Assembly: GCA_038087875.1 (NCBI GenBank)
Contig: CM075988.1
Span: forward strand, 7,380,001-7,444,000
DNA: 64,000 bases
Reading direction: 5' to 3'
Source of the DNA: Malacoraja senta
Taxonomy: Eukaryota
Shown: positions 1 through 64,000 of the stretch, one piece after another
How positions within the stretch are numbered: position 1 is the first letter of the stretch
Layout: each line of letters starts with the position of its first letter
Program-made: the position numbers and the translations under genes
Notes under the pieces: model-generated
The model's input: the letters and a program-made list of their open reading frames with translations, nothing else
The model's database searches: none
Told to the model about the DNA's origin: nothing

Positions 1-210
1 TGCTCGAGGAGTGGAAATGCTTTGGAATGGGTAATCCATAAGGCTGGTGGAAGCAGGTTTAATAGCAGCTTTCAAGGAGAGGTGGAACAGGTAATTTAAC
101 AGGAATTAGTTATTGGGCGATGGGGAATATAGAGAAGTTTATTAAATAGAATATTTAAGAAAGTTTGCAGGCATAATGGGCCAGTGGACAGTCTGCAGAG
201 CTGTATGAAT
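1..210 (+). mobile_element. Degraded CR1 LINE 3' fragment
   Basis: Resembles the CR1 ORF2 end/3'UTR seen intact at 38560-38796 (tggaa...gtggaagcagg...ttcaagga...atgggcc). Confidence 0.55.
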
Positions 211-326
211 AAGTCTCTCAAGTGTTGGTCAGAAACAGGTGGTAATAGGCTTGACTCCTCGCACTCGAGTCATACAGTCAGAATCTCTTGCCCTCAAGTA
301 CAATTGGTGATTATTGAATGCAAATA

Positions 327-790
327 AGGAAAACCCGCAGATGCTGAAGTTCTGAAATAAAAATACAAGATGCTGAAAACACTCAGCAGGTCAGGCAGCA
401 TCTGTGGAGGGAGAAACAGGCATACACCTATCTTAACTATATTACCTGCATGTTAGCTGTCCCTTCCATTTACTGTTCCTCTGCCTCTATAATTGCTCCG
501 ATTATGAGATTCCCCCACAGGAACCTCCAAGATGGTTTCCTTCTTCCAGAACCATGGCTTTCTCTCTATCATAGTTCACAGAGCTCCTGACAGTATTTTG
601 TGTATCTTCATAGGCTCCCCATGCCAGAGTAAAGACTGTTCTCCAGGACTTCTCCTTCCATCCCGCCAGCCCCCATGTTCAACGGGTCATTTTTGTTATT
701 GCCAGGAATTTCAATAAGATTCCACAACTAAACCCTCCACTCCCTCCTCAGCATTTCAAAAGGGCCATTTCAATGTCCTGGTTGGCATTC
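327..790. mobile_element. Old Penelope-like element remnants (terminal unit 327-420 on minus; ORF remnant about 500-790 on plus)
   Basis: gcagatgctg...actcagcaggtcaggcagcatctgtgga matches the PLE terminal unit; the downstream part resembles 29772-29865. Confidence 0.5.
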
Positions 791-926
791 TTCCTTCAAG
801 CAGCGCCATCGGACATAAACTGTTTGTTTTGTAGAGATTTGTTCAGCATCGTGTGGGTTTGGAATTTTTTAAATCACCAGTTCTGCATGTGAAAATAATA
901 ATGTGCCATTGAATTGGAGCAAGAGA

Positions 927-1333
927 GAGTCATAGAGTCATACAGCATGGATACAGGCCCAACGGCCCAACTTGCCCACACCGACCAATATGTCCCATCT
1001 ACACTAGTCCCACCTGCCTGCGTTTGTCCCAGATCCCTCTAACCCTATCCTGTCCACGTACCTGCCTAAATGACTGGCATTAAGGTGAGAGGGGAAAGAT
1101 TTAATAAGAACCTGAGGGGAAACTTTTTTTATTCAGAGGGTGGTGGTTATATGAAATGAGCTGCCAGAGGATTTAGTTGAGGCAGATACTATAACAATAT
1201 TTAAAAGACACTTGAATGGATATGAAAGGTTTGTAGGAATATGGGCCAAACGTGGGAAAATGGATCTAGCTTAGTTCCATTGGTCGGCAGGGACGAGTTG
1301 GGCCGTAAGGCCTGTTTCTGTACTCTATGACTA
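927..1333. mobile_element. Two CR1 3' fragments joined 5'-to-5' (minus 927-1072, plus 1075-1333)
   Basis: Tail gtcatagagtcatacagcatgga on the left and cctgtttctgtactctatgact on the right; the two halves form an imperfect inverted repeat. Confidence 0.7.
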
Positions 1334-2125
1334 AGACGGAACCTAGGTTACTCGAGCAGCCACACTACCTGCTGCATCAGTTTGTGACAGGGGTTGGAAG
1401 GTAGCACTGTTTGGAAATTGTGGTCCTCTTTCAAAATGTATTTTCAAGGAATATATCTGTTGCTTGCACGGTAGCCGTTTATTCAGTATCACTTATTGCC
1501 TTATTGCCCTTGAGAAGATCATGTTGAAATGCTACAGTCATTGTTGTGAAACAACCACGTCGCTTTTGGTTAAGTAGTTTTATATCAAAGGAGGATTCTT
1601 ATCAGAGGTTAAATTTGGTAAGAAGAAGTCTCTCTTCATTGCATTATTTTCCCCTTTGAGGGTCGTTGAATCAGCTCAATTGAAACCGCCTTGGAAAATG
1701 TTCAAGAAGAGACCTTGAAAGATGACGGGATTTTTGTTTTGGGCAGATTCCATGTCTGTGTCCTCACAACGACTAACTGCTGTGACCAATTACACTAGTT
1801 TGATTCCATTAAGATACATGCATATCTCACAGCCACATCAGTGAAGCATAATTAGACAAAACTTGTGCTGAAGAAATGATTAAAGTCTTGAATAGATTTT
1901 AAAGGAAGAGGAAAATTCCTGTATGCAAAACTCACTTAGTTGTGAAGGGCGAGCTGAAAGTTGTGATGTATGAAATAGAGTTGAAACAAAGTTTATACAG
2001 AGGGATGTAAGGATGGAGAAAGTCATTGATATAATAACGTTCCCTAATTCATTTCTTGTAAAATATCCAATTTGTATTATGGAAATAGGCATTGTAAGTG
2101 TGTTTTACTTCTTTGCATTGGGCAA

Positions 2126-2863
2126 TTTATTTATTTAATTCTTTATTTCGAACAGAATAAAAGAATAAAAAGCAAGTGTGAAACAGCATACAAAAAACAA
2201 AACAAAAATATTTATAAAGTGTCATAAACAATATCTATGAATAAATGAAATCGTATGTGTCCGAAAAGGAGCAGGAAGAAGCCAAAGCTTATTAATTCCC
2301 ACCCCTTATTCAACTGCTTATAATTATCTTATACAAATTTAGCAGCTATATGTACACCATATGTACACCAGCAGCTATGTACACCAAATTATTTACATTT
2401 ATACACTAATCAAATATTTACAAAGCCATACAAAAAAAGAGAGAAAAAAAGAAAAAAGAAAAAAGAAAAGAAAAAACCCTCATATATTATACAGTATCTC
2501 TTAGTCATATATACAACCCATCACCCTATAATCACACTTCCCAATACAATCAGTATAACAAATATCCCACTCACAATCACCTATCCTCATCCCAATATCC
2601 TTTAAAAAAAGTGTACAAAACATCTTTTTAAACTGAATTATGTTTGTGCTAAGTTGTATCTCCTGTTCCAGACCATTCCACAAATTCAACTCACAGATTG
2701 CTATGCACATACTTTTAAGAGTTGTTCTGGCATTGAGTTTTTTAAATTAAGTTCCCCTCTCAAATTATACCCACCCTGTCTTTCCATAAACAGTTTTTGT
2801 ATATTTCCTGGAAGTAAATTATTTCTTGCTTTGTACATGATTTGTGCAGTCTTAAATTTAACC
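2126..2863 (-). mobile_element. Non-LTR retrotransposon 3' fragment (L2/Crack-like RT C-terminus, AATA-type tail)
   Basis: Minus translation LVKFKTAQIMYKARNNLLPGNIQKLF...YNLRG...RTTLKSMCIAICELNLWNGL...IIQFKK is typical of LINE ORF2 ends; (TTTA)n-like tail at 2126-2148. Confidence 0.7.
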
Positions 2864-3425
2864 AGAGCAATGAATCAAAATATTAAAGAAAGCGGGTTTT
2901 GAAGAACAATGCTTGGTTGAAGTCTGTAGAAGGTGGAGAACGCAAAGCCTGCCTGCAGAATGTTGGGAATGTCCCATTAATCTGCCCAATATTATTCTTG
3001 TTATCCCACTCTGCAACTATTGATGGATCAAGTTGAAGCTGGACTTGTTAAACTAACTTCCCTTGTCGCCCAGTTTCAAAGTGGCACTACTAAGGATTAC
3101 AGTAATATCTTTGTGTTCTATTGACTGGACTTCCCAAGATCTATGAGGACTAACAAAGGTTATGTTCTTCTAGGCATATAGAGAAAGAACATTTTGATCT
3201 GTGCAACAAGGTTGAAGTGATGGAAATTGCATGTTTGTTATTAGAAGTAATGATGGGAGTATTCTAAGGTGTAAGGTAATTTATTCTGATATGCTTTCTG
3301 CTGATGCTTTATTTTTCCAAGAAATAAATTGAAATGAATATCTTCCTATTAAGAAAATAACAAAATTTTGCATCACTCAAATACTCATTTTGCAAACTCA
3401 AAATGAGACAAACCATCAACCACTT

Positions 3426-3685
3426 TAGTTTAGTTTAAAGATACAGAGTGGAAACAGGCGGTTCAGTCCACTGAGTCCGCACCGACCAGCAATCACTCCG
3501 TACAATAACACTATCCTACACACATCAGTGACAATTTACAATATTTACCAATTAACCTACAAACCAAACCTACACGGGTCACGGGGAGAACGTACAAACT
3601 CCTTACAGACAGCACTCCTTGTCAGGATGAACCAGGTTCTCTGGCACTATAAGACAGCTTTTTTCATCTGCATCACCATGCCGAC
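3426..3685 (-). mobile_element. HE1/V-SINE-type tRNA-derived SINE
   Basis: tttagtttagttt tail, ggaaacagg CR1-derived end, ggagaacgtacaaactcc..cagacagcac core. Confidence 0.8.
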
Positions 3686-4321
3686 CTTGTTACATTGGAT
3701 CCTGACTGTGAAGGTTTTCCTACTGTCCTTACGATGGTGCTGAATGTTGCATTTAAAGGCCTGCAACATCATGGTTTAACTGTAAAATAGCACTTCTGAC
3801 AACGGAGCAGTCCATCAGTACTATATGAATCGTTTTGACCTTGGGGTGTTACATCTCAGTAGCATTTGATGGGTGAAGAGAACCACATATAATCCTGAAC
3901 ACATGGGCCTGTAAGTTTATCTGCATCATTATTTTGTTTTAATAACAGGTGCCAATTTAAAAAATGAATAGAAAATTAATTGATTTTTTGTTGGGTCAGT
4001 CTTAAAACAGTTAACAGACTCTCCTTGCAATTCTACTCTGGGAATAGCAGGTGTTAGGGGTCAGGTTTCCATCAACATTAATAACATATTTCCTTGTTGC
4101 TCTAACCTTAAGGAGTAAATCTTGAAGGATCACACAACAATATCATTCAAGCTCTTTCAGCCACTGGGGAATGTTGTTAAGGAGTGAGTGCATACTGAAA
4201 CAATGGCGCAAAGAGGGCACTCATAGTCCTTTCCAGTGCTTCTGCGGTACATGCATGATGCAACCTCTTGCAAATGTACTTCTGGCTGTAAATTGGCAAG
4301 GAAGTGTTTCTAAGAGCATGA

Positions 4322-4441
4322 CAAATACATGGATAGGAAAAGTTTAGGATAAGGATCAAACGCAGGCAGGTTTGACTAGCGCAAATACATGGATAGGAAA
4401 AGTTTAGGATAAGGACCAAACATAGGCAGGTGGGACTAGCG
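4322..4441 (+). repeat. 60-bp tandem duplication inside a CR1 3' fragment (about 4313-4495)
   Basis: caaatacatggataggaaaagtttaggataagga...gactagcg occurs twice, 60 nt apart. Confidence 0.85.
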
Positions 4442-4553
4442 TAGATGCGGCATCTTAATTGTCATGGCAAGATGGGCCATAGACTATGACTCTGTGAACG
4501 CCCTTTGTGCATACCTGCATCTTTGAAGACCTGCAGTGCAGTCAAATGCTCCA

Positions 4554-6939
4554 GGAAATAGAAGAAACAATAAACACTCTAAAGAATGGAAAAACACCAG
4601 GACCAGATGGATTTTGTAATGAATTTTATAAAAGATTTTATGAGATAATTACACCACGTTTACATAAAATGTATACATATGCTTTCAAAGAACAAACATT
4701 ACCAGAAACACTAGCGGAATCAACGATTACACTTATACCTAAAAAAGATAAAGATCTAGAAGACCCTGGCTCATACAGAGCCATTGCGCTGTTAAATACA
4801 GATCAAAAAATATTAGCAAAAACATTGGCTAGAAGATTAAGTAAATATGTTAGTAAATTAATAAATGCGGATCAAACAGGGTTTATACCCTAGAGATACT
4901 CATGCAATAATCTGAGACGTCTGTTTCACATAATGCATTCATATAAAACTGAAGAACAAGACATCAATTATTTCATTGGACGCAGAAAAAGCATTCGATC
5001 AAGTGGAATGGGATTACCTCGTTAAAGTATTGCAAAAATTTCAAATGGGAGAGAATTTTATCTCATGGGTAAAACTATTATATGACAGGCCCACTGCTAG
5101 AATATTAACTAATAACATGTTGTCCCCGAAATTTCAATTATCCAGGGGCAATAGACAGGGATGCTCACTATCACCTCTGCTATTTGCTCTTGTAATAGAG
5201 CCTCTAGCTGAAAGCATTAGAACACATCCGAATATCCATGGTTATAATACAAAATACTCAAATAATAAAATATCATTATACGCAGATGATGTACTACTGT
5301 ACATCACAAAATCACAAATCAGTATACCAAATATATTAAATCTAATAGAGGAATTGGATCCTTTTCAGAATATAGAATAAATTGGAATAAAAGTGAAATT
5401 ATGACGATAAAACCTCGATTCAACACACCTGTTAAAATTCCCTTTTAAAATTGCTACAGAAAAATTTAAATATTTGGGAATTGAAATTACCAGAAAATAT
5501 AAATCTTTATTTAATGCAAACTATATGCCACTACTTAATAAATTAAACGCCCTGATTAAATTTTGGAAAACACTTCCGATGTCTTTAATAGGCCGAATAA
5601 ATGCTATAAAAATGATCTTTCTACCACAAATTTTATATCTATTCCAATCAATACCAATATACTTACCTAAATAGTTTAAAAAAAAACTGGATTCTGATAT
5701 CACAAATTTTATTTGGGACTATAAATCCCATAGAATTCAAAGAAGACATTTGTGCAAACCTAAAGAATTTGGTGGACTAACACTCCCTAATTTTTTGTAT
5801 TATTATTGGGCAGCAAATGTCAAAAATGTGATTCACCTGTTGGGCAACTCTGCCCAATGAGTGGATTGGATAGTAATGGAGAGAGAGGATTGCTCCCCTT
5901 TTAATATAGGAGCGATCCTTCTCTCACCAATAAAACTGAATAATACAATATACAGTAAAAATCCAATTATTCATAGTACGATTAGAATTTGGTAACAAAT
6001 AAAATTAACCCTAAAATTAAGAAACCTATCGCTTCTCTCTTCCATAGTTAATAATCCGTCGTTTAAACCATCTATTATAGATCAATCATTTACACACTGG
6101 GAAAGAATAGGAATTAAAACGTTTGGAGACATGTATGAAAATGGAATTTTTTTATCATTCCAACAACTACAACTTAAATACAATCTTGGAAGTAACCAAT
6201 ATTTTAAATATTTTCAAATCCGTGATTATTTGAAAAAATATACACAAGAATATCAAAATCTGTCTCCAGACCTATTAGATGAAGCAATGAATATAAAGGC
6301 GGACTCAACTAATTTAATATCATACTTGTATAATATCATCCTAAATATAGAAATACCATCGTCCGATGGAATTAGAAGAGATTGGGAACAAGAACTAGCT
6401 ATAAAAATCTCGAAAGAGAGTTGGGATAAACACTTGCTATATGTGCACAATTGCTCGATCAATGTAAGACATATTCTAATCCAATTCAAAACCTTACATA
6501 GACTATATTACTCAAAAACTAAAATAAGTAATTTTTTTCCAAATGTGTCCCCCATCTGTGATAAATGTCTATCCCAAGAAGCAACTATAGCACATACCTT
6601 TGTTTTTTGTATAAAAATCCAAAAATATTGGAATGAAATCTTTGAAAGTTTTACAAAATTATTATTTAAAATAAAACTGAAACCGAACGCAGAATTGATT
6701 ATTTTTGGAACAATGGAAGCCAGCTTTGAGCTGACTTCGTTCCAAAAGAGTTTCCTTAATTACGGCAAAAAATCTTATACTTAAATTCTGGAAAAACGCT
6801 CCCACACCAACGATAAAAATGTGGATTTCAAATATGTCCGAAATGTTACACCTCGAAGACATGAGATTCCTCCTAGCAGGCAAATCAGACCATTTCCAAA
6901 AGATTTGGTCTCCATTTATCGACTTATTACAAGCATAGG
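4554..6939 (+). pseudogene. L1 ORF2 (RT plus C-terminal Cys-rich domain), broken by stops and frameshifts
   Basis: Motifs KTPGPDGF, YRAIALLNTDQKILAK, DQTGFIP, DAEKAFD, RQGCSLSPLLF, YADD and CDKC...HTFVFC, spread over ORFs 4507, 4976, 5474 and 6131. Confidence 0.95.
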
Positions 6940-7294
6940 GTGCAACATAACATGAAATAAATGGTTTCAGGACCTGGTGAGGGGTGTGTAAAGATACGAA
7001 GTAGGTACATCCCTTTTATCTTATTTTACTTTCTTATATCTTCTGTTTTCTATTTTTCTCTTTTTTTTCCTTTGGTTTTCTTTTTAACTCATTCTCGTGT
7101 TTTACGTTTCTACGGGTTTCTTCTGATCACTCTTTCACGCACTTACTATACTATCTTATCTAACTCTCTCTATTCTTCTCCTTTTTAAAGTTTAAAATAA
7201 GAAGTGGTACAGGAAATGTATTATGTTATTTTTGGCTTATATCACTGTAATGTACATTACTTCTAATAAATAAAATAATTAAAAAAAAAAAAAA
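4554..7294 (+). mobile_element. 5'-truncated L1-clade LINE with poly(A) tail and 10-bp TSD
   Basis: TSD aaatgctcca at 4544-4553 and 7295-7304; A-run 7281-7297 preceded by AATAAA; ORF2 fragments inside. Confidence 0.95.
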
Positions 7295-7351
7295 AAATGC
7301 TCCATCCAGCTTTGAATAGAAAATAGCCATTGACCAGAAATCAACAGCTCA

Positions 7352-8704
7352 AATTCAAGTTCAAGTGAGTTTATTGTCATGTGTCCCTGATAGGACAATG
7401 ACATTCTTGCATTCCTTCAGCACAACAGAATATAGTAGGCATTGACTACAAGGCATTCTATAAATATATACACACATGAATCAATATACTGATGAAGTGC
7501 AAATAACATTATTGGCTAGTAAAGTTCAGTGTTATGTCCGAGCCAGGTTTAATAGCCTGATGGCTGTGGGGAAGTAGCTATTCCTGAACCTGGTCGTTGC
7601 AGTCTTCAGGCTCCTGTACCTTCTGCCTGAAGGTAGTAGGGAGATGAGTGTGTGGCCAGGATGGTGTGGGTCCTTGATGATACTGCCAGCCTTTTTGAGA
7701 CAGCGACTGTGATAGATCCCCTCGATGGAAGGGAGGTCAGAGCCGATGCTGCACTGGGCAGTGTTTACTACTTTTTGTAGTCTTTTCCTCTCCAGGGCGC
7801 TCAAGTTGCCGAACCAAGCCACGATGCAACCGGTCAGCATGCTCTCTACTGTGCACCTGTAGAAGTTAGAGAGAGTCCTCCTTGACAAACCGACTCTCCG
7901 TAATCTTCTCAGGAAGTAGAGGCGCTGATGTGCTTTCTTAATAATGGCATCAGTGTTCTCGGACCAGGAAAGATCTTCAGAGATGTGCACGCCCAGGAAT
8001 TTGAAGCTCTTGACCCTTTCAACCATCGACCCGTTGATATAAACGGGACTGTGGGTCCCCATCCTACTCCTTCCAAAGTCCACAATCAGTTCCTTGGTTT
8101 TGCTGGTGTTGAGGGCCAGGTTATTGTGCTGGCACCATATGGACAGTCGCTCGATCTCTCTTCTATACTCTGACTCATCCCCATCAGTGATACGTCCCAC
8201 AACAGTGGTGTCGTCAGCGAACTTGATGATGGAGTTCGCACTATGTCCGGCTATGCAGTCATGAGTATAGAGTGAGTACAGCAGGGGGCTGAGCACGCAG
8301 CCTTGAGGTGCTCCCGTGCTGATTGTTATCGAGTCTGACACATTTCCACCAATATGAACAGACTGTGGTCTGTGAGTGAGGAAGTCGAGGATCCAATTGC
8401 AGAGGGATGCGCAGAGACCCAGTTCTGCGAGTTTGGTAACCAGCTTGGAGGGGATGATTGTATTAAATGCCGAGCTGAAATCGATGAATAACAGCCTGAC
8501 ATATGAGTTTTTGTTGTCCAAGTGGTCCAGAGCGGAGTGGAGGGCCAGCAAGATCGCATCCACCGTTGATCTGTTGTGGCGGTAAGCGAACTGCAGTGGG
8601 TCCAGGTTTTTGTCGAGGTAGGAGTTGATCTGCATCATGATCAACCTCTCAAAGCACTTCATCACCACGGGCGTTAGTGCCACAGGTCGATGGTCATTGA
8701 GGCA
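7352..8704 (-). mobile_element. 5'-truncated Rex1/Babar-type LINE, young
   Basis: Continuous RT frame beginning [11 protein letters not shown]; 3' end atgacaataaa plus a short cttgaa-type tail at 7352-7380 (minus). Confidence 0.9.
7532..8704 (-). pseudogene. Uninterrupted C-terminal half of a Rex1-type reverse transcriptase (no true start; 5' truncated)
   Basis: ORF 7532-8683: [58 protein letters not shown]. Confidence 0.92.
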
Positions 8705-9035
8705 CTAACTGCTAAGAACTCCCTACTGAACTCCCTACTGCTAAGAATGTTTGAGCTTCTGCTATTCGTCCGTGAGCTGCAGTGTTCCAAGTTGCATGCA
8801 TCGGGAAAGATCCTGCAAGTAGGGTCTTTGATTCTGAGGGTGAGGTGGTCTTTGACTTTGAGCATGCAGGCATTTGAGTTCGTAGAGGTGTTTTGTAGTT
8901 ACAGAAGTGAGTGAGTGGGGGTGGGTTGGGATATAATTGCTTCTTCTGTAAGTGCTGGATCCGTGTGGAGCCTGGCTGGGGATAGGTTTATATTGTATCG
9001 CCTCTTTTGAAATGTACCTTTCCATTGTCTGAAGA

Positions 9036-9132
9036 GTCTGAAGAAGGGTCTCGACCCGAAACGTCACCCATTCCTTCTCTCCAGAGATGCTGCCTGTCCC
9101 GCTGAGTTACTCCAGCATGTTGTGTCTATCTT
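9036..9132 (+). mobile_element. Penelope-derived short unit with hammerhead-like core
   Basis: CTGAAGA-A-GGGT-CTCG-ACCC-GAAA-CGTC at 9038-9065, followed by the same tail as the PLE terminus at 30895-31028. Confidence 0.8.
9038..9068 (+). ncRNA. Minimal type I hammerhead ribozyme motif (best-preserved plus-strand copy)
   Basis: CUGAnGA box, 4-bp helix II, GAAA box, palindromic ACGU in place of helix III, GUC triplet; helix I is only about 2 bp. Confidence 0.6.
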
Positions 9133-9477
9133 CCTTTCTGTTACATCTTTTCTGATCTGATGGAGTGAGAGACATTACTCTTTTGCAGGATTTCTTCTGG
9201 AATTTTGAGGAGGGAGCTTGCTGATGCCACCTGGGAGTGTGGTGATTGGGATCCCAGTTTGGTTCGACAACTTGAAGGGTATTTTGGCAGAGAAATGAGC
9301 AGCACTGGCTATGACTGGAGGAATAAAATTGTCTTAACCTTTAAGTAATGCTGAAAGCTCACACTAAATCATTATTAAAAGTCAGTTCTTTCGGGAGTGA
9401 ACAAACGGCCGTTGTTATTGGGACCAATGTGGTGCAAAATGCTGCCAGAAATGAATTTGGGGCATTACAGGGTTATT

Positions 9478-9890
9478 TCATAAGGTCATAAGTGATAGGC
9501 GTATCAAGTTTACTTCGCCATTCAATCAAGGCTGATCTCTCTCTCCCTCCTAACCCCATTCTCCTGCCTTCTCCCCATAACCTCTGACACCCGTACTAAT
9601 CAAGAAACTATCTATCTCTGCCTTAAATATATCCACTGACTTTGCCTCCACTACTTTCTGTGGCAATGAATTCCACAGATTCACCATCCTCTGACTAAAA
9701 AAAATCCTCCTCATCTCCTTCCTAAAATAATGCCCTTCAATTCTGAGGCTGTGACCTCAAGTCCGAGACTCTCCCCACGAGTGAAAACATCCTCTCCACA
9801 TCCAGTCCATCCAAGCTTTTCACCATTCTATACGTTCCACCTCATTCTTCTAAATTCCAGCAAATATAGGCCCAGTGCCGTCCAATGCCG
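9478..9890 (-). mobile_element. CR1 3' fragment
   Basis: Reverse complement of the CR1 end (ttccacagattcacc, ttctcctgccttctccccataa). Confidence 0.8.
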
Positions 9891-9959
9891 TTATTTATGT
9901 CACTTGAGTGATCTGGAAGCCAGAAACCAAAAGAAACGTGCTTGGACTCATTGATTCCT

Positions 9960-10310
9960 TGAACTGCGAAGTCCAGAATATTTATACAGAGAGTCCAGTT
10001 CAAATCCTGCCGCAAAGTGGAATTTGAAATGAAAATATTACTGATTTTTTCAAAATTTAATTTAATGGTAACCATGAACATATTGCATTTTGTTTTGTAA
10101 AAGCCTGCCTGGTTCAGTAATGTGCTTTGGCGAAGGACGTCTGGTATCTTTACCTAACCTGGCATCTGCGTGACTCCAGATACACAGATGCATTTAATGC
10201 AGAGTTGCGGCCTGAAATGGCTGCACAGATGGGGGCAGTGCAGAGGCTGTCAGTTATGAATGGATAATAAACATTGCCCTTGCCAGTCCTGCCCACATCC
10301 CATGAAAACA
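9960..10310 (+). mobile_element. Old degraded SINE with L2-like tail
   Basis: ttcaaatcc B-box-like motif, ctggttcagtaatgt...gtgactccaga body, tail ccttgccag..gcccacatcccatgaa. Confidence 0.5.
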
Positions 10311-10364
10311 GTCAATGTAAATAAAATGCCAAATTCTTTAAAAAATATTTAAAAGCAAAAAAGT

Positions 10365-10692
10365 GTTATGAACGAGGGTCTGAGCTATAGGGTAGGCTGG
10401 GACTATTCCTTGGAGCGCAGGAGGATGAGCGGTGATCTTATAGAGGTGTATAAAATTATGAGAAGAATAGCTCGGGTAGATCCACAGTCTCTTGCCCAAG
10501 TAGGTAAATCATGAACCAGATGACTTAGATTTAATGTGAAGGGGAAATGATTTAATAGGAATCTAAGGGGTCATGTTTTCAGAGGGATATTGGCCAAGCG
10601 CTGGTAGATGGGACTAGTATAGCTGGGACATGTTGAAGGGTGTGGGCAAGTTGGGCCGAACTGCCTGTTTCCACACTGTATGACTCTGACTC
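10365..10692 (+). mobile_element. CR1 3' fragment
   Basis: ggtgatcttatagaggtgtataaaattatg (GDLIEVYKIM); tail cctgtttccacactgtatgactctgact. Confidence 0.8.
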
Positions 10693-11214
10693 ACAAACTC
10701 AGTAAGCCATTCAAGAGAGAAGTTGGGAAATACTCCTTTCAAAGCCTGGTAGAAGTGTTTGAGTTTGCACACCAACACTAGATTATCGGAATCTTAATTT
10801 GCCATTCGAGAGGATAAGAGGATTCCGAGCCAGTGTTGTTATTGGATTGAGCGCTCGTTCTGCCTGCCTTGCGCTGCCTTTAAGGATTTAAACTGATGTC
10901 TTAGAGAATGACATTTTCTAATGAAACTGAAACCTAGTGACCTGGCATGTCTTTTTGAAATGTCAAATCTCTATCTCTCTGTTCAGGTAAAACTAATGAC
11001 CCTCGTGGCATGATAGGAGGGGGACCAGTGAGTTCTCCTTGTGTGCCAGGACACTTTACAACTGTAACTGATCGAATATTGAGAAAAGAGGCAAGTTCTC
11101 AATTTGGATTTTGGCTGCTTTCTTGGTGGCATTCATAGAGAGTGTGGCGTTTGACTTCATTCTGTCCCTTCAGAGTAGGTTGACTCAATTTTCCAACTTT
11201 GTAACATGGTCTCC

Positions 11215-11650
11215 AATTTAGTTTATTTATTGTCACATGTACCGAGGTACAGTCATGGGGAATAGGAGTAGAATTAGGCTATTTGGCCCATCAAGTCTAC
11301 TCCACCATTCATTCATGGCTGATCTATCTCTCTCTCCTAACCTCATTCTCCTGCCTTCTCCACATAGCCTCTGACACCTGCACTAATCAAAATTTTATCT
11401 ATCTCTGCCTTAAAAATATCCATTGACTTGGCCTCTACAGCCTTCTGTGGCTGTAGCAGTGAAAATCATTTTTGTGGCATGCTATCCAGAAAGACTATAC
11501 ATGATTACCGTCAAGCCATGCACAGTTTACAGATACAGGATAAAAGGAATAATGTTCCGTGCACGATAAATTCCAATAAAGTCCGATTAAATAATAGTCC
11601 GAGGGTCTCCAATGAGGTAGATGGTAGCTCAGGACTGCACTCCTCTGGTG
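11215..11650 (-). mobile_element. Rex1-type 3'UTR fragment with nested CR1 3' fragment (about 11254-11450, minus)
   Basis: tttattgtcacatgtaccgaggtacagt...gaaaa is split by CR1 sequence and resumes at about 11455. Confidence 0.65.
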
Positions 11651-12149
11651 AAACGTACTGGACAAATGGAGTCATCTTATTTTCCAAAGCTATCCATCCA
11701 GTCATGGTTCAATGTGTATATTAGTCACCCCTTCAGCTCACCGAGTGAGGCAACTCCCAGGAGACAAAATGCCCACCACTGCTTATTGCATTGACTCTGC
11801 CACCTAGATTGGATCACAAATGTATGTCGGGAATCCTGGGGATGAAACCGACTCGGTAACCGTCAATAAAAATCCACTTATTAGTCAATAAAAAAGCTTA
11901 AAAGAGACAGAAAGTGCTCTCTATGCTTCCCAACAGTGGTCCCTCATTAGAACGAGAAAACGTTTAACTATTGACAAAAGGAGGGATGAACGAAAGGAAC
12001 AATAATGATCTGTGATAGGATTGACTGCAAGAAGAAAATAAAAAGGATGGTATTGCATCGCCAAAGGAGCCATTAATGGAACAAGAAGCGGATGCATCTG
12101 GAGAAGTGTCAGCAAGAGTAGCAGATTCATAATGTGAGCCTAGAGTCAG

Positions 12150-12560
12150 AGGTGAGGTTGTGTTTCTCAAGCTTGGGTTTCCCAGGAGAAGTGTAGCAAG
12201 TGTAGGAAACAGTGCCCTAACAGGGGAATAGGGAACGGCTGGACAATTAATGACAAGTGACTGGAAGGTTAAAGGCAGAATCACATTGGGGCTGAATGGA
12301 GGTGTTCTGCAAAGCTGTCGCCCAGTCTGAAGAAGGGTCTCGACCCGTAACGTCACCCGTTCCTTCTCTCCAGAGGTATTGCCTGTCCCGCTGAGTTACT
12401 CCCATATTTGGGTCTATCTTTGGTTTAAACCAGCATCTGCAGTTCCATCCTACATGCCCAGTCTGTTTGGTTTCCTCAGTGTACTAATTGGAAAAAAACA
12501 TGGGCAGATTGTTTGACTTAGAATGGATTTGGGATCCTGGGTGATGGGAAGAAGGTTAAA
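12150..12560 (-). mobile_element. Old Penelope GIY-YIG remnant carrying a younger hammerhead-unit insertion (12330-12455, plus)
   Basis: Minus strand reads ETK..LGDSFAEHLHS across the insertion; gcccagtctg is duplicated at 12320-12329 and 12456-12465. Confidence 0.7.
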
Positions 12561-12640
12561 GGGTAGGTATGTTCCTTTATCCCAGCACTACATCAGGGCA
12601 AATCAATTGTGTGTCATGACATCACGTGATTCCATTTTAG

Positions 12641-12940
12641 GCTTTAAAATTTAGAGATACAGAGTGCAAAGAGGTCCTTCAGCCCATGGAGACTGCGCCG
12701 ACCAGTGATCACCCCCGTACACTAGCACTATCCTACACACTAGGGACAATTTTTACCGAAGCCAATTAACCAACAAACCTGCTTGCCTTGGAGTGTGGGA
12801 GGAAACTGGAGCACCTGGTGAAACCCCACGTGGTCACAGGGAGAACGTACAAACTCCATACTAACAGCACCCATCGGATCAAACCTGGAACTCTGGCGCT
12901 GTAAGGCAGCAACTCTACTGCTGTGCCACCATGCCACCCG
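12641..12940 (-). mobile_element. HE1/V-SINE-type SINE, near full length
   Basis: tRNA-like head at the right end, V-type core and CR1 tail. Confidence 0.85.
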
Positions 12941-13259
12941 ATTTTGTCTTGTGTAAGTTATTATTGGTGCCTAGTTTAAGGTATTGCACCCCTCATCCTT
13001 GCCTTTGCAAATCCAGACTTGCTTGTTCCAATGCCTGGACTAGCTATCCATTTACCCAAAACTTTAGCCAAAACTTCTGCCAATATCCTAATTTACCCTG
13101 ACCTATTTGCTAAGCGCTTTTGTGATCAATATTAAATTTCAGACTAGGTGGCTCAAATTCAAATGTAACTCCACAATATTAACATCCCTGCCCAGTCTCT
13201 CTCTCTCCCTGATAATGTGGTCTATTAATCCTCTTTCTGTCTTTCTTCCCACCACCAAA

Positions 13260-13778
13260 GTTTAATGGACAAATGTTTTTTACTCCGAGGTTGGTGCGTG
13301 CTTGGAACGCGCTGCAGAGATGGTGATGGAGGCAGGTACGATAGCGGCGTTAAAGAGGCTTTTAGTTAGGCACATGGACATGGAGGGGTTTGGATCTCAT
13401 ACAGGCAGATGAGATTGGTTTATCTTGGCATCATGTTCAGCACAGACATGGTGGAGCGAATGGCCTGTTCTTTTAGACTAGACGTTAGAGATACTGAGCG
13501 GAAACAGGCCCTTCGGCACACCGAGTCTGCGCCAACCAGAGATTACTCCGTACACTAATCTACGCATACCTGGGACAATTTTACAATTTAGCGAAGCCAA
13601 TTAACCTACAAACCTGCACGCTCTTGGAGTGTGGGGAGAAACTGGAGCACCCGGAGAAAACCCATGAGGTCACAGGGAGAATGTACAAACTTCGTACTGA
13701 CAGCCCCCGTAGTCAGGATCGAACCTGGATCTGTGACGCTGTAAGGAAGAAACTCTACCATTGGGTCACTGTGCCTCC
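13260..13778. mobile_element. CR1 3' fragment (plus, about 13260-13470) followed by HE1-type SINE (minus, about 13476-13778)
   Basis: gcttggaacgcgctg...tggcctgttc, then SINE core aaactggagcacccggagaaaaccca. Confidence 0.8.
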
Positions 13779-14105
13779 CTGTTCCTGTACTATGTTTTTC
13801 TATGTTCTGTTCTCAACCCTGGCAGCTTTGGAAGCCTCCATCAACACTGCTAAATCCCACCCCCTTACAGAAACTGCTCCTAATACATCACAGTTGTCCT
13901 CCTCTTGTTCTTGGAAAATGAAATGCCAGTTGAGAGCAGAATCGTTGAGAAGTGCTGGCAGCCCGATGTCGTATTTTTAGTTACTGCTATCATTAACAAG
14001 GTCTGTAGTAACAATATCTGTGAGAGTGTATGCGGAGACATGGCAGTGTGTTTGCAGTGGGCCTTTCTCGGTATGTAGATCATTTTGAACCTTGAGCTCC
14101 ACATG

Positions 14106-14396
14106 ATGGCGGCACAGCAGTAGAGTCGCTGCCTTACAGCACCAGAGACCCCGGTTTGATCCTGTCATTGGGGCGCTGTCTGTTTGGTGTTTGTACATTC
14201 TCCCCGCGACCGCATGGGTTTTCCCCGAGTGCTCCGGTTTCCTCCCACACTCCAAAGACATTGTAGGTCAATTTGGCTTTGGTAAAAGTTGTAAATTGTC
14301 CCTGGTGTGTTGGGATCCCAGTGTACAGGGCTCGCTGGTCGGCATGGACTCAGCGAGCCAAAGGGCCTGTTTCCGCGCTATATCTCTAAACTAAAC
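14106..14396 (+). mobile_element. HE1/V-SINE-type SINE
   Basis: ggtttgatcctg B-box, gtgctccggtttcctcccacactccaaagac core, tail tatctctaaactaaa. Confidence 0.85.
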
Positions 14397-14689
14397 CTTG
14401 AGGGGAGAGCTGGAAATCAAACTCCTATGTTTCATACCTTATTGGAGATACAATTTCTTTCTAAAAACATTGTTGCTCTAAGTGAAATGTTAAGTTGCAA
14501 TAATTATAATGCAGTCTAAAGTGAATGGGTGACCCTTTGCCATTTTGTTGCAAGAAAATCAATCTCTTTTTATAAGTGCCTCTCATAAGAAAGATAGGAC
14601 AGCATAGTTTGTGAATGGGGGAAAAAGGAGAGGGTATTCACTTGGTCTATTTGGACAACTATCATTGAAATACCAGATGCTGGATGGCA

Positions 14690-15250
14690 GAACATGGTGG
14701 AAGAGCAGGAGAGATGCAGAGATCAGAGGGGGAGCAATGAGAGGATCTCACAGAAATCCCACCTGGGATGTCTGGCACTTGCAGATCCTTGTGACCCCAT
14801 TGGAATAAGGAGTCAGGTTTATAAACTAGTCAAGAAGGCAAATGGATTGCTGGACTTTGTATTGGGAGAGTTGGATTACAGCTTTATAAAGCTCTAAAGA
14901 AGCTTATAAATCAGAGCAGAATTAGGCCATTCGGCTCATCGTTTACTCCACCATTCAATCATAGCTGACTTATCTTTCCTTCTCAACCCCACTCTCCTGC
15001 TTTCTGCTCCTAACCTCTGACGCCTTAACTAATCAAAAACCTATCAATCACTTTAAAAATACGCATTGACTGGGCTTCCACTGCCATCTGTGGCAATGAA
15101 TTCCACAGGTTCACTGCTCTCTGGCAAAAGAAAATTCACCGCATCACCATTCCTAAGGTACGCCCTTTTATTCTGAGGCTGTGCCCTCTGGTCTTAGACT
15201 CTCCCACGAGGGGGATCATCCTCTCCACCTCCACTCTGTGCCTTTCACAC
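14690..15250. mobile_element. Degraded CR1 fragments (plus about 14690-14900; minus about 14915-15250)
   Basis: VKKANGLL (CR1 RT) on plus; GESKTRGHSLRIKG on minus (ORF 15136-15354). Confidence 0.7.
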
Positions 15251-15856
15251 CTGGTACGATAGAGGAGCAATGAAAGGCTCAAGTAGCACTTGTTAAATTG
15301 TGCCTCACCTTTCCAATTGAACAGTCTGCCAACTCCCCCCCAAAAATGACTCACTCAGACATAAATAACTTTATTTAGTAGCAGTAATTTCTTTCACTTC
15401 TAATAATCCTGTGGTATAAAAATAGCTGTTAATTCCCTTCTGTAGCCTCATGTCAAGTAATGAAGAAAATCCCGCTTACCTCTTTGAGGCAAATGGCAGT
15501 AATAATATTTGGAGCATTTGATTTTCCTGAAGCAATTTTAATCCTTATTAACAAATGCGTATTAATCAGGAAAGAGGAACACATTTCAAACCAACATCTG
15601 CAGTTCTTTCCAACACATTTCTAACATCATTAATCCTGGTCTGAAGTTTAGTTTGCAGGGAAACAAAATATAATCATCTGTGAATTCTCTTAATTCATGC
15701 CCGATGGATATTTTTGCAAAATTGGATATCTAGGTGGGAGCCAATTGCAATGAGCACAATAAATAAATGAGTTTATTCTGGAGTTTACCTTTTGAAAGCT
15801 ACTCTGAATCTTCTTGGCAACTTCCCTATCGGGCAACTGAACCATCCTAGCAAATA

Positions 15857-16770
15857 CAGTGGCTTGCAAAAGTATTCATACCCCTTGAACTTTTCCACAT
15901 TTTGTCACGTTACAACCACAAACGTAAATGTATTTTATTGGGATTTTATGTGAATAAAATCCAGTGCAACCAATTGCCTTCAGAAGTCACCTAATTAGTA
16001 AATAGAGTCCACTTGTGTGTAATCTAATCTCAGTATGAATACAGCTGTTCTGTGAAGGCTTGTTAGAGAACATTAGTGAACAAACAGCATCATGAAGCCC
16101 AAGGAACACACCAGACAGGTCAGGCATAAAGTTGTGGAGAAGTTTAAAGCAGGGTTAGGTTATAAAAAAAATCCCAAGCTTTGAACATCTCACGGAGCAC
16201 TGTTCAATCCATCATCCGAAAATGGAAAGAGTATGGCACAACTGCAAACCTACCAAGACATGGCCGTCCACCTAAACTGACAGGCCGGGCAAGGAGAGCA
16301 TTGATCAGAGAAGCAGCCAAGAGGCCCATGGTAACTCTGGAGGAGCTGCAGAGATCCACAGCTCAGGTGGGAGAATCTGTCCACAGGACAACTATTAGTC
16401 GTGCACTCCACAAATCGGGCCTTGAGCTTGAGCTATTTTGCAAAGAAGAATGGGCAAAAATGTCAGTCTCTAGATGTGCAAAGCTGGTAGAGACATACCC
16501 CAAAAGACTTGCAGCTGTAATTGCAGCGAAAGGTGGTTCTACAAAGTATTGACTCAGGGGGGCTGAATACTTTTGCACGCGATACTTTTCAGTTTTTTAT
16601 TTGTAAAAAAATTTGAAAACCATATATCATTTTCCTTCCACTTCACAATTATGCACCACTTTGTGTTGGTCTATCACATAAAATCCCAATAAAATACATT
16701 TATGTTTGTGGTTGAAATGTGACAAAATGTGGAAAGGTTCAAGGGGTATGAAAACTTTTGCAAGCCACTG
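15857..16770 (+). mobile_element. Internally deleted Tc1-family DNA transposon (Passport/PPTN-like), 914 bp
   Basis: TA TSD at 15855-15856 and 16771-16772; TIRs CAGTGGCTTGCAAAAGT.TTCATACCCCTTGAAC; transposase remnant inside. Confidence 0.95.
16092..16552 (+). pseudogene. Tc1 transposase remnant: paired-like DNA-binding domain joined in frame to the C-terminal tail; DDE domain deleted
   Basis: MKPKEHTRQVRHKVVEKFKAGLGYKK, a 1-nt frameshift in the A-run at 16164-16171, then LNISRSTVQSIIRKWKEYGTTANLPRHGRPPKL...LHKSGL|ELELFCKEEW...KGGSTKY. Confidence 0.92.
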
Positions 16771-16772
16771 TA

Positions 16773-16975
16773 ACTACCTAATTTTGGACCCTCGGACTAT
16801 CTTTATTTGGACTTTATCTAGCACTAAATGTTATTTCCTTTATCATGTATCTGTACACTATGGATGGCTCGATTGTAATTATATACTGTCTTTCTGCTGA
16901 CTGGTTAGCAGGCAACAAAAGCTTTTCACTGTACCTGTAAATATGACAATAAAATAAACAAAACTAAACTAAACT
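16773..16975 (+). mobile_element. Rex1-type 3'UTR fragment (host of the Tc1 insertion; left part about 15800-15854)
   Basis: caacaaaagcttttcactgtacct...atgacaataaa plus a (actaa)n tail; left part contains atcgggcaactgaac. Confidence 0.65.
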
Positions 16976-17237
16976 GAATCCATCTCTACGGTTTGTGCTT
17001 ATTAAGGGTTTCAATTAACCTTTGCCATCTCCAAAGCAAATCTTGAGCTCGAGTTGCAAGACTTAAGCCCTACTCCTGACTTCAGGTTTAAGTTCCCGCA
17101 TCTGTGCCTTCATTAGCAGAGCATGTCTTCAGTGATACACGACAGCACATTCTGCCCTCTCTCCCCCACCCAGTGCCTCCAGTTTTAACCAAACGCTGCC
17201 AGGCAAGTAAAAACTGAGGTAAAAGTGACAATGTCGA

Positions 17238-17577
17238 GATCTTCAGTATGGACAGGGGGCTGATCTTCAGTATGGACAGGGGGCTGATCTTCAGTATGGA
17301 CAGGGGGCTGATCTTCAGTATGGACAGGGGGCTGATCTTCAGTATGGACAGGGGGCTGATCTTCAGTATGGACAGGGGGCTGATCTTCAGTATGGACAGG
17401 GGGCTGATCTTCAGTATGGACAGGGGGCTGATCTTCAGTATGGACAGGGGGCTGATCTTCAGTATGGACAGGGGGCTGATCTTCAGTATGGACAGGGGGC
17501 TGATCTTCAGTATGGACAGGGGGCTGATCTTCAGTATGGACAGGGGGCTGATCTTCAGTATGGACAGGGGGCTGATC
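17238..17577. repeat. Perfect minisatellite: 14 x 24 bp (GATCTTCAGTATGGACAGGGGGCT) plus GATC
   Basis: Direct reading: 336 bp of identical units with no spacers. Confidence 0.97.
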
Positions 17578-17749
17578 GAATTCAGTTTGAAAGAAAAGAA
17601 TAGCACAAAACTGGAAGGTTCCAAGCAGATATAATGCTGCATTGTACAAACCTTGGGCTTGAAAGTCTAGTTAAGCTTCAACATTGCTTTAGTCTGAAAC
17701 AATTTGAATCTTTGGCAGTACATTTATTGATTGATTGAAAGATTGACTG

Positions 17750-17940
17750 AAAAATACAGCATGGAAACATGGAAACATTCACCCCACCGAGACCACACCG
17801 ATCATTGATCACCCATTCACACCAGTTGTATGTTATCCCAGTTTCTCAACCACTCCTTACACACTAGGGGCAATTTACAGAGGCCCTAAACCTAGAACCC
17901 CCCACGTCTTTGGGATGGGGCACCTGGATGAAAACCCAGT
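17750..17940 (-). mobile_element. Partial HE1-type SINE
   Basis: aatacagcatggaaac...acactaggggcaatttacaga. Confidence 0.65.
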
Positions 17941-18115
17941 GAGAAGAGCCAAATGCCATTGGTAAAGATTGGGTGAGCAATAATTTCCACATGTTCCTCT
18001 ACTGTATGATTTAAAGTCAAATTTATCCCTGGTTTTCCGATCAAGAAAGCTGATTTCAGCAAGGTTTGGATGGATAGCGGCATCATTGGGACTATGACTT
18101 TACGTATGCAAGTAT

Positions 18116-18290
18116 CCTGGAGTAAAGTAACTTGGCAGGTCAGGCAGCATCTCTGGAGAACGTGGATAGGTGTTGTTTTGGGTCTGAAGAAGAGTCCCAA
18201 CTGAAAGCATCATCTATCTGTGTTTTCTGGAGATTCTGGAGATACTACAGCACTTTTTTTTGTAAACCAGCAACTATAGTTCCTACTGTC
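18116..18290. mobile_element. Degraded palindromic Penelope-derived unit
   Basis: caggtcaggcagcatctctggaga...gtctgaagaagagtccc...ctgaaa...aaaccagca. Confidence 0.6.
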
Positions 18291-19070
18291 CCCATTTTTT
18301 TTGTTTAGTCAGTGGTACAATGTAGGAATGCAGCAATCAATGTGTGTAAAGCAAGCTATCGACACAAGTTAGTAGCACAATCCAGGTTGATGTTATAATC
18401 TGTTTGGAAATGTTTCTGAAACATTTTGCCTTGCATTGGTTTCTCAGGCCAAGGTTGTTCAGTTGCTCTCGGGTTACTAATGGACTCAGAATTTATTTAT
18501 ATCATGTGCAAAAATGTAATTGCAGATTGTAAAGTCATATTTGACATTGGTTTATTGTGGGTCATATTTGATCACTTAATCTGCTGTGTCTATTGATTGG
18601 AAGCAACTCAGTCAATGAGAAGTCTTTCAGTATTTGCCTGCTTCATTTGTGCTATTTATTATAATTTGATTCTGCGATGATGTACAAGTGTATATGACAT
18701 CTCCTTGCTCCTTCAGTTTACTGTGTTACAGCTCCTCGTGGTAAATCCTAAACTCATCTATATTTCCAGCATGTATTTGGGGGTATATTTGTGTAGGTGC
18801 TCTAATTGAAATGTTTGTGACATTTTTAATAAGCTATTATCTCTGGGGAAGAGGTAAATGGTTTATTCCAAACAGGAACTAGCCTTCTCAGAGTTAAAAT
18901 TTGCAGTTGACCTGGTCTCAACAACATTATTGGTTTGAGTGTTCCCGATCTTCATTAACCTGTACAGTTCTTCTGACCTCTCTCTCTCTCACTCTCTCAC
19001 TCTCTCTCCCTCCTCCCCTCCCCATAGTGGCTTAACTCCCATGGAAGAAAATCTTTATCCTTTCTACAAT

Positions 19071-19219
19071 GGGCGCCACAGTGGCGCAGCGGTAGAGTTG
19101 CTGCCTCACGGCGTCTGAGACCCAGGTTTCTTCCTGACCTTGGGTACTGTCTGTACGGCGTTTGTACGTTCTTCCTGTGAACACGTGGGTTTTCTCCAGG
19201 TGCTCAGGTTTCTTCCCAC
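19071..19219 (+). mobile_element. HE1-type SINE 5' part
   Basis: gggcgccacagtggcgcagcggtagagttgctgcctcac tRNA-like head plus core. Confidence 0.8.
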
Positions 19220-19242
19220 AATGGTCCCACAATTGTCCATTG

Positions 19243-19490
19243 TTGGCTGTGGAAGAGGTGACAATGAAGGGATATATGGATGCAAACAGTGGAACTGGCA
19301 GGAAGCTAGGGTGGGGGAGGGGTGGAGAGAGAGGGAATGCAGGGGTTACTTGAAATTGGAGAAATCAACAGTCATATCATTGGGTTGTAAACTGCCCAGG
19401 TAAAATTTGAGGTGCTGTTCCTCCAATTTGCGTGTGGCCTCACTCTGACGGTGGAGGAGGCCCAGGACAGAAAGGTCAGTTTGACAACTG
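19243..19490 (-). mobile_element. Penelope GIY-YIG C-terminal fragment
   Basis: Minus translation DLSVLGLLHRQSEATRKLEEQHLKFYLGSLQPNDMTVDFSNFK parallels 30660-30801. Confidence 0.85.
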
Positions 19491-20289
19491 GGAGATCGTG
19501 TCCCTGAGCAGGTTACTTGCTTGTATTGAATTATAACCATGCAGGTGTGAATTGTGGCCAAGGCTTTGATTGTCAATTCTTGGCTCAGAGACTGTTGTTG
19601 ATTTTTGCCAAGCAAGTTTCACAAGAGGAAACACAAAGTGCTGGAGTAACTCAGTGGGTCGGGCAGTATTTCTGGAGAACATGGATAGGTGAAGTTCCTG
19701 GTCGGGGCTTGTGAGGCATCAAATCTCGTTGGCAATTGCTTTACAATGCTATTGGGAGTGCCCTACAGAGATTTCCTTTCAACTTTTAAAATGTTACTTC
19801 TAACCGCACACTCGTGTGTCTTTTATCAACTGGGATTTCCCCTTCTGCCCTTTATCAGGTCATTAATCGCACAGTTTGTGGCAGATTGATGCATTACCAA
19901 GAGTGGAGTTTATCATACTATTCTGACATTGCTTTAAAGCAAGTGTCACAGACTTGCACCATCTGCCTTTTCAATGTTTGATCTCCAGTTCTATATGTCG
20001 TACTATTTATATGACAATTTGCTGCACTGGTTAGCGTTCTGGGGTTTATTTTTCATTCACTTAAGAGCATTTTCTTTTCCTCTTCCTCGCTATACTTTTA
20101 TTCCATTATTTGTGGTTCTCTGAGTGCTGACATTCTCACAGGCATCTCCCTGCCTCTCTTCATACACTTGTCTTAATCCAGAAACAGATTGAATGACCAC
20201 TTTTTCTTTTGCGTGTGACTTGCTGTTGTATAATCTGCATGGTTGCCATCTCGATACGATGTTTTAGGGGCTTGGATGAAGGCACCTAA

Positions 20290-20730
20290 GAATACAAGAA
20301 CGTAAGAAGTAGGAGCAGGAATAGCCCCTGTAGGCATTCAAGTCCGCTGTGCCGCTCATTATGATCATGGCTGATCATCTAATGAGATGACGGTTCGCGG
20401 GCTGAACCAGTCGTGGGCGACGGAGGGGATTGGGAGCAACTCCAGTAGAACGAACATGCGGGAATCCGGACTTTGAACTCGATAAAATATCGCCACATAT
20501 GACCGCGCCGGCATTATTATATGCAAAATGAATTTCACTGTTTAATGTTTAATTGCATATGTGACAATAAATATCCATTGAACCAATGAACCATTTTCCT
20601 GTAAAACACCAGAATCTCTCGATTCCCTTAATTACTAGAAATCTACAAAGCTCAGCTTGAGTAGACCCAATGCCTGGGACTCCACAGCCCTCCAGAATGG
20701 AAAATTACAAAGCTTCTAACATGCTCCTTA
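20290..20730 (-). mobile_element. CR1 3' fragment interrupted by a GC-rich short insert (about 20385-20595, plus) with a Rex/RTE-type tail
   Basis: aagaacgtaagaagtaggagcagga...atcatggctgatc host; the insert ends gaatttcactgt...gtgacaataaa(ccattgaa)n. Confidence 0.55.
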
Positions 20731-21295
20731 TCCCAATTTTGAAAGAATATAAATTAAGTCAACTCTGTTTCTGATCCTTACTCCTCTATAGTGCAGAAAT
20801 CTGTCAATGTATGTTGGCCACAGTTCTGTGAGTTTTATAAGCGTTTGTACTGGGGGTTTTGGGGTTTTGGGGTTTTGGGGTTTCTTACCAACAATGCAAG
20901 TTTGCCAGACCCAATCGAACTTGAACCCATTCAGAAATAAAATCCTAATGCCTGCCCCAGCTGTGTTTTACACACTCTCATTTCAAGTCAAGTAGAGTTT
21001 CTTTTTGTAACATTTACAAGTGTGGTGAAGTACAATGAAAATCTTGCTCGTGCCAGGATTGCGGGCACATGGATTCCGACGATACACATAAACATACATC
21101 ATATATAAATTATTCATTGAATTACATGGGACCTGTTCTGTTGAGTTATAAATTTTATAAGGCAGTGGAAAGAAAAAAATAAGACTGTGCTGAAAGGAAC
21201 TAGATGTCAATGGGAAACACAATTAGAAAATAAGTCCATGGCAGTTCAAGAACCTGACTTGTATTGCCTCCTTGATTAACAACACTTTGAGTTTA

Positions 21296-21520
21296 GTCTG
21301 CGGAATTCCCTGCCTCAGAGGGTGGTGGAGGCCGGTTCTCTGGATACTTTCAAGAGAGAGCTAGATAGCGCTCTTAAAGATAGCGGAGTCAGGGGATATG
21401 GGGAGAAGGCAGGAACGGGGTACTGATTGGGGATGATCAGCCATGATCACATTGAATGGCGGTGCTGGCTCGAAGGGCCGAATAATCTACTCCTGCACCT
21501 ATTGTCTATTGGCTATTGTC
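21296..21520 (+). mobile_element. CR1 3' fragment
   Basis: ggaattccctgcctcagagg...ttcaagagagagctagata...ggctcgaagggccgaa...cctattgtctattg. Confidence 0.85.
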
Positions 21521-21765
21521 TATTTACATTTATCATGTTAGTGTTGAAATCTTTAGGTGGCATTTTCCTTATCACTGCATCTTCTCCTCCAGCTTCACTC
21601 GGCTTGTACCACTTTTTCCTCCTCGTTTTGGAGCTAGTTTTCTTATGCCCATCCATTTAATAAGACTTGGTTAAATTGCGGATGCAAGTTGTTGTAGTTT
21701 GGTCGTTTGAAATTCCTGCGAACAACTGATTAACCCGACCATTGTGATGTCTTGTATTTTCACAG

Positions 21766-21829
21766 ATGCAGCAGAAAAGCATTTGAATTTGTCCTCAAGA
21801 ACCTTGTCGTTTGCAGAAGAATCACTATT
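21766..21829 (+). CDS. Candidate internal host-gene exon, 64 bp; product unidentified
   Basis: Acceptor cttgtattttcacAG and donor GTAAGT at 21830; one open phase reads (D)AAEKHLNLSSRTLSFAEESL; lies in non-repeat sequence. Confidence 0.35.
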
Positions 21830-22324
21830 GTAAGTAATTGTTATTTCAAGATGAGTTCAGAAATTTTGAAAGCTATTGACCAGATGCAGAATTGTAACGA
21901 TTATTGTTTATGCAGTAGGGTTGACGATTTTGTTTTCATTTGTACCTTGATCTTCAGTCACTCTTTAGCTGTTGGTTGCTTGGCATTGTCCATCATCGCA
22001 GTGCATTGCCATCCAATTTTCTTTCCTCCCTTCTTCAATGCTTTTATCATTAAGGAGTGATATTGTGCAATAAAAATAATAAAGCACACGTTTTAAAAGA
22101 AAATATTCTATGATTATAGTTCTAAGTTGATCATCTTTAATTCTTAGAGACTTCAGGAGAGTCGCAGAGAGTTTGCATTCTTAGATGGAGTGGAACGCAG
22201 TTGATGTTGACAATGACAAAACCCGGTTGATGGTACCTGGAAGCAAAAAAAAGACCAAAACACATATTTTGATTTGGAAGTTCTCAACTGCTGTAGTTTT
22301 TAAATCAAGTTTTTTAATCGGTAC

Positions 22325-22720
22325 CAGAGGCTGAGGGGAGGCCTAATGGAAGCAGATATAATTATGAGAGCATCGGCAGGGTAGACGGTCAGAATCTTTT
22401 TTCCCCAGGGTGAAAATGTCAAAGACTAACCGGCAGAGCTTTATGGTGAGAGGGGCAAAGTTTAAAGGAGATGTGTGGGGCTAATTTTCTTTACACAGAG
22501 AGTGGTGGGGCGCCTGGAACGCGCTGCCAGGAGTGGTGGGGTTGGCATATATAATAGTGGCGTATAAGAGGCTTTTAGTTAGACACATAGGTATGGAGGG
22601 ATATGAATGACTGCAGGCAACGAAATTTCGTTCAGACCGAAAGGTCTGAATGACAAATAAAGGAATCTCTATCTCTATCTCGAATCCATGTTTAGGCAGG
22701 TTAGATTTTTAACTTGGCGG
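22325..22720 (+). mobile_element. CR1 3' fragment with a 73-bp nested insert (22609-22681)
   Basis: gaggctgaggggaggcctaatggaag...gcctggaacgcgctgccagg; the insert is flanked by gaat repeats. Confidence 0.75.
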
Positions 22721-23369
22721 TCTTCTGCCCACTCACTGGTAAAGCAGATCTCTTGCTGTGCTGTGGGCAGCTGGTATCTCGTGGGTGGGCAGGTTCCAGA
22801 AAAACAGCGATCCAGTGAGATTCTTTGAGGGTAGCTGCAGTTGCGAAACTAATCCTAAGAAAATAAAGGGCCTCTGATTCTGGGATGTGGGCGGGCTGGT
22901 GGTACAGCTTGAGAAACCTGTTATCTCTTGATGAAACTGCGATGAATGCAAAAGAGCTTCATTGCCTGCCTGATGACTTAACCAAAAAGTGGTGTTATAT
23001 TTGTTGGGTTTACTGATCGGGATGCATGGCGCACGCAAGCCATTTATTTTGAATGGGGCAATGTAGAGTTGGTACCTTTGCCCCCTTCCCTAACGTCAAC
23101 AGGCTTGTTCATGACACTCCTCGTTCACACTAAGTTGAGATGGACAGGATTGCAATAAAGACTGATGCATACACTGAAGCTGAAAAGAGGGTCTTATTGA
23201 CGAAAATGTTGGGTTCACTCTTTGCCTATTATTACCACTGAGCAATTCTGTTTTTGTTTTTTGGATTATATTTTGCATTAAACCATGTTTATGGTAGTAA
23301 ATCTAAAAGCAGTGTACACAGAATGATATGTTTGATATACACTCTCGTTTTAAAGGCCTTGACCATGGA

Positions 23370-24160
23370 TCAGGGAATAGTGCAAACAGAAACAAGCTCT
23401 ATGATGCACAAAATCTGTGCCAGCCACGATGCAATTAAACTAATCCTAGAGATACAAAGACTGTCCTGTTGCAGGGTTTTGACCCAAAATGTCAACCACG
23501 CCCTTCTCCCAACAAAAATTGCTCAACTTCCGCCAGCAAATAGTTTGTTGCTTAAACGTTGTCCATATCCTTCCATTTGCCTGCATGTGGTCCGTATCCT
23601 TCCATCCCCTGCCTGTTTGTACACCTGCTTAAATGGTCGTTAAATGTTGCTAACTTATCCGTCCCCAACATCTCCCCAGGCCACATATGCTACCCTGTTC
23701 ATGTAAACAAAAAGGCCTTGCCACTCTTCTTTCAACTGTCCCCTCTCACCTTAAATCTATGCCCTATGGCAATGGATGTTTCCACCTTTGGGAAAACGAT
23801 TCTGACATTTACCCCGTCCATAGCTCTCATAGTTTTATGTCATTCTATCAGGTCTTCGTTCAGCCTCTGGGGTTCCAGAAAAAAATGATCCAGGTTTGTC
23901 TCTCCTCATAGCTAATACTCATCGAGAAAACCACCTGGTGAACCTCTTTTGTGTCGTCTCCAATTGCCACATCCTTCCTGTAATATGGTGACCAGCACCG
24001 CACACAATACTCCAAATGTGGTCGAACTGAGGTCTTATACAGAGACAACATTCCTTTTAAACTCAATGCCCTGACCGATGAAGGCAGGCATACCATATGC
24101 CTTCTTTATTATCCTAACTACTTGTGTAGAGCAATGGACTTGGACCCAAAGATCCCTCTG
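23370..24160 (-). mobile_element. Degraded CR1 RT/3' fragment
   Basis: LYKTSVRPHLEYCVRCWSPYYRKDV (ORF 23860-24096). Confidence 0.85.
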
Positions 24161-24822
24161 TTTGTTGCTGTCGTTCATTACCTTGATGAGACTTCAAATT
24201 CCTGAATCTGTTCGCAATGTAACTGGATGCTGATCAGTTCCCAAGCCATAACCAACTATTTATCCCTGATATATTTCTAATAATAAAGGGAATTCAGATG
24301 TCAGGTGTTGCCTGCGAAGTTGAATCAAACATTTTAAAGGTGTATTTTTAAGCCTGTGTTCATCAGCGGGCACAGTCATGCCATCTCCCGCATCCGGCAA
24401 TGCAACCAGTATGTTCTTCTTCTTCTTTCGTGACCATCTTCCATGTTTCAAATGTTGACCTCGCTGTCATCCTCCGTCCTGAATAGGACTTAAGCTTCCG
24501 GCGACAATCAGTGGGAGCCATCACTTGTTGCAATTGATGATGGTGGTAGCAGAATGAGCTCAGGATACTTCCAGTTTCCAGCTGCTTCTTCTATAGGGCC
24601 ACCAGACTGGAGGGAGGGAGTCTTCAGCACTGACTATCAGGTGCACTGACCGGCATTCTCTCAGATAGGAAGATGGAGAGCAGCAAGTCAGAAGTTTGTT
24701 GACTGTAAAGAACCTCAGAATCACATGAAGCTGTAAAGGAAATTACACAACTGCAACTTTTTTTGTTTCTGTCTAGTTTCGCGTGCATTAATTTCCCTGC
24801 CTCAACCAGTCATCATGCATTA

Positions 24823-25382
24823 AGGGAGTGTCCCACTTGGTCGACCTAATTGGCGAGTTTAGAAGAGTTTAGGAGAGTTTGAAAAAATGACATGTTGAAG
24901 ACCTCCTTCGACTGTAGAAGACCTCCTTCGACCTCCTTCGACTATGTTGAAGACTAGCTTCGACTAGCTACAAGAAACTTCGGGAAAATTGGACACCGAA
25001 TAGTGGAGAGTGAAGACGACCTCCTTCGATCTTCTTCGACCTCCCTTCGACTATGGTGAAGACTATCTACGACTACCTTCGATTACCTTCGACTACTCTC
25101 GATTACCTAGGAATAACATGACTACCTACTATGACCTACTACGACTAAACCTACGAGTAAAAAAAGTATCGATTTTTTCCATGGCGACCTTTTTTTACTC
25201 GCGGGCATTTTTCAACATGTTGAAAAATACGCCGCGACCTAGCTGAGGCCTCGAGTACACGGGGACTACTCTCGAGCATGAAGGAGAGTTACAAAGACCT
25301 GCTATGACCTCGTGTCGACCATACTGCGAGTATGAGTCAAGGGCGAACTCGCGGATTAGGTCGCCCAAGTGGGATAGCCCCG
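24823..25382. mobile_element. Non-autonomous PIF/Harbinger-type MITE 1 (560 bp)
   Basis: TTA TSD at 24820-24822 and 25383-25385; 28-bp imperfect TIRs (..GGG..T.TCCCACTTGG.CGACCTAAT); internal gaagacctccttcgac repeats. Confidence 0.85.
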
Positions 25383-25899
25383 TTAGTGCGATATTATGGC
25401 AAAATAATCCACTAAAGGTCAACCAAAGAAACGTAAATATAAATGATATATTTGGGCTGAATGAAAATTGTTCTTACTGAAATATTGAAAAAGGTCTGTA
25501 TTATTGAAACTATAAACTATTGAAAATGGCAGAGTAAAATATCAGATCAAAATATTACTTTCAAAATATAACAAATGGGTTCAATGAATGTGTAGCATAG
25601 TTTAAATAGCCCTGATCCTGGTGTTTTGTAATTAAAAACATTGCTTGTTGGAGCTGTGTCACGGATCACTTCTACATGGTGAGCTATGTATCCACAGCAC
25701 TAAGGTGCAATCTTCAAGTCACTAACGTAACAGAGAATTTTGGACAGTTGGTCTGACATACAAGTTTGAGGCAGAGCATATAGCGTTTGGACGTTGAAGT
25801 TCAAGTATTTAAATAAATCTGGAATCAAAACAAAAGGTTGGTCCCAGTCAAAGTTGCTATGAAACTACAGATAACACTTTCAAGAGTTAATTTAACTTT

Positions 25900-26068
25900 T
25901 CTAGAGAGAGTTAGATTTAGCTCTTAGGCCTAACGGAATCAAGGGATATGGGGAGAAAGCAGGAACGGGGTACTGATTTTAGATGATCAGCCATGATCAT
26001 ATTGAATGGTGGTGCTGGCTCGAAGGGCCGAATGGCCTACTCCTGCACCTATTTTCTATATTTCTATG
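25900..26068 (+). mobile_element. CR1 3' end
   Basis: gagagagttagatttagctctt...cctattttctatatttctatg. Confidence 0.85.
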
Positions 26069-27129
26069 TAACACTCATTATAATGGACCATAGGGGGAGG
26101 GGGGGGGGGAATTATGTCTGTTATTGCCGATTGACCAGTATAACCAAGTAAGGGGGGGGGGGGGGGTAGGGTAAATATGTACAGTATTGGAAAAACAGCC
26201 AATAAACATAGACAAACCAAGTCACACGATAAAGAGTTAGTTTTTTCACACCATATTCTTCACATACACACTACCGTAGCACCATTCCCTAACTTGTAGA
26301 ACTTAGTTCTAATTTCTGGCATACACTTAAACTGACACTTGTTCATTCTACCCACCACTCTCTCTGGAAGCCAAGGTCAATCACTACAATGATAATTTAA
26401 AGCAGAAAAGTGAGTAAATACAAAACGGGGTGAACACACAACACGTGCGGCCACGATGACGCAGCGGTAAAGTTACTGTCTTTCAGCACTTGCAGTGCCG
26501 GAGACCCGGGTTCGATCCCAACTACCGGTGCTGTCTGTATGGAGTTTGTACATTCTCAATATACACAAATTGTATATGGCAGTTACAATAGGTTTTACTG
26601 AAAAGGCAGAATGCTTCCTGAAAATACTTAGCCCTGATTCCCACAGTGAGACTGAGGGTTGGATTTAAATTCAGTAGCTTGCACTTGTTTCCCAAGCAAC
26701 GTCCCACTGGATGCATCTGGTTCTATCCTTGGAAGATTGCTTGGAGCAACTAACAAAGTTTGACATGCCATCCCAAAAATTACTCATTTATTTTTCCTCT
26801 AATTTCTGTTGATTAACCTGTTCCTCAGTCCGGGTATTATTTATCCACAATCCCACGGAACCCTAATCTAGTGTAACTGACTCTAGTGTGGGCCCCATAT
26901 CAAATTCCTTCTGTGACTCTAAATATACCATAACTATCAGCTTCCCTTCGCATGCCTGGCCCGCGGCGTTACTCCAACATTTTGTGGCCAGCTCCCAAGT
27001 TGGATGCAGAATTTACAGAAATATGTTCACGAAAATTATAGGATTTTAAACTATTTTCTTTATCTCCCCACAACACGGAAATCTCTAACCGAGATGGGGT
27101 GGTGGGTATATGGAATGAGCTGATGTGGA

Positions 27130-27343
27130 ACTTCTGTACGGAGTTTGTACATGTGGGTTTTCTCCGGGTCCTCCAGTTTCCTCCCACACTCCAAAGGTGT
27201 ACAGGTTTTTAGGTTAATTGGCTTCTGTAAATGATATATTGTCCCTAGTGTGTAGGATAGTGTTAGTGTACGGGATGATCGCTGGTTGGCACGGACTTGG
27301 TGGGCCAAACGGCCTGTTTCCACGCTACATCTCTAAAGTAAAC
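27130..27343 (+). mobile_element. HE1-type SINE inside a CR1 3' fragment (about 27060-27650)
   Basis: SINE core and tail; the CR1 sequence tggaatgagct resumes as gagctaccagagg at 27348. Confidence 0.75.
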
Positions 27344-28396
27344 GAAAGAGCTACCAGAGGAAGTATTTGAAGCAACTACTATAACAGCATTTAAAAGCAT
27401 TTAACAGGTACATGGATAAAAATGTTTAGACGGATATAGGCCAAACACGGGCAGGTGGGTCTGGTGTGGATGGGGCATCATGAAGAAGTTGGGCCGAAGG
27501 AGTCTGAAGAAGGGTCTCGACCCAAAACTTTGCCTATTTGCTTCGCTCCATAGATGCTGCCTCACCCGCTGAGTTTCTCCAGCATTGACCTTTGGCCGAA
27601 GGTCCTGTTATCGTGCTGTACGACTCTATAAATTGTAATAAATAGGCTCGGCAACTCGTGTGGCATGTGAAAAATGGCCAACGTTTCACTTCAAAGACCT
27701 TTTGGAAAAGGCAATGGAAGTGAAGGGGAGGGGAGGGTGATGCAGATGAGGTGGAAGGGGAGGAGATGTATGGGGGCAATTACAAAGCTGCATAACCGGC
27801 TGATAACGGGACAGGTAAAGATATAAAATAATAAATATTGATGGAGCTCGCAATCGTAACGTGTATTCATTACAGCACCTGTTGTTTAAACCAGTGGTTA
27901 ATGCCAAACTTGGGATTGTGTCCAAAAGATTGAAGTGCCTGATGTTAACATCCTGTTTCCAAACTGGTTGCAAAAATAGCCTTGTATCAAAGACATTCCA
28001 TGGAATAAATATTTGGTCTTCGTCATTGGTCTTCAGTTTGTTTGAAGATTCACTGATTCTCCCTCGAACATCTCCAATAGAATATTTTCTTCAAGGTGGA
28101 GTACAGTACACGTTGGAGTCTTGAGGGTCATCTTTCTAAAGGAATGATATTTCCATGGATCTTAAGTCGACTAGTTGAGATCTTTTGATTGAATTCTGTA
28201 AATGTTTGTATTCTACCTTTCGTCAATGACCTGTGCTTTGACATATTTTTTGTAAATAAGCTGTTCATCTCGTTCAAAGAGAATTGGTTGAACTGAAAAG
28301 AGATACACTTCATCATTTGCCAGTAAGTGACTTGCCTTAATAGATTGTTTGTTCAGACCTAGACAGGAGTAACTAAGATCTGGTCAGGATGCTTTC

Positions 28397-28694
28397 GGGC
28401 AGCACGGTGGCGCAGCGGTAGAGGTGCTACCTTACAGAGCCAGTGATCCAGGTTCGATCCTGACCATGTGTGCTGTCTGTACAGAGTTTGCACGTTCTCC
28501 CTGTGACCCTGTGGGTTTTCTCCAGGTTCTCTGGCTTCCTCCCACATCCTAAAGATGTGCAGAATTGTAGGTTAATTGGCTTCTGTAATTTGTCCCTTGA
28601 GTATAGGATAGGACAAGCGTATGGGTGATTGATGGTCGACATGGGTCAAAAGGGTCTGTTTTCACGCTGTATCTCTAAACTAAAACTGAACTAA
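28397..28694 (+). mobile_element. HE1/V-SINE-type SINE
   Basis: gggcagcacggtggcgcagcggtagag head, ggttcgatcc B-box, tail ctctaaactaaaactgaactaa. Confidence 0.85.
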
Positions 28695-28864
28695 GGAGGA
28701 CCCTGAAGTCGAGAGGCCAAACAGGGCCATGGTTTAATTTTCCGACAATGATGTCCAAGATCCCTAAACCCTCTCTCAATTCTCAGCAATAATTAAATTG
28801 TACTGTTTAAGAAAGAACTGCAGATGCTGGTAAAATCGAAGGTAGACACAAAATGCTGGAGTAA

Positions 28865-29089
28865 AGGGCCTGTCCCACTTGGGCGTCATTTGCGCGTCAT
28901 TTATGCGACATCATTTACGCGTCATGACGCACACATGATGCATGCATGGCATGCATTACGCGCGCATGGTGGGTGGTGACGTAGGCAGAGATGCGCGGTC
29001 GCATGCGGCACCCCAGGATTTTGTGATTCACAAAATCTTCGCTCGCCATCTGCGTGACGCGCAAATGACGCCCAAGTGAGACAGGCCCA
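28865..29089. mobile_element. Non-autonomous PIF/Harbinger-type MITE 2 (225 bp) inserted in a Penelope-derived unit (28805-29165, minus)
   Basis: TAA TSD at 28862-28864 and 29090-29092; TIR GGGCCTGTCCCACTTGGGCGTCATTTGCGCGTCA; removing it restores gctggagtaactc. Confidence 0.9.
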
Positions 29090-29867
29090 TAACTCTGCGG
29101 GTGAGGCAGCATCGATGGAGAGAAGGAATTGGCGACATTTTGGGTCGAGACCCTTCTTCAGACTGTACTGATCTCCACTGATGATCCAACTCTAATTCCA
29201 CTGTTGGTTAACCATCCTATGGCTTAATGCCTTAAGGTCACCATTCCGCCACAGCCAAACACTTTGAATAATGTGACTGGGGATAAACACATGTTAGTTT
29301 TTGTTCTGTTAATTAGCTGTTTAGCTACTTCCAACAAAATAATTCTGGAGACACGACTGGCTATCTTTGCATGGATATCAGTCACTTTGCTGTGTTGCTG
29401 CTGGAGTGTTTTTTTTAGTCTTCCTGAGTAAACAGATAAACAGAAATTTGCAGTTGAAGTCCAAATAATGCTCAGAACTGTCCCAAGATAGACTTTCCAG
29501 TCCTGGCAATCGATGCAAATCAAAAATATGCAGATGCTGAAACACTGAAGTAAAAAGAGAAAATGCTTGAATAAAAAGCCAAGGTCTGTGGAAAGAGAAT
29601 CAAAGTTAATGTTGCAGGTTGAAGAACAACCTTCCCCATATATATTGCGATTAGCTGTTGTTCTGTGTGTGAATGTTTTTGGTGCTTTGTTGGTCCCACA
29701 GTTAAGTCAAGGATAAAAGGAAGATTGTGACACTGCAAGTTACCACTCTTTCCAGATTAAGAAAATGAAGTTTTCCTCCAACGCCACCTCCAACGTGACC
29801 CCACCACTCGCCACATCTTCCCATCTGCCCCCCTGTCTGCCTTCCGCAAAGACTGCTCCCTCCGCAA

Positions 29868-30334
29868 AGGGCCTGTCCCACGGGCATGCGACTCCATGCG
29901 GCAAGCGCGACCTAACCGCAAGCGCGGGCCAAGCGGGGGCCGCGCGGAGGTCGAGTGATCCCCGTACAGGGCAGGTCCCACCAGCATGTGGCTGCATGCG
30001 GCAAGCGCTACCAAATCGGAAGCGGGGGCCGCGCGGAGGTCGAGTGACGTCAAGACGGTGCGTACGGCGGAGAGGCGGTGCGCACGGCCGTTGAGGCGGT
30101 GCGCACAGCCGTCGATGCGGCTCGATGGCCTCGATGCGGCTGCGGGGCGGCAGGCCGTTGCCGCACGGAATTTTTGAACAGTGTCAGTTTTTCGGAGCCC
30201 CGCGCGATGTCGGGACCAGCTCCGCACAACTCCATATGGCTCCGGCGATCGAAGTGGGACCGGCCCCGCGCGGCCCCCGCTTGCGGTTAGGTCACGCTTG
30301 CCGCATGGAGTCGCATGCCCGTGGGACAGGCCCA
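29868..30334. mobile_element. Non-autonomous PIF/Harbinger-type MITE 3 (467 bp) nested in the Penelope element
   Basis: TIRs of about 55 bp, GGGCCTGTCCCACGGGCATGCGACTCCATGCGGCAAGCG.GACCTAACCGCAAGCG; flanks CAA/TAA; removal restores the PLE frame AFRKDCSLRNSLV. Confidence 0.9.
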
Positions 30335-30801
30335 TAACTCCCTTGTCAATTCTTCCCTTCACTCCCGCTCCACCCCCTCCCCGGGCACTTTCCCTTGCAA
30401 CCGCAAGAGATGCTACACTTGTCGCTTTACCCCCCCCCCTCGACTCCATTCAAGGACCCAAGCAGTCGTTCCAGGTGCGACAGAGGTTCACCTGCACCTC
30501 CTCCAACCTCATCTATTGCATCCGCTGCTCTAGATGTCAGCTGATCTATATCGGTGAGTCCAAGCGGAGGCTTGGCGATCGTTTCGCCGAACACCTTCGC
30601 TCGGTCCGCAATAACCAACCTGACCTCCCGGTGGCTCAGCACTTCAACTCCCCCTCCCATTCCGTATCCGAACTCTCTGTCCTGGGCCTCCTCCACGGCC
30701 AGAGTGAGCAACACCGGAAATTGGAGGAACAGCACCTCATATTCCGCTTGGGTAGTCTGTATCCTGGTGGCATGAACATTGAATTCTCACAATTCCGTTA
30801 A
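30335..30801 (+). pseudogene. Penelope GIY-YIG endonuclease domain; one frameshift in the C-run 30429-30439
   Basis: PGTFPCNRKRCYTC, then FTCTSSNLIYCIRCSRCQLIYIGESKRRLGDRFAEH...VAQHFN...RKLEEQHLIFRLGSLYPGGMN. Confidence 0.93.
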
Positions 30802-31115
30802 CCCTTGCTGTCTCCTCCCCCTCCTACCTCTCCCTCAGCCCTCGGGCTCCTCCTCCTTTTTCCTTTCTTCTCCCCGCCTCCCCCCACCCCCTATCAGTCT
30901 GAAGAAGGGTTTTGGCCCGAAACGTTGCCTATCTCCTTCACTCCATAGATGCTGTTGCACCCGCTGAGTTTCTCCAGCATTTTCGTGTACCTTTGATTTT
31001 CCAGCATCTGCAGTTCCTTCTTTAATACGAAAATGAAGTGCCTGCAGCTGTGATCGTCAGTCACAAGGGTTCTAATACGGGGTAAGCTGCATACTGAGAG
31101 AATTTCATTCCTACA

Positions 31116-31420
31116 GGGCAGCCTAGTGGTGCAGTGGTAGAGTTGCTGCCTCACAGCGCCAGATGCCCGGGTTTGATCCTGATCTTGGGTGCTGTCTGTG
31201 TGGAGTTTGCATGTCCCCCTTGTGATGATGTTGGCTTTTTCTGGGTGCTCTGATTTCTTCCCAAATTTCTTAAGATGTGCTGGTTTGTAGGCTTCTTAAT
31301 TGGCTTCTGTAAATTGTTCCTAGTGTGTAGGATAGAACTAGTGTAAGGGTGATGATTGATTGGCGTGGACTCGGTGAAGAAGAAGGTGAGCCGAAGGGCC
31401 TATTTCCATGCTGTATCTCC
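31116..31420 (+). mobile_element. HE1/V-SINE-type SINE
   Basis: tRNA-like head, core and CR1 tail gccgaagggcctatttccatgctgtatctc. Confidence 0.85.
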
Positions 31421-31567
31421 TTTAAAAAAAAGTAATTGTCGTTGTGAATGTTAGGGGTACGTTTAGTGTGCGGAGCACTAAATTAACAGAGCAGAATGTT
31501 TTTAAATAGATTTTTTTTTAATTCTCTAAAGATGTTATGTTAGATGTAGCAATTGACTAGATGGTAT

Positions 31568-31720
31568 GTGTAGGAAGGAACTGCAGATGGTGGTTTACAC
31601 CGAAGATAGACACAAAATGCTGGGGTAACTCAGCGCGACAGGCAGCATCTCCGGGGAGAAGGAATGTGTGACGTTTCGGGTCGAGATCCTTCTTCAGACC
31701 TGAAGGGTCTCAACCCAAAC
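31568..31720 (-). mobile_element. Penelope-derived hammerhead unit with a short inverted copy
   Basis: gtgtaggaaggaactgcagatg...gtgacgtttcgggtcgagatccttcttcagac|ctgaagggtctcaaccc. Confidence 0.8.
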
Positions 31721-32057
31721 ATCATAGGCCTCTCCAACGTTTTCTTAATTTTGTTCATTGAGTTAACCACTGCCTTGATGACACATGAGTTTCCAGAATT
31801 TCTGAAAGCATGCTATGCATTCAAAGATGCATGGTAGAATTACTGGACTGAATCTCCAGTGGGTAAAGAAATGATGGGAAAATCCATTCAAAGAAACCAG
31901 TTATTGACAACTAATCAATATTGGGGATATCCTACTGGGATTCTTTCATGGACTCCATCATTCCAATGATTAACGACACAGATCATCTTTAGGCTGATAG
32001 TAGTTATTTTTGTGTCCCTTGGAATTTTTTGTTAATAGATCCATTTAAACAAAACTT

Positions 32058-32285
32058 GTGTAGGAAGGAACTGCAGATGCTGATTTACACTGAAGATGGA
32101 CACACCATGCTGGAGTAACTCAGTGGGTTAGGCCGCACCTCTAAGAATAGGTGCCTTTTCAGGTCGAGACCCTTAGACTATTAAGGAAGGGTCTGAAAAA
32201 GGGTCTCGACCTGAAACGTCACCTATTCCTTTTCTCCAGAGGTGCTGCCTGACCGGCTGAGTTACTCCAGCATTTTGTGTCTTTC
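32058..32285. mobile_element. Palindromic Penelope-derived unit
   Basis: atgctggagtaactcag (left arm) and ctgagttactccagcattttgtgtc (right arm). Confidence 0.8.
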
Positions 32286-33139
32286 TATTTTAGTCTGGTC
32301 GTCATTCTTTTGCATCCCTTGGAAAGTTTTGTTAATAGATCCATATAAATAAAAGTTGCTTTTATTGTTGATGAAGGTGTCCGTGGATGAAATTGCTGAA
32401 GGCAAGAATATTTATGCAGTTGTTTGGACTGTGTATTCAAACAGCTGAAAGCAATCTCCATGTTTTGGGTTGAGATCTATTATTTCTTGAAGGCCATTAA
32501 CCTTTGAGAACTGCATTTAGGGCAGGACCAACACTAAGCATCGTAACACTCACAATGCAGAGAAATTAAGCCTCTGGTGAGAAAAGATGATGATTAATGT
32601 CTTGTTCTATACCTCTTGGAGTTCACAGCAAGGTCACAACGTTATAGCCCATGCAGGTCGATCCAGGCTACTGTCCCAAGATTATTAATTCCAAAATGAA
32701 GCATGTCATTTTGAAGTTGGTTAGGTCTCACTTAAATCAATGTGAACAGATTGTTGGATTTCTCTCGGTTTTACGTGTTATTAGATTGTAGGTGTGTATT
32801 ATTAAATATTTGCAATAGGGTCAGAAATGCTAGTTTTAGTTCAGAAAATTGAAACCACCCAGACAGGCTTGAAGATTTTGTTTTTTTTAACTTAAGCCTC
32901 AAGTAATTTGATCGAGGTCTAAAATAATGAAGGGATTATATGCTGTGCTCACTCATACATTATTTCAAGCAGATAGCTTGTGGAAGACCAATGCATTATG
33001 TGGATGATTACATTGTGAGTCCTGAGGAGCAGGCCAGAAGATATGGTGGCAAGTCCCAGCCTGATTTTTGTCATCCTGTCTGGATCCCTGTCCGAAAGAA
33101 AATGCTATCTGTCCTCTTGTCTCCCTATTAATAAGTAAT

Positions 33140-33487
33140 AGGAACTTGAAGTTTTTTTTTCACTCTGAGGGTGGTGGGTGTATGGAACGAGCTGCCAGAG
33201 GAGGTAGTTGAGGCAGGTACTCGAACAACATTTTAAATATATTTGGACAGGCACCTGGAGGGGCGGGGGGTGGGGGGGTTGATGGGGCAGAGAGAAGGAA
33301 CACCGTAAATCCTGGAATGCTCTGCCCAAACGCTCTGAGAGCATCTTCACCAGTAGAACACGGATAGGACAGTTTTGGAGCGATATGGGCCAAACGCGGG
33401 CAGGTGGGACTAGTGTTGCTGGGACATGTTGGCCGTTGTGCGCAAGTTGGGCCGAAGGGCCTATTTCCACTCTGTATGACTATGACT
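33140..33487 (+). mobile_element. CR1 3' fragment with unrelated internal insert
   Basis: gagggtggtgggtgtatggaacgagctgccagagg...gggccgaagggcctatttccactctgtatgactatgact. Confidence 0.75.
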
Positions 33488-36400
33488 GCAGTGTTTTAAG
33501 AAGATGGGAACCGATCTTTTCTCAAAAGTAGTTGAGAATCAACAAGAAATGCCAACCTTGCCAACGATTCTTCCGTCCTGTAAATGAACAATGAAAGAGA
33601 ATAGTGGACCATTCTGAGATCACAATGCAGCGATCTACCAAATGACCATGAGGTATTTTGTGTAACTTTTCAAGTACTTGCCTGTGACCACAATATTGAG
33701 ATGTTATATATGAATTTCTTCCACTGGCATGCAGCTCTTTTCTCTTTGAGCCATGAGCCTGAATCTGTTGTGAGAGAAATTATATGCAGTCTGGGCCTTG
33801 TTCCCAGTGGGCATGCTGACGGCAAAAAGCTATCTCGAGTTCAATATAAATTGGCACTTCATGGTTGCCATGGCCACAAAGATGGGAGGTGTGGGGAAAT
33901 AGAATTGTCACTTCAATAAAAGATGTTGTGAACTTGGAATAGAATTGAAGCTTTACTGTGCATATAAACTGCTGCATCCAACCAAGTAAATCATTTTAAA
34001 GTGACATGGATAGATGGCGCCTTGGGATGTTTTAAAATCATTAAAATTAAGCTGCATTAGCCAAGCTTCCGTAGAAAATCCAAGATTTTCGAAACTGCTT
34101 GAGGCAGATGGGAGACCATTGGTTTGGCAGACATCTCCGTGCATGGTAATAACGTATCGTTGAAGAGAAATGCAAATATTTAGGGCAGTGGAGTTCATTA
34201 TATAACCTCAAACAACTTTATAGGTTCTTGATTCATAAGGATGTCAAGAGTTACCAGGAGAAGACAGGTGAATGGGGTTCAGAGGGAACGGTAGATCAGC
34301 CATGATTAAATGGCAGAGTAGACTTGATGGGACGAATTGCCAAATTCTACTCCTATGACATGAACAGTGAACAATGCCACCTATTTTTACCCATGGCTCT
34401 CTGTAGACTTGCAAGTCAATTTGTATCTTCATTTTCATTGATTGTGTGAGATCCACCAGGCCCAGGTGGGTGTTCAGCCAAACTTGATGACGAAGCAATA
34501 AGACCAAAATAAGCGATTGTTAAGGCCATTGCTAATATATCCAGGTTCCCTTGGGGCAATATCTGATGTTCATTTGTGTTTTTCATGTGATGGCATGATC
34601 AAATATTTGCATGCTTGAACATTTTAGTGTGCCCTAAAAGGTGGCGCACTTTACCCATAAGCCCACCACGCATAATTGAGTTTGAAAATGGCACCCATCC
34701 TACATCAGGATTGGTAGTCATCCGGTTGGGGAAGAGGAAGGATCAGAGACATTTGAGGATGAATGGATTGGGATCAGGGGGGCTGGTGTATCTTGGAGAA
34801 GGGAGATTGGAGAGGCTTACAGCAATTGTTTGATGAGAACCATTGGGGCAACCAGCATATTAATATGGGATAAGGAGTAGATTGGGAGGTGTAGCTTGAG
34901 CATCTGGGGCATACGGATAGCAATAGAGACTCGTGGAGTTGCAGGGAGGCACTTGGAATATTTTGAAGGACCAGGAAACCAAGAAACCAGGAGCCTCTGG
35001 TCATTTGGTGGGTAGTGCAGTGCAAAAACATTTGGCAGTCTTAAGGCATAAGTAAGCATTTTGGTTATCTGTAGATCTCCCTGTTTAGTGCCAGACGTGT
35101 CAGGACCATGTCATGAGGTGCTTAGTGTAATGAAAATTAGGTAAAATGCTGCAAATTTTGTTACAAGAGGCATGTTGCACGGGGAAAGATATTATCTGCT
35201 CAACCTTGATGTGGAATTGACCGGGGCTATAAGGGTGACTCATGCCTGGTTAAGTTCCCTGACCAGATTAAATGCCATATTTGCTGGGTTAACGTTTTGT
35301 TTGAGTTGAATAGTGCTGAAAGGGAATTGCAATGCAACCTAGGCCACAGTTTTGGGGAGTGTAATGAGTCATGAATCCCATTGTTTCATGGTACAATGTC
35401 ATCTGCAGGGGTGCCTCCCATGATATCCAGCTTTAAGGCACACACTCTATGGGTGACCGAAACCTTTGGAGAGTACTGAATATGTGGACATGGGAGGGGT
35501 GGTGGTCAGTTGAAGAGAGTCGAAGAAGAATCAAGGGGATGAAACTGCAAGAAACGAACCTTCAGCCAGATTTTTTGTATTAATTCAGTGATCATTTGAT
35601 TTCTCTTTTATTTCTCGCTTTCCTTGACTGCTAAAGTATAAACATATCAAAAATTAATTACGTTTCTTGTTGTATTGAAGCTGTATTCCCAATTCTAGTA
35701 ATAACAAAAGGGGATTTAATTGAAGATTTTGATAATTGAAGATATTTAAATGAAGATATTTAAATGAAGATTTTGCATTTGATATTACTTGTTAATATTA
35801 ATATTTTTAATATTTTGGGCACAGTGTGCTGACAGTGAGTTCTTTACTAGCAATGGACTAATGTAACAGCTGTCTCAAACATTGAGCGCAGTCAGCCGAA
35901 AAGTAAGTTTTATATTTCATTACTTTTTAAAGGATAAATATTTCCTCGGGATTTATGAATCAGTAGATTGTCCAGTAGATTGTCCTGGTGTTACAAGCAA
36001 GAGTTTAGATGAAATATAATGTTGGGGCGCATTGGATCAATGGCAGGATTTGAAGGCACAATGTCATGTTTTAAAGCTATGCTGTTTTGATTTCAAATTT
36101 ATTTCACAAATTGTGCTCTAGTTTATCAAGAAAATATCTGAAGTTCAAATTGTTACATTAAACGATGCTTGAGGTGGTTCCGTAAGGGTAGTTTCGACTA
36201 TTTGTGCACATGTAAGAACTTGTAGTGAAAGAGGTTGACACGGTATGCTTTATTAAATCGGTGGGCTTTTGTGCACTGCACCATGGATACAATACCAAAC
36301 ATTTTTTAGTTCAAAAATATATAATTATGGTGAAAAATAGTACTGGTGATAAAAGTGGCTGCAGATAGTGTGAGCAATGGCATCACGGTGGCATCGATCA

Positions 36401-36749
36401 CCCACAAAATGACTTCTATAGCTGTATGCTGGGACTAGGCTTTTATTCACTTGGCCTAACAAGGAATATAATGAGAAAAAGCCAATGCGGATAATGAACA
36501 GATGCAAATAACTAATGAACAAAGCTGTGTTTAGTTGCAAGAGAGAATGAATGCATGCCACAGTCAGAGCTCCACCAGCATCCCCTGCCCCATTCCTCCT
36601 TGCAATTTATCCTCTCTCTCTCACGTGCACATTGACTCCCCTTTGATTCTTTTGCTACTTGCTCAGATTAAGAGGTAATTTACAATAGTCAATTAACCTA
36701 CCGGCACGTTTTTGGGATGTGTGAATATGTGTGCAGGAGTTACAAAAGC

Positions 36750-37020
36750 CTGACGTTGTACATCACTAGTTATTCAGGAACAGATACTTTCCAACAATCA
36801 TCATGTTCTTTAACCAACCTGGACGACCCTAACTAACTGGACAATGGAACACTATGGACCACTATGGACCATCTCCTGCACTACCACAGACTAGTTTTTT
36901 TCTAATTGTTTTGCACTAAAGTTCCTTTTTTGCACACTTTTTTCTTTTTTTACTATCATGCAGAATTTTGTGTAATTTAGCTATAATTTATGTATATTTG
37001 TGTATCTGAATCTATGTGCC
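36750..37020 (+). mobile_element. Degraded Rex1-type 3' fragment
   Basis: ttcaggaacagatactttccaaca (FRNRYFPT) matches the end of ORF 7532-8683. Confidence 0.55.
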
Positions 37021-37024
37021 TGTG

Positions 37025-37540
37025 CAGGGGTGGAAATCGCTATCAAAACATGGGGGGGGGGCACAATTATTTGGCGGCTGTATGCACACACATGCACGAA
37101 GCTTCGGTCGTGGGCCCGGTGGACGATAACATCGGGAGCTGACCTGGGTGGTGACCGACTCTGAACCCCACCAACAGCAGCTTCGTCCGCCCCGAATCGT
37201 GGGGCTTCATTCGGCCCGTTGGAGGGGCCTTTCATCGCCCGGCGCGGTTTAAAACCAGCCGCGGGATCTTCCATTGCCCTGCGGGGGCTTCAACATCGGG
37301 AGCCTCGATCGCCTTGACTATGCAATTTGACCGGGGGGCGATGGAAAATCCCGCGGCCAATTTTAAGCCGCGCCGGCTGATGAAAGGCCCCGCGGACGGG
37401 CCGTTTGAAGCTCCGCTCTATGATCTTTGCACCACCAGGACGTCTCCCTCCTCCAATCACCACTCTCTATCCTCAGTCCCACCCCCCTACTTCCGCCTCT
37501 GGTCCGACACCTCCCTCTTCCAATCATCACGCTGAATCAT
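37025..37540. mobile_element. GC-rich unclassified repeat, possibly one end of a hAT-like non-autonomous element, with an internal inverted repeat
   Basis: Begins CAGGGGTGGAAATCG; about 37200-37285 is the imperfect reverse complement of about 37331-37415; no right TIR visible. Confidence 0.45.
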
Positions 37541-37541
37541 C

Positions 37542-38796
37542 ATGTTTTTCGAGGATGTAGCTAGTAGAGTGGATAAGGGAGAACGAGTGGATATGTTGTA
37601 TCTGGACTTTCAGAAGGCTTTCGACAAGGTCCCACATAAGAGATTAGTATGCAAACTTAAAGCACACGGTATTGGGGGTTCAAAATTGACGTGGATAGAG
37701 AACTGGCTGGCAGACAGGTAGCAAAGAGTAGGAGTTAACAGGTCCTTTTCAGAATGGCAGGCAGTGACTAGTGGGGTACCGCAAGGCTCAGTGCTGGGAC
37801 CCCAGCTATTTACAATATATATTAATGATTTGGACGAGGGAATTGAATGCAACATCTCCAAGTTTGCAGATGACACGAAGCTGGGGGGCAGTGTTAGCTG
37901 TGAGGAGGGTGCTAGGAGGCTGCAAGATGACTTAGATAGGCTGGGTGAGTGGGCAAATGCATGGCAGATGCAGTATAATGTGGATAAATGTGAGGTTATC
38001 CACTTTGGTGGCAAAAACAGGAAAGTAGACTATTACCTGAATGGTGGCCGATTAGGAAAAGGGGAGATGCAATGAGACCTGGGTGTCATGGTACACCAGT
38101 CATTGAAAGTAGGCATGCAGGTGCAGCAGGCAGTGGAGAAAGCGAATGGTATGTTACCATTCATAGCAAAAGGATTTGAGTATAGGAGCAGGGAGGTTCT
38201 ACTGCAGTTGTACAGGGTCTTGGTGAGACCACACCTGGAGTATTTCGTACAGTTTTGGTCTCCTAATCTGAGGAAAGACATTCTTGCCATAGAGGGAGTA
38301 CAGAGAAGGTTCACCAGACTGATTCCTGGGATGTCAGGACTTTCATATGAAGAAAGACTGGACAGACTCGGCTTGTACTCGCTAGAATTTAGAAGATTGA
38401 GGGGGGATCTTATAGAAACTTACAAAATTCTTAAGGGGTTGGACAGTCCAGATGCAGGAAGATTGTTCCCGATGTTGGGGAAGTCCAGAACAAGGGGTCA
38501 CAGTTTAAGGATAAAGGGGAAATCTTTTAGGACTGAGATGAGAAAAACATTTTTTACACAGAGAGTGGTGAATCTCCGGAATTCTCTGCCACAGAATGTA
38601 GTTGCGGCCAGTTCATTGGCTATATTTAAGAGGGAGTTAGATGTGGCCCTTGTGGCTAAAGGGATCAGGGGGTATGGAGAGAAAGCAGGTACAGGATACT
38701 GAGTTGGATGATCAGCCATGATCATATTGAATGGCGGTGCAGGCTCGAAGGGCCGAATGGCCTACTCCTGCACCTATTTTCTATATTTCTATGTTT
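37542..38796 (+). mobile_element. 5'-truncated CR1 LINE with a nearly intact RT half (one internal TGA at 38073)
   Basis: YLDFQKAFDKVPH, SGVPQGSVLGPQLF, KFADDTKL, LVRPHLEY, TRGHSL; (tttctatg)-type tail. Confidence 0.95.
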
Positions 38797-39110
38797 CTGT
38801 GAGGGCAATAGTTAGGGTAAATGCACAGTGCTTTACCCAGAGGGGGGAATCAAGAACCAGAGGACATAGGTTAAGATGAGAGGGAAAAGATTTGATGGGA
38901 ACCCGAGGGGCAACTTTTTCACACTGTGGGTACATGGAATGAGCTGCCAGAGGAGGTAGTTGAGGCAAATACAATGACAACATTTAAAAGACAATTGGAC
39001 AGGTACATGGATAGGAATGGTTTTGAGGGATATGGGCCAAATGTAAGCAAATGGGGCTTAGATGGGGCATCTTGGTTGGCATGGACGCGTGGGGCCTGTA
39101 TCCGTGCTCC
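38797..39110 (+). mobile_element. Second CR1 3' fragment of a different subfamily
   Basis: aagaaccagaggacatagg...tggaatgagctgccagaggaggtagttgaggca. Confidence 0.8.
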
Positions 39111-40159
39111 TTTACTTGATAAGATCACGCCCAGAAGCCTGGCAGTGTGAGACACCCCAGCACTACATGGTATTCCACTGCACCACCCAATAGTTTCATT
39201 ATTGTTTTAATGGATATAACAATTAGTGATATTTATACCACTGTTAATAGTGATAAATATGTAGCTGCATCATTCCATTAAGAATAGGAGAAGAAAGCAT
39301 GGACAGGCAACATCTCGGGAGAGAAGGAATGGGTGATATTTTGGGTCGCGACCCTTCTTCAGACAGGTTGTGGGAATTGGCTGATCAGTCTCCAGATATA
39401 TTTCCTAATCGCTCGTAAATTGGGTTGCATTCCTGATGCATCATGTCAAAGGAGCACGACACTGGTACGGACTTAGCCGAGCCACTTTCCACCAGAACCT
39501 CTGTACTACGGCTGCAGTATATTAACGCACTTAATATGATGCAAGCTGCCCTGGAGACCGGCTTCCTTTGTGTTGATCTCTCTGATCTTTCCACGCAGAG
39601 TCCAGAATACATAATGAATCCTGACTTCCAGATGCCATGCAGTTGTTTTCTCTTGGTGCTCTGGTGTTTATAGACTTAGATCCCACAATAAAAATGAGGC
39701 CGCTTCTGTCATTTTTTTTCTTTTTGCCTCCTGATTCCTTCTCTGCACTTGGGATAATACAGATCCAATTAAATTGGTAATTCAATGTTTGGTAATTTAA
39801 GACTTGTTATTTTTGCCTATCATCACCCTAATTGATAATAAAAAATAGCACAGCATCCCACCCATATCTCTGGAAATTTGGATTGACTGTTGTACTGTTG
39901 TAGTGTATTTAGAATGAGGAAAATAGTCCCCATCTTGTATATATTTTAAAAATGTGGAATCCACTCATAACTCTTGTAACAGTTTTCTCAGTGAAATTCC
40001 TCTTTTGAAATTGGTTCTGATTTCCACGGAGTTTACCATAATCTACAACAAAATGTGCGGCAAATCATGTCGTTATTTTGCGCAATACTTTGATGCAAAT
40101 GTTTATGGTCTAAGAGTCTACACCTATTTGAACACTGTCATGCTAGTCTTAAAGAAAAA

Positions 40160-40365
40160 TACAGTGCTGGAGTAACTGAGCAGGTCAGGCAGCATCCCTG
40201 GAGAACTTGGAAAGGTGACACTTTGTGTCAGGACCCTTATGAAGAATTATATACAATTCTGAAGAAGGGTCCCGACCTGAAACATCATCCATCTATGTCC
40301 TCCAGAGATGCTGCCTGGCCCGCTGAGTTTCTTCATCTTTATAAACCAGCATCTGTTCCTTGTTT
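40160..40365. mobile_element. Palindromic Penelope-derived unit
   Basis: gtgctggagtaactgagcaggtcaggcagcatc...ctgaagaagggtcccgacctgaaac...gatgctgcctggcccgctgagtt. Confidence 0.75.
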
Positions 40366-40699
40366 CGACATCAAACTAACCTATTGTTTTCTTCTTGGTG
40401 TGTTTGCCTCCTTGCATACATTTATTTTATTTGCCTCGGCAACTGGAGTTCCACATTCCTGCCATTGAAGAAATGTTTCTCTTGAACTTTCTACTGATTC
40501 CATCTTTATGAGCCCTAGTCTTTGTGCACTCTATACAATTGATATTCATACATCGGATCTAATTGAATGTCAGCTGCTTTGCAACAGCTACTATGGACCA
40601 AGTCAATCTCCTTGTATAGTTTAACGTCTTAATTAGTCAGATCCTTGATTTGCACAATGCTGTAATCCTCGTTTATTCCATGTAATTATGAATTTAGGA

Positions 40700-40995
40700 G
40701 TGGCACAGTGCCACAGCGGTAGAGTTGCTGCCTTGCAGCGCCAGCGACCCGAGTTAGATTCTGACTACGGGTGCTGTCTGTACGTAGTTTGTACGTTCTC
40801 TCGGTGACCACATGGGTTTTCTTCAGGTGCTCCAGTTTCCTCCCACACCCCAAAGACGTACAGCTTTGTAAGTTAGTTGGCTTCAATAAAGTTGCAAATT
40901 GTCCCTAGTGTGTAGGATAGTGCTCATATGCGGGATGATCGCTGGTCGGTGCGGAATCAATGGGCCAAAGGACCTGTTTCCACACTGTATCTCAA
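40700..40995 (+). mobile_element. HE1/V-SINE-type SINE
   Basis: Head, core and CR1-type tail all present. Confidence 0.85.
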
Positions 40996-41289
40996 AAGTC
41001 TTTCGACCTAAGTACAAAATGTTTTCAGATGCCTAAATTGTTCTTGGTCTTTCCTAGTTAACCACTGCCAAGTTTCATTTTGAAGATCGAGATATGTCAT
41101 TGCCCCTCTCAGATATTTGCTTCATACGTTTTCAATTTAGTTTGGATTAGCAATGAGATGACTGACTGTTACAAAGCTTTGTTTCCATTGGCATTTCTAT
41201 CTAAGAATTCCACATGTTACAAATGGGGTCCTGTCACGTTCTATTAATTCACTACTTGTGTGTTGGCAGGCTAATCATGAAGAAGTCAT

Positions 41290-42780
41290 CAACTCAGCCA
41301 CAATCTAATTCCATCCAATTATGACTGGGACCTACTTCATGCAAGAGGCTTAGATGGGCCAGAATTAGTTTGGTGCATCCAATAGAGTTTTTTTGAAACA
41401 GTATGTGGATATTCTAACTCAAGGGACCATTCTGGACCTTGTATAGGGAAACAAACCTGGCTGGGTGACTACCATTTCAATGGGAGATAACTTCAATGGG
41501 AATAGTGACCAAAAGTTTTAAGATAGTTATGAATAAGGATAGATCTGGTCCTTAGGGGGAAGTACTAAACTGGGGAGGCAACAATGATAAACAGGAGGTT
41601 TGACCTGAAGCTGTTAAATGGATAAGTTCGCATCTCACATGTGGGTGTTATTTAAATAGCAGCTAATCAGAGTTCAGGACCAGTGTGTTCTAGTTAGGGG
41701 GAGGGTCAAGATGGCAAAGTAGGAGAACCTTGGATGATGAGAGAGGTTATGAGTATTGGTCAAAATGAAGAGGGGAGCATATGTGTGCTTTAGGAAGATG
41801 AACAGACAAGGCATTTGAGAAATATAAAGAAAGCAGGAAAGAACAAACAGACAATGAGGAAGGCCAGAAAGGCCTATGAAATGTCATTGGCATCAGATGA
41901 AAGAAAATCCCAAATTATGCGTTAATAACAAGGGAGGGGGGGGGGGTAACTAGGGTAGGGTAGGACTACACAAGGGTAAAGGGGGGAATTAATGCTTGGA
42001 GTGAGAGGATGTAATTGAGTTTCTAAATGAGTACTTTGCATCTGTATTCACCAAGGAGCAGGACATTGAGGGTAGTGAAATCAGGGGGAGAATGCTAAAA
42101 TATAGGGTCAGGCATCATCTATAGAGGGAATAGGTAGGCAATCTTTTGGGTCAGGAATTTTTTTTCGTCTGAAAAAGGGTTTTGACCTGAAGCGTCGCCT
42201 ATCCACTCCCTCAACAGATGCTGTTTGACCTGCTGAGTTACTCCAGCACCTTGTGTTTTGGATGAAAATGTAGAAGGATTTGTTAGTCAGTTTGCAGACA
42301 ACACAAAAATTGGTGAAGTTGCTAATAGTGAAGAAGGCTCGTCAAAGGATACAGAAGGATCAATTAGTTACAGATATGGGTGGAGAGATGGCAGATGGAG
42401 TATAATCTGGGAATGTGTGAGGTGTTGCATTTGGGTGGTCAATTGTAAGGGGAGGTACAGTTAATGACAGAACCACCAATGGCATTAATGTACAGAGGGA
42501 TCTTGGGTTCCAAATCCATAGCTCATTGAAAGTAGACTGGTAAAGTGGACTGGTGCATGGTATGCTTGCCTTCATTAGTGGGGGCATTGTGTATAAGAGT
42601 CAGGAAGTCATGTTACAGATTTATAAAGCTGTTGATTGAGCTACATTTGGAGTGTTTGTGTGCATTTCTGGTTGTCCTAGTGCAGGATGGATGTGGGTGC
42701 TTTGGAGAGCGTACCAAATAATTTTTACAGATTGGACACAAATTAGATGAAATTAGATATAAAGAGAGGTTGGATAAACT
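41290..42780 (+). mobile_element. Old internally deleted CR1 (endonuclease end and RT pieces), interrupted by a palindromic PLE unit at about 42105-42258
   Basis: Remnants of ILDLV..N, GNSD, VLNEYFASVFTKE and FADNTKIG. Confidence 0.75.
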
Positions 42781-42789
42781 AAGTACAAA

Positions 42790-42902
42790 CCACTGCAGAT
42801 GTTGGTTGCTACACAAAAGGGCACAAAGTGCAGGAGTAACTCAGCAGTTCAGGCAGTATCCCTGGTAGGTGACGTTTCGGGTCATGACCCTTCTTCAGAC
42901 TG
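42790..42902 (-). mobile_element. Penelope-derived hammerhead unit
   Basis: Minus strand gtctgaagaagggtcatgacccgaaacgtcacc: intact core with a different loop II. Confidence 0.8.
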
Positions 42903-43055
42903 ATCTTGATGCAAGGTCAACACACATCTTTACCAGACTACTTGGCAGGAGTGACTCTTTCTGAGTTCATCAGTGTACATTGCTGCTCTGTATATCCTCT
43001 CCTCCTGTTCCCTTTTGGCTCCCTCTGTACTTTTCCACTTCTCCTTGCTCCTCGA

Positions 43056-43275
43056 AAATAGACACAAAATGCTGGAGTAACACAGCGGGACAGGCAGCAT
43101 CTCTGGACAGAAGGAATGGGTGACATTTCGGTTCGAGACCCTTCTTCAGACTGGAGAAGAGTCTCGACTCAAAACGTCACCCTTTCCTTCTCTCCAGAGA
43201 TGCTGCCTGTCCCGCTGAGTTACTCCAGCATTTTGTGTCTATTTTTGTATTAATCCAGCATCTGCAGTTCTTTCC
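43056..43275. mobile_element. Well-preserved palindromic Penelope-derived unit (arms of about 95 bp)
   Basis: aaatagacacaaaatgctggagtaa...cttcttcagac|tggagaagagtctcgact...ttactccagcattttgtgtctattt. Confidence 0.9.
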
Positions 43276-43380
43276 TCCACTCTCCTTTCTCCTCATTCTC
43301 TTTCTCTTCGTTCGCCAAAAGTGCTGAAGAGAATTGCAGTGCCTAATGGCTGCGATCAATAAACTCTATGCCAATGAAGG

Positions 43381-44152
43381 TGTTCATCCTGGCTAAATTG
43401 GAGCAGCTAGGACTTCAGAATCGGGTTACGTTTCAGGGTTGTGGGGAGATTTGGTCAAATTGGAATTACTCTCTGCAGAGCTGGGGCAAGCTGCAGAGAG
43501 GTGCCAGAGTGCCTGGAGCTTAGATTCAATTTGCAAGCAAAGAATGGGAAGATCTGCAAACCCTGTCAATCTGGTGCAAAATGCATAGAATGGATTGGAT
43601 GGCTGCTAACCAGACATACACCTTGTAAATAGTTGTAAATAATGTTGCACAGTCTGACTTTGCCAAGTGTTGATTGGATGAGGTGTTGAGCCTTGTCTGG
43701 GTTTTCTGTAAATCAGGGTAAATGTTTCCAAGTTGACTTCCTCTCGAAGTCCATTTTGAATACAATGTATTGAACTGTTGTATCATTGTGTTAGGGGAAT
43801 GCCTGTTATGAATGGGGTTAATCGATATCTGTAATTGAGTTATTGAGAGACCACCCCCATGTGATTCGTCCCCTCGAGGTCCCGGGACATATAAAAGTCC
43901 ACGATCACGAGGCTCAGCGTTGATCTTCTGGAAGAGCACTCAGGACTGCGTGAACTTCTGGACTGCCTCTGTCTGAGCGAGGCCTAGAGGGCTTGAACAG
44001 GCAGACGTGAGGATCGAACCCGCGGTGGGATAGGTACAGTGTTTGATCAGTGACGCGCTTTTGGTAAAATAAAATTTAGTTGTTTCAAGTGCTTGATTCA
44101 GTGTTTTTACTGAAACTAGACTGGGGGGGAACTTAGAAACGAGCAATTATCA
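43381..44152 (+). repeat. 5' LTR (772 bp)
   Basis: tgttcatcctggct...gcaattatca; direct repeat of 51017-51786 (16 differences in the first 200 nt by manual count). Confidence 0.97.
43890..43896 (+). promoter_or_regulatory. LTR TATA box (TATAAAA); poly(A) signal AATAAA at 44068-44073
   Basis: Both motifs are present at equivalent positions in both LTRs, in U3-R order. Confidence 0.7.
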
Positions 44153-44153
44153 T

Positions 44154-44171
44154 TGGGGGCTCATCCGGGAT
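44154..44171 (+). promoter_or_regulatory. Primer-binding site, tRNA-Pro
   Basis: TGGGGGCTCATCCGGGAT lies 1 nt after the LTR; 17/18 match to the MLV-type Pro PBS TGGGGGCTCGTCCGGGAT. Confidence 0.93.
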
Positions 44172-46002
44172 ATCAAAGGTCCCCCAAACACAAGTTTGCG
44201 ATCAAGGGTGTTGAGCTGTTTCGATCACGTGCAGAAATCGGGCTAATGGTACGGTTTTCACATTGATTTTCGGCACTTCGTGAGTCGGAGTGGATCGATC
44301 ATTCGTGGGCTTGGGAAAGGATCTAATCGAGATCATTAGAACAGAGTCTAGCAAGCACGGAGGAATGGTTAGCACACCTTTGGGTTGGAGGCTCTTAAAA
44401 CAAGGCTGGGGTTAGAGGCCCTTTCCTGGGTTAGGGGCCCAAAACTGGTCATAGTTGGGCAGACTGCAGTTGCCTTTAATGAGAGCTAAACGTGCTTCAT
44501 TGGGCAAGGAGTAGCCCAGGGTTAGACTTGGTATCCGAATTGGTGAGGTATTAAAAGACAGGTCTCGCCTTTGATCGGATCGTTGCCGGGAGTGCAAATT
44601 GAAAAGGTGCGCTTCGAAAAACAGCATCGATAATTCACAGCGCAAAGCGGCTAGGCGCTGGATCCTCGGTACTTAGCAGAAGGGTGTATCTGTGTGTAGG
44701 TGTCTGAGCCTCTCCCTGAAGTGACGGACGAAGCGCCTCGAAAAGGTACCGAACTTGGACGAACAGAGTATAGATTGGCCGGAATACTCCAGTTCGTTCA
44801 AGAATTTAATCGGGCCATTTTAGCTAATTCGAGAGCCCGCGTAGTAAGAGAGATACGCACTAAAAATTAGGAGATCGAGTTCAAGTCTGAGTATATTTGC
44901 AGCTAAATTTTCAAATACTGGATTTCATATTGAAGTTCTGCGTAAGGTGGGATTCGAATTCCTGTATATAGAACTTCGAAGTTGGTGCATGTCCGTCATC
45001 GATTCCGAATAGCGGCTGATCAACAGTGAATAGTAACCCTCTGGTCGATTGTTGACTCGTACCTGATAGCGAAGAGTACCTGAGAGACGGGAGCCTCCTT
45101 ACTTGATGAAAAGTAATCCGAATAGCGAAGTGTACCCCTAATTCTGTCGAACTTAGAGAGGAGGGATAGAGGTCCCCCTCTAGAAGTCCAGTATTAGCAG
45201 AGGGATAGTAACATTCGGGGGGGAAAATAATCATTTAGGGAATAGTACCCCTCAGCAAAGAGTAAACTAGGAAGGGGAAAATCTTCGGTATCAGAGGGAG
45301 TGGTTCACTGCGTGATAACAGCGTGACGCGGCGTCGAGATCGAGTGTCCGTGAATTGTGCGTTAGTGCTTTAAATCATTTTGTAAATTGTAAAAAATAGC
45401 TTTCCGTATTGTTATAGGATCCGGATTTTGTAAATATTCTCTGTATATAAATAAATTTAGAATAATTAAAAGTTAAGATTTAGATCGTGAATTAAAACTT
45501 GAAGAGAGAGTGTGTTTAAGTTAGATATTCGTATTTGTTTAATATCGTTTCGTAAGAATCTGAATCGGGGTGGTTTGATCAGGGGTTGTACTCCTTCGAT
45601 CGCTGCGCTGGGGGAGGAGACATCCAATTGATTGATTGCGCCACGAGGAAGATTTCTTAGAGTGCGTGATTTATAATAGACGAATGTTTGTGGTTTATTT
45701 AGGGGTTTGGTTGTGCCTGATAGTGATAGGTAGCGTATTATCCTGTTTGTGGACTGTGTTACTTGCGTGTCTGAAAATCATTTTAATATGTTATGATTGA
45801 GAACGTTATAAGGTTGAAAGAGCGTGGACTTGTGGGAGATAGGAGAAGAATTTGAATGAGAGAACAGGACTGGTGGAGCGAAGGAGTAGCGAGTTGCGAG
45901 GTTGCGATCGCGTTGAACCATTAGCCATTGTCTAGGAGCGAGCTTGGTAAATTTAGGGATAAAAGGAAGGATTTAAAAATTCAGTGTCAGGTGTTCGGAA
46001 GC

Positions 46003-48452
46003 ATGGGGAATAATGTAGATAGAGATGTAACAGAAGAAGTGAAAAGCCCATTACAACTAATGTGTAATGAGTTTCCTCATAAGGCAGAGAAATTAAGAAA
46101 TTTATCACGAGCATTAAATAAGAAATTAGGGATTAAGCTATGGCCGCCAGGGGGGAACAGGGACAGTAAAAGGGATAAAATACATAGAACTAATCAATTG
46201 GCAGCATAGTAATAACGAGGGTGCAAAAGAATTAATAGGGTTATGGAGAAAATATTTTGAGGATCGGAAGACGAATAAGGAGGTCAAGAGAATGGCTAGT
46301 TGGGAAAAAGCGATCGCTAAACTTGGATTAGAACTAAAAGAAGGTGAAGTAGATCGACCACCAGGTAGTAGTAGGGACAGGAGTGGAGATAAAGGGAAAC
46401 ACTCAGAACAAGGGAAAGGTGGATCTCCTGGAAGAAAAGTAGTTCCTGTAAAATTAAAGATGAAGAATCCGAAGGTTAGTGCTGACTTCGGGGGGGGGAA
46501 GAGGATGAGTATTTAGAAGAGTGGACAAATGTTAACGTCAGTGGACGTTCACAGCTCCCACCATGTTCCTCTTGCGTTTCCCAGGCTTCATTAGCACCGT
46601 GTATGACTTGTGTCCATAATAAATATTTTAGGTCTGCAGAATCTATAACAACTCCGGCAGATTCTACATCTGAACAGGTTTTACCAACAGCAGATACTGA
46701 GGTAACAGATCCTTCGATCTTATCCACGCCATCACTGATAGATCGTCCAGTGGCTTATGGCACCCGGAAGAAAAGGTTAGCTCCCGTGTTTAAAGGTATG
46801 TTAGATATAGTGCAACCACCAGAGTATTTCTGTGAGCCACAACCTAGGCAGATCACTCGAGTGGAAAGGAATGATTTATTTGGGCAGTATCGGGAATTCC
46901 CTAATGAACCGGAAGATTTATCGGAGGGTGAGACAGTAATTCTAGATACCGAAATAGACTTTGACGTAACTGAAAGTTTATAAATTGAACAGGTATCCCA
47001 TAGGCAGTTACCAGTAAGGGAAGGAATAGGAATAACAGATTCGGCCAGCGCAGTGAGATTGAATAATCCCCGCGTTACAGATGCCCATATGCCATGGAAG
47101 CCCCATGAAATAATGGCAGTACTAAACAGAATCCCTGATAGGAAGAAGTCCCCTGCTGCTTTCATAGGGTACTTGTGGACCACAATGCGTGTATACCATG
47201 CAGATTCACGGGATTTGTGGGAGACCATACAACAGATAATTTCTCCAGCTGAGAATACCAAATTTCTAGTAGCCCTAGGACACCCGATTTATGAAACATT
47301 GGCGGGCGAGGTAATGGACGACAGTGCAAGAGAAGAGGTTGTTTTAACGGCCCTTGCAAAAACGTTTCAGAAACCAGGCGATTTAAGTCGAGTCCTGGAA
47401 ATAAAACCAGAGAAGGGGGAAGGAGCAGACGAATTTCTAGACCGCTTTTCAAAATTATATATGGATCAATCAGGTGATTTAGACTATCAGAATGGAGTAA
47501 GTTCCCCTCAATATTATGCGGTCTTGTTGAATTATCTACCCACTAAAATAGCGGATTTAATTAAAATAAATAAAAGGAACTGGTCTGAGAACCGAGCCAG
47601 TCAAATAGCCAGAACTGTGAGATATTATTGGAAGGAAGGTAGGAACCAGGAAAATTATTCTGTAACTAGGAGAGAAAGTGAACGCACAGCGAAGGAGGAA
47701 TTACCAAAATCTAACTCTGAACCATGGATTCCCAGAGTGCCAACAAATTACGGATTGGGAGATATTAGAGTCCCAGATTACTCTCACCGTTATACTCCCA
47801 ATCTCAAGCACATTTCAATGGAACCCAGGGGTAGAATAAGACCAACAATGCTACCTAACCAATGCTATACTTGCGGAGGGATGGGACATTGGAGTAGGGC
47901 CTGTCCAACGAAGGAACGGATGAAAGAGAGGGGTCAAAGAAGGGGTTTCCAGGATTAAGACGAACTTAGAGATCCTAGAGAATATAGAGACATCCGACAT
48001 CCAAGGAATTATGGGAGGTCCTTTAATTCAAGAGACTACTGGGACCCAAGAAACCAGAGAGAGACAGATGGCCCGAATGTCAGGAACTGAGAAGTCACAC
48101 ACCGTTTACTCAAGCTACCCCATTTTCTCAGTCCTGACTCACCAACCCGTCCTGGAATTGTGGGCGTGGAGACATGACCCCTACTCTGGATCCCTCTCAA
48201 GTAATTTACCAGAATGAGTGGATTGGATATACTATTGTAATAAAAACTGGAAATATTATGGAAGAAAATTATAAACCCTCTTCTGATTACCCCAGAAAAC
48301 CCCTTAGAGCAAAGAAGATTGTAAATCAAGGAGCTTGTTTCAACTGCACCCAATCAGGTCACTGGAGCAAGGAGTGTCCAGCGAGAAGGCAGAACATAGC
48401 TGGATTGAAGAAAAATCAAGAGGCAATAAAGAAAGTAAGAAAAGGAACATAG
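46003..48452 (+). pseudogene. gag: Retroviral gag (MA-L domain-CA-NC with two CCHC knuckles), few lesions
   Basis: MGNN start; WPPGG; PPEY at 46816-46827; QLPVRE; HMPWKPHE..IPD..P..F capsid N-terminus; MHR IKPEKGEGADEFLDRF at 47401-47448; CYTCGGMGHWSRAC at 47863-47904; CFNCTQSGHWSKEC at 48336-48377. Confidence 0.9.
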
Positions 48453-48945
48453 TAGTGAGTGTGAAAAGAAATAGCAACTGAGGAATGGAAATGGCACTAC
48501 GGAGAGAAGAAACAAACTTACCGTGCAGGAGGAATGGGAGTGGGGGAAAGAAGATATTGAATTAATGTATTGCTGAGTTTTGTGCCTGCAGGACAGTGTG
48601 TCAACAAGAGACTGTCTGGGGAGTGAGGTAAAAGAATGCACAGACCCCTAAGAACAGGAAGAAGACAGCGAAAGGTAATGTAGCTCCCCAGAAAAAGGTG
48701 ACCAGCAGGAAGAATTGATACTGTCCTGCCCCTTTAAGACATTTGGGAAGGCCAGCAGGCAGAGCGACATGCTCCTCAGTATCTCCACTCCCTAGTAACC
48801 TATACCATCAGTAGAAAGGAGGAAGAAAAGGACCTACCCTAGTGCCCAACTTTAATATCACCTAGCTACTGAAGGTAGAAGAGGAAGGGGAACAAAGGAC
48901 ACTTTAATAATCTCCAAAAGAAATAACTGACAACTTATAAAGACT

Positions 48946-49165
48946 GTTAGAAAAACAGAATTTCTCTGTGATTCGGGGCAAAATACTCACTTTGCGCCAA
49001 AATTTAATTATTAGTAAATTAATTCAAAGAGGGCTTATGGGATACAGTCTCAGATTTGTTAGAGAATTGACTGTTAATTTAGCATTCTTCTTTTGTCTCA
49101 CCCATAGGAGGATAGTCAAAGATAGGACTGGACTATTTAGTTACTACCAAGGAAGGGACAGACCC
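48946..49165 (+). pseudogene. Eroded aspartic protease trace
   Basis: VRKTEFLCDSG, then AKYSL after a 1-nt shift (DSGA active-site pattern); GLMG and GRD follow in another frame. Confidence 0.5.
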
Positions 49166-49728
49166 TAGCGGATATCAGGAATTAAGACATACCCTGGAAA
49201 CGTAAGGTGGTAGTATAAAATGATGAGGTAGACCGAAAATTTATGTTCCCCTCGGAAGATCAATACTAACCATCTAGAAGTTACTTAGAGATAAGAACCC
49301 CTAGACAAAGAACGAAGCCAATAGAATAAAAGCGAGAACCCATAGACAGAGAACGAAGCCAACTTAGTAAAAAGCCAACATAGTGGAGAATTAGCATAGT
49401 AACGAGTTACCATAGTGATGCATACATAAATAAGAGGAGATACTGGAGGAAAGACTTGGTTAACTGTAGGGTGAACCTTGAATTGTATTGGGAATAGCAG
49501 ATCTGAAGTGTATTCACCCGATGGATTTGAATTGTTTAACCCATGATGGTAAAGCGGCTTAGATCATCAAGGTGGAAAGAAATTGTCCCTGGATTTGGCA
49601 TTTTTGATTGGGCTTCAGATAAAATTAATAGTAAAGGAAATTGATTGTTTAAATTTGAACAGCTGGGAATTCCACAGGAATTGGAAGGGAATTGTTTTAT
49701 CGGCTACAATGCTGTGGAATGAGAAGAG

Positions 49729-50005
49729 ACCGAGATGAGGAAAAACTTTTTCACACAGAGAGTGGTGAATCTCTGGAACTCTCTGCCACAGAAGGTAGTT
49801 GAGGCCAGTTCATTGACTATATTTAAGAGGGAGTTAGATGTGGCCCTTGTGGCTAAAGGGATCAGGGGGTATGGAGAGAAGGCAGGTACGGGATACTGAG
49901 TTGGATGATCAGCCATGATCATATTGAATGGCGGTGCAGGCTCGAAGGACCGAATGGCCTACTCCTGCACCTATTTTCTATGTATCTATGTATCTATGTA
50001 TCTAT
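49729..50005 (+). mobile_element. Young CR1 3' fragment inserted in the provirus, 12-bp TSD
   Basis: gaatgagaagag at 49717-49728 and 50006-50017; (tatctatg)n tail; very similar to 38530-38796. Confidence 0.93.
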
Positions 50006-50269
50006 GAATGAGAAGAGGAAATGGGCATTGAAATTCAAAAAAGTAAATTGAAGGCTGAAACTGAATTTGGTTAAATTGGAACATTTATCATGGTTTGCTT
50101 CAAATTAAAGTCACGCCTGTAGGGGAATTTGGACCGAACCCAGCTGAAATTTATATGATTACCCGTCATCAGATATACATAGTATAACACCGTGTGAGTA
50201 TGAAGAAGGCTAATTAGTGTCGATCCTAGAATAATAAAGAATATATTAGGGAACAGAATAGGAATAGGG

Positions 50270-50623
50270 GTACTTCAGATATGAAGATTGTATGTACATA
50301 ATAGTTGTATGTATATATATGTCTGTAGGTATTATGGGAAATTGCCTAGGGTAGTATTATTATTAGTAATGAATTGATTTTTAAATATGATAGAAGTGTT
50401 GGGGAAAAGGGGTGAGATTTAATAAGTTATTCTTCTTCTCACTCCTTTTCGAGCTTGTACAGACACAGAGTTGGACATTGGAACTTTGATTTTGTTCTTC
50501 TCATTGCTTTGTAAATATTGATTGTAATGTCCAATTGTTTGATAATTTCGATTTTGTTAATATTAATGTCTTTAATGTCTTTACTTGTTCGGAATAAATA
50601 AATAGATAAATAAATAAATAAAT
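50270..50623 (+). mobile_element. LINE 3'UTR fragment related to the 2126-2863 element, inside the provirus (left boundary uncertain)
   Basis: aataagttattcttcttctcactccttttcg resembles the reverse complement of 2262-2293; ends ttgttcggaataaa(aata)n. Confidence 0.65.
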
Positions 50624-51004
50624 AGTGAACAGTAATAGAGCAATAGATAATAGAATTGGGATGGGTTCAGGTGAAATAGGAATAGCGAATGTGTTAGAAA
50701 GCATGAGTGAATGATGGTCACTTGCTTTGTCCCAAGCTTCTTAGGATTTTCTAGGGTTTAGGTTCGACTGTGAAAGGTGATGGAAGACTGGGCAGGGACA
50801 CGGATGGAGGGAATTCGCGCCCACGAAAACTCGGGAGGTGAAGACTCCTCAGACAGAACTTGTGAAGTTATGCCCATGAAAACTCTGGACGTTTGACAAG
50901 ATTCTGAGAAGAAACATCATCATCTTCTGTTACTGATAGATAGGAAATGTAAAGCACACTTATGTATATCTGGTTAGCTGAGCCACTTTGGTTATCATTA
51001 TGAT

Positions 51005-51016
51005 AAAAGGAAGGAA
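51005..51016 (+). promoter_or_regulatory. Polypurine tract
   Basis: aaaaggaaggaa immediately 5' of the 3' LTR TG. Confidence 0.85.
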
Positions 51017-51786
51017 TGTTAATCCTGGCTAAATTGGAGCAGCTAGGACTTCAAAATGGGGTTAGGTTTCAGGGTTGCTGGGAGATTTGGTCAAATTGGA
51101 ATTACTCTCTGCAGAGCTGGGACAAGTTGCGAAGAGGTGTCAGAGTGTCTGGAGCTTAGATACAATTTGCAAGGAAAGAATGGGAAGATCTGCAAGCCCT
51201 GTCAATCTGGTGTAAAATGCATAGAATGGATTGGATGGCTGCAAACCAGACACACCTTGTAAATAGTTGTAAATAATGTTGCAGAGTCTGACTTTGCCAA
51301 GTGTTGCTTGGATGAGGTGGTGAGCCTTTTCTGGGTTTTCTGTAAATCAGGGTAAATGTTTCCAAGTTGACTTCCTCTCGCGGTCCATTTTGAGTACAAT
51401 GTATTGAACTTTTGTATCTTTGGGTTAGGGGACTGCCTGTTATGTATGAGGTTCATCGATATCTGTAATTGGGTTATTGAGAGACCACCCCCATGTGGTT
51501 CAGCCCCTCGAGGTCCCGGGACATATAAAAGTCCGCGATCACGAGGCGCAATGTCGATCTTCTAGAAGAGCGCTCGGGACTGCGTGAACTTCTGGACTGC
51601 CTCTGTCTGAGCGAGACCTAGAGGGCTTGAACAGGCAGACGCGAGGATCGAACCCGCGGTGGGATAGGTACAGTGTGTGATCTGTGACCGGCTTTTGGTA
51701 AAATAAAATTCAGTTGTTTCAAGTGCTTGATTCAGTGTTTTTACTGAAACTAGACTGGGGGGAAGCTTAGAAATGAGCAATTATCA
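51017..51786 (+). repeat. 3' LTR (770 bp)
   Basis: tgttaatcctggct...gcaattatca followed by TSD aagg. Confidence 0.97.
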
Positions 51787-52704
51787 AAGGAATGTTCATT
51801 GCCATTTATTTTGGCGCTATTTTTTGTACACTTGCTGGAGAAGGATCAACCTGCAGTGTGTGCAGCTCTGAAGCTAATTTATTTGAGAAGACGTTTCATA
51901 TTTTGAAAACGCATTCACTTGTAGTCAGACTTCACATGTAATGCCTGAATGAGACTTGCTAAACAGCAAGGAAAGCTCTTGGGTATTCGTGACCTTAATC
52001 AGCTGCTGGTTCAACTTTTTAATATCTTTTGAATGAAGTCATCAAATCCCGTTTTCATTAAAGTTAGAGGCTTCTGAATGAATATTCCATCTAACTACTC
52101 CTGCTTAAATGATCACCAGCCCTGCTAATATTAGGAGAAATAGATCCATCTTTTAGTTATTGCTATTTTTTATTGCAAGGTAGGGTTGATTGCAAAGGTA
52201 CAATTTTAAAATTGTACGCAGGTTTAATATTTTCCTCTAATTACCAGTATTTAGATAATGTAGCGTTCACAGTTTTGCACAGCTAGTTTAAAAATGAGAA
52301 CTCCCTGTGAAATGAGAACATTCCCACGGGGCATTTTCTTTGCAGGACTGTCGCGACCTCAAAATAGGAGTCAATTAATCAGGATAGAAATAAGAAGTAT
52401 TGTTCCAAACTCAAGAGGGTGGAATCATTGGAATTTTCCTAGTGAGGTTTTGAGCCCCAATCATTAAGTTTATTCAAGTCAAGGAATAAGTGTAGTCATT
52501 AAAGTTAGAGATAGCAGAATAAGCTAGAATATGTCCTGAATTACACTGTCGTTGTCTACCCCTGTTTAGCAAAGAATGGATAACTCAGTAACACATGGAA
52601 AATCTTGTTGTTCAATACATGCAAAAATCTCCTCTCACTCAATGAGGCTGTTAGGATGGAATAAGGATATTAATTCCTTGAATAATTTTATTTTTTGTGA
52701 GATA

Positions 52705-53017
52705 TGGGCGGCACAGTGGTGCAGCGATAGAGTTGCTGCCTTACAGTGCCAGAGACCATGGTTTGATCCTGACTACGGGTGCTGTCTATATGAAGTTTGC
52801 ACATTCTCCCTGTGACTGCATGGGATTTCTCCGGGTGCTCTGGTTTCCTCCCACATTCGAAAGTCGTGCAGGCTTGTAGATTAATTGGCTTCTGTAAATT
52901 GTCCCTACTTCGTAGGATAAAACTAGTGTATGGATAGAAGGATAGAACTAGTTGGTCGCCATGGACTCGGTGGGGCCAAAGGGACTGCTTCACGTTGTAT
53001 CTCTAAACTAAACTAAA
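52705..53017 (+). mobile_element. HE1/V-SINE-type SINE
   Basis: gggcggcacagtggtgcagcgatagag head; tail ctctaaactaaactaaa. Confidence 0.88.
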
Positions 53018-53364
53018 TATAATTTAAAAAAACACATTATGTCAGTTATCCGCCTCCTAAGGAAATTTATTTCCTGATAAGGCACTTGAGCAAAGAATGA
53101 CACAAAGTGCTGGAGTAACAGTAGCATCACTTAAGCAACCAGAACAACAACAGAAATACACACCTTTGATTGCCGCTGGGCTGTGCTAGTTTTACTGCAC
53201 ATGCCAGGGAGGTTATTTGAGATGACAATAACATATCTACACTTACTGGATAACTGAATTAAAAAAATAAAGAGACACTCAGCTGGTAACGCAGAATCAA
53301 TGGTCAGAGAAGCAATTCATGGTTTCAGTCTGGGTCTCTCTTCATATAGTTTTTGCGATAACTT

Positions 53365-53557
53365 GTGTCGGAAGGAACTGCAAATGCTGGTTTAAACTGA
53401 AGATAGACACAAAATGCTGGAGTAACTCAGCGGGAGAGGCAGCTTCTCTGGATCGCTTCAGACCTGAAGAAGGGTCTTGACCCAAAATGTCACCCATTCC
53501 TTCTATCCAGTGATGCTGCCTGTCCCGCTGTGTTACTCCAGCATTTTGTGTCTATCT
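53365..53557. mobile_element. Palindromic Penelope-derived unit
   Basis: gatagacacaaaatgctggagtaac ... ctgaagaagggtcttgacccaaaatgtc ... gttactccagcattttgtgtctatc. Confidence 0.85.
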
Positions 53558-53825
53558 GTCTATTTGGGATAACCTCTTGTTTGTTTTCTTTGATCTCCTG
53601 GTGAGAGTTAAGGGCAACCTAGGCCTTGCATGATATTCCTCATCAGGAATAACTTGCCAGCCAGTGCTCAGCAACCTGGGAGTGATGAGTTATTGGAGAA
53701 CAGATTACCTTGAAACTAGCGCACAGCCATAATCATCGCCTTTAGTTCTGCAGATGCACACGTAATTAAGTGCCTTCAAACCTCCTGAGAAAATGATTAG
53801 TTGCCAGGTTAAGTAATGCTTGGAG

Positions 53826-54120
53826 TTTAGTTTAGTTGAGAGGTAGAACATGGAATAATCGAGTCCACACCCATCCTCAATCACCCATTCACATCAGTTC
53901 CTTGTAATCCATTTTCCTCTCCACTCCTTACACATTAGGAGGAATTCACAAAGGTCTATTAACCTACAAACCCACAAGACTTTGGGTTGTGGGAGGAAAT
54001 CCCACGAGGTCACAGGGAGAAAGCGCACATTCCATACAGGCAGCACGCAAGGTCAGGATCAAACCCGGGTCTTTGGTGCTGTGAGGTAGCAGCTTTAACA
54101 GCTATGCCACTATGCTGCCC
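53826..54120 (-). mobile_element. Degraded HE1-type SINE
   Basis: tttagtttagtt tail; ggtcaggatcaaacccgggtct head on minus. Confidence 0.75.
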
Positions 54121-54895
54121 TGACTTGGCATTGATTGGAATGGGTAAAATGGAGCATCAATTCAACATTTTAATATCGTTTTCTGGAACCACAACATTTT
54201 GACACATAGAAACAATCGTCAAATTGATCAGATGCAGAGGACACAATGTCTGTTGAAGCACTCCACACAACTGTGAAGCACACAATGTCTGCTGGCTTGG
54301 AAGCACTGAGATTGATGGGTGTGGGAGTTGAGGAAGTGTGTGTTTAATCTCTGCAGATCGGGTCCCGATTTTGTTTAGTTTTCCTCGGCCTCCCATCTGT
54401 GGCCAGTCCGTGAGTGTGTCTCTCGTTCTGACCCTGAAGGGTTTGCGGAGAGAAAGCCAGATGTTGTTGAGCGATGCAGATTACTGTCGGCTGCTAACTC
54501 GGCAGCTATTGGGTTTCTGGCCACCTGTTGTATGTCTTCAGCTGCTGGCTTAAGGCAGGATTGGGTGAGTCGGAACAAGGGACAAAGATCTTGCTTAAAA
54601 ATGAAAACATTGAGTCTTGCTCCATTACATGTCCTTTTCTAAGTCGTTAATTAGATGGAGCCAGGGAATTCAACCATGTTTTCCCATGTGCCATGTGACA
54701 CTGCAGGGATAAGCTTATGATCATTTTATTTGGAAAAGCTTTTAACTAACTTTCAGAAGTTCAGACCTGAATTTTGGGCTCAATTTGGTGAAACCCAGTA
54801 TGCCCAGTTTTAGTTTGGAGCCACATGGAATTAATATTTGTTTTGGAATAGGGGGTTGCATCTTGATTTATTATTCCCATGCAGAATCATTTCTC

Positions 54896-55430
54896 TTTAC
54901 TTTAGACTTTAGAGATACAGTGTGGAAACAGGCCCTTCGGCCCACAGAGTCCACGCTGGTCAGCGATTACCCCATACATAAGGTCATAAGGAATAGGAGT
55001 AGAATTCAGCCATACGGCCCATCAAGTCTACTCCGCCATTCAATCATGGCTGATCTATCTCTCCCTCCTAACCCCATTCTCCTGCCTTCTCCCATTAACT
55101 TCTGACACCTGTACTAATCAAGAATCTATCTATCTCTGCCTTAAAAATATCCTTGCCCTCTACAGCCTTCTGTGGTAAAGAATTCCACAGATTCACCACC
55201 CTCTGACTAAAGAAATTTCTCCTCATCTCCTTCCTAAAAGAACGTCCTTTAATTCTGAGGCTATGACCTCTAGTCCTAGACTCTCCCACTATTGGAAACA
55301 TCCTCTCCACACCACTCTATACAAGCCTTTCACTATTCTGTATGCTTCAATGAGGTCCCCCTTCATTCTTAGAAACTCCAGCGAGTACAGGCCCAGTGCC
55401 GACAAATGCTCATCATAGGTTAACCTACTC
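54896..55430 (-). mobile_element. SINE tail (54896-54975) followed by CR1 3' fragment (54976-55430)
   Basis: MFPIVGESRTRGHSLRIKGRSFRKEMRRNFFSQRVVNLWNSLP (ORF 55095-55310). Confidence 0.88.
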
Positions 55431-57835
55431 AAGGAAGCTGGATATAAGGTGCAAAACACACTGACTTTTCTCTTTGGTTTTAATGCAGCATCTAAGGATG
55501 TAATGGAAAATTACCTCTGCTGAAAGAGGTGTAAGTGAAATATATTGTTTGGTTTAATTTATTGTCATGTGTACCGAAGTACCGTGAAAAACTTTTGTTG
55601 CGTGATAATCAGTTAGCGGAAAGATTATACATGATTACAATCGAGCCATCCACAGCGTATAGGTACATTATGAAGGGAATAAAGTGCAAGATAAAGTCCA
55701 GGAAATGGACTGAATGGACTGATGCTGCTGTTGGTTGTAGGCACAGGGTCACAGGACCACATGAGGGCATCACAACTCATCAGCAATCTCCCTGAAGGAA
55801 AGGGAGGGATAATGAAAAGTGAGGGTTAATCCTGAATCCAAGAATTCCCAAGATGTTGAAATGAAGGCTTATCACATTTGGCTGTAGCTTTAACTAATTT
55901 CCCAGTACTTCGAAGCTCCTAGATCTCATCCTTTTTCAGGATGGCTTATTGGCTTTCAAAAGTAATGTTTCAAGTCGCCTCAGCATTGTTCCTTATTACA
56001 TCCTGGCCTCGGGTTAATTTTCCATTTTGATGCTTCATACGATGAGAACTTATCCACAAATGATGTTTGACATCGGTGTCCTGATCAATTGAACTCTCTC
56101 GCACCGTGGGCTACAAGTTTGTAACCTGTCACAGATCAATCTGGTAAAGTGAAGTGGATGTCTTCTAGATATTCACTCCAGTCAGAAGTTGACTGTGGAC
56201 TGTCGTCAATGGTTCATTTATAGATCTCCTGAATTGCATGAATGTTGAAGAGTTGAAATGGCAGATCTGGAGATGTACTCTAATCACCTTTCCACTCGTC
56301 TCTGCTGCAGTGAGAATCGGGGAACTCCATTTTTTATATTTAGCACATCCGAGCAATTTCCCTTTTTATTTTTCTGCTGCATCTTAATTCTAATTACGTT
56401 GATTTGTTTTTTGTCCCTGTTTGAAGTTTATTAAGCAGAATATTTTTTATTTATTGTCATTTTTGCTGGCTCTTGCCAGCTTTTCCAATTACTGCAGCAG
56501 CTCCTTGTAATTGCTTCTGGTAATGGCTGTGAACAATTGCGCAAAATGAGCTGCCTGGATGGCTTGTGTGATTCACTTCATTAAAAGCTAATGTATTCCA
56601 ACTTAAGCAGTCGGCTAGTCATGAGCAAAAAGAACAAGTACATGGTTTCGCCTTTAGTGTTTTGGTCTAAAATTAATTTTAATTTACATTTTGAGTTTTC
56701 TGTGCTGCTACAGCTTTCTGTTGGAAATGGAGTCATCAAGACCAAAATTATTTTTTTAATTTTACCATAATTTGGACATTCAGGATTAGTTGGAATTAGT
56801 TGTTATTGTATCCCTTTTACAAGAATATTCCCGCCAGATTCTCCTAACGCTTCATTCTTGTCCATGCAAGTTGAAACTAGTAATTTTACTATTTTATATA
56901 TCTAATCTGTTTTAAGTAATGAGATAGCTATTCCTTCAGGGTATCAGACTTGTAGTAACTAATGGGATTTGAACTGACATTGAACTACTCAGAGGATCCG
57001 AATATCACAACATGAATGGGATAGAATGACAGGGCTTCTGCTGGAGAATATTAAGCATGTGGCAAGAGGCTTCCTCCAAGAATTCCCAGGATGTCGTTTT
57101 CTGTTGGAATTAGAGTCACCAAGGCCAAAAGAACATGGGAGCTATTTGTTATTGTATCCATTTTACAAGAATATTTGTGTCATAAGTGATAGGAGCAGAA
57201 TGAGGCCATTCGGCTCATCAAGTATCGGATTCCTTTGGAGTGCCCAAGCTGTACATGCCAGAGTGAAGAGGGAACTGGTGTATACGGCTTGGACAATGGA
57301 ACAGTAAAGTGTATGAGTGGGGCCTGGTGGTTGATCCTCTGATCCTCCTCTTTCACTCTTGGGCTGTGGGTGGGTTTAGGAAGATAGTGATGAAGTGTCA
57401 AAGGTTACCTTTGGTCACGTCTGCATATCATCCATTGAGCTGCCATATTGGCAGCTATTTGTGGTCTTCAATGTTTCTTTATGGACACGTAGGCACTGCA
57501 CTGTGAAATTCTTTTGCATAGATCACACATACATGAATTGCCATATTTTGGCGGCATTTACAAAAGTCCAAAGCCCGGTCTACGTTCTGGAGCGGCTCCC
57601 GATCCAGGCTCCTGATCCAGGTCTTAAACTATAGTTAAATTACACAAAACACGTTCCAAGTCTACCATTTCATCTGATTAAAATCTTTTCAATATCTTCC
57701 ATCCTGCGCGCTATTTATATTTCTTTTCCATTTATCTCTGATTAAAACTATTTCTGGGCACTATATCCTGGATGTTGTCTTTTTGTCACAAACATGCATC
57801 TCTTTAAATATCTGGAATATGGATATTTGATTGGA

Positions 57836-58135
57836 AGATACAGCATGGAAACAGGCCCTTCGGCCCGCAAAATTCACACCGACTGAACACCCGTTCGCAT
57901 TAGTTCCATGATATCCCACTTTCTCATCCACATCCCAACACACTGGGAACAATTTACACAAGCCAATTAACCTACAAACATGCATATCTTTGGGAATGGA
58001 TAGGATTCCGGAGCATCCAGAGGAGTCACAAAGAAAACATGCAAACTCAACATAGGCAGCACCCGAGGTCAGGATGGAATATGGGTCTCTGGTGCTATGG
58101 TGCAACAGCTCTATTAGCTGCGTCACTGTGCCCCT
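57836..58135 (-). mobile_element. HE1-type SINE
   Basis: agatacagcatggaaacaggcccttcggccc tail; head on the right. Confidence 0.8.
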
Positions 58136-58350
58136 CATACTTCCTGGGATAAACCCAGTTGTGTTGGCTCCTTCGTTTTAATGAATTGCTTGTTCATTAA
58201 TACCTTTGAATGGTTTGAGCTGTTGACTATCGATCAGCAAGTAGGTGAAAATTTGAAACAAAGTTGCTGTAATTTGGAATAGCTCGATGTGGATGTGATA
58301 AAAGTGATCCTGATGTCAGTTTGTCCACGCCTGATCCAGCATGTTTGCTT

Positions 58351-58660
58351 TGGGCGGCACCGATAGTGCCGCAGTGACAGAGTTGCTGCCTTACAGCGCC
58401 AGTGGCCCGGGTTCCATCCTGACTAGGGGTGCTGAAGGTATGGAGTTTGTACGTTCTTCCTGTGACCACGTGGGTTTTCTCCAGGTGCTCTAGTTTCTTT
58501 CCATATTCCAAAGACATGCTGGTTTATAAGTTAATGGGCTTTCGTAAATTCTTCCTAGTGTGTATGATAGAACTAGTGCAGGATAGAAATAGTGGTGATC
58601 TTTGGTTGGCGGGGACTCGGTGAACTGAAGGACCTGATCCCACACTGTGTCTCTAAACTA
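58351..58660 (+). mobile_element. HE1-type SINE
   Basis: Head gggcggcacc...ggttccatcctgact; tail ctctaaacta. Confidence 0.82.
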
Positions 58661-58673
58661 AGCTAAATTCAAC

Positions 58674-58687
58674 GTGTGTGTATACTG

Positions 58688-58717
<30 letters not shown>
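58674..58717. repeat. (GT)n microsatellite with TA interruption
   Basis: Direct reading. Confidence 0.9.
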
Positions 58718-58718
<1 letters not shown>

Positions 58719-59430
58719 TTTTGTGATGGGTACACATTGACACATGACTGAGTGACAATTGCCCAGACCCTGACAAAGTATCTGAGTCTTTCTCTGGTAT
58801 ATTGCAAGGTCAAACCTTTTTTTCTGTAGTCTTCCAAGCTTAGCCTCTTAAGATATTTATACAATTTTCTTTGGAATGGAAAGTGACGCAATGGAAAATT
58901 ACCATTTGTATCTTCTAATATCCTCTCAGGCAATGAATTAAATTTCATAAGTTTCCAGGTCTCAACAAAAAAAAAGTTATCTTTTGCTATCTCTGTCAAA
59001 CCCCTTGTTCTTCTTGGAGCAGATGTGATTGATCCCAGCTTACCTAATTTCTGCAGGAAACTAGACCCTCATCCATATTATAATTTCGAGGAAATCTCTT
59101 TGTGCTCTTTCCAATGCCTTGATTTCTTTCCTACTGCGCTGAGTTCAAAACCGAATACTCAGTTGGGGTCTAACCTGTGATTTAATGAAGTTGTGCAGTA
59201 TTATATTGCCTTTGCATTCTCTTTGTCCTTGTATAATAATCCCAGGACCTTTTGTGATATTTGAGCAGTGTTATCAACTTATTTTAAAGTCTATGTGGAC
59301 CATCCCACTTAAAATTCCTTCTCCTCATTCTATCCCCCATCAGGATGCTCAGCCTTTCACTGCTTTGTGTATTGTCTGCTGTGAATCTTCCCTTTTTTAT
59401 GGCTAATCTTTGTTTGTCTGCTCGCTATAT

Positions 59431-59830
59431 TTAGTTTAGTTTAGAGATACAGCCTTTCGACTCCCCTCGAGCCAACCAGTGATCCCCGTATACCAGCACT
59501 ATCCTACACACTAGACAATTTTCCTTTTTTTAACCGAAGCCAATTGACCTACAAAGTTGTACGTCTTTAGAGTGTGGAAGGAAACCGGAGCGCCTGGAGA
59601 AAACCCACGTAGGTCATGGGAGAACGTACAAACTCCATACAGACAGCACACGTAGTCAGGGCCGAACCTGGGTCTCCAGCGCTGTAAGGCAACAACTCTA
59701 CCACTGCGGAGGTAGACAAAAATGCTGGAGAAACTCAGCGAGTGAGGCAGCATCTATGGAGCGAAGGAAATAGGCAACGTTTCGGGTCAAAACCCTTCTT
59801 CAGACTCTACCGCTGCGCCACCGTGCTGGC
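59431..59830 (-). mobile_element. HE1-type SINE split by a 95-bp Penelope-derived hammerhead unit (59709-59803, minus)
   Basis: actctacc(a/g)ctgcg duplicated at 59695-59708 and 59804-59817. Confidence 0.88.
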
Positions 59831-60146
59831 CACAGAAGTTAACTTCTGTGAAATTAAAAATTATGCCCTTTTATATCCAGAACCGTTGTGTATTGAAGAG
59901 AGTTGTGGTCCTCACACCATCATCTAGGGATTGTACTTCCCATTAGTCTGAAAGGTGTCTTTTCACCATTGCTCTGATTTCTGTTACTGAACCAGCTTTG
60001 TATCAGTACTGCTCGTACTACAGTTCAGGTTTCGACTTTGCTAGTGTGTCTATCTTGTGGCACTTCATCACAACATCATTTGATATTCTGCATTAACAAC
60101 ATGAACAGTACTGTGTACATCAGCATTCTCCATTATTTCATCGTAT

Positions 60147-60462
60147 GGTGACACAGTGGCGCAGCTGGTAGAACCGCTGCCTCGCAGCACAAGAGACCAG
60201 GGCTCTATCCTGATCTTGGGTGCTGTATGTATGGAGTTTGCACATTCTCCCTGTGACTGCGTGACTTTCCTTCCCGTGCACCGGTTTCCTCCCACACTCC
60301 AAAGAAGTGTGGGTTGGTAGGTTAATGGCCTCATTGAATTGCTCCAAGTGTGTAGGGAATGGAAGTGACTAAAGAACTAGTTTGAATGGGTGTTCGATGG
60401 TCAGCATGGACTTGGTGAGCTGAAGGGTCTGTTTCCATGCTGTATCTCTGAGCCAAACTAAA
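60147..60462 (+). mobile_element. HE1-type SINE
   Basis: Head acagtggcgcagctggtagaac, core and tail. Confidence 0.82.
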
Positions 60463-60677
60463 ATTCATTTGTTTAACTGTCATTGATCTATAGGAAGTTT
60501 AATATGCCAGAACATTAGAGTTAGCTGTGACATGGAACCAGAGATGTACAATGGGCACCTCGAGAGGTGGTGCTGCATTTCAGTTAGTTTTACTGATGAA
60601 CCAAAAACGTTTTGGTTACTTGGGGTTTGCTAAACCAAGATTGTGTTTGGCACAAGTTGTTCCTGTTTTGTTTACCT

Positions 60678-60990
60678 TAGTTTAAAAATACAGCATGGAG
60701 ACAGGCCCTTCAGCCCTCCTTGTCCACGACGACCATTGGTCACCCCATGCGCCTGTTCTATGCCATCCCACTTTCACATCCTGCACCCCAGGTGCAATTT
60801 ACAGAGGCCAATTTACCTACAAACATGTACGTCTTTGTATTGTGGGAGGAAACCGGAGCACCCGCAGAAAACCCACGCAGTCATAGGGGGAATGTACAAA
60901 CTCCGTACAGACCACACCTGTAGCCGGGATCCAAGCTGGGTATCTGGCACCATGAGGCAGCAGCTCTACCCGCTGCACCACTCGGCCGCA
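60678..60990 (-). mobile_element. HE1-type SINE
   Basis: gggaggaaaccggagcacccgcagaaaaccca core. Confidence 0.8.
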
Positions 60991-61109
60991 GCTGTGTTGT
61001 CCATAGAACTGGTTTGGAGGGATAACGGTGACCAGTCCAGTGTATTAACTTGAAACACACCATCTTCTCATAAAATAATCATTTTGTTATCTGAGATAGC
61101 TTCCTTCTT

Positions 61110-61378
61110 TAGACTTTTACTTTAGACAACAGAAACGGGTCTTTTGCCCCGCTGAGTTTGCGCTGCCCAGTGATCACCCCGTACACTAACACTATCCTAC
61201 ACACCAGGGACAACTAACATTTTTTACCGAAGCCAATTAACCTGCAAACCTGTACGTCCTTGGAGTGTGAGAGGAAACCGGAGCACTCAGAGAAAACCCA
61301 CATGGTCACAGGGAGAAAGTACAAACTTTGTGCAGCCAGTACCCGTGGTCGGGATCGAACCCAGGTCTGTGCCGCCCT
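61110..61378 (-). mobile_element. HE1-type SINE
   Basis: Core and tail as in the other copies. Confidence 0.8.
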
Positions 61379-61952
61379 TCTGTGTGCTCAGGTGTTAATA
61401 ACTTCACTTTTTTTTTGCAGGATTTGATTTGTACGCTTCTCTTTTTATTCTGACATTGAGTTCAAAGCAGTGCAGACGTATACCTGGAAATTCAGCTGTG
61501 GAAAAACAGCTGTTTAAACACTCGACTGGCTGAGTATTGCTGTTGAGAAGTGCATTACTCATCATATTGGATTCAAATCGACTTGGCAGCAGCGGCTCGT
61601 GTGTAACATTTAAAGCCCAGAATAATTTTGTAAATTATGCCTTAGCACATCGTGCAACTCTGGGTTTTGAATGTCTCAGTTTTCTATCTCACTATCCCAG
61701 GCAGCAGGATCTGTAAACCTCTCGGATTAACTGGGTAAGTGGACTGTCTTAATGGAAGGTCTCCATCTTTATTCTCCCCCTTTTCCCCCCACTTGCCCCG
61801 CACCTCCAGGTGCATCATAAGGGAGTAGGGGAGGAAACCGGAGCACCTGGAGGAAACCCACATGGTCACAGGGAGAATGTGCAAACTCCACACAGACAGC
61901 AGACTGCCATTAGAAGAAAACAAAGAGGATGCATTTATAGTTTAGGTCGGTG

Positions 61953-62420
61953 AGTTTAGTTTATTGTCATGTATTGCGAGGTACGGTGAAAAGCCTTTTT
62001 TGTTGAGTGCTGGCAAGTCAGCAGAAAGACAATACATGATTACAATCAAGCCGTCCACAGTGTATAGATACGGAATAAAGGGAATAACATTTAGTGCAAG
62101 ATCAATTCCAGAAGAGCCCGATTAAAGATAGCTTGAGGGTCCCAATGTGGTAGATGATAGATCTGGACTGCTCTCTAGTTGGTGATAGGATGGTTCAGTT
62201 GCTTGATAACAGCTGGGTAGAAGCTGTCTGTATGGAGTTTGCATGTCCTCCCTGTGACCGCGTAGGCTTTCTTCGGGTGCTCCGGTTTCCACCCACATTC
62301 CAAAGACGTGCAGGCTTGTAATTGTAACTTGCCCCTAGTGTGTAGGATAGTGCTAGTGTACAGGGGTGATCACTGGTCAGCGCAGACTCGGTGGGCTGAA
62401 AGGCCTGTTTCCGTGCTGTA
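61953..62420. mobile_element. Rex1-type 3' fragment (minus, 61953-62218) followed by a headless HE1-type SINE (plus, 62224-62420)
   Basis: tttattgtcatg...ggttcagttgcttgataacagctgggtagaa (minus: YPAVIKQLN), then SINE core. Confidence 0.75.
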
Positions 62421-62444
62421 GCTCGAAGATTTAATCCACTGTTA

Positions 62445-62692
62445 AGGGCCTGTCCCACTTGCCGATTTTATCGCCCACTGCCGGCGTCATTAACTGACGT
62501 ATCAGGGCCGCCGAAAGATTTTGAACATTTCAAAATCCAGCGGTGACGAAAAAAAATGTTGCGACACTTGAGGTAACACTGCGCGTCAATACGACGTCAC
62601 GCCGGATCACGCCGCGACTTTTATGGTGACCTGATACGTCAGTCAATGATGCCGGCAGTCACCGATAAAAACCGCCAAGTAGGACAGGCCCT
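62445..62692. mobile_element. Non-autonomous PIF/Harbinger-type MITE 4 (248 bp)
   Basis: TTA TSD at 62442-62444 and 62693-62695; imperfect TIRs of about 60 bp beginning AGGGCCTGTCC.ACTTG.CG.TTTT. Confidence 0.9.
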
Positions 62693-63762
62693 TTACCTTG
62701 GAAAATAAAATCTGAAGATCCCCTAAAAACATCCTATCCATTCCTTCCACAGATGCTGCCTGCCCCGCAGAGTTACTCCAGCACTTTGTGTTTTGCCTTG
62801 CAAAGTAAAGTTGAACTGGAGGCACTTTTCACGATGAAGATTGGGAGCTGTGGGTGGAATGGTGGCAGCAGTGATGCAGGCATTATAGTTCATGGTTTAG
62901 GGAGTGGAACTGCAGTGTTGTGATCATATGTGGCAGAACAACAGCCGTCACACAGCCATTTCCACAGTCAGATTAAATCCAAGCCGAGGAGGTAATTTCC
63001 ATCAGATCAGAATTAAATGGTTCTGTGTAAACAGGTCTTTAGAGAGTCTGGGAGCTGTGTTGATTTGATAATGATTCTATTAAAACGAGATGCTGTGGGC
63101 ACTGGCAGTGGCACCTCGCTGCTTTGCTATACGAATGTAAACTTTGAAAGCGTTTGGGTGGCTGCGGGAGGCAAAGATAATTGGCCGGGCATTTGATTGG
63201 GTGATTAGGCCGAGGCTATGATGGTGATTCAATTTGCATTATTTATTCATATAGTGTCAAATCGCTGCTTTTAGACACGATGCATTTTACATTAGTCGTA
63301 TAATGAAGTGAAATTAAATGAAATGTATGCTTATATTTGAAATGTGTTAACATTTGAAGCATGAACACTATAATTACCAGTGGCATTTGTGTCTTTTGAA
63401 AGCACATCTACTAGTAATTCTGGCTTGCAGCCACCCTTCGGGGGGGGGGGGGGGGGGGCAATGGGGTGGTTGGGGGGAGGCAGTATTTGTGGTGTGGATG
63501 CGGGGATTGCGGGTGAAAACGATGGCAGTCGTATTTTGTTTGCAAAGTCAAGAATCAGTCTCGTGCTAATCTCGCGCTATCAATGAGTAGCAGTGTTTTA
63601 AACGTCAAACCAGCATCTACGCTTGCATCTAGGCCATTTGATGCCATTTGACATTTGATGCCATGTTCTCGGCCTTGCCTCTCCAAGGGCAAGGCACTAC
63701 ATTTATATTGTATGTAGGATACACAAAGAACTGCAGATGCTGGAAACTTACGTCAAACACTT

Positions 63763-64000
63763 GGGCGGTGGTGCAGTGGTAGAGTTGCTGCCTTACAGCG
63801 GGTTCGATCCTGACTATGGGTGCTGTCTGTATGGAGTTTATACGTTCTCTGAGTGACCTCGTTGGTTTTCTCCGGGAGCTCCGGTTTCCGTCCACGCTCC
63901 TAAGACGTACAAGTTTGAGGCTAATTGGGCTGGTAAAATGGTAAATTGTCCCTAGTGTGCATGGTGTTAGTGTGTGGGGATCACTGATTGGTGCGGACTT
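63763..64000 (+). mobile_element. HE1-type SINE running off the window end
   Basis: ggtggtgcagtggtagagttgctgcc head, ggttcgatcc B-box and core. Confidence 0.85.

Follow-up and report, generated by a model that had tools for sequence, protein, structure and literature searches.

Judged by sequence comparison, the short repeats that crowd the 64,000-nt stretch of DNA analysed here (the window) are stump-sized, mostly decayed copies of the hammerhead-carrying end of a Penelope-like element (PLE), and their sequence corresponds to the 3′ terminus of the truncated Neptune-type PLE at 29772-31028. The family comprises about 32 arms in 24 insertions and 25 stretches, together 2735 bp or 4.3% of the DNA. 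Arms were counted with nhmmer, which gave 29 at E ≤ 4.5e-4 and none in the reversed window used as a control, and with BLAST, which added three short pieces. The unit is present at all 19 coordinates listed in an earlier note on this DNA, several of which are minus-strand copies or head-to-head pairs; that note mentions neither these pairs and the restriction of the tail to one side nor the target duplications or the fixed 5′ boundary. The family is real and mostly of a known kind, as both the link between hammerheads and PLEs and the pattern of an inverted copy plus tail have already been published. For annotation, the gain is about 4% of the window, which is prone to mislabelling as SINE or MITE.

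Source element and repeat copies

An 11-bp target duplication (29761 and 31029) flanks the PLE copy and bounds the GIY-YIG element whose terminus the unit had been said to form, and rightly so. With shark and ray PLE proteins as queries, tblastn gave matches at 29782-29877 and 30336-30798. The best of the 42 GIY-YIG homologues is that of Leucoraja (75-89% identity), and homologues match at E 1e-51. The window copy is truncated short of the RT core, longer homologues (55-68% identity) have both RT and GIY-YIG, and no full-length PLE copy was found within the 64,000-nt window. A CX2-5CxxC linker ahead of the endonuclease is a Neptune trait which, according to the sections used of Craig 2021 (PMC8557442), also occurs in Nematis; the linker motif fits a Neptune-type assignment of the window copy, though Nematis has the same class. 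The hammerhead of the PLE copy consists of a 2-bp helix I, CUGAAGA, an extra A, a 4-bp helix II, GAAA and a palindromic ACGU, and a zebra-shark homologue found via the endonuclease continues into a peptide fitting the same hammerhead motif. An optional tail of 30-40 nt at PLE ends has been described before (Craig 2021, in the same sections; Frangieh 2024, PMC11167929).

Table 1. Stub copies and features of the PLE copy in the window.
Feature	Position	Strand	Remarks
Old tailed stub	322..422	-	starts near predicted cut site
Tail-less stub, intact motif	9027..9132	+	own 5′ end duplicated over 9 nt
Tailed stub, broken core	12325..12454	+	10-bp target duplication overlapping element start
Tail-only fragment	15582..15616	+	BLAST
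Head-to-head pair	18113..18285	.	arms meet via 3-nt overlap; only plus arm tailed
Tail-less stub	19628..19705	-	start lies within helix II
Old diverged stub	23463..23548	+	nhmmer E 2.7e-5
Fragment without core	26953..26990	+	nhmmer
Tail-less stub, broken core	27501..27586	+	12-bp target duplication (11/12)
Tailed stub split by palindromic insertion (28865-29089)	28805..29163	-	7-bp target duplication
5′-truncated Neptune-type PLE (putative)	29772..31028	+	end of RT/linker region, GIY-YIG endonuclease, 3′ UTR, pLTR with tail
Unrelated palindromic insertion interrupting PLE copy	about 29867-30334
C-x4-C-x2-C linker motif	30396..30422	+	Neptune/Nematis type; 35/42 homologues have motif
GIY-YIG endonuclease domain	30442..30798	+	Pfam E 6e-4, under curated cut-off; 42 homologues
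Pyrimidine tract	30800..30897	+	86% C+T over 30800-30893; ends CAG at 30895-30897; predicted 3′ splice acceptor, coincides with stub 5′ boundary
Minimal type I hammerhead of PLE copy	30897..30928	+	predicted cut after 30926
Tail, optional 30-40 nt 3′ extension	30995..31028	+	start approximate; from alignments
Head-to-head pair	31568..31725	.	minus arm full and tailed; other arm a short inverted stub
Head-to-head pair, 12-nt filler	32058..32288	.	only minus arm tailed
Short stub	39301..39364	-	ends at unit position 64
Head-to-head pair with filler	40153..40358	.	only plus arm tailed
Head-to-head pair	42105..42256	.	both arms tail-less
Stub, intact motif, most of tail	42792..42904	-	4 nt match to PLE upstream sequence
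Head-to-head pair, 1-nt centre	43056..43280	.	only plus arm tailed; 14-bp target duplication (13/14)
Fragment without core	53093..53119	-	BLAST, nhmmer
Very diverged copy	53272..53342	-	nhmmer E 4.5e-4
Head-to-head pair	53365..53557	.	only minus arm tailed; 11-bp target duplication (10/11)
Tail-less stub, intact motif	59709..59805	-	14-bp target duplication (13/14)
Diverged tail-less stub	62710..62791	+	18-bp target duplication (15/18)
Tail-only fragment	63725..63746	-	BLAST

Hammerhead motif and its conservation

As the earlier note had proposed, the unit fits the published consensus of minimal type I hammerheads (Cervera 2014, supplement), for which the CUGANGA-H core, helix II with G10.1-C11.1, GAAA, the palindrome, the NUH and helix I were checked. 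Every one of these features is kept in 4 of 27 aligned arms, the PLE copy being among the four. The head-to-head pairs are predicted to fold as long hairpins in which the hammerhead core is buried, and the 21 TRF rows for the window contain no tandem unit. The description of the repeats as ribozyme-bearing PLE termini holds in so far as they represent the pLTR ends of a PLE of the GIY-YIG kind and have a minimal type I hammerhead motif, but it is not supported in the sense of function: on these sequence features, the window copies are not expected to be working ribozymes. The covariance-model search suggested for the motif did not recover it, as an Rfam scan of the window gave no hammerhead at E ≤ 10; the best of its 16 weak matches, MIR2118, merely reflects the hairpin at 43056.

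Helix II is paired in 95.6% of cells and the 2-bp helix I in 85.3%, compared with 6-49% in slid controls. The variation of the loop is partly a difference between subgroups and partly CpG decay. Covariation in the helices does not attain significance: for three of the measures 23-36 of 500 shuffles do as well, and for the remaining two 118 and 354. Among five subgroups assigned by hand, non-CpG differences fall on 0 of 21 sites in the core and stems and on 15 of 56 downstream (p = 0.008), a post hoc contrast; with CpG sites included it is not significant (p = 0.25-0.27), and conservation at unit positions 66-90 is similar to that of the core (3/24, p = 0.24). A previous version of the contrast (p = 1e-4) was set aside because it had mixed subgroup divergence with decay. 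Within the subgroups, decay at non-CpG cells affects 12 of 213 in the core and 104 of 1160 downstream (p = 0.14), with no sign of selection on the inserted copies. G12, which sits in a CpG, has changed in 11 of 23 arms. The 43-aa open frame of the unit gave no matches when used as a query, and no coding claim is made, as the frame differs between subgroups.

The 5′ boundary

When read by hand, the 5′ starts of 20 of the 26 core-reaching arms fall within 7 nt, at the AG directly before the core. A common start motif had been claimed previously; its exact form occurs in only three copies (9036, 42900 and 59805), whereas these 20 arms start at or adjoining it. The boundary is common to at least five subgroups. 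In acceptor-likeness, only 4 of the 8265 AG sites in the window are as strong, the AG of the PLE copy included, which is the single source of sequence upstream of the boundary. The intron of Penelope in Drosophila virilis terminates at the 5′ end of helix I. With at most one of the 26 arms beginning at the predicted cut site, the copies were not produced by cleavage; as they extend across that site, the template was uncleaved RNA, in agreement with the in vitro finding. With its acceptor-like site, the fixed boundary provides a testable handle on two open questions about PLEs, namely intron retention and the origin of inverted copies. Cleavage at an NUH a little way ahead of the boundary was rejected as an explanation, since on inspection the required helix III pair is missing. 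A YAG upstream of published minimal hammerheads, seen by eye in about 20 of 44 in the part of the alignment used, was too near chance to be of use.

Pairs, tails and target duplications

Five of the seven head-to-head pairs combine a tailed with a tail-less arm, one a tailed arm with a stub, one has two tail-less arms, and none has two tails. A head-to-head arrangement with a tail on one arm is drawn as a PLE pattern in the sections used of Craig 2021, and the one-sided tail has been attributed to two RT start sites (Frangieh 2024). The centres vary between a 1-nt centre, a 3-nt overlap and fillers; two pairs (31699, 53460) have an identical centre, as a master palindrome would likewise produce, which counts against the mechanism proposed below. 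Partner arms are not nearest neighbours (ranks 2-22) yet have subgroup sites in common; the comparison was uninformative. The target duplications span 7-18 bp across loci, with a duplication score of at least 9 at 5 of 17 loci compared with 1.3% of 150 random pairs, the remaining 12 of 17 scoring below 9. The pairs are potential sources of long double-stranded RNA.

Proposed mechanism and alternative explanations

We consider it probable that the protein of Neptune-type PLEs generated the stubs as short insertions, in five steps. Reverse transcription would start internally, at two set points in the RNA that lie about 90-100 and about 130 nt past the beginning of the hammerhead, as demonstrated in vitro with an anole PLE; here this is suggested by two 3′-end classes. 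It would pass through the uncleaved hammerhead, consistent with the cut-site-spanning copies seen in the sequence, and would usually stop a few bases at most from the AG ahead of the core; the boundary itself is observed, and its most likely cause would be stalling on unspliced RNA where protein occupies the splice acceptor, the alternative being that the RNA truly has its 5′ end there. The cDNA end may then join the target, often by microhomology, giving the duplications; where both target strands are primed, two cDNA ends would join to form a head-to-head pair with a tail on one arm. Once inserted, the copies would decay neutrally, the hammerhead being a passenger in the stubs but presumably under selection in the source elements, where it would probably act as a dimer ribozyme assisted by protein. 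A more specific proposition, which we put forward tentatively and regard as somewhat doubtful, is that in cartilaginous-fish PLEs reverse transcription of unspliced RNA stops at the 3′ splice site adjoining the hammerhead and sheds SINE-sized stubs, fixed at both ends, roughly at least ten times as often as longer copies. If true, PLE replication would have left a very large natural archive in the stubs, linking intron retention with the uncleaved ribozyme and with two-strand priming, and some stubs might be remobilised in trans.

The sharp 5′ end, together with 23 stub insertions as opposed to 2 PLE-body fragments in the window, would also suit a self-amplifying non-autonomous element that is transcribed from the boundary and of which any stub is recopied in trans by the PLE protein in a SINE-like manner. 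Two copies have their own 5′ end duplicated, as expected of run-off and re-priming, an internal promoter is known in Penelope, and the boundary sequence TCAGTC is initiator-like, in that we take it to resemble the initiator consensus. This is nevertheless unlikely, as a boundary common to several subgroups points to a mechanism and not to a single master copy, transcription in D. virilis starts far ahead of the hammerhead, 46 nt before a 75-bp intron, and the pyrimidine tract is left unexplained. The 5′ end could also be fixed, and the inverted arm built, by folding back or annealing of the palindrome TCAG-N-CTGA at the boundary, which forms the centre of three pairs; self-priming on an antisense template has been proposed (Arkhipova 2013, PMC3846280), and palindromes at inverted junctions have published precedent. 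However, nine single copies have the same boundary without an inverted arm, four pairs show fillers or other joints, and the arms of a pair end at different start sites, which makes this route distinctly unlikely.

Retrozyme-like amplification, in which dimers self-cut and RNA circles form before reverse transcription, involves the same motif class, and retrozymes derive from pLTRs; the absence of tandem units, the rarity of arms at the cut site, the few intact arms and a predicted helix II + III dimer (about -13 kcal/mol) that is outcompeted by other dimer folds of -19 to -28 kcal/mol make it very improbable here. Much the same degree of doubt applies to true SINEs read antisense, with a tRNA-like Pol III promoter on the opposite strand. 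With the A- and B-box patterns that we assumed for the scan, copy 9036 has an A-box-like and a B-box-like motif 53 nt apart with one mismatch each, a pair equalled by 21 of 2000 shuffles, but this match is post hoc, only 7 of 27 arms contain an imperfect box pair, each box of the PLE copy has two mismatches, the B-like motif is helix II read backwards and ARAGORN gave no tRNA. On the sense strand of the units, no Pol III A/B box pair was found. Finally, long inverted arms and target duplications are features that MITEs mobilised by a DNA transposase would share, with equal TIRs and a fixed duplication length; in the window, the ends are unequal, the duplication length is variable, single arms are common and the sequence is continuous with the PLE end. 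We give this reading next to no credence, the end asymmetry largely excluding it.

Comparison with known systems

Within the published material drawn on, minimal type I PLE hammerheads resemble the window unit in CUGANGA with an extra nucleotide, G10.1-C11.1, GAAA, a palindromic 15.2-16.2 and no helix III loop, and occur likewise as thousands of single dispersed copies linked to truncated PLEs, with some close opposite-strand pairs. The window unit lies at the short end of these hammerheads in helix II (4 bp) and helix I (2 bp); the part of the published alignment used contains no cartilaginous fish, and a fixed 5′ boundary such as that of the window stubs is not described in the same material. 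EN+ PLE insertions, as covered by the sections used of Arkhipova 2013 and Craig 2021, share the head-to-head copy, the 30-40 nt tail at one end, target duplications of about 8-10 bp, microhomology joints and solo pLTRs, whereas those in the window are nearly all pLTR-end only, 60-230 bp long and very dense. In the Poseidon PAc of Anolis, two internal RT start sites similarly define the tail, both target strands are cut and extended, and the template is unprocessed RNA; PAc, however, belongs to the Poseidon clade with an ORF from stem II (Frangieh 2024), in contrast to the Neptune-type linker of the window PLE, whose ORF start was looked for and not found. Non-LTR retrozymes are also short non-coding pLTR-related repeats with type I hammerheads, but are defined, in the parts used of these sources, by at least two tandem units with complete hammerheads (Cervera 2020, PMC7229834; Li 2026, bioRxiv 10.64898/2026.07.22.740005), of which the window has none.

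A scan for the hammerhead motif gave no match in viral contigs and two in metagenome contigs. As the two contigs were chosen by pattern, they are uninformative on core conservation. Metagenome contig L001 has a possible 3-bp helix I and a CAG directly ahead of the core, but no match to a PLE protein lies within 500 bp.

Copy number and the parent element

Searched with a profile of 12 clear copies of the stub, a short repeat unit that copies the ribozyme-carrying pLTR end of a Penelope-like element (PLE), the window yielded 29 arms (single copies or halves of a pair) at E<=4.5e-4, as opposed to 0 in the reversed window with the same search, and BLAST contributed three further short pieces. The unit occupies 25 stretches, which represent 24 insertions because one was split by a later insertion, and amounts to 2735 bp, 4.3% of the window's length; all copy counts refer to the window alone. 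It was present at 19/19 of the positions listed in an earlier note, while the start motif given there occurs in its exact form only 3 times in the window. The link to PLEs drawn in the same note was correct, and the unit ends the GIY-YIG element, referred to here as the PLE copy. The stubs are real, correctly assigned and largely known in kind, with 23 stub insertions in the window versus 2 body fragments.

The GIY-YIG domain of the PLE copy matches Pfam, albeit under the Pfam cut-off, and 42 homologues of its endonuclease were found, the closest in Leucoraja erinacea (75-89%), followed by rays and sharks, a ranking that suggests a skate-like host. Upstream of the domain lies a C-x4-C-x2-C motif, a linker type assigned to Neptune and Nematis in the available text of Craig 2021 (PMC8557442). 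Four longer homologues were scanned, all of which contain GIY-YIG and three an RT domain. One of the 42, from the zebra shark, shows at the equivalent place a pyrimidine-coded stretch and then a peptide fitting the hammerhead motif. The second endonuclease fragment ends at a SINE-like repeat before any hammerhead. The two palindromic elements in the table share matching termini and a TAA-like target of 3 bp; they belong to one MITE-like family, tentatively labelled Harbinger-like.

Features of the window other than individual stubs
Feature	Position	Strand	Remark
PLE copy, 5'-truncated	29772-31028		11-bp duplication on both sides
Second PLE endonuclease fragment	~19230-19500	-	~75% like the first
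Palindromic insertion, unrelated to PLE	~29867-30334		interrupts PLE body
Palindromic MITE-like element	28865-29089		inside a stub
Unit 5' end duplicated or partly duplicated	9027-9035; 32179-32190
Diverged 66-bp direct duplication (46/66)	31993-32058; 32293-32358		around pair 32058-32288
Gag-like ORFs	46984-48452	+	zinc knuckle in the first
Related segments around the Gag-like ORFs	43526-43939; 51202-51561		may be LTRs
24-bp tandem repeat, perfect	17238-17577		14.2 copies
LINE-like RT fragments and a Tc1/mariner fragment	4498-6784; 7532-8704; 16166-16552; 37722-38702		last one named by eye, no Pfam match

The fixed 5' boundary

Of all features, only the fixed 5' boundary of the copies merits further study. 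It was tallied by hand in the 26 arms that reach the predicted cut site or beyond, excluding six arms without this region. Twenty of them start between -4 and +3 relative to the first base, five further in, and one runs on into the PLE body; counted per insertion, the start is shared by 16/19. Binomial values computed on the arms treat the two halves of a pair as independent, which they are not. At most one arm (322) begins at the cut site, so the template of the copies was uncleaved RNA, in agreement with the available text of Frangieh 2024 (PMC11167929).

The boundary falls, in the PLE copy, on a CAG that follows a tract with 86% pyrimidines and 57 nt without AG. Equally acceptor-like AG sites number 4/8265 in the window, the boundary AG among them, and the tract is kept in none of the stubs. 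In Penelope of D. virilis, the 5' end of helix I is described as coinciding with the intron end (Cervera 2014; intron details in Schostak 2008). We favour a reading of these sequences in which reverse transcription would arrest on unspliced RNA where the putative splice acceptor is occupied, leaving a fixed 5' boundary, although a transcription start or a local palindrome at the boundary could each give an identical picture. PLE 5' ends at a splice acceptor were not found reported, nor was this stub family in cartilaginous fish found described, in the accessible literature, a scope outside which most subscription papers, Repbase and Dfam lie.

The hammerhead motif

The unit starts with helix I (2 bp); CUGAAGA and one additional A lead on to helix II (4 bp) and GAAA, followed by the palindrome ACGU and C or U at the predicted cut. 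This order fits the supplementary minimal hammerhead consensus of Cervera 2014, whose set, as far as available, has other cases with a 2-bp helix I; the Rfam scan did not detect the motif. Helix II is paired in 95.6% of cells among 17 aligned arms, in which helix covariation showed no significant excess over shuffles. Among five subgroups drawn by hand, non-CpG sites differ at 0/21 in the core and stems, at 3/4 in the loop and cut-site flank and at 15/56 downstream (p=0.008 for core and stems versus downstream), a contrast that modestly supports selection on the hammerhead in the source elements. With CpG sites included, the same contrast gives p=0.25-0.27, and unit positions 66-90 are conserved to the same degree as the core.

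The inserted copies decay, and within them the ribozyme rides along as a passenger. The core is kept in 7/16 arms with an ungapped core, and G12, a core position within a CpG, is altered in 11/23, and just 4/27 arms keep every feature, so that the label "ribozyme-bearing" in the earlier note is not supported in a functional sense. In RNA folding, the active dimer form was not favoured, and four head-to-head pairs (two inverted arms in one insertion) were predicted to form hairpins of -97 to -162 kcal/mol with the core buried within. Published minimal hammerheads are described as inactive alone and weak as dimers (Cervera 2014), and that of the anole PLE as cleaving only with its protein (Frangieh 2024, PMC11167929). 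A related motif, identical in its helix II stem, with a CAG immediately before the core and a helix I that may have 3 bp, was seen in a metagenome contig selected by motif pattern (L001, 501-540, minus strand).

Insertion structure and classification

The stubs form part of a described class, the truncated and inverted pLTR copies of PLEs with a GIY-YIG endonuclease (EN+) and a minimal hammerhead, and work in the same way. Seven insertions are arranged head-to-head, combining a tailed arm, i.e. one with the optional 3' extension of 30-40 nt, with a tail-less arm (5/7) or a stub (1/7), or lacking a tail (1/7), and never two tails (0/7). The same inverted, one-tail pattern is described for EN+ PLEs (Craig 2021, PMC8557442; Arkhipova 2013, PMC3846280, both as available). 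The accessible part of Frangieh 2024 (PMC11167929) demonstrates extension of both target strands and attributes the tail to two internal start sites. Here, 3' ends cluster at unit position ~90-100 or ~130 with two near 65, and pair centres vary except for two that are identical. The arms at 39301 and 42105 stop at unit position 64-65, possibly a third start site.

Other classes were also considered. No tandem stub units, the criterion for retrozymes in the available texts (Li 2026, bioRxiv 10.64898/2026.07.22.740005; Cervera 2020, PMC7229834), occur in the window, the membership test placed the stubs outside the MITEs, and the test for tRNA-derived SINEs, with no pair of A and B boxes on the sense strand and an imperfect antisense pair in 7/27 arms, is weak in either direction.

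Target duplications scoring >=9 were found at 5/17 loci versus 1.3% of 150 random pairs; a 7-bp and an 11-bp duplication scored 7 and 8 in addition. The overlap of several duplications with the element's first bases blurs its exact start and suggests that stub ends were joined through microhomology. The duplicated 5' ends suggest re-priming after the cDNA had ended. The 66-bp duplication far exceeds the other target duplications in length. The stubs at 27502, 59709 and 12325 apparently inserted within other repeats, that at 59709 coming to lie between the A box and the B box of a tRNA-like SINE head.

Follow-up and report, generated by a model that had tools for sequence, protein, structure and literature searches.

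Structure and classification of the provirus

Within the window (the whole 64,000-nucleotide stretch of Malacoraja senta DNA analyzed here), positions 43381 to 51786 hold a complete class I (epsilon-like) provirus, an ancient, defective member of a large family in the skate genome, hereafter family A. It contains the following features.

43377..43380, forward strand: 5' TSD, AAGG.
43381..44152, forward strand: 5' LTR, 772 nt, TG..CA, with TATAAAA at 43890 and AATAAA at 44068.
43760..45490, forward strand: block from late U3 through R, U5 and PBS to the leader, which recombination has made common to this family and the pol-bearing subfamily B2 (82–97% in most 200-nt bins).
44154..44171, forward strand: PBS of tRNA-Pro type, with one mismatch here and exact in many paralogs.
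46003..48137, forward strand: gag, broken in this copy, encoding MA with Gly2 and WPxxG, CA and an NC knuckle (47860-47907), and ending in a family-conserved UGA.
48138..48452, forward strand: ORF2, which continues in the gag frame for 104 codons right after the UGA, with a protease-derived stump (about 48144-48251), a second CCHC knuckle (48333-48380) and a basic tail.
48600..50200, forward strand: non-coding pol remnant with the RT core deleted; RT start (48600-48700), tether (49050-49200), RNase H (49150-49300) and integrase core (49500-49724 and 50013-50200).
49725..50012, forward strand: private insert 1, 3' end of a CR1-type LINE with a (TCTATGTA)n tail, sharing its C-terminal peptide with the LINE ORF at 38076-38702.
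50272..50628, forward strand: private insert 2, a dispersed repeat of very recent origin with an (AATA)n tail, 99–100% identical to at least 38 other places.
50800..50935, forward strand: conserved 3' untranslated block common to all pol-bearing relatives (about 75–84%).
51005..51016, forward strand: polypurine tract, ending directly before the 3' LTR.
51017..51786, forward strand: 3' LTR, 770 nt, TG..CA.
51787..51790, forward strand: 3' TSD, AAGG.

All cis signals that the initial annotation had described as intact (AAGG TSD, TG..CA LTRs, TATAAAA, AATAAA, PBS and polypurine tract) were located. The PBS is presumably of tRNA-Pro type, a call based on comparison with the MLV motif. A 4-bp TSD was present in all seven loci with both ends found (two of which are duplicates), including L038, L047, L049, L050/L052 and L064. 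The LTR pair differs at 53 of 770 sites (6.9%; K2P 7.2%), similar to but slightly lower than the 16 of 200 (8%) counted earlier in part of it. The provirus has been non-functional ever since its insertion.

Its assignment to class I (gamma/epsilon-like) held up, based on the 4-bp TSD, the TG..CA LTRs, the PBS, a capsid closest to that of MLV, and an MLV-like pol, including MLVIN_C, in the relatives of family A. Foldseek with the Gag model returned MLV CA as its top matches (E = 8.6e-5 and 1.4e-4; no other match was below 0.001). Weak Gag_p30 matches were detected in homologs, and none in the gag ORF of the window itself; gag and ORF2 gave two zf-CCHC matches. The relatives' pol scored 223 bits against MLV versus 33 against Ty3 and 31 against foamy virus, and 147 versus 103 versus 77 in a second comparison. 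In both the relatives and family A, gag and pol lie in one frame with a stop between them. Gag and integrase did not group with Ty3/Gypsy elements, membership of which is opposed by the pol scores and the MLV-like capsid fold; the sole pointer toward them was a sub-threshold Arc_C match of the window ORF (E = 0.023).

Downstream of ORF2, about 1.3 kb of 48600-50200 is colinear with a relative's pol after the two inserts are taken out, in agreement with the earlier estimate. The protease and integrase motifs described for this region proved correct only for integrase, of which a core remnant exists; protease scores were within those of shuffled sequences. A DTG-like FLCDSG motif at 48961 was considered as protease and ruled out by its position and by the shuffle test: it lies downstream of the RT-start remnant and therefore does not belong to protease, and the true stump falls within 48138-48251. 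The RT core is wholly gone, as had been reported, but DNA remnants of RNase H and of the tether are detectable. Searching the leader and the post-gag region with Pfam in all three frames revealed no retroviral domain. From the integrase remnant to the polypurine tract, about 450 nt remain after insert removal instead of the 200 nt first given, which is still far too short for env. Both inserts had been called LINEs; this holds for insert 1, whereas insert 2 can be described only as a dispersed repeat.

Common loss of pol and selection on gag and ORF2

Loss of pol is common to the family. No RT core or intact protease was found in any of the 39 family A copies (the close copies read, drawn from a capped number of scored candidates), whereas 19 of 20 relatives have the RT core and 16 of 20 the protease. 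Paralogs with an intact pol, which would have made the deletions private to this locus, were thus not observed, and the claim that pol decayed before this integration is borne out. Each frame 3' of ORF2 contains 41–45 family-shared stops. Of the 26 copies in which the distance from ORF2 to the LTR could be measured, 13 have 1885–2003 nt, 12 have more because of inserts, and one has less. The integrase remnants of family A have dN/dS of 0.56–1.3 and 9–15 frameshifting gaps, compared with 0.17–0.30 for integrase between subfamilies of pol-bearing copies. The pol of family A is colinear, stop-ridden DNA under neutral evolution. Among the relatives the loss is stepwise: the protease disappeared before the RT core and the RT core before integrase. 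LTR pairs in family A are mostly 5–10% apart, and near-identical duplicated loci exist. No description of this family was found in the open-access literature.

The gag gene of the window has only a handful of lesions, as first stated: compared with natural paralogs, premature stops at 46981 and 47956 and frameshifts near 46160, 46495 and 48065. Apart from CpG-type hot spots, gag stops are private to individual copies, and the gag-end stop is present in 31 of 32 covered copies. We calculated dN/dS for 30 of the 39 copies, dropping five near-duplicates (L045, L052, L053, L063 and L067) and four poorly covered copies; a wide set comprised 33 of 37 copies. With an estimator of our own, a distance fit applied to internal branches that are short, gag dN/dS was 0.29 (0.23–0.39) on internal branches (0.30 without CpG codons) versus 0.64 on terminal branches; the split is imperfect because terminal values are 0.64–0.66 and not 1. 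Off-frame controls gave 0.88–1.42 on internal branches, one control in the wide set being lower (0.69, 0.42–1.01). Gag was therefore not neutral, but under purifying selection while family A spread. None of the copies read is intact, and dN/dS that is much higher on terminal than on internal branches indicates decay after insertion. The annotation of Amblyraja radiata includes a gene model for a Gag of this family. Protein database searches yielded no longer Gag relatives, and a search of sequencing runs listed no RNA data set with a match.

ORF2 and its second CCHC knuckle were not noticed in the initial annotation. ORF2 consists of the middle of the protease, with the catalytic half deleted, joined to a second zinc knuckle. 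The link to protease is based on a stepping-stone series and Smith-Waterman alignment with shuffles (0–2 of 1000); BLASTP produced no alignment when ORF2 was compared directly with the protease of a relative or with the start of ORF2 in L074. Protein database searches identified no relatives of ORF2, the ESM Atlas offered only weak, generic knuckle clusters (0.90–0.91), and the predicted structure is poor (pLDDT 50). ORF2 was selected during the spread of family A, with dN/dS of about 0.4: in the 30-copy set, 0.41 on internal versus 1.14 on terminal branches, with internal values of 0.40 for CpG-free data and 0.38 (0.21–0.56) in the wide set of 33. Its terminal stop is present in 28 of 30 copies, 23 of 33 lack an internal stop, and a stop-bounded open frame of 104–105 codons is still seen in copies only 52–65% identical. 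The gag-end stop is UGA in 31 of 33 copies and the next base is C in 30 of 33. These features are consistent with expression of ORF2, possibly as a minor Gag-ORF2 protein made by leaky UGA readthrough. Against readthrough, no stable RNA hairpin was detected 3' of the UGA (z = 0.88), and the stop context of family A (TGA-CTC/CTT) differs from that of the candidate helper described below (TGA-TTA/TCA-G). Separate initiation would also be possible, as 26 of 33 copies have an ATG at codon 13.

Pol-bearing relatives and the shared leader block

Pfam analysis of the relatives revealed RVP, RVT_1, RNase H, rve and MLVIN_C. Of 40 integrase loci, 25 have a related LTR about 0.5 kb 3' of integrase, whereas the other 15 have no LTR match within 2.4 kb; in a search for env no long ORF was found among those 15, the longest (244 aa) being of LINE type. 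Judging by the 25 loci, pol-bearing relatives appear to lack env and to be contemporaneous with family A: helper-type LTR pairs are 5.6–7.3% apart, versus mostly 5–10% in family A. Both groups have the same PBS.

Within these relatives, subfamily B2 emerged as a candidate for the pol-intact helper with related LTR and PBS whose search had been recommended. The Gags of B2 and family A are about 62% identical in CA, and gag shows 56–74% identity versus 82–97% in the leader block. In the CA tree, family A and B2 each form a strong clade. In the leader tree, B2 copies are scattered inside family A, whose copies form the deepest branches, and the AU test rejected monophyly of family A (p = 3e-7) and of B2 (p = 4e-5). 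Breakpoints at about 43760 and about 45490 recur in 5–6 unlinked B2 copies. Both LTRs of B2 copies bear the A-like half, yet are about 6% apart, and therefore a reverse-transcription cycle followed the exchange. Such sharing of the leader block is the footprint expected of co-packaging, which it suggests for family A and B2.

Mode of spread and comparison with known systems

Based on sequence comparison, family A is likely an env-less, non-autonomous class I lineage that retrotransposed in germ-line cells, supplying Gag itself and relying on B2 for protease, RT and integrase. The earlier proposal of a lineage replicating with its own Gag and a helper's Pol is supported by the shared pol loss, the selection on gag and the candidate helper. 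Translation of family A RNA would yield Gag and, where ribosomes occasionally read through the UGA at the former gag-pol boundary, a small amount of Gag-ORF2 with the second knuckle. This RNA would enter particles alongside helper RNA and Gag-Pol, which would require Gags with only about 62% identity in CA to assemble together, and template switching inside mixed particles could then swap the cis-acting R-U5-PBS-leader block. Selection on gag may have been kept because Gag preferentially acts on its own encoding RNA. More tentatively, Gag-ORF2 might be an accessory of the parasite, a non-catalytic protease stump with a duplicated NC knuckle, which helps the enzyme-less RNA to gain a place in, or enzymes from, helper particles and was for this reason retained by selection when RT and integrase were subsequently lost, parasite and helper co-evolving and trading the PBS/packaging block repeatedly. 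If so, the genome would preserve, as fossils, almost all of the steps from an autonomous retrovirus to a satellite with its own capsid.

The same leader tree is also compatible with a rare, unsampled autonomous sibling carrying family A gag and intact pol as the true helper, B2 having taken its leader from abundant defective RNA. The deepest branches belonging to family A fit A as donor, our searches covered the best 40 of 509 and the best 150 of 1306 candidates, and the same idea was proposed for Bik-1 (PMC12067270). We consider this unlikely: A-type gag with RT is absent from the 39 and 20 loci, pol erosion is old and common to a long ladder of lineages, throughout which the sibling must have persisted unseen, and recombination with B2 itself demands co-packaging with B2. 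If the leader mosaic instead arose by gene conversion among chromosomal copies, it would say nothing of co-packaging; both families are numerous and include near-identical duplicated loci, but the recurrent breakpoints in unlinked copies and the reverse-transcription cycle needed after the exchange make conversion most improbable.

Selection itself could have other causes. Gag might have been kept for host benefit (distributed co-option, as has been suggested for Bik-1/2 in zebrafish and ERNI in chicken), with mobilization in trans requiring no Gag of its own; there is precedent (PMC12067270), a functional gag is dispensable in standard trans-complementation (PMC8922424), and the Amblyraja gene model would fit. 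However, every copy read is broken and decaying after insertion, and selection acted on replication branches and not on resident loci, so that co-option appears very unlikely. It is also quite unlikely that ORF2 is untranslated and conserved as an RNA signal, a reading favored by the low-confidence fold and the failure to find a readthrough structure; the excess of synonymous change is frame specific, the frame persists in highly diverged copies, and most of the 33 copies lack an internal stop.

Spread of family A with B2 enzymes, the preferred reading, has several counterparts. ETn/MusD, the D and C types of bovine ERVK[2-1-LTR] and RecKoRV/KoRV-A are defective and competent elements which, as here, share LTR and flanks around a swapped center. 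ETn is not known to have intact ORFs. Bovine D-type elements have none, and recombination is taken as evidence of co-packaging in such pairs (PMC10924933); family A differs in keeping its own distinct Gag, with gag and ORF2 selected. Textbook trans-complementation predicts decay of all genes of a hitch-hiking ERV (PMC8922424).

Two HIT motifs lie between the protease and RT of the candidate helper. They would suggest a 2H/CNPase domain, which Pfam did not detect. SSSV, like ZFERV an epsilon-like fish ERV, has env. ZFERV also has env, unlike family A, and the CNPase domain of epsilon-like fish ERVs resembles the helper's HIT motifs, in motif only (PMC4977317). As in family A, UGA is found at the gag-pol junction of ZFERV and SSSV, and also in a frog ERV (PMC13517186).

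Mammalian ERVL-MaLR is, like family A, pol-less and env-less, with a gag-related ORF and inferred intracellular spread (PMC11359688). It belongs to class III with an ERV-L gag, whereas family A is class I with a Pro PBS, 4-bp TSD and MLV-like CA in which pol remnants and intermediates survive. The analogy to MaLRs drawn initially is apt with regard to how the element works, but MaLRs are not the only parallel, and the finding is less surprising because gag-only ERVs are already described in zebrafish (BHIKHARI Bik-1/Bik-2) and chicken (ENS-1), which like family A are non-autonomous and continued to transpose (PMC12067270). Bik elements are lokiretrovirus relatives with a coiled-coil N-terminus, a glycine-rich tail, no zinc knuckle and no named partner, and ENS-1 is sister to ERV-L (PMC12067270); family A has two CCHC knuckles, a putative readthrough ORF and an identified partner, and all its copies are old. 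Gag-only families keep arising, and in most cases either the partner or intermediate forms are lacking. In family A selection is measurable on replication branches, the partner is identifiable by recombination and intermediates survive, and thus the question why a retrovirus parasite keeps its own Gag becomes testable with sequences. As gag-only ERVs (MaLR, BHIKHARI, ENS-1) and helper pairs (ETn/MusD) are already known, family A is not a new kind of element. Its most unusual part appears to be the selected ORF2 past the gag UGA, with its putative readthrough, which would be an example of a small new protein born from pol debris.

Architecture and age of the element

The element was found with all the boundary signals named in the initial annotation, namely an AAGG TSD, TG..CA LTR ends, a purine tract and a PBS which we take to be Pro-type from the MLV motif. 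Its LTRs (772 and 770 nt) differ at 53 of 770 sites (K2P 7.2%), and a 1.8-kb leader lies upstream of gag. Gag carries few lesions, as had been proposed.

Main features of the window element
43381-51786, ERV element, LTR to LTR
46003-48137, gag, with 2 stops and 3 frameshifts in the window copy
48138-48449, ORF2, in frame with gag, 104 codons, with a second knuckle
49725-50012, private insert, CR1-type LINE end
50272-50628, private insert, very young dispersed repeat with an (AATA)n tail

Both inserts had been described as LINEs, which holds for the first; the second has at least 38 further matches at 99–100% identity (among 786 candidates) and is probably a recently active non-LTR element. The Gag fragment 46984-47955 contains a CCHC knuckle and a confidently predicted CA fold (pLDDT >90 at residues 41-220), and its best structural match is the MLV capsid. 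The nearest database relative of this Gag is from the skate Amblyraja radiata (XP_032877507.1, 80%), and shark relatives show 39–48%, in favour of an elasmobranch host. In RefSeq, the same skate has a gene model (LOC116973492, P0001) that is named as an uncharacterized protein and corresponds to part of the family's Gag. Gly2 (46003-46008) is retained in Gag of both the family and its candidate helper, though both are env-less; in mouse env-less intracellular ERVs, membrane targeting was lost.

Contigs from three other organisms cover 30/30 bins of 44200-53200. One of them (run X5) spans the junction between the 3' LTR and its flank (34 letters on the LTR side, approximately 5% difference), and thus the insertion probably predates the split from that organism. 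A copy of the element and its flanks (L031, G000:C12:7545330-7555329 of the source genome) lies 122 kb downstream with 99.96% identity over 10 kb, and is either a recent segmental duplication or an assembly duplicate. Similar pairs are L044/L045, L050/L052, L051/L053, L062/L063 and L066/L067.

Elsewhere in the window, palindromic repeats of a MITE-like family (43055-43245, 53365-53557 and 40151-40340; arms of ~85–95 nt, up to 91–92% complementary) and a perfect 24-bp tandem array (17238-17577, 14.2 copies, 100% matches) were observed, together with non-LTR retrotransposon ORF fragments at 7532-8704 (-), 38076-38702 (+), 5996-6784 (+) and 30449-30801 (+), the last of which resembles a Penelope-type GIY-YIG endonuclease.

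Loss of pol and selection on the remaining frames

Searches of the 1.94-Gb genome yielded at least 41 matches to gag DNA (the best of 509 candidates) and at least 40 to the LTR (the best of 3287). We read 39 gag-bearing family loci, most of which follow the window colinearly but lack the private stretches 49725-50012 and 50272-50628. None of the 39 has an RT core or an intact protease, versus 19/20 and 16/20 more distant relatives, respectively. Downstream of ORF2, 41–45 stops in each frame are common to the family and many 1–2-nt indels to subgroups. Shortness of the interior is common to the family and not private to this locus, and pol had decayed before this integration, as the initial annotation argued. 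Its statement that no RT or RNase H motif is visible stands for the RT core, but RNase H DNA can still be aligned: in up to 28 of the 28 copies tested, post-ORF2 DNA is colinear with the relatives' RT start, tether, RNase H and integrase core (no bin matched in a reversed control). Judged by this alignment, the region is pol-derived despite its stops. Integrase remnants evolve neutrally (dN/dS 0.56–1.3).

Gag behaves differently from neutral sequence. Its stops are private except at a few recurrent sites, and few gag indels are shared among family copies. Fitting pairwise dN and dS to a tree of 30 copies gave dN/dS of 0.29 (0.23–0.39) for internal branches and 0.64 for terminal ones, versus 0.88–1.42 in off-frame controls on internal branches; without CpG codons the values were 0.30 and 0.66. 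Since the estimator is our own and the internal branches are short, these values are approximate, but their direction and frame specificity are clear. Gag was under selection during the spread of the family.

ORF2, overlooked in the initial annotation, was also under selection. The stop at the gag end is conserved in 31/32 covered copies and is followed by 104 open codons and a second shared stop (28/30 copies). ORF2 dN/dS is 0.41 (0.22–0.74) on internal versus 1.14 on terminal branches, and 0.38 (0.21–0.56) across 33 copies including older lineages. A genome search with ORF2 gave 151 matches with identity down to ~50%, many of which keep bounds of 104–105 codons. In the relative L074, the codons that open the frame past the gag stop match the central part of L078's intact protease at 63% identity (E 8e-16; Pfam RVP confirms the protease). 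Similarity to the protease drops stepwise, from 121 in L074 through 73/56 (L070/L081) and 44/41 (L075/L148) to 45 in the window, scores reached in 0–1 of 1000 shuffles; direct BLASTP of the window ORF2 against the protease gave no match. The knuckle segment is most similar to the element's own NC. ORF2 is thus the protease without its catalytic half, fused to this NC-like segment.

The gag-end stop is UGA in 31/33 copies and is followed by C in 30/33, and ORF2 occupies the place where Pol was reached through stop suppression. UGA junctions are described for SSSV, ZFERV and a frog ERV (PMC13517186). No hairpin was found 3' of the gag UGA. An ATG is present at ORF2 codon 13 in 26/33 copies.

Among family and relatives, nested structure, not a rooted tree, orders the loss.

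Stages of loss
Env-less gag-pro-pol: group B, L078
ORF2 in place of the protease, RT and integrase still under selection: L070 vs L089, RT dN/dS 0.12
RT core deleted, much integrase remaining: L148, L158, L162, L163
Progressive erosion down to the window's state: window element

This order is blurred by recombination: the CA tree leaves the connections of family A and groups B and C without resolution (support 62/7), and L078 sits inside the C clade yet retains its protease.

A candidate pol-bearing partner

A CA protein search revealed a second tier of loci at 59–65% identity; most of the 20 read carry class I pol. Of 40 integrase loci, 25 have a related LTR that starts ~0.5 kb after integrase, leaving no room for env; the other 15 gave no LTR match within 2.4 kb. 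At 5 loci of pol-bearing relatives, three of them measured over short matches, the LTR pairs diverge by 5.6–7.3%, similar to those of the family, and the relatives' PBS is the same. The pol-intact helper with related LTR and PBS implied by the initial annotation thus has a candidate, subfamily B2 (L072, L076, L079, L084, L087 and L088). Across ~43760-45490, B2 matches the window at 82–97% identity in most bins, yet at 56–74% in gag, whereas other relatives show ~70–80% in both blocks. The CA tree separates the family from B2, with full support for each clade. The R-U5-PBS-leader tree instead disperses the B2 copies among those of the family; two fall in the youngest clade, alongside the window's own duplicate, and the AU test rejected both groups as clades (family, p-AU 3e-7; B2, 4e-5). 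Repeated exchange with shared breakpoints is the pattern left by template switching between co-packaged RNAs. Family and B2 RNAs may therefore have been packaged together, with template switching exchanging the late U3-R-U5-PBS-leader block. An argument of this type appears for bovine ERVK C/D types, ETn/MusD and RecKoRV (PMC10924933).

L072 itself is mosaic or nested: B2-type gag and the beginning of a B2-type protease are followed by half of an LTR lying internally, beyond which come pol remnants and a 3' LTR of family-A type. In helper pol, the stretch between protease and RT contains two HIT motifs (L076:2900-3200, L078:2812-3300), which we take to suggest a 2H phosphoesterase/CNPase domain; Pfam gave no 2H/CNPase match in this region, whose second half alone survives in protease-less relatives. 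A separate, much younger ERV family (e.g., G000:C2536:37252-38010), dozens of whose copies on unplaced contigs carry long open frames, has integrase 63–64% identical to the helper's.

Comparison with known gag-only ERVs

The initial annotation likened the element to a class I counterpart of MaLRs. The way of life and the class agree, but such a lineage is not unique: gag-only non-autonomous ERVs include the class III MaLR (PMC11359688) and ENS-1 (PMC12067270) and the lokiretroviral Bik-1/2 (PMC12067270). The window family shares this way of life with all three but belongs to class I; it is a member of none of them and reached gag-only life independently. It further differs by the selection measured on a Gag unlike that of its helper, by a selected protease-stump/knuckle ORF, and by an identifiable partner and surviving intermediates.
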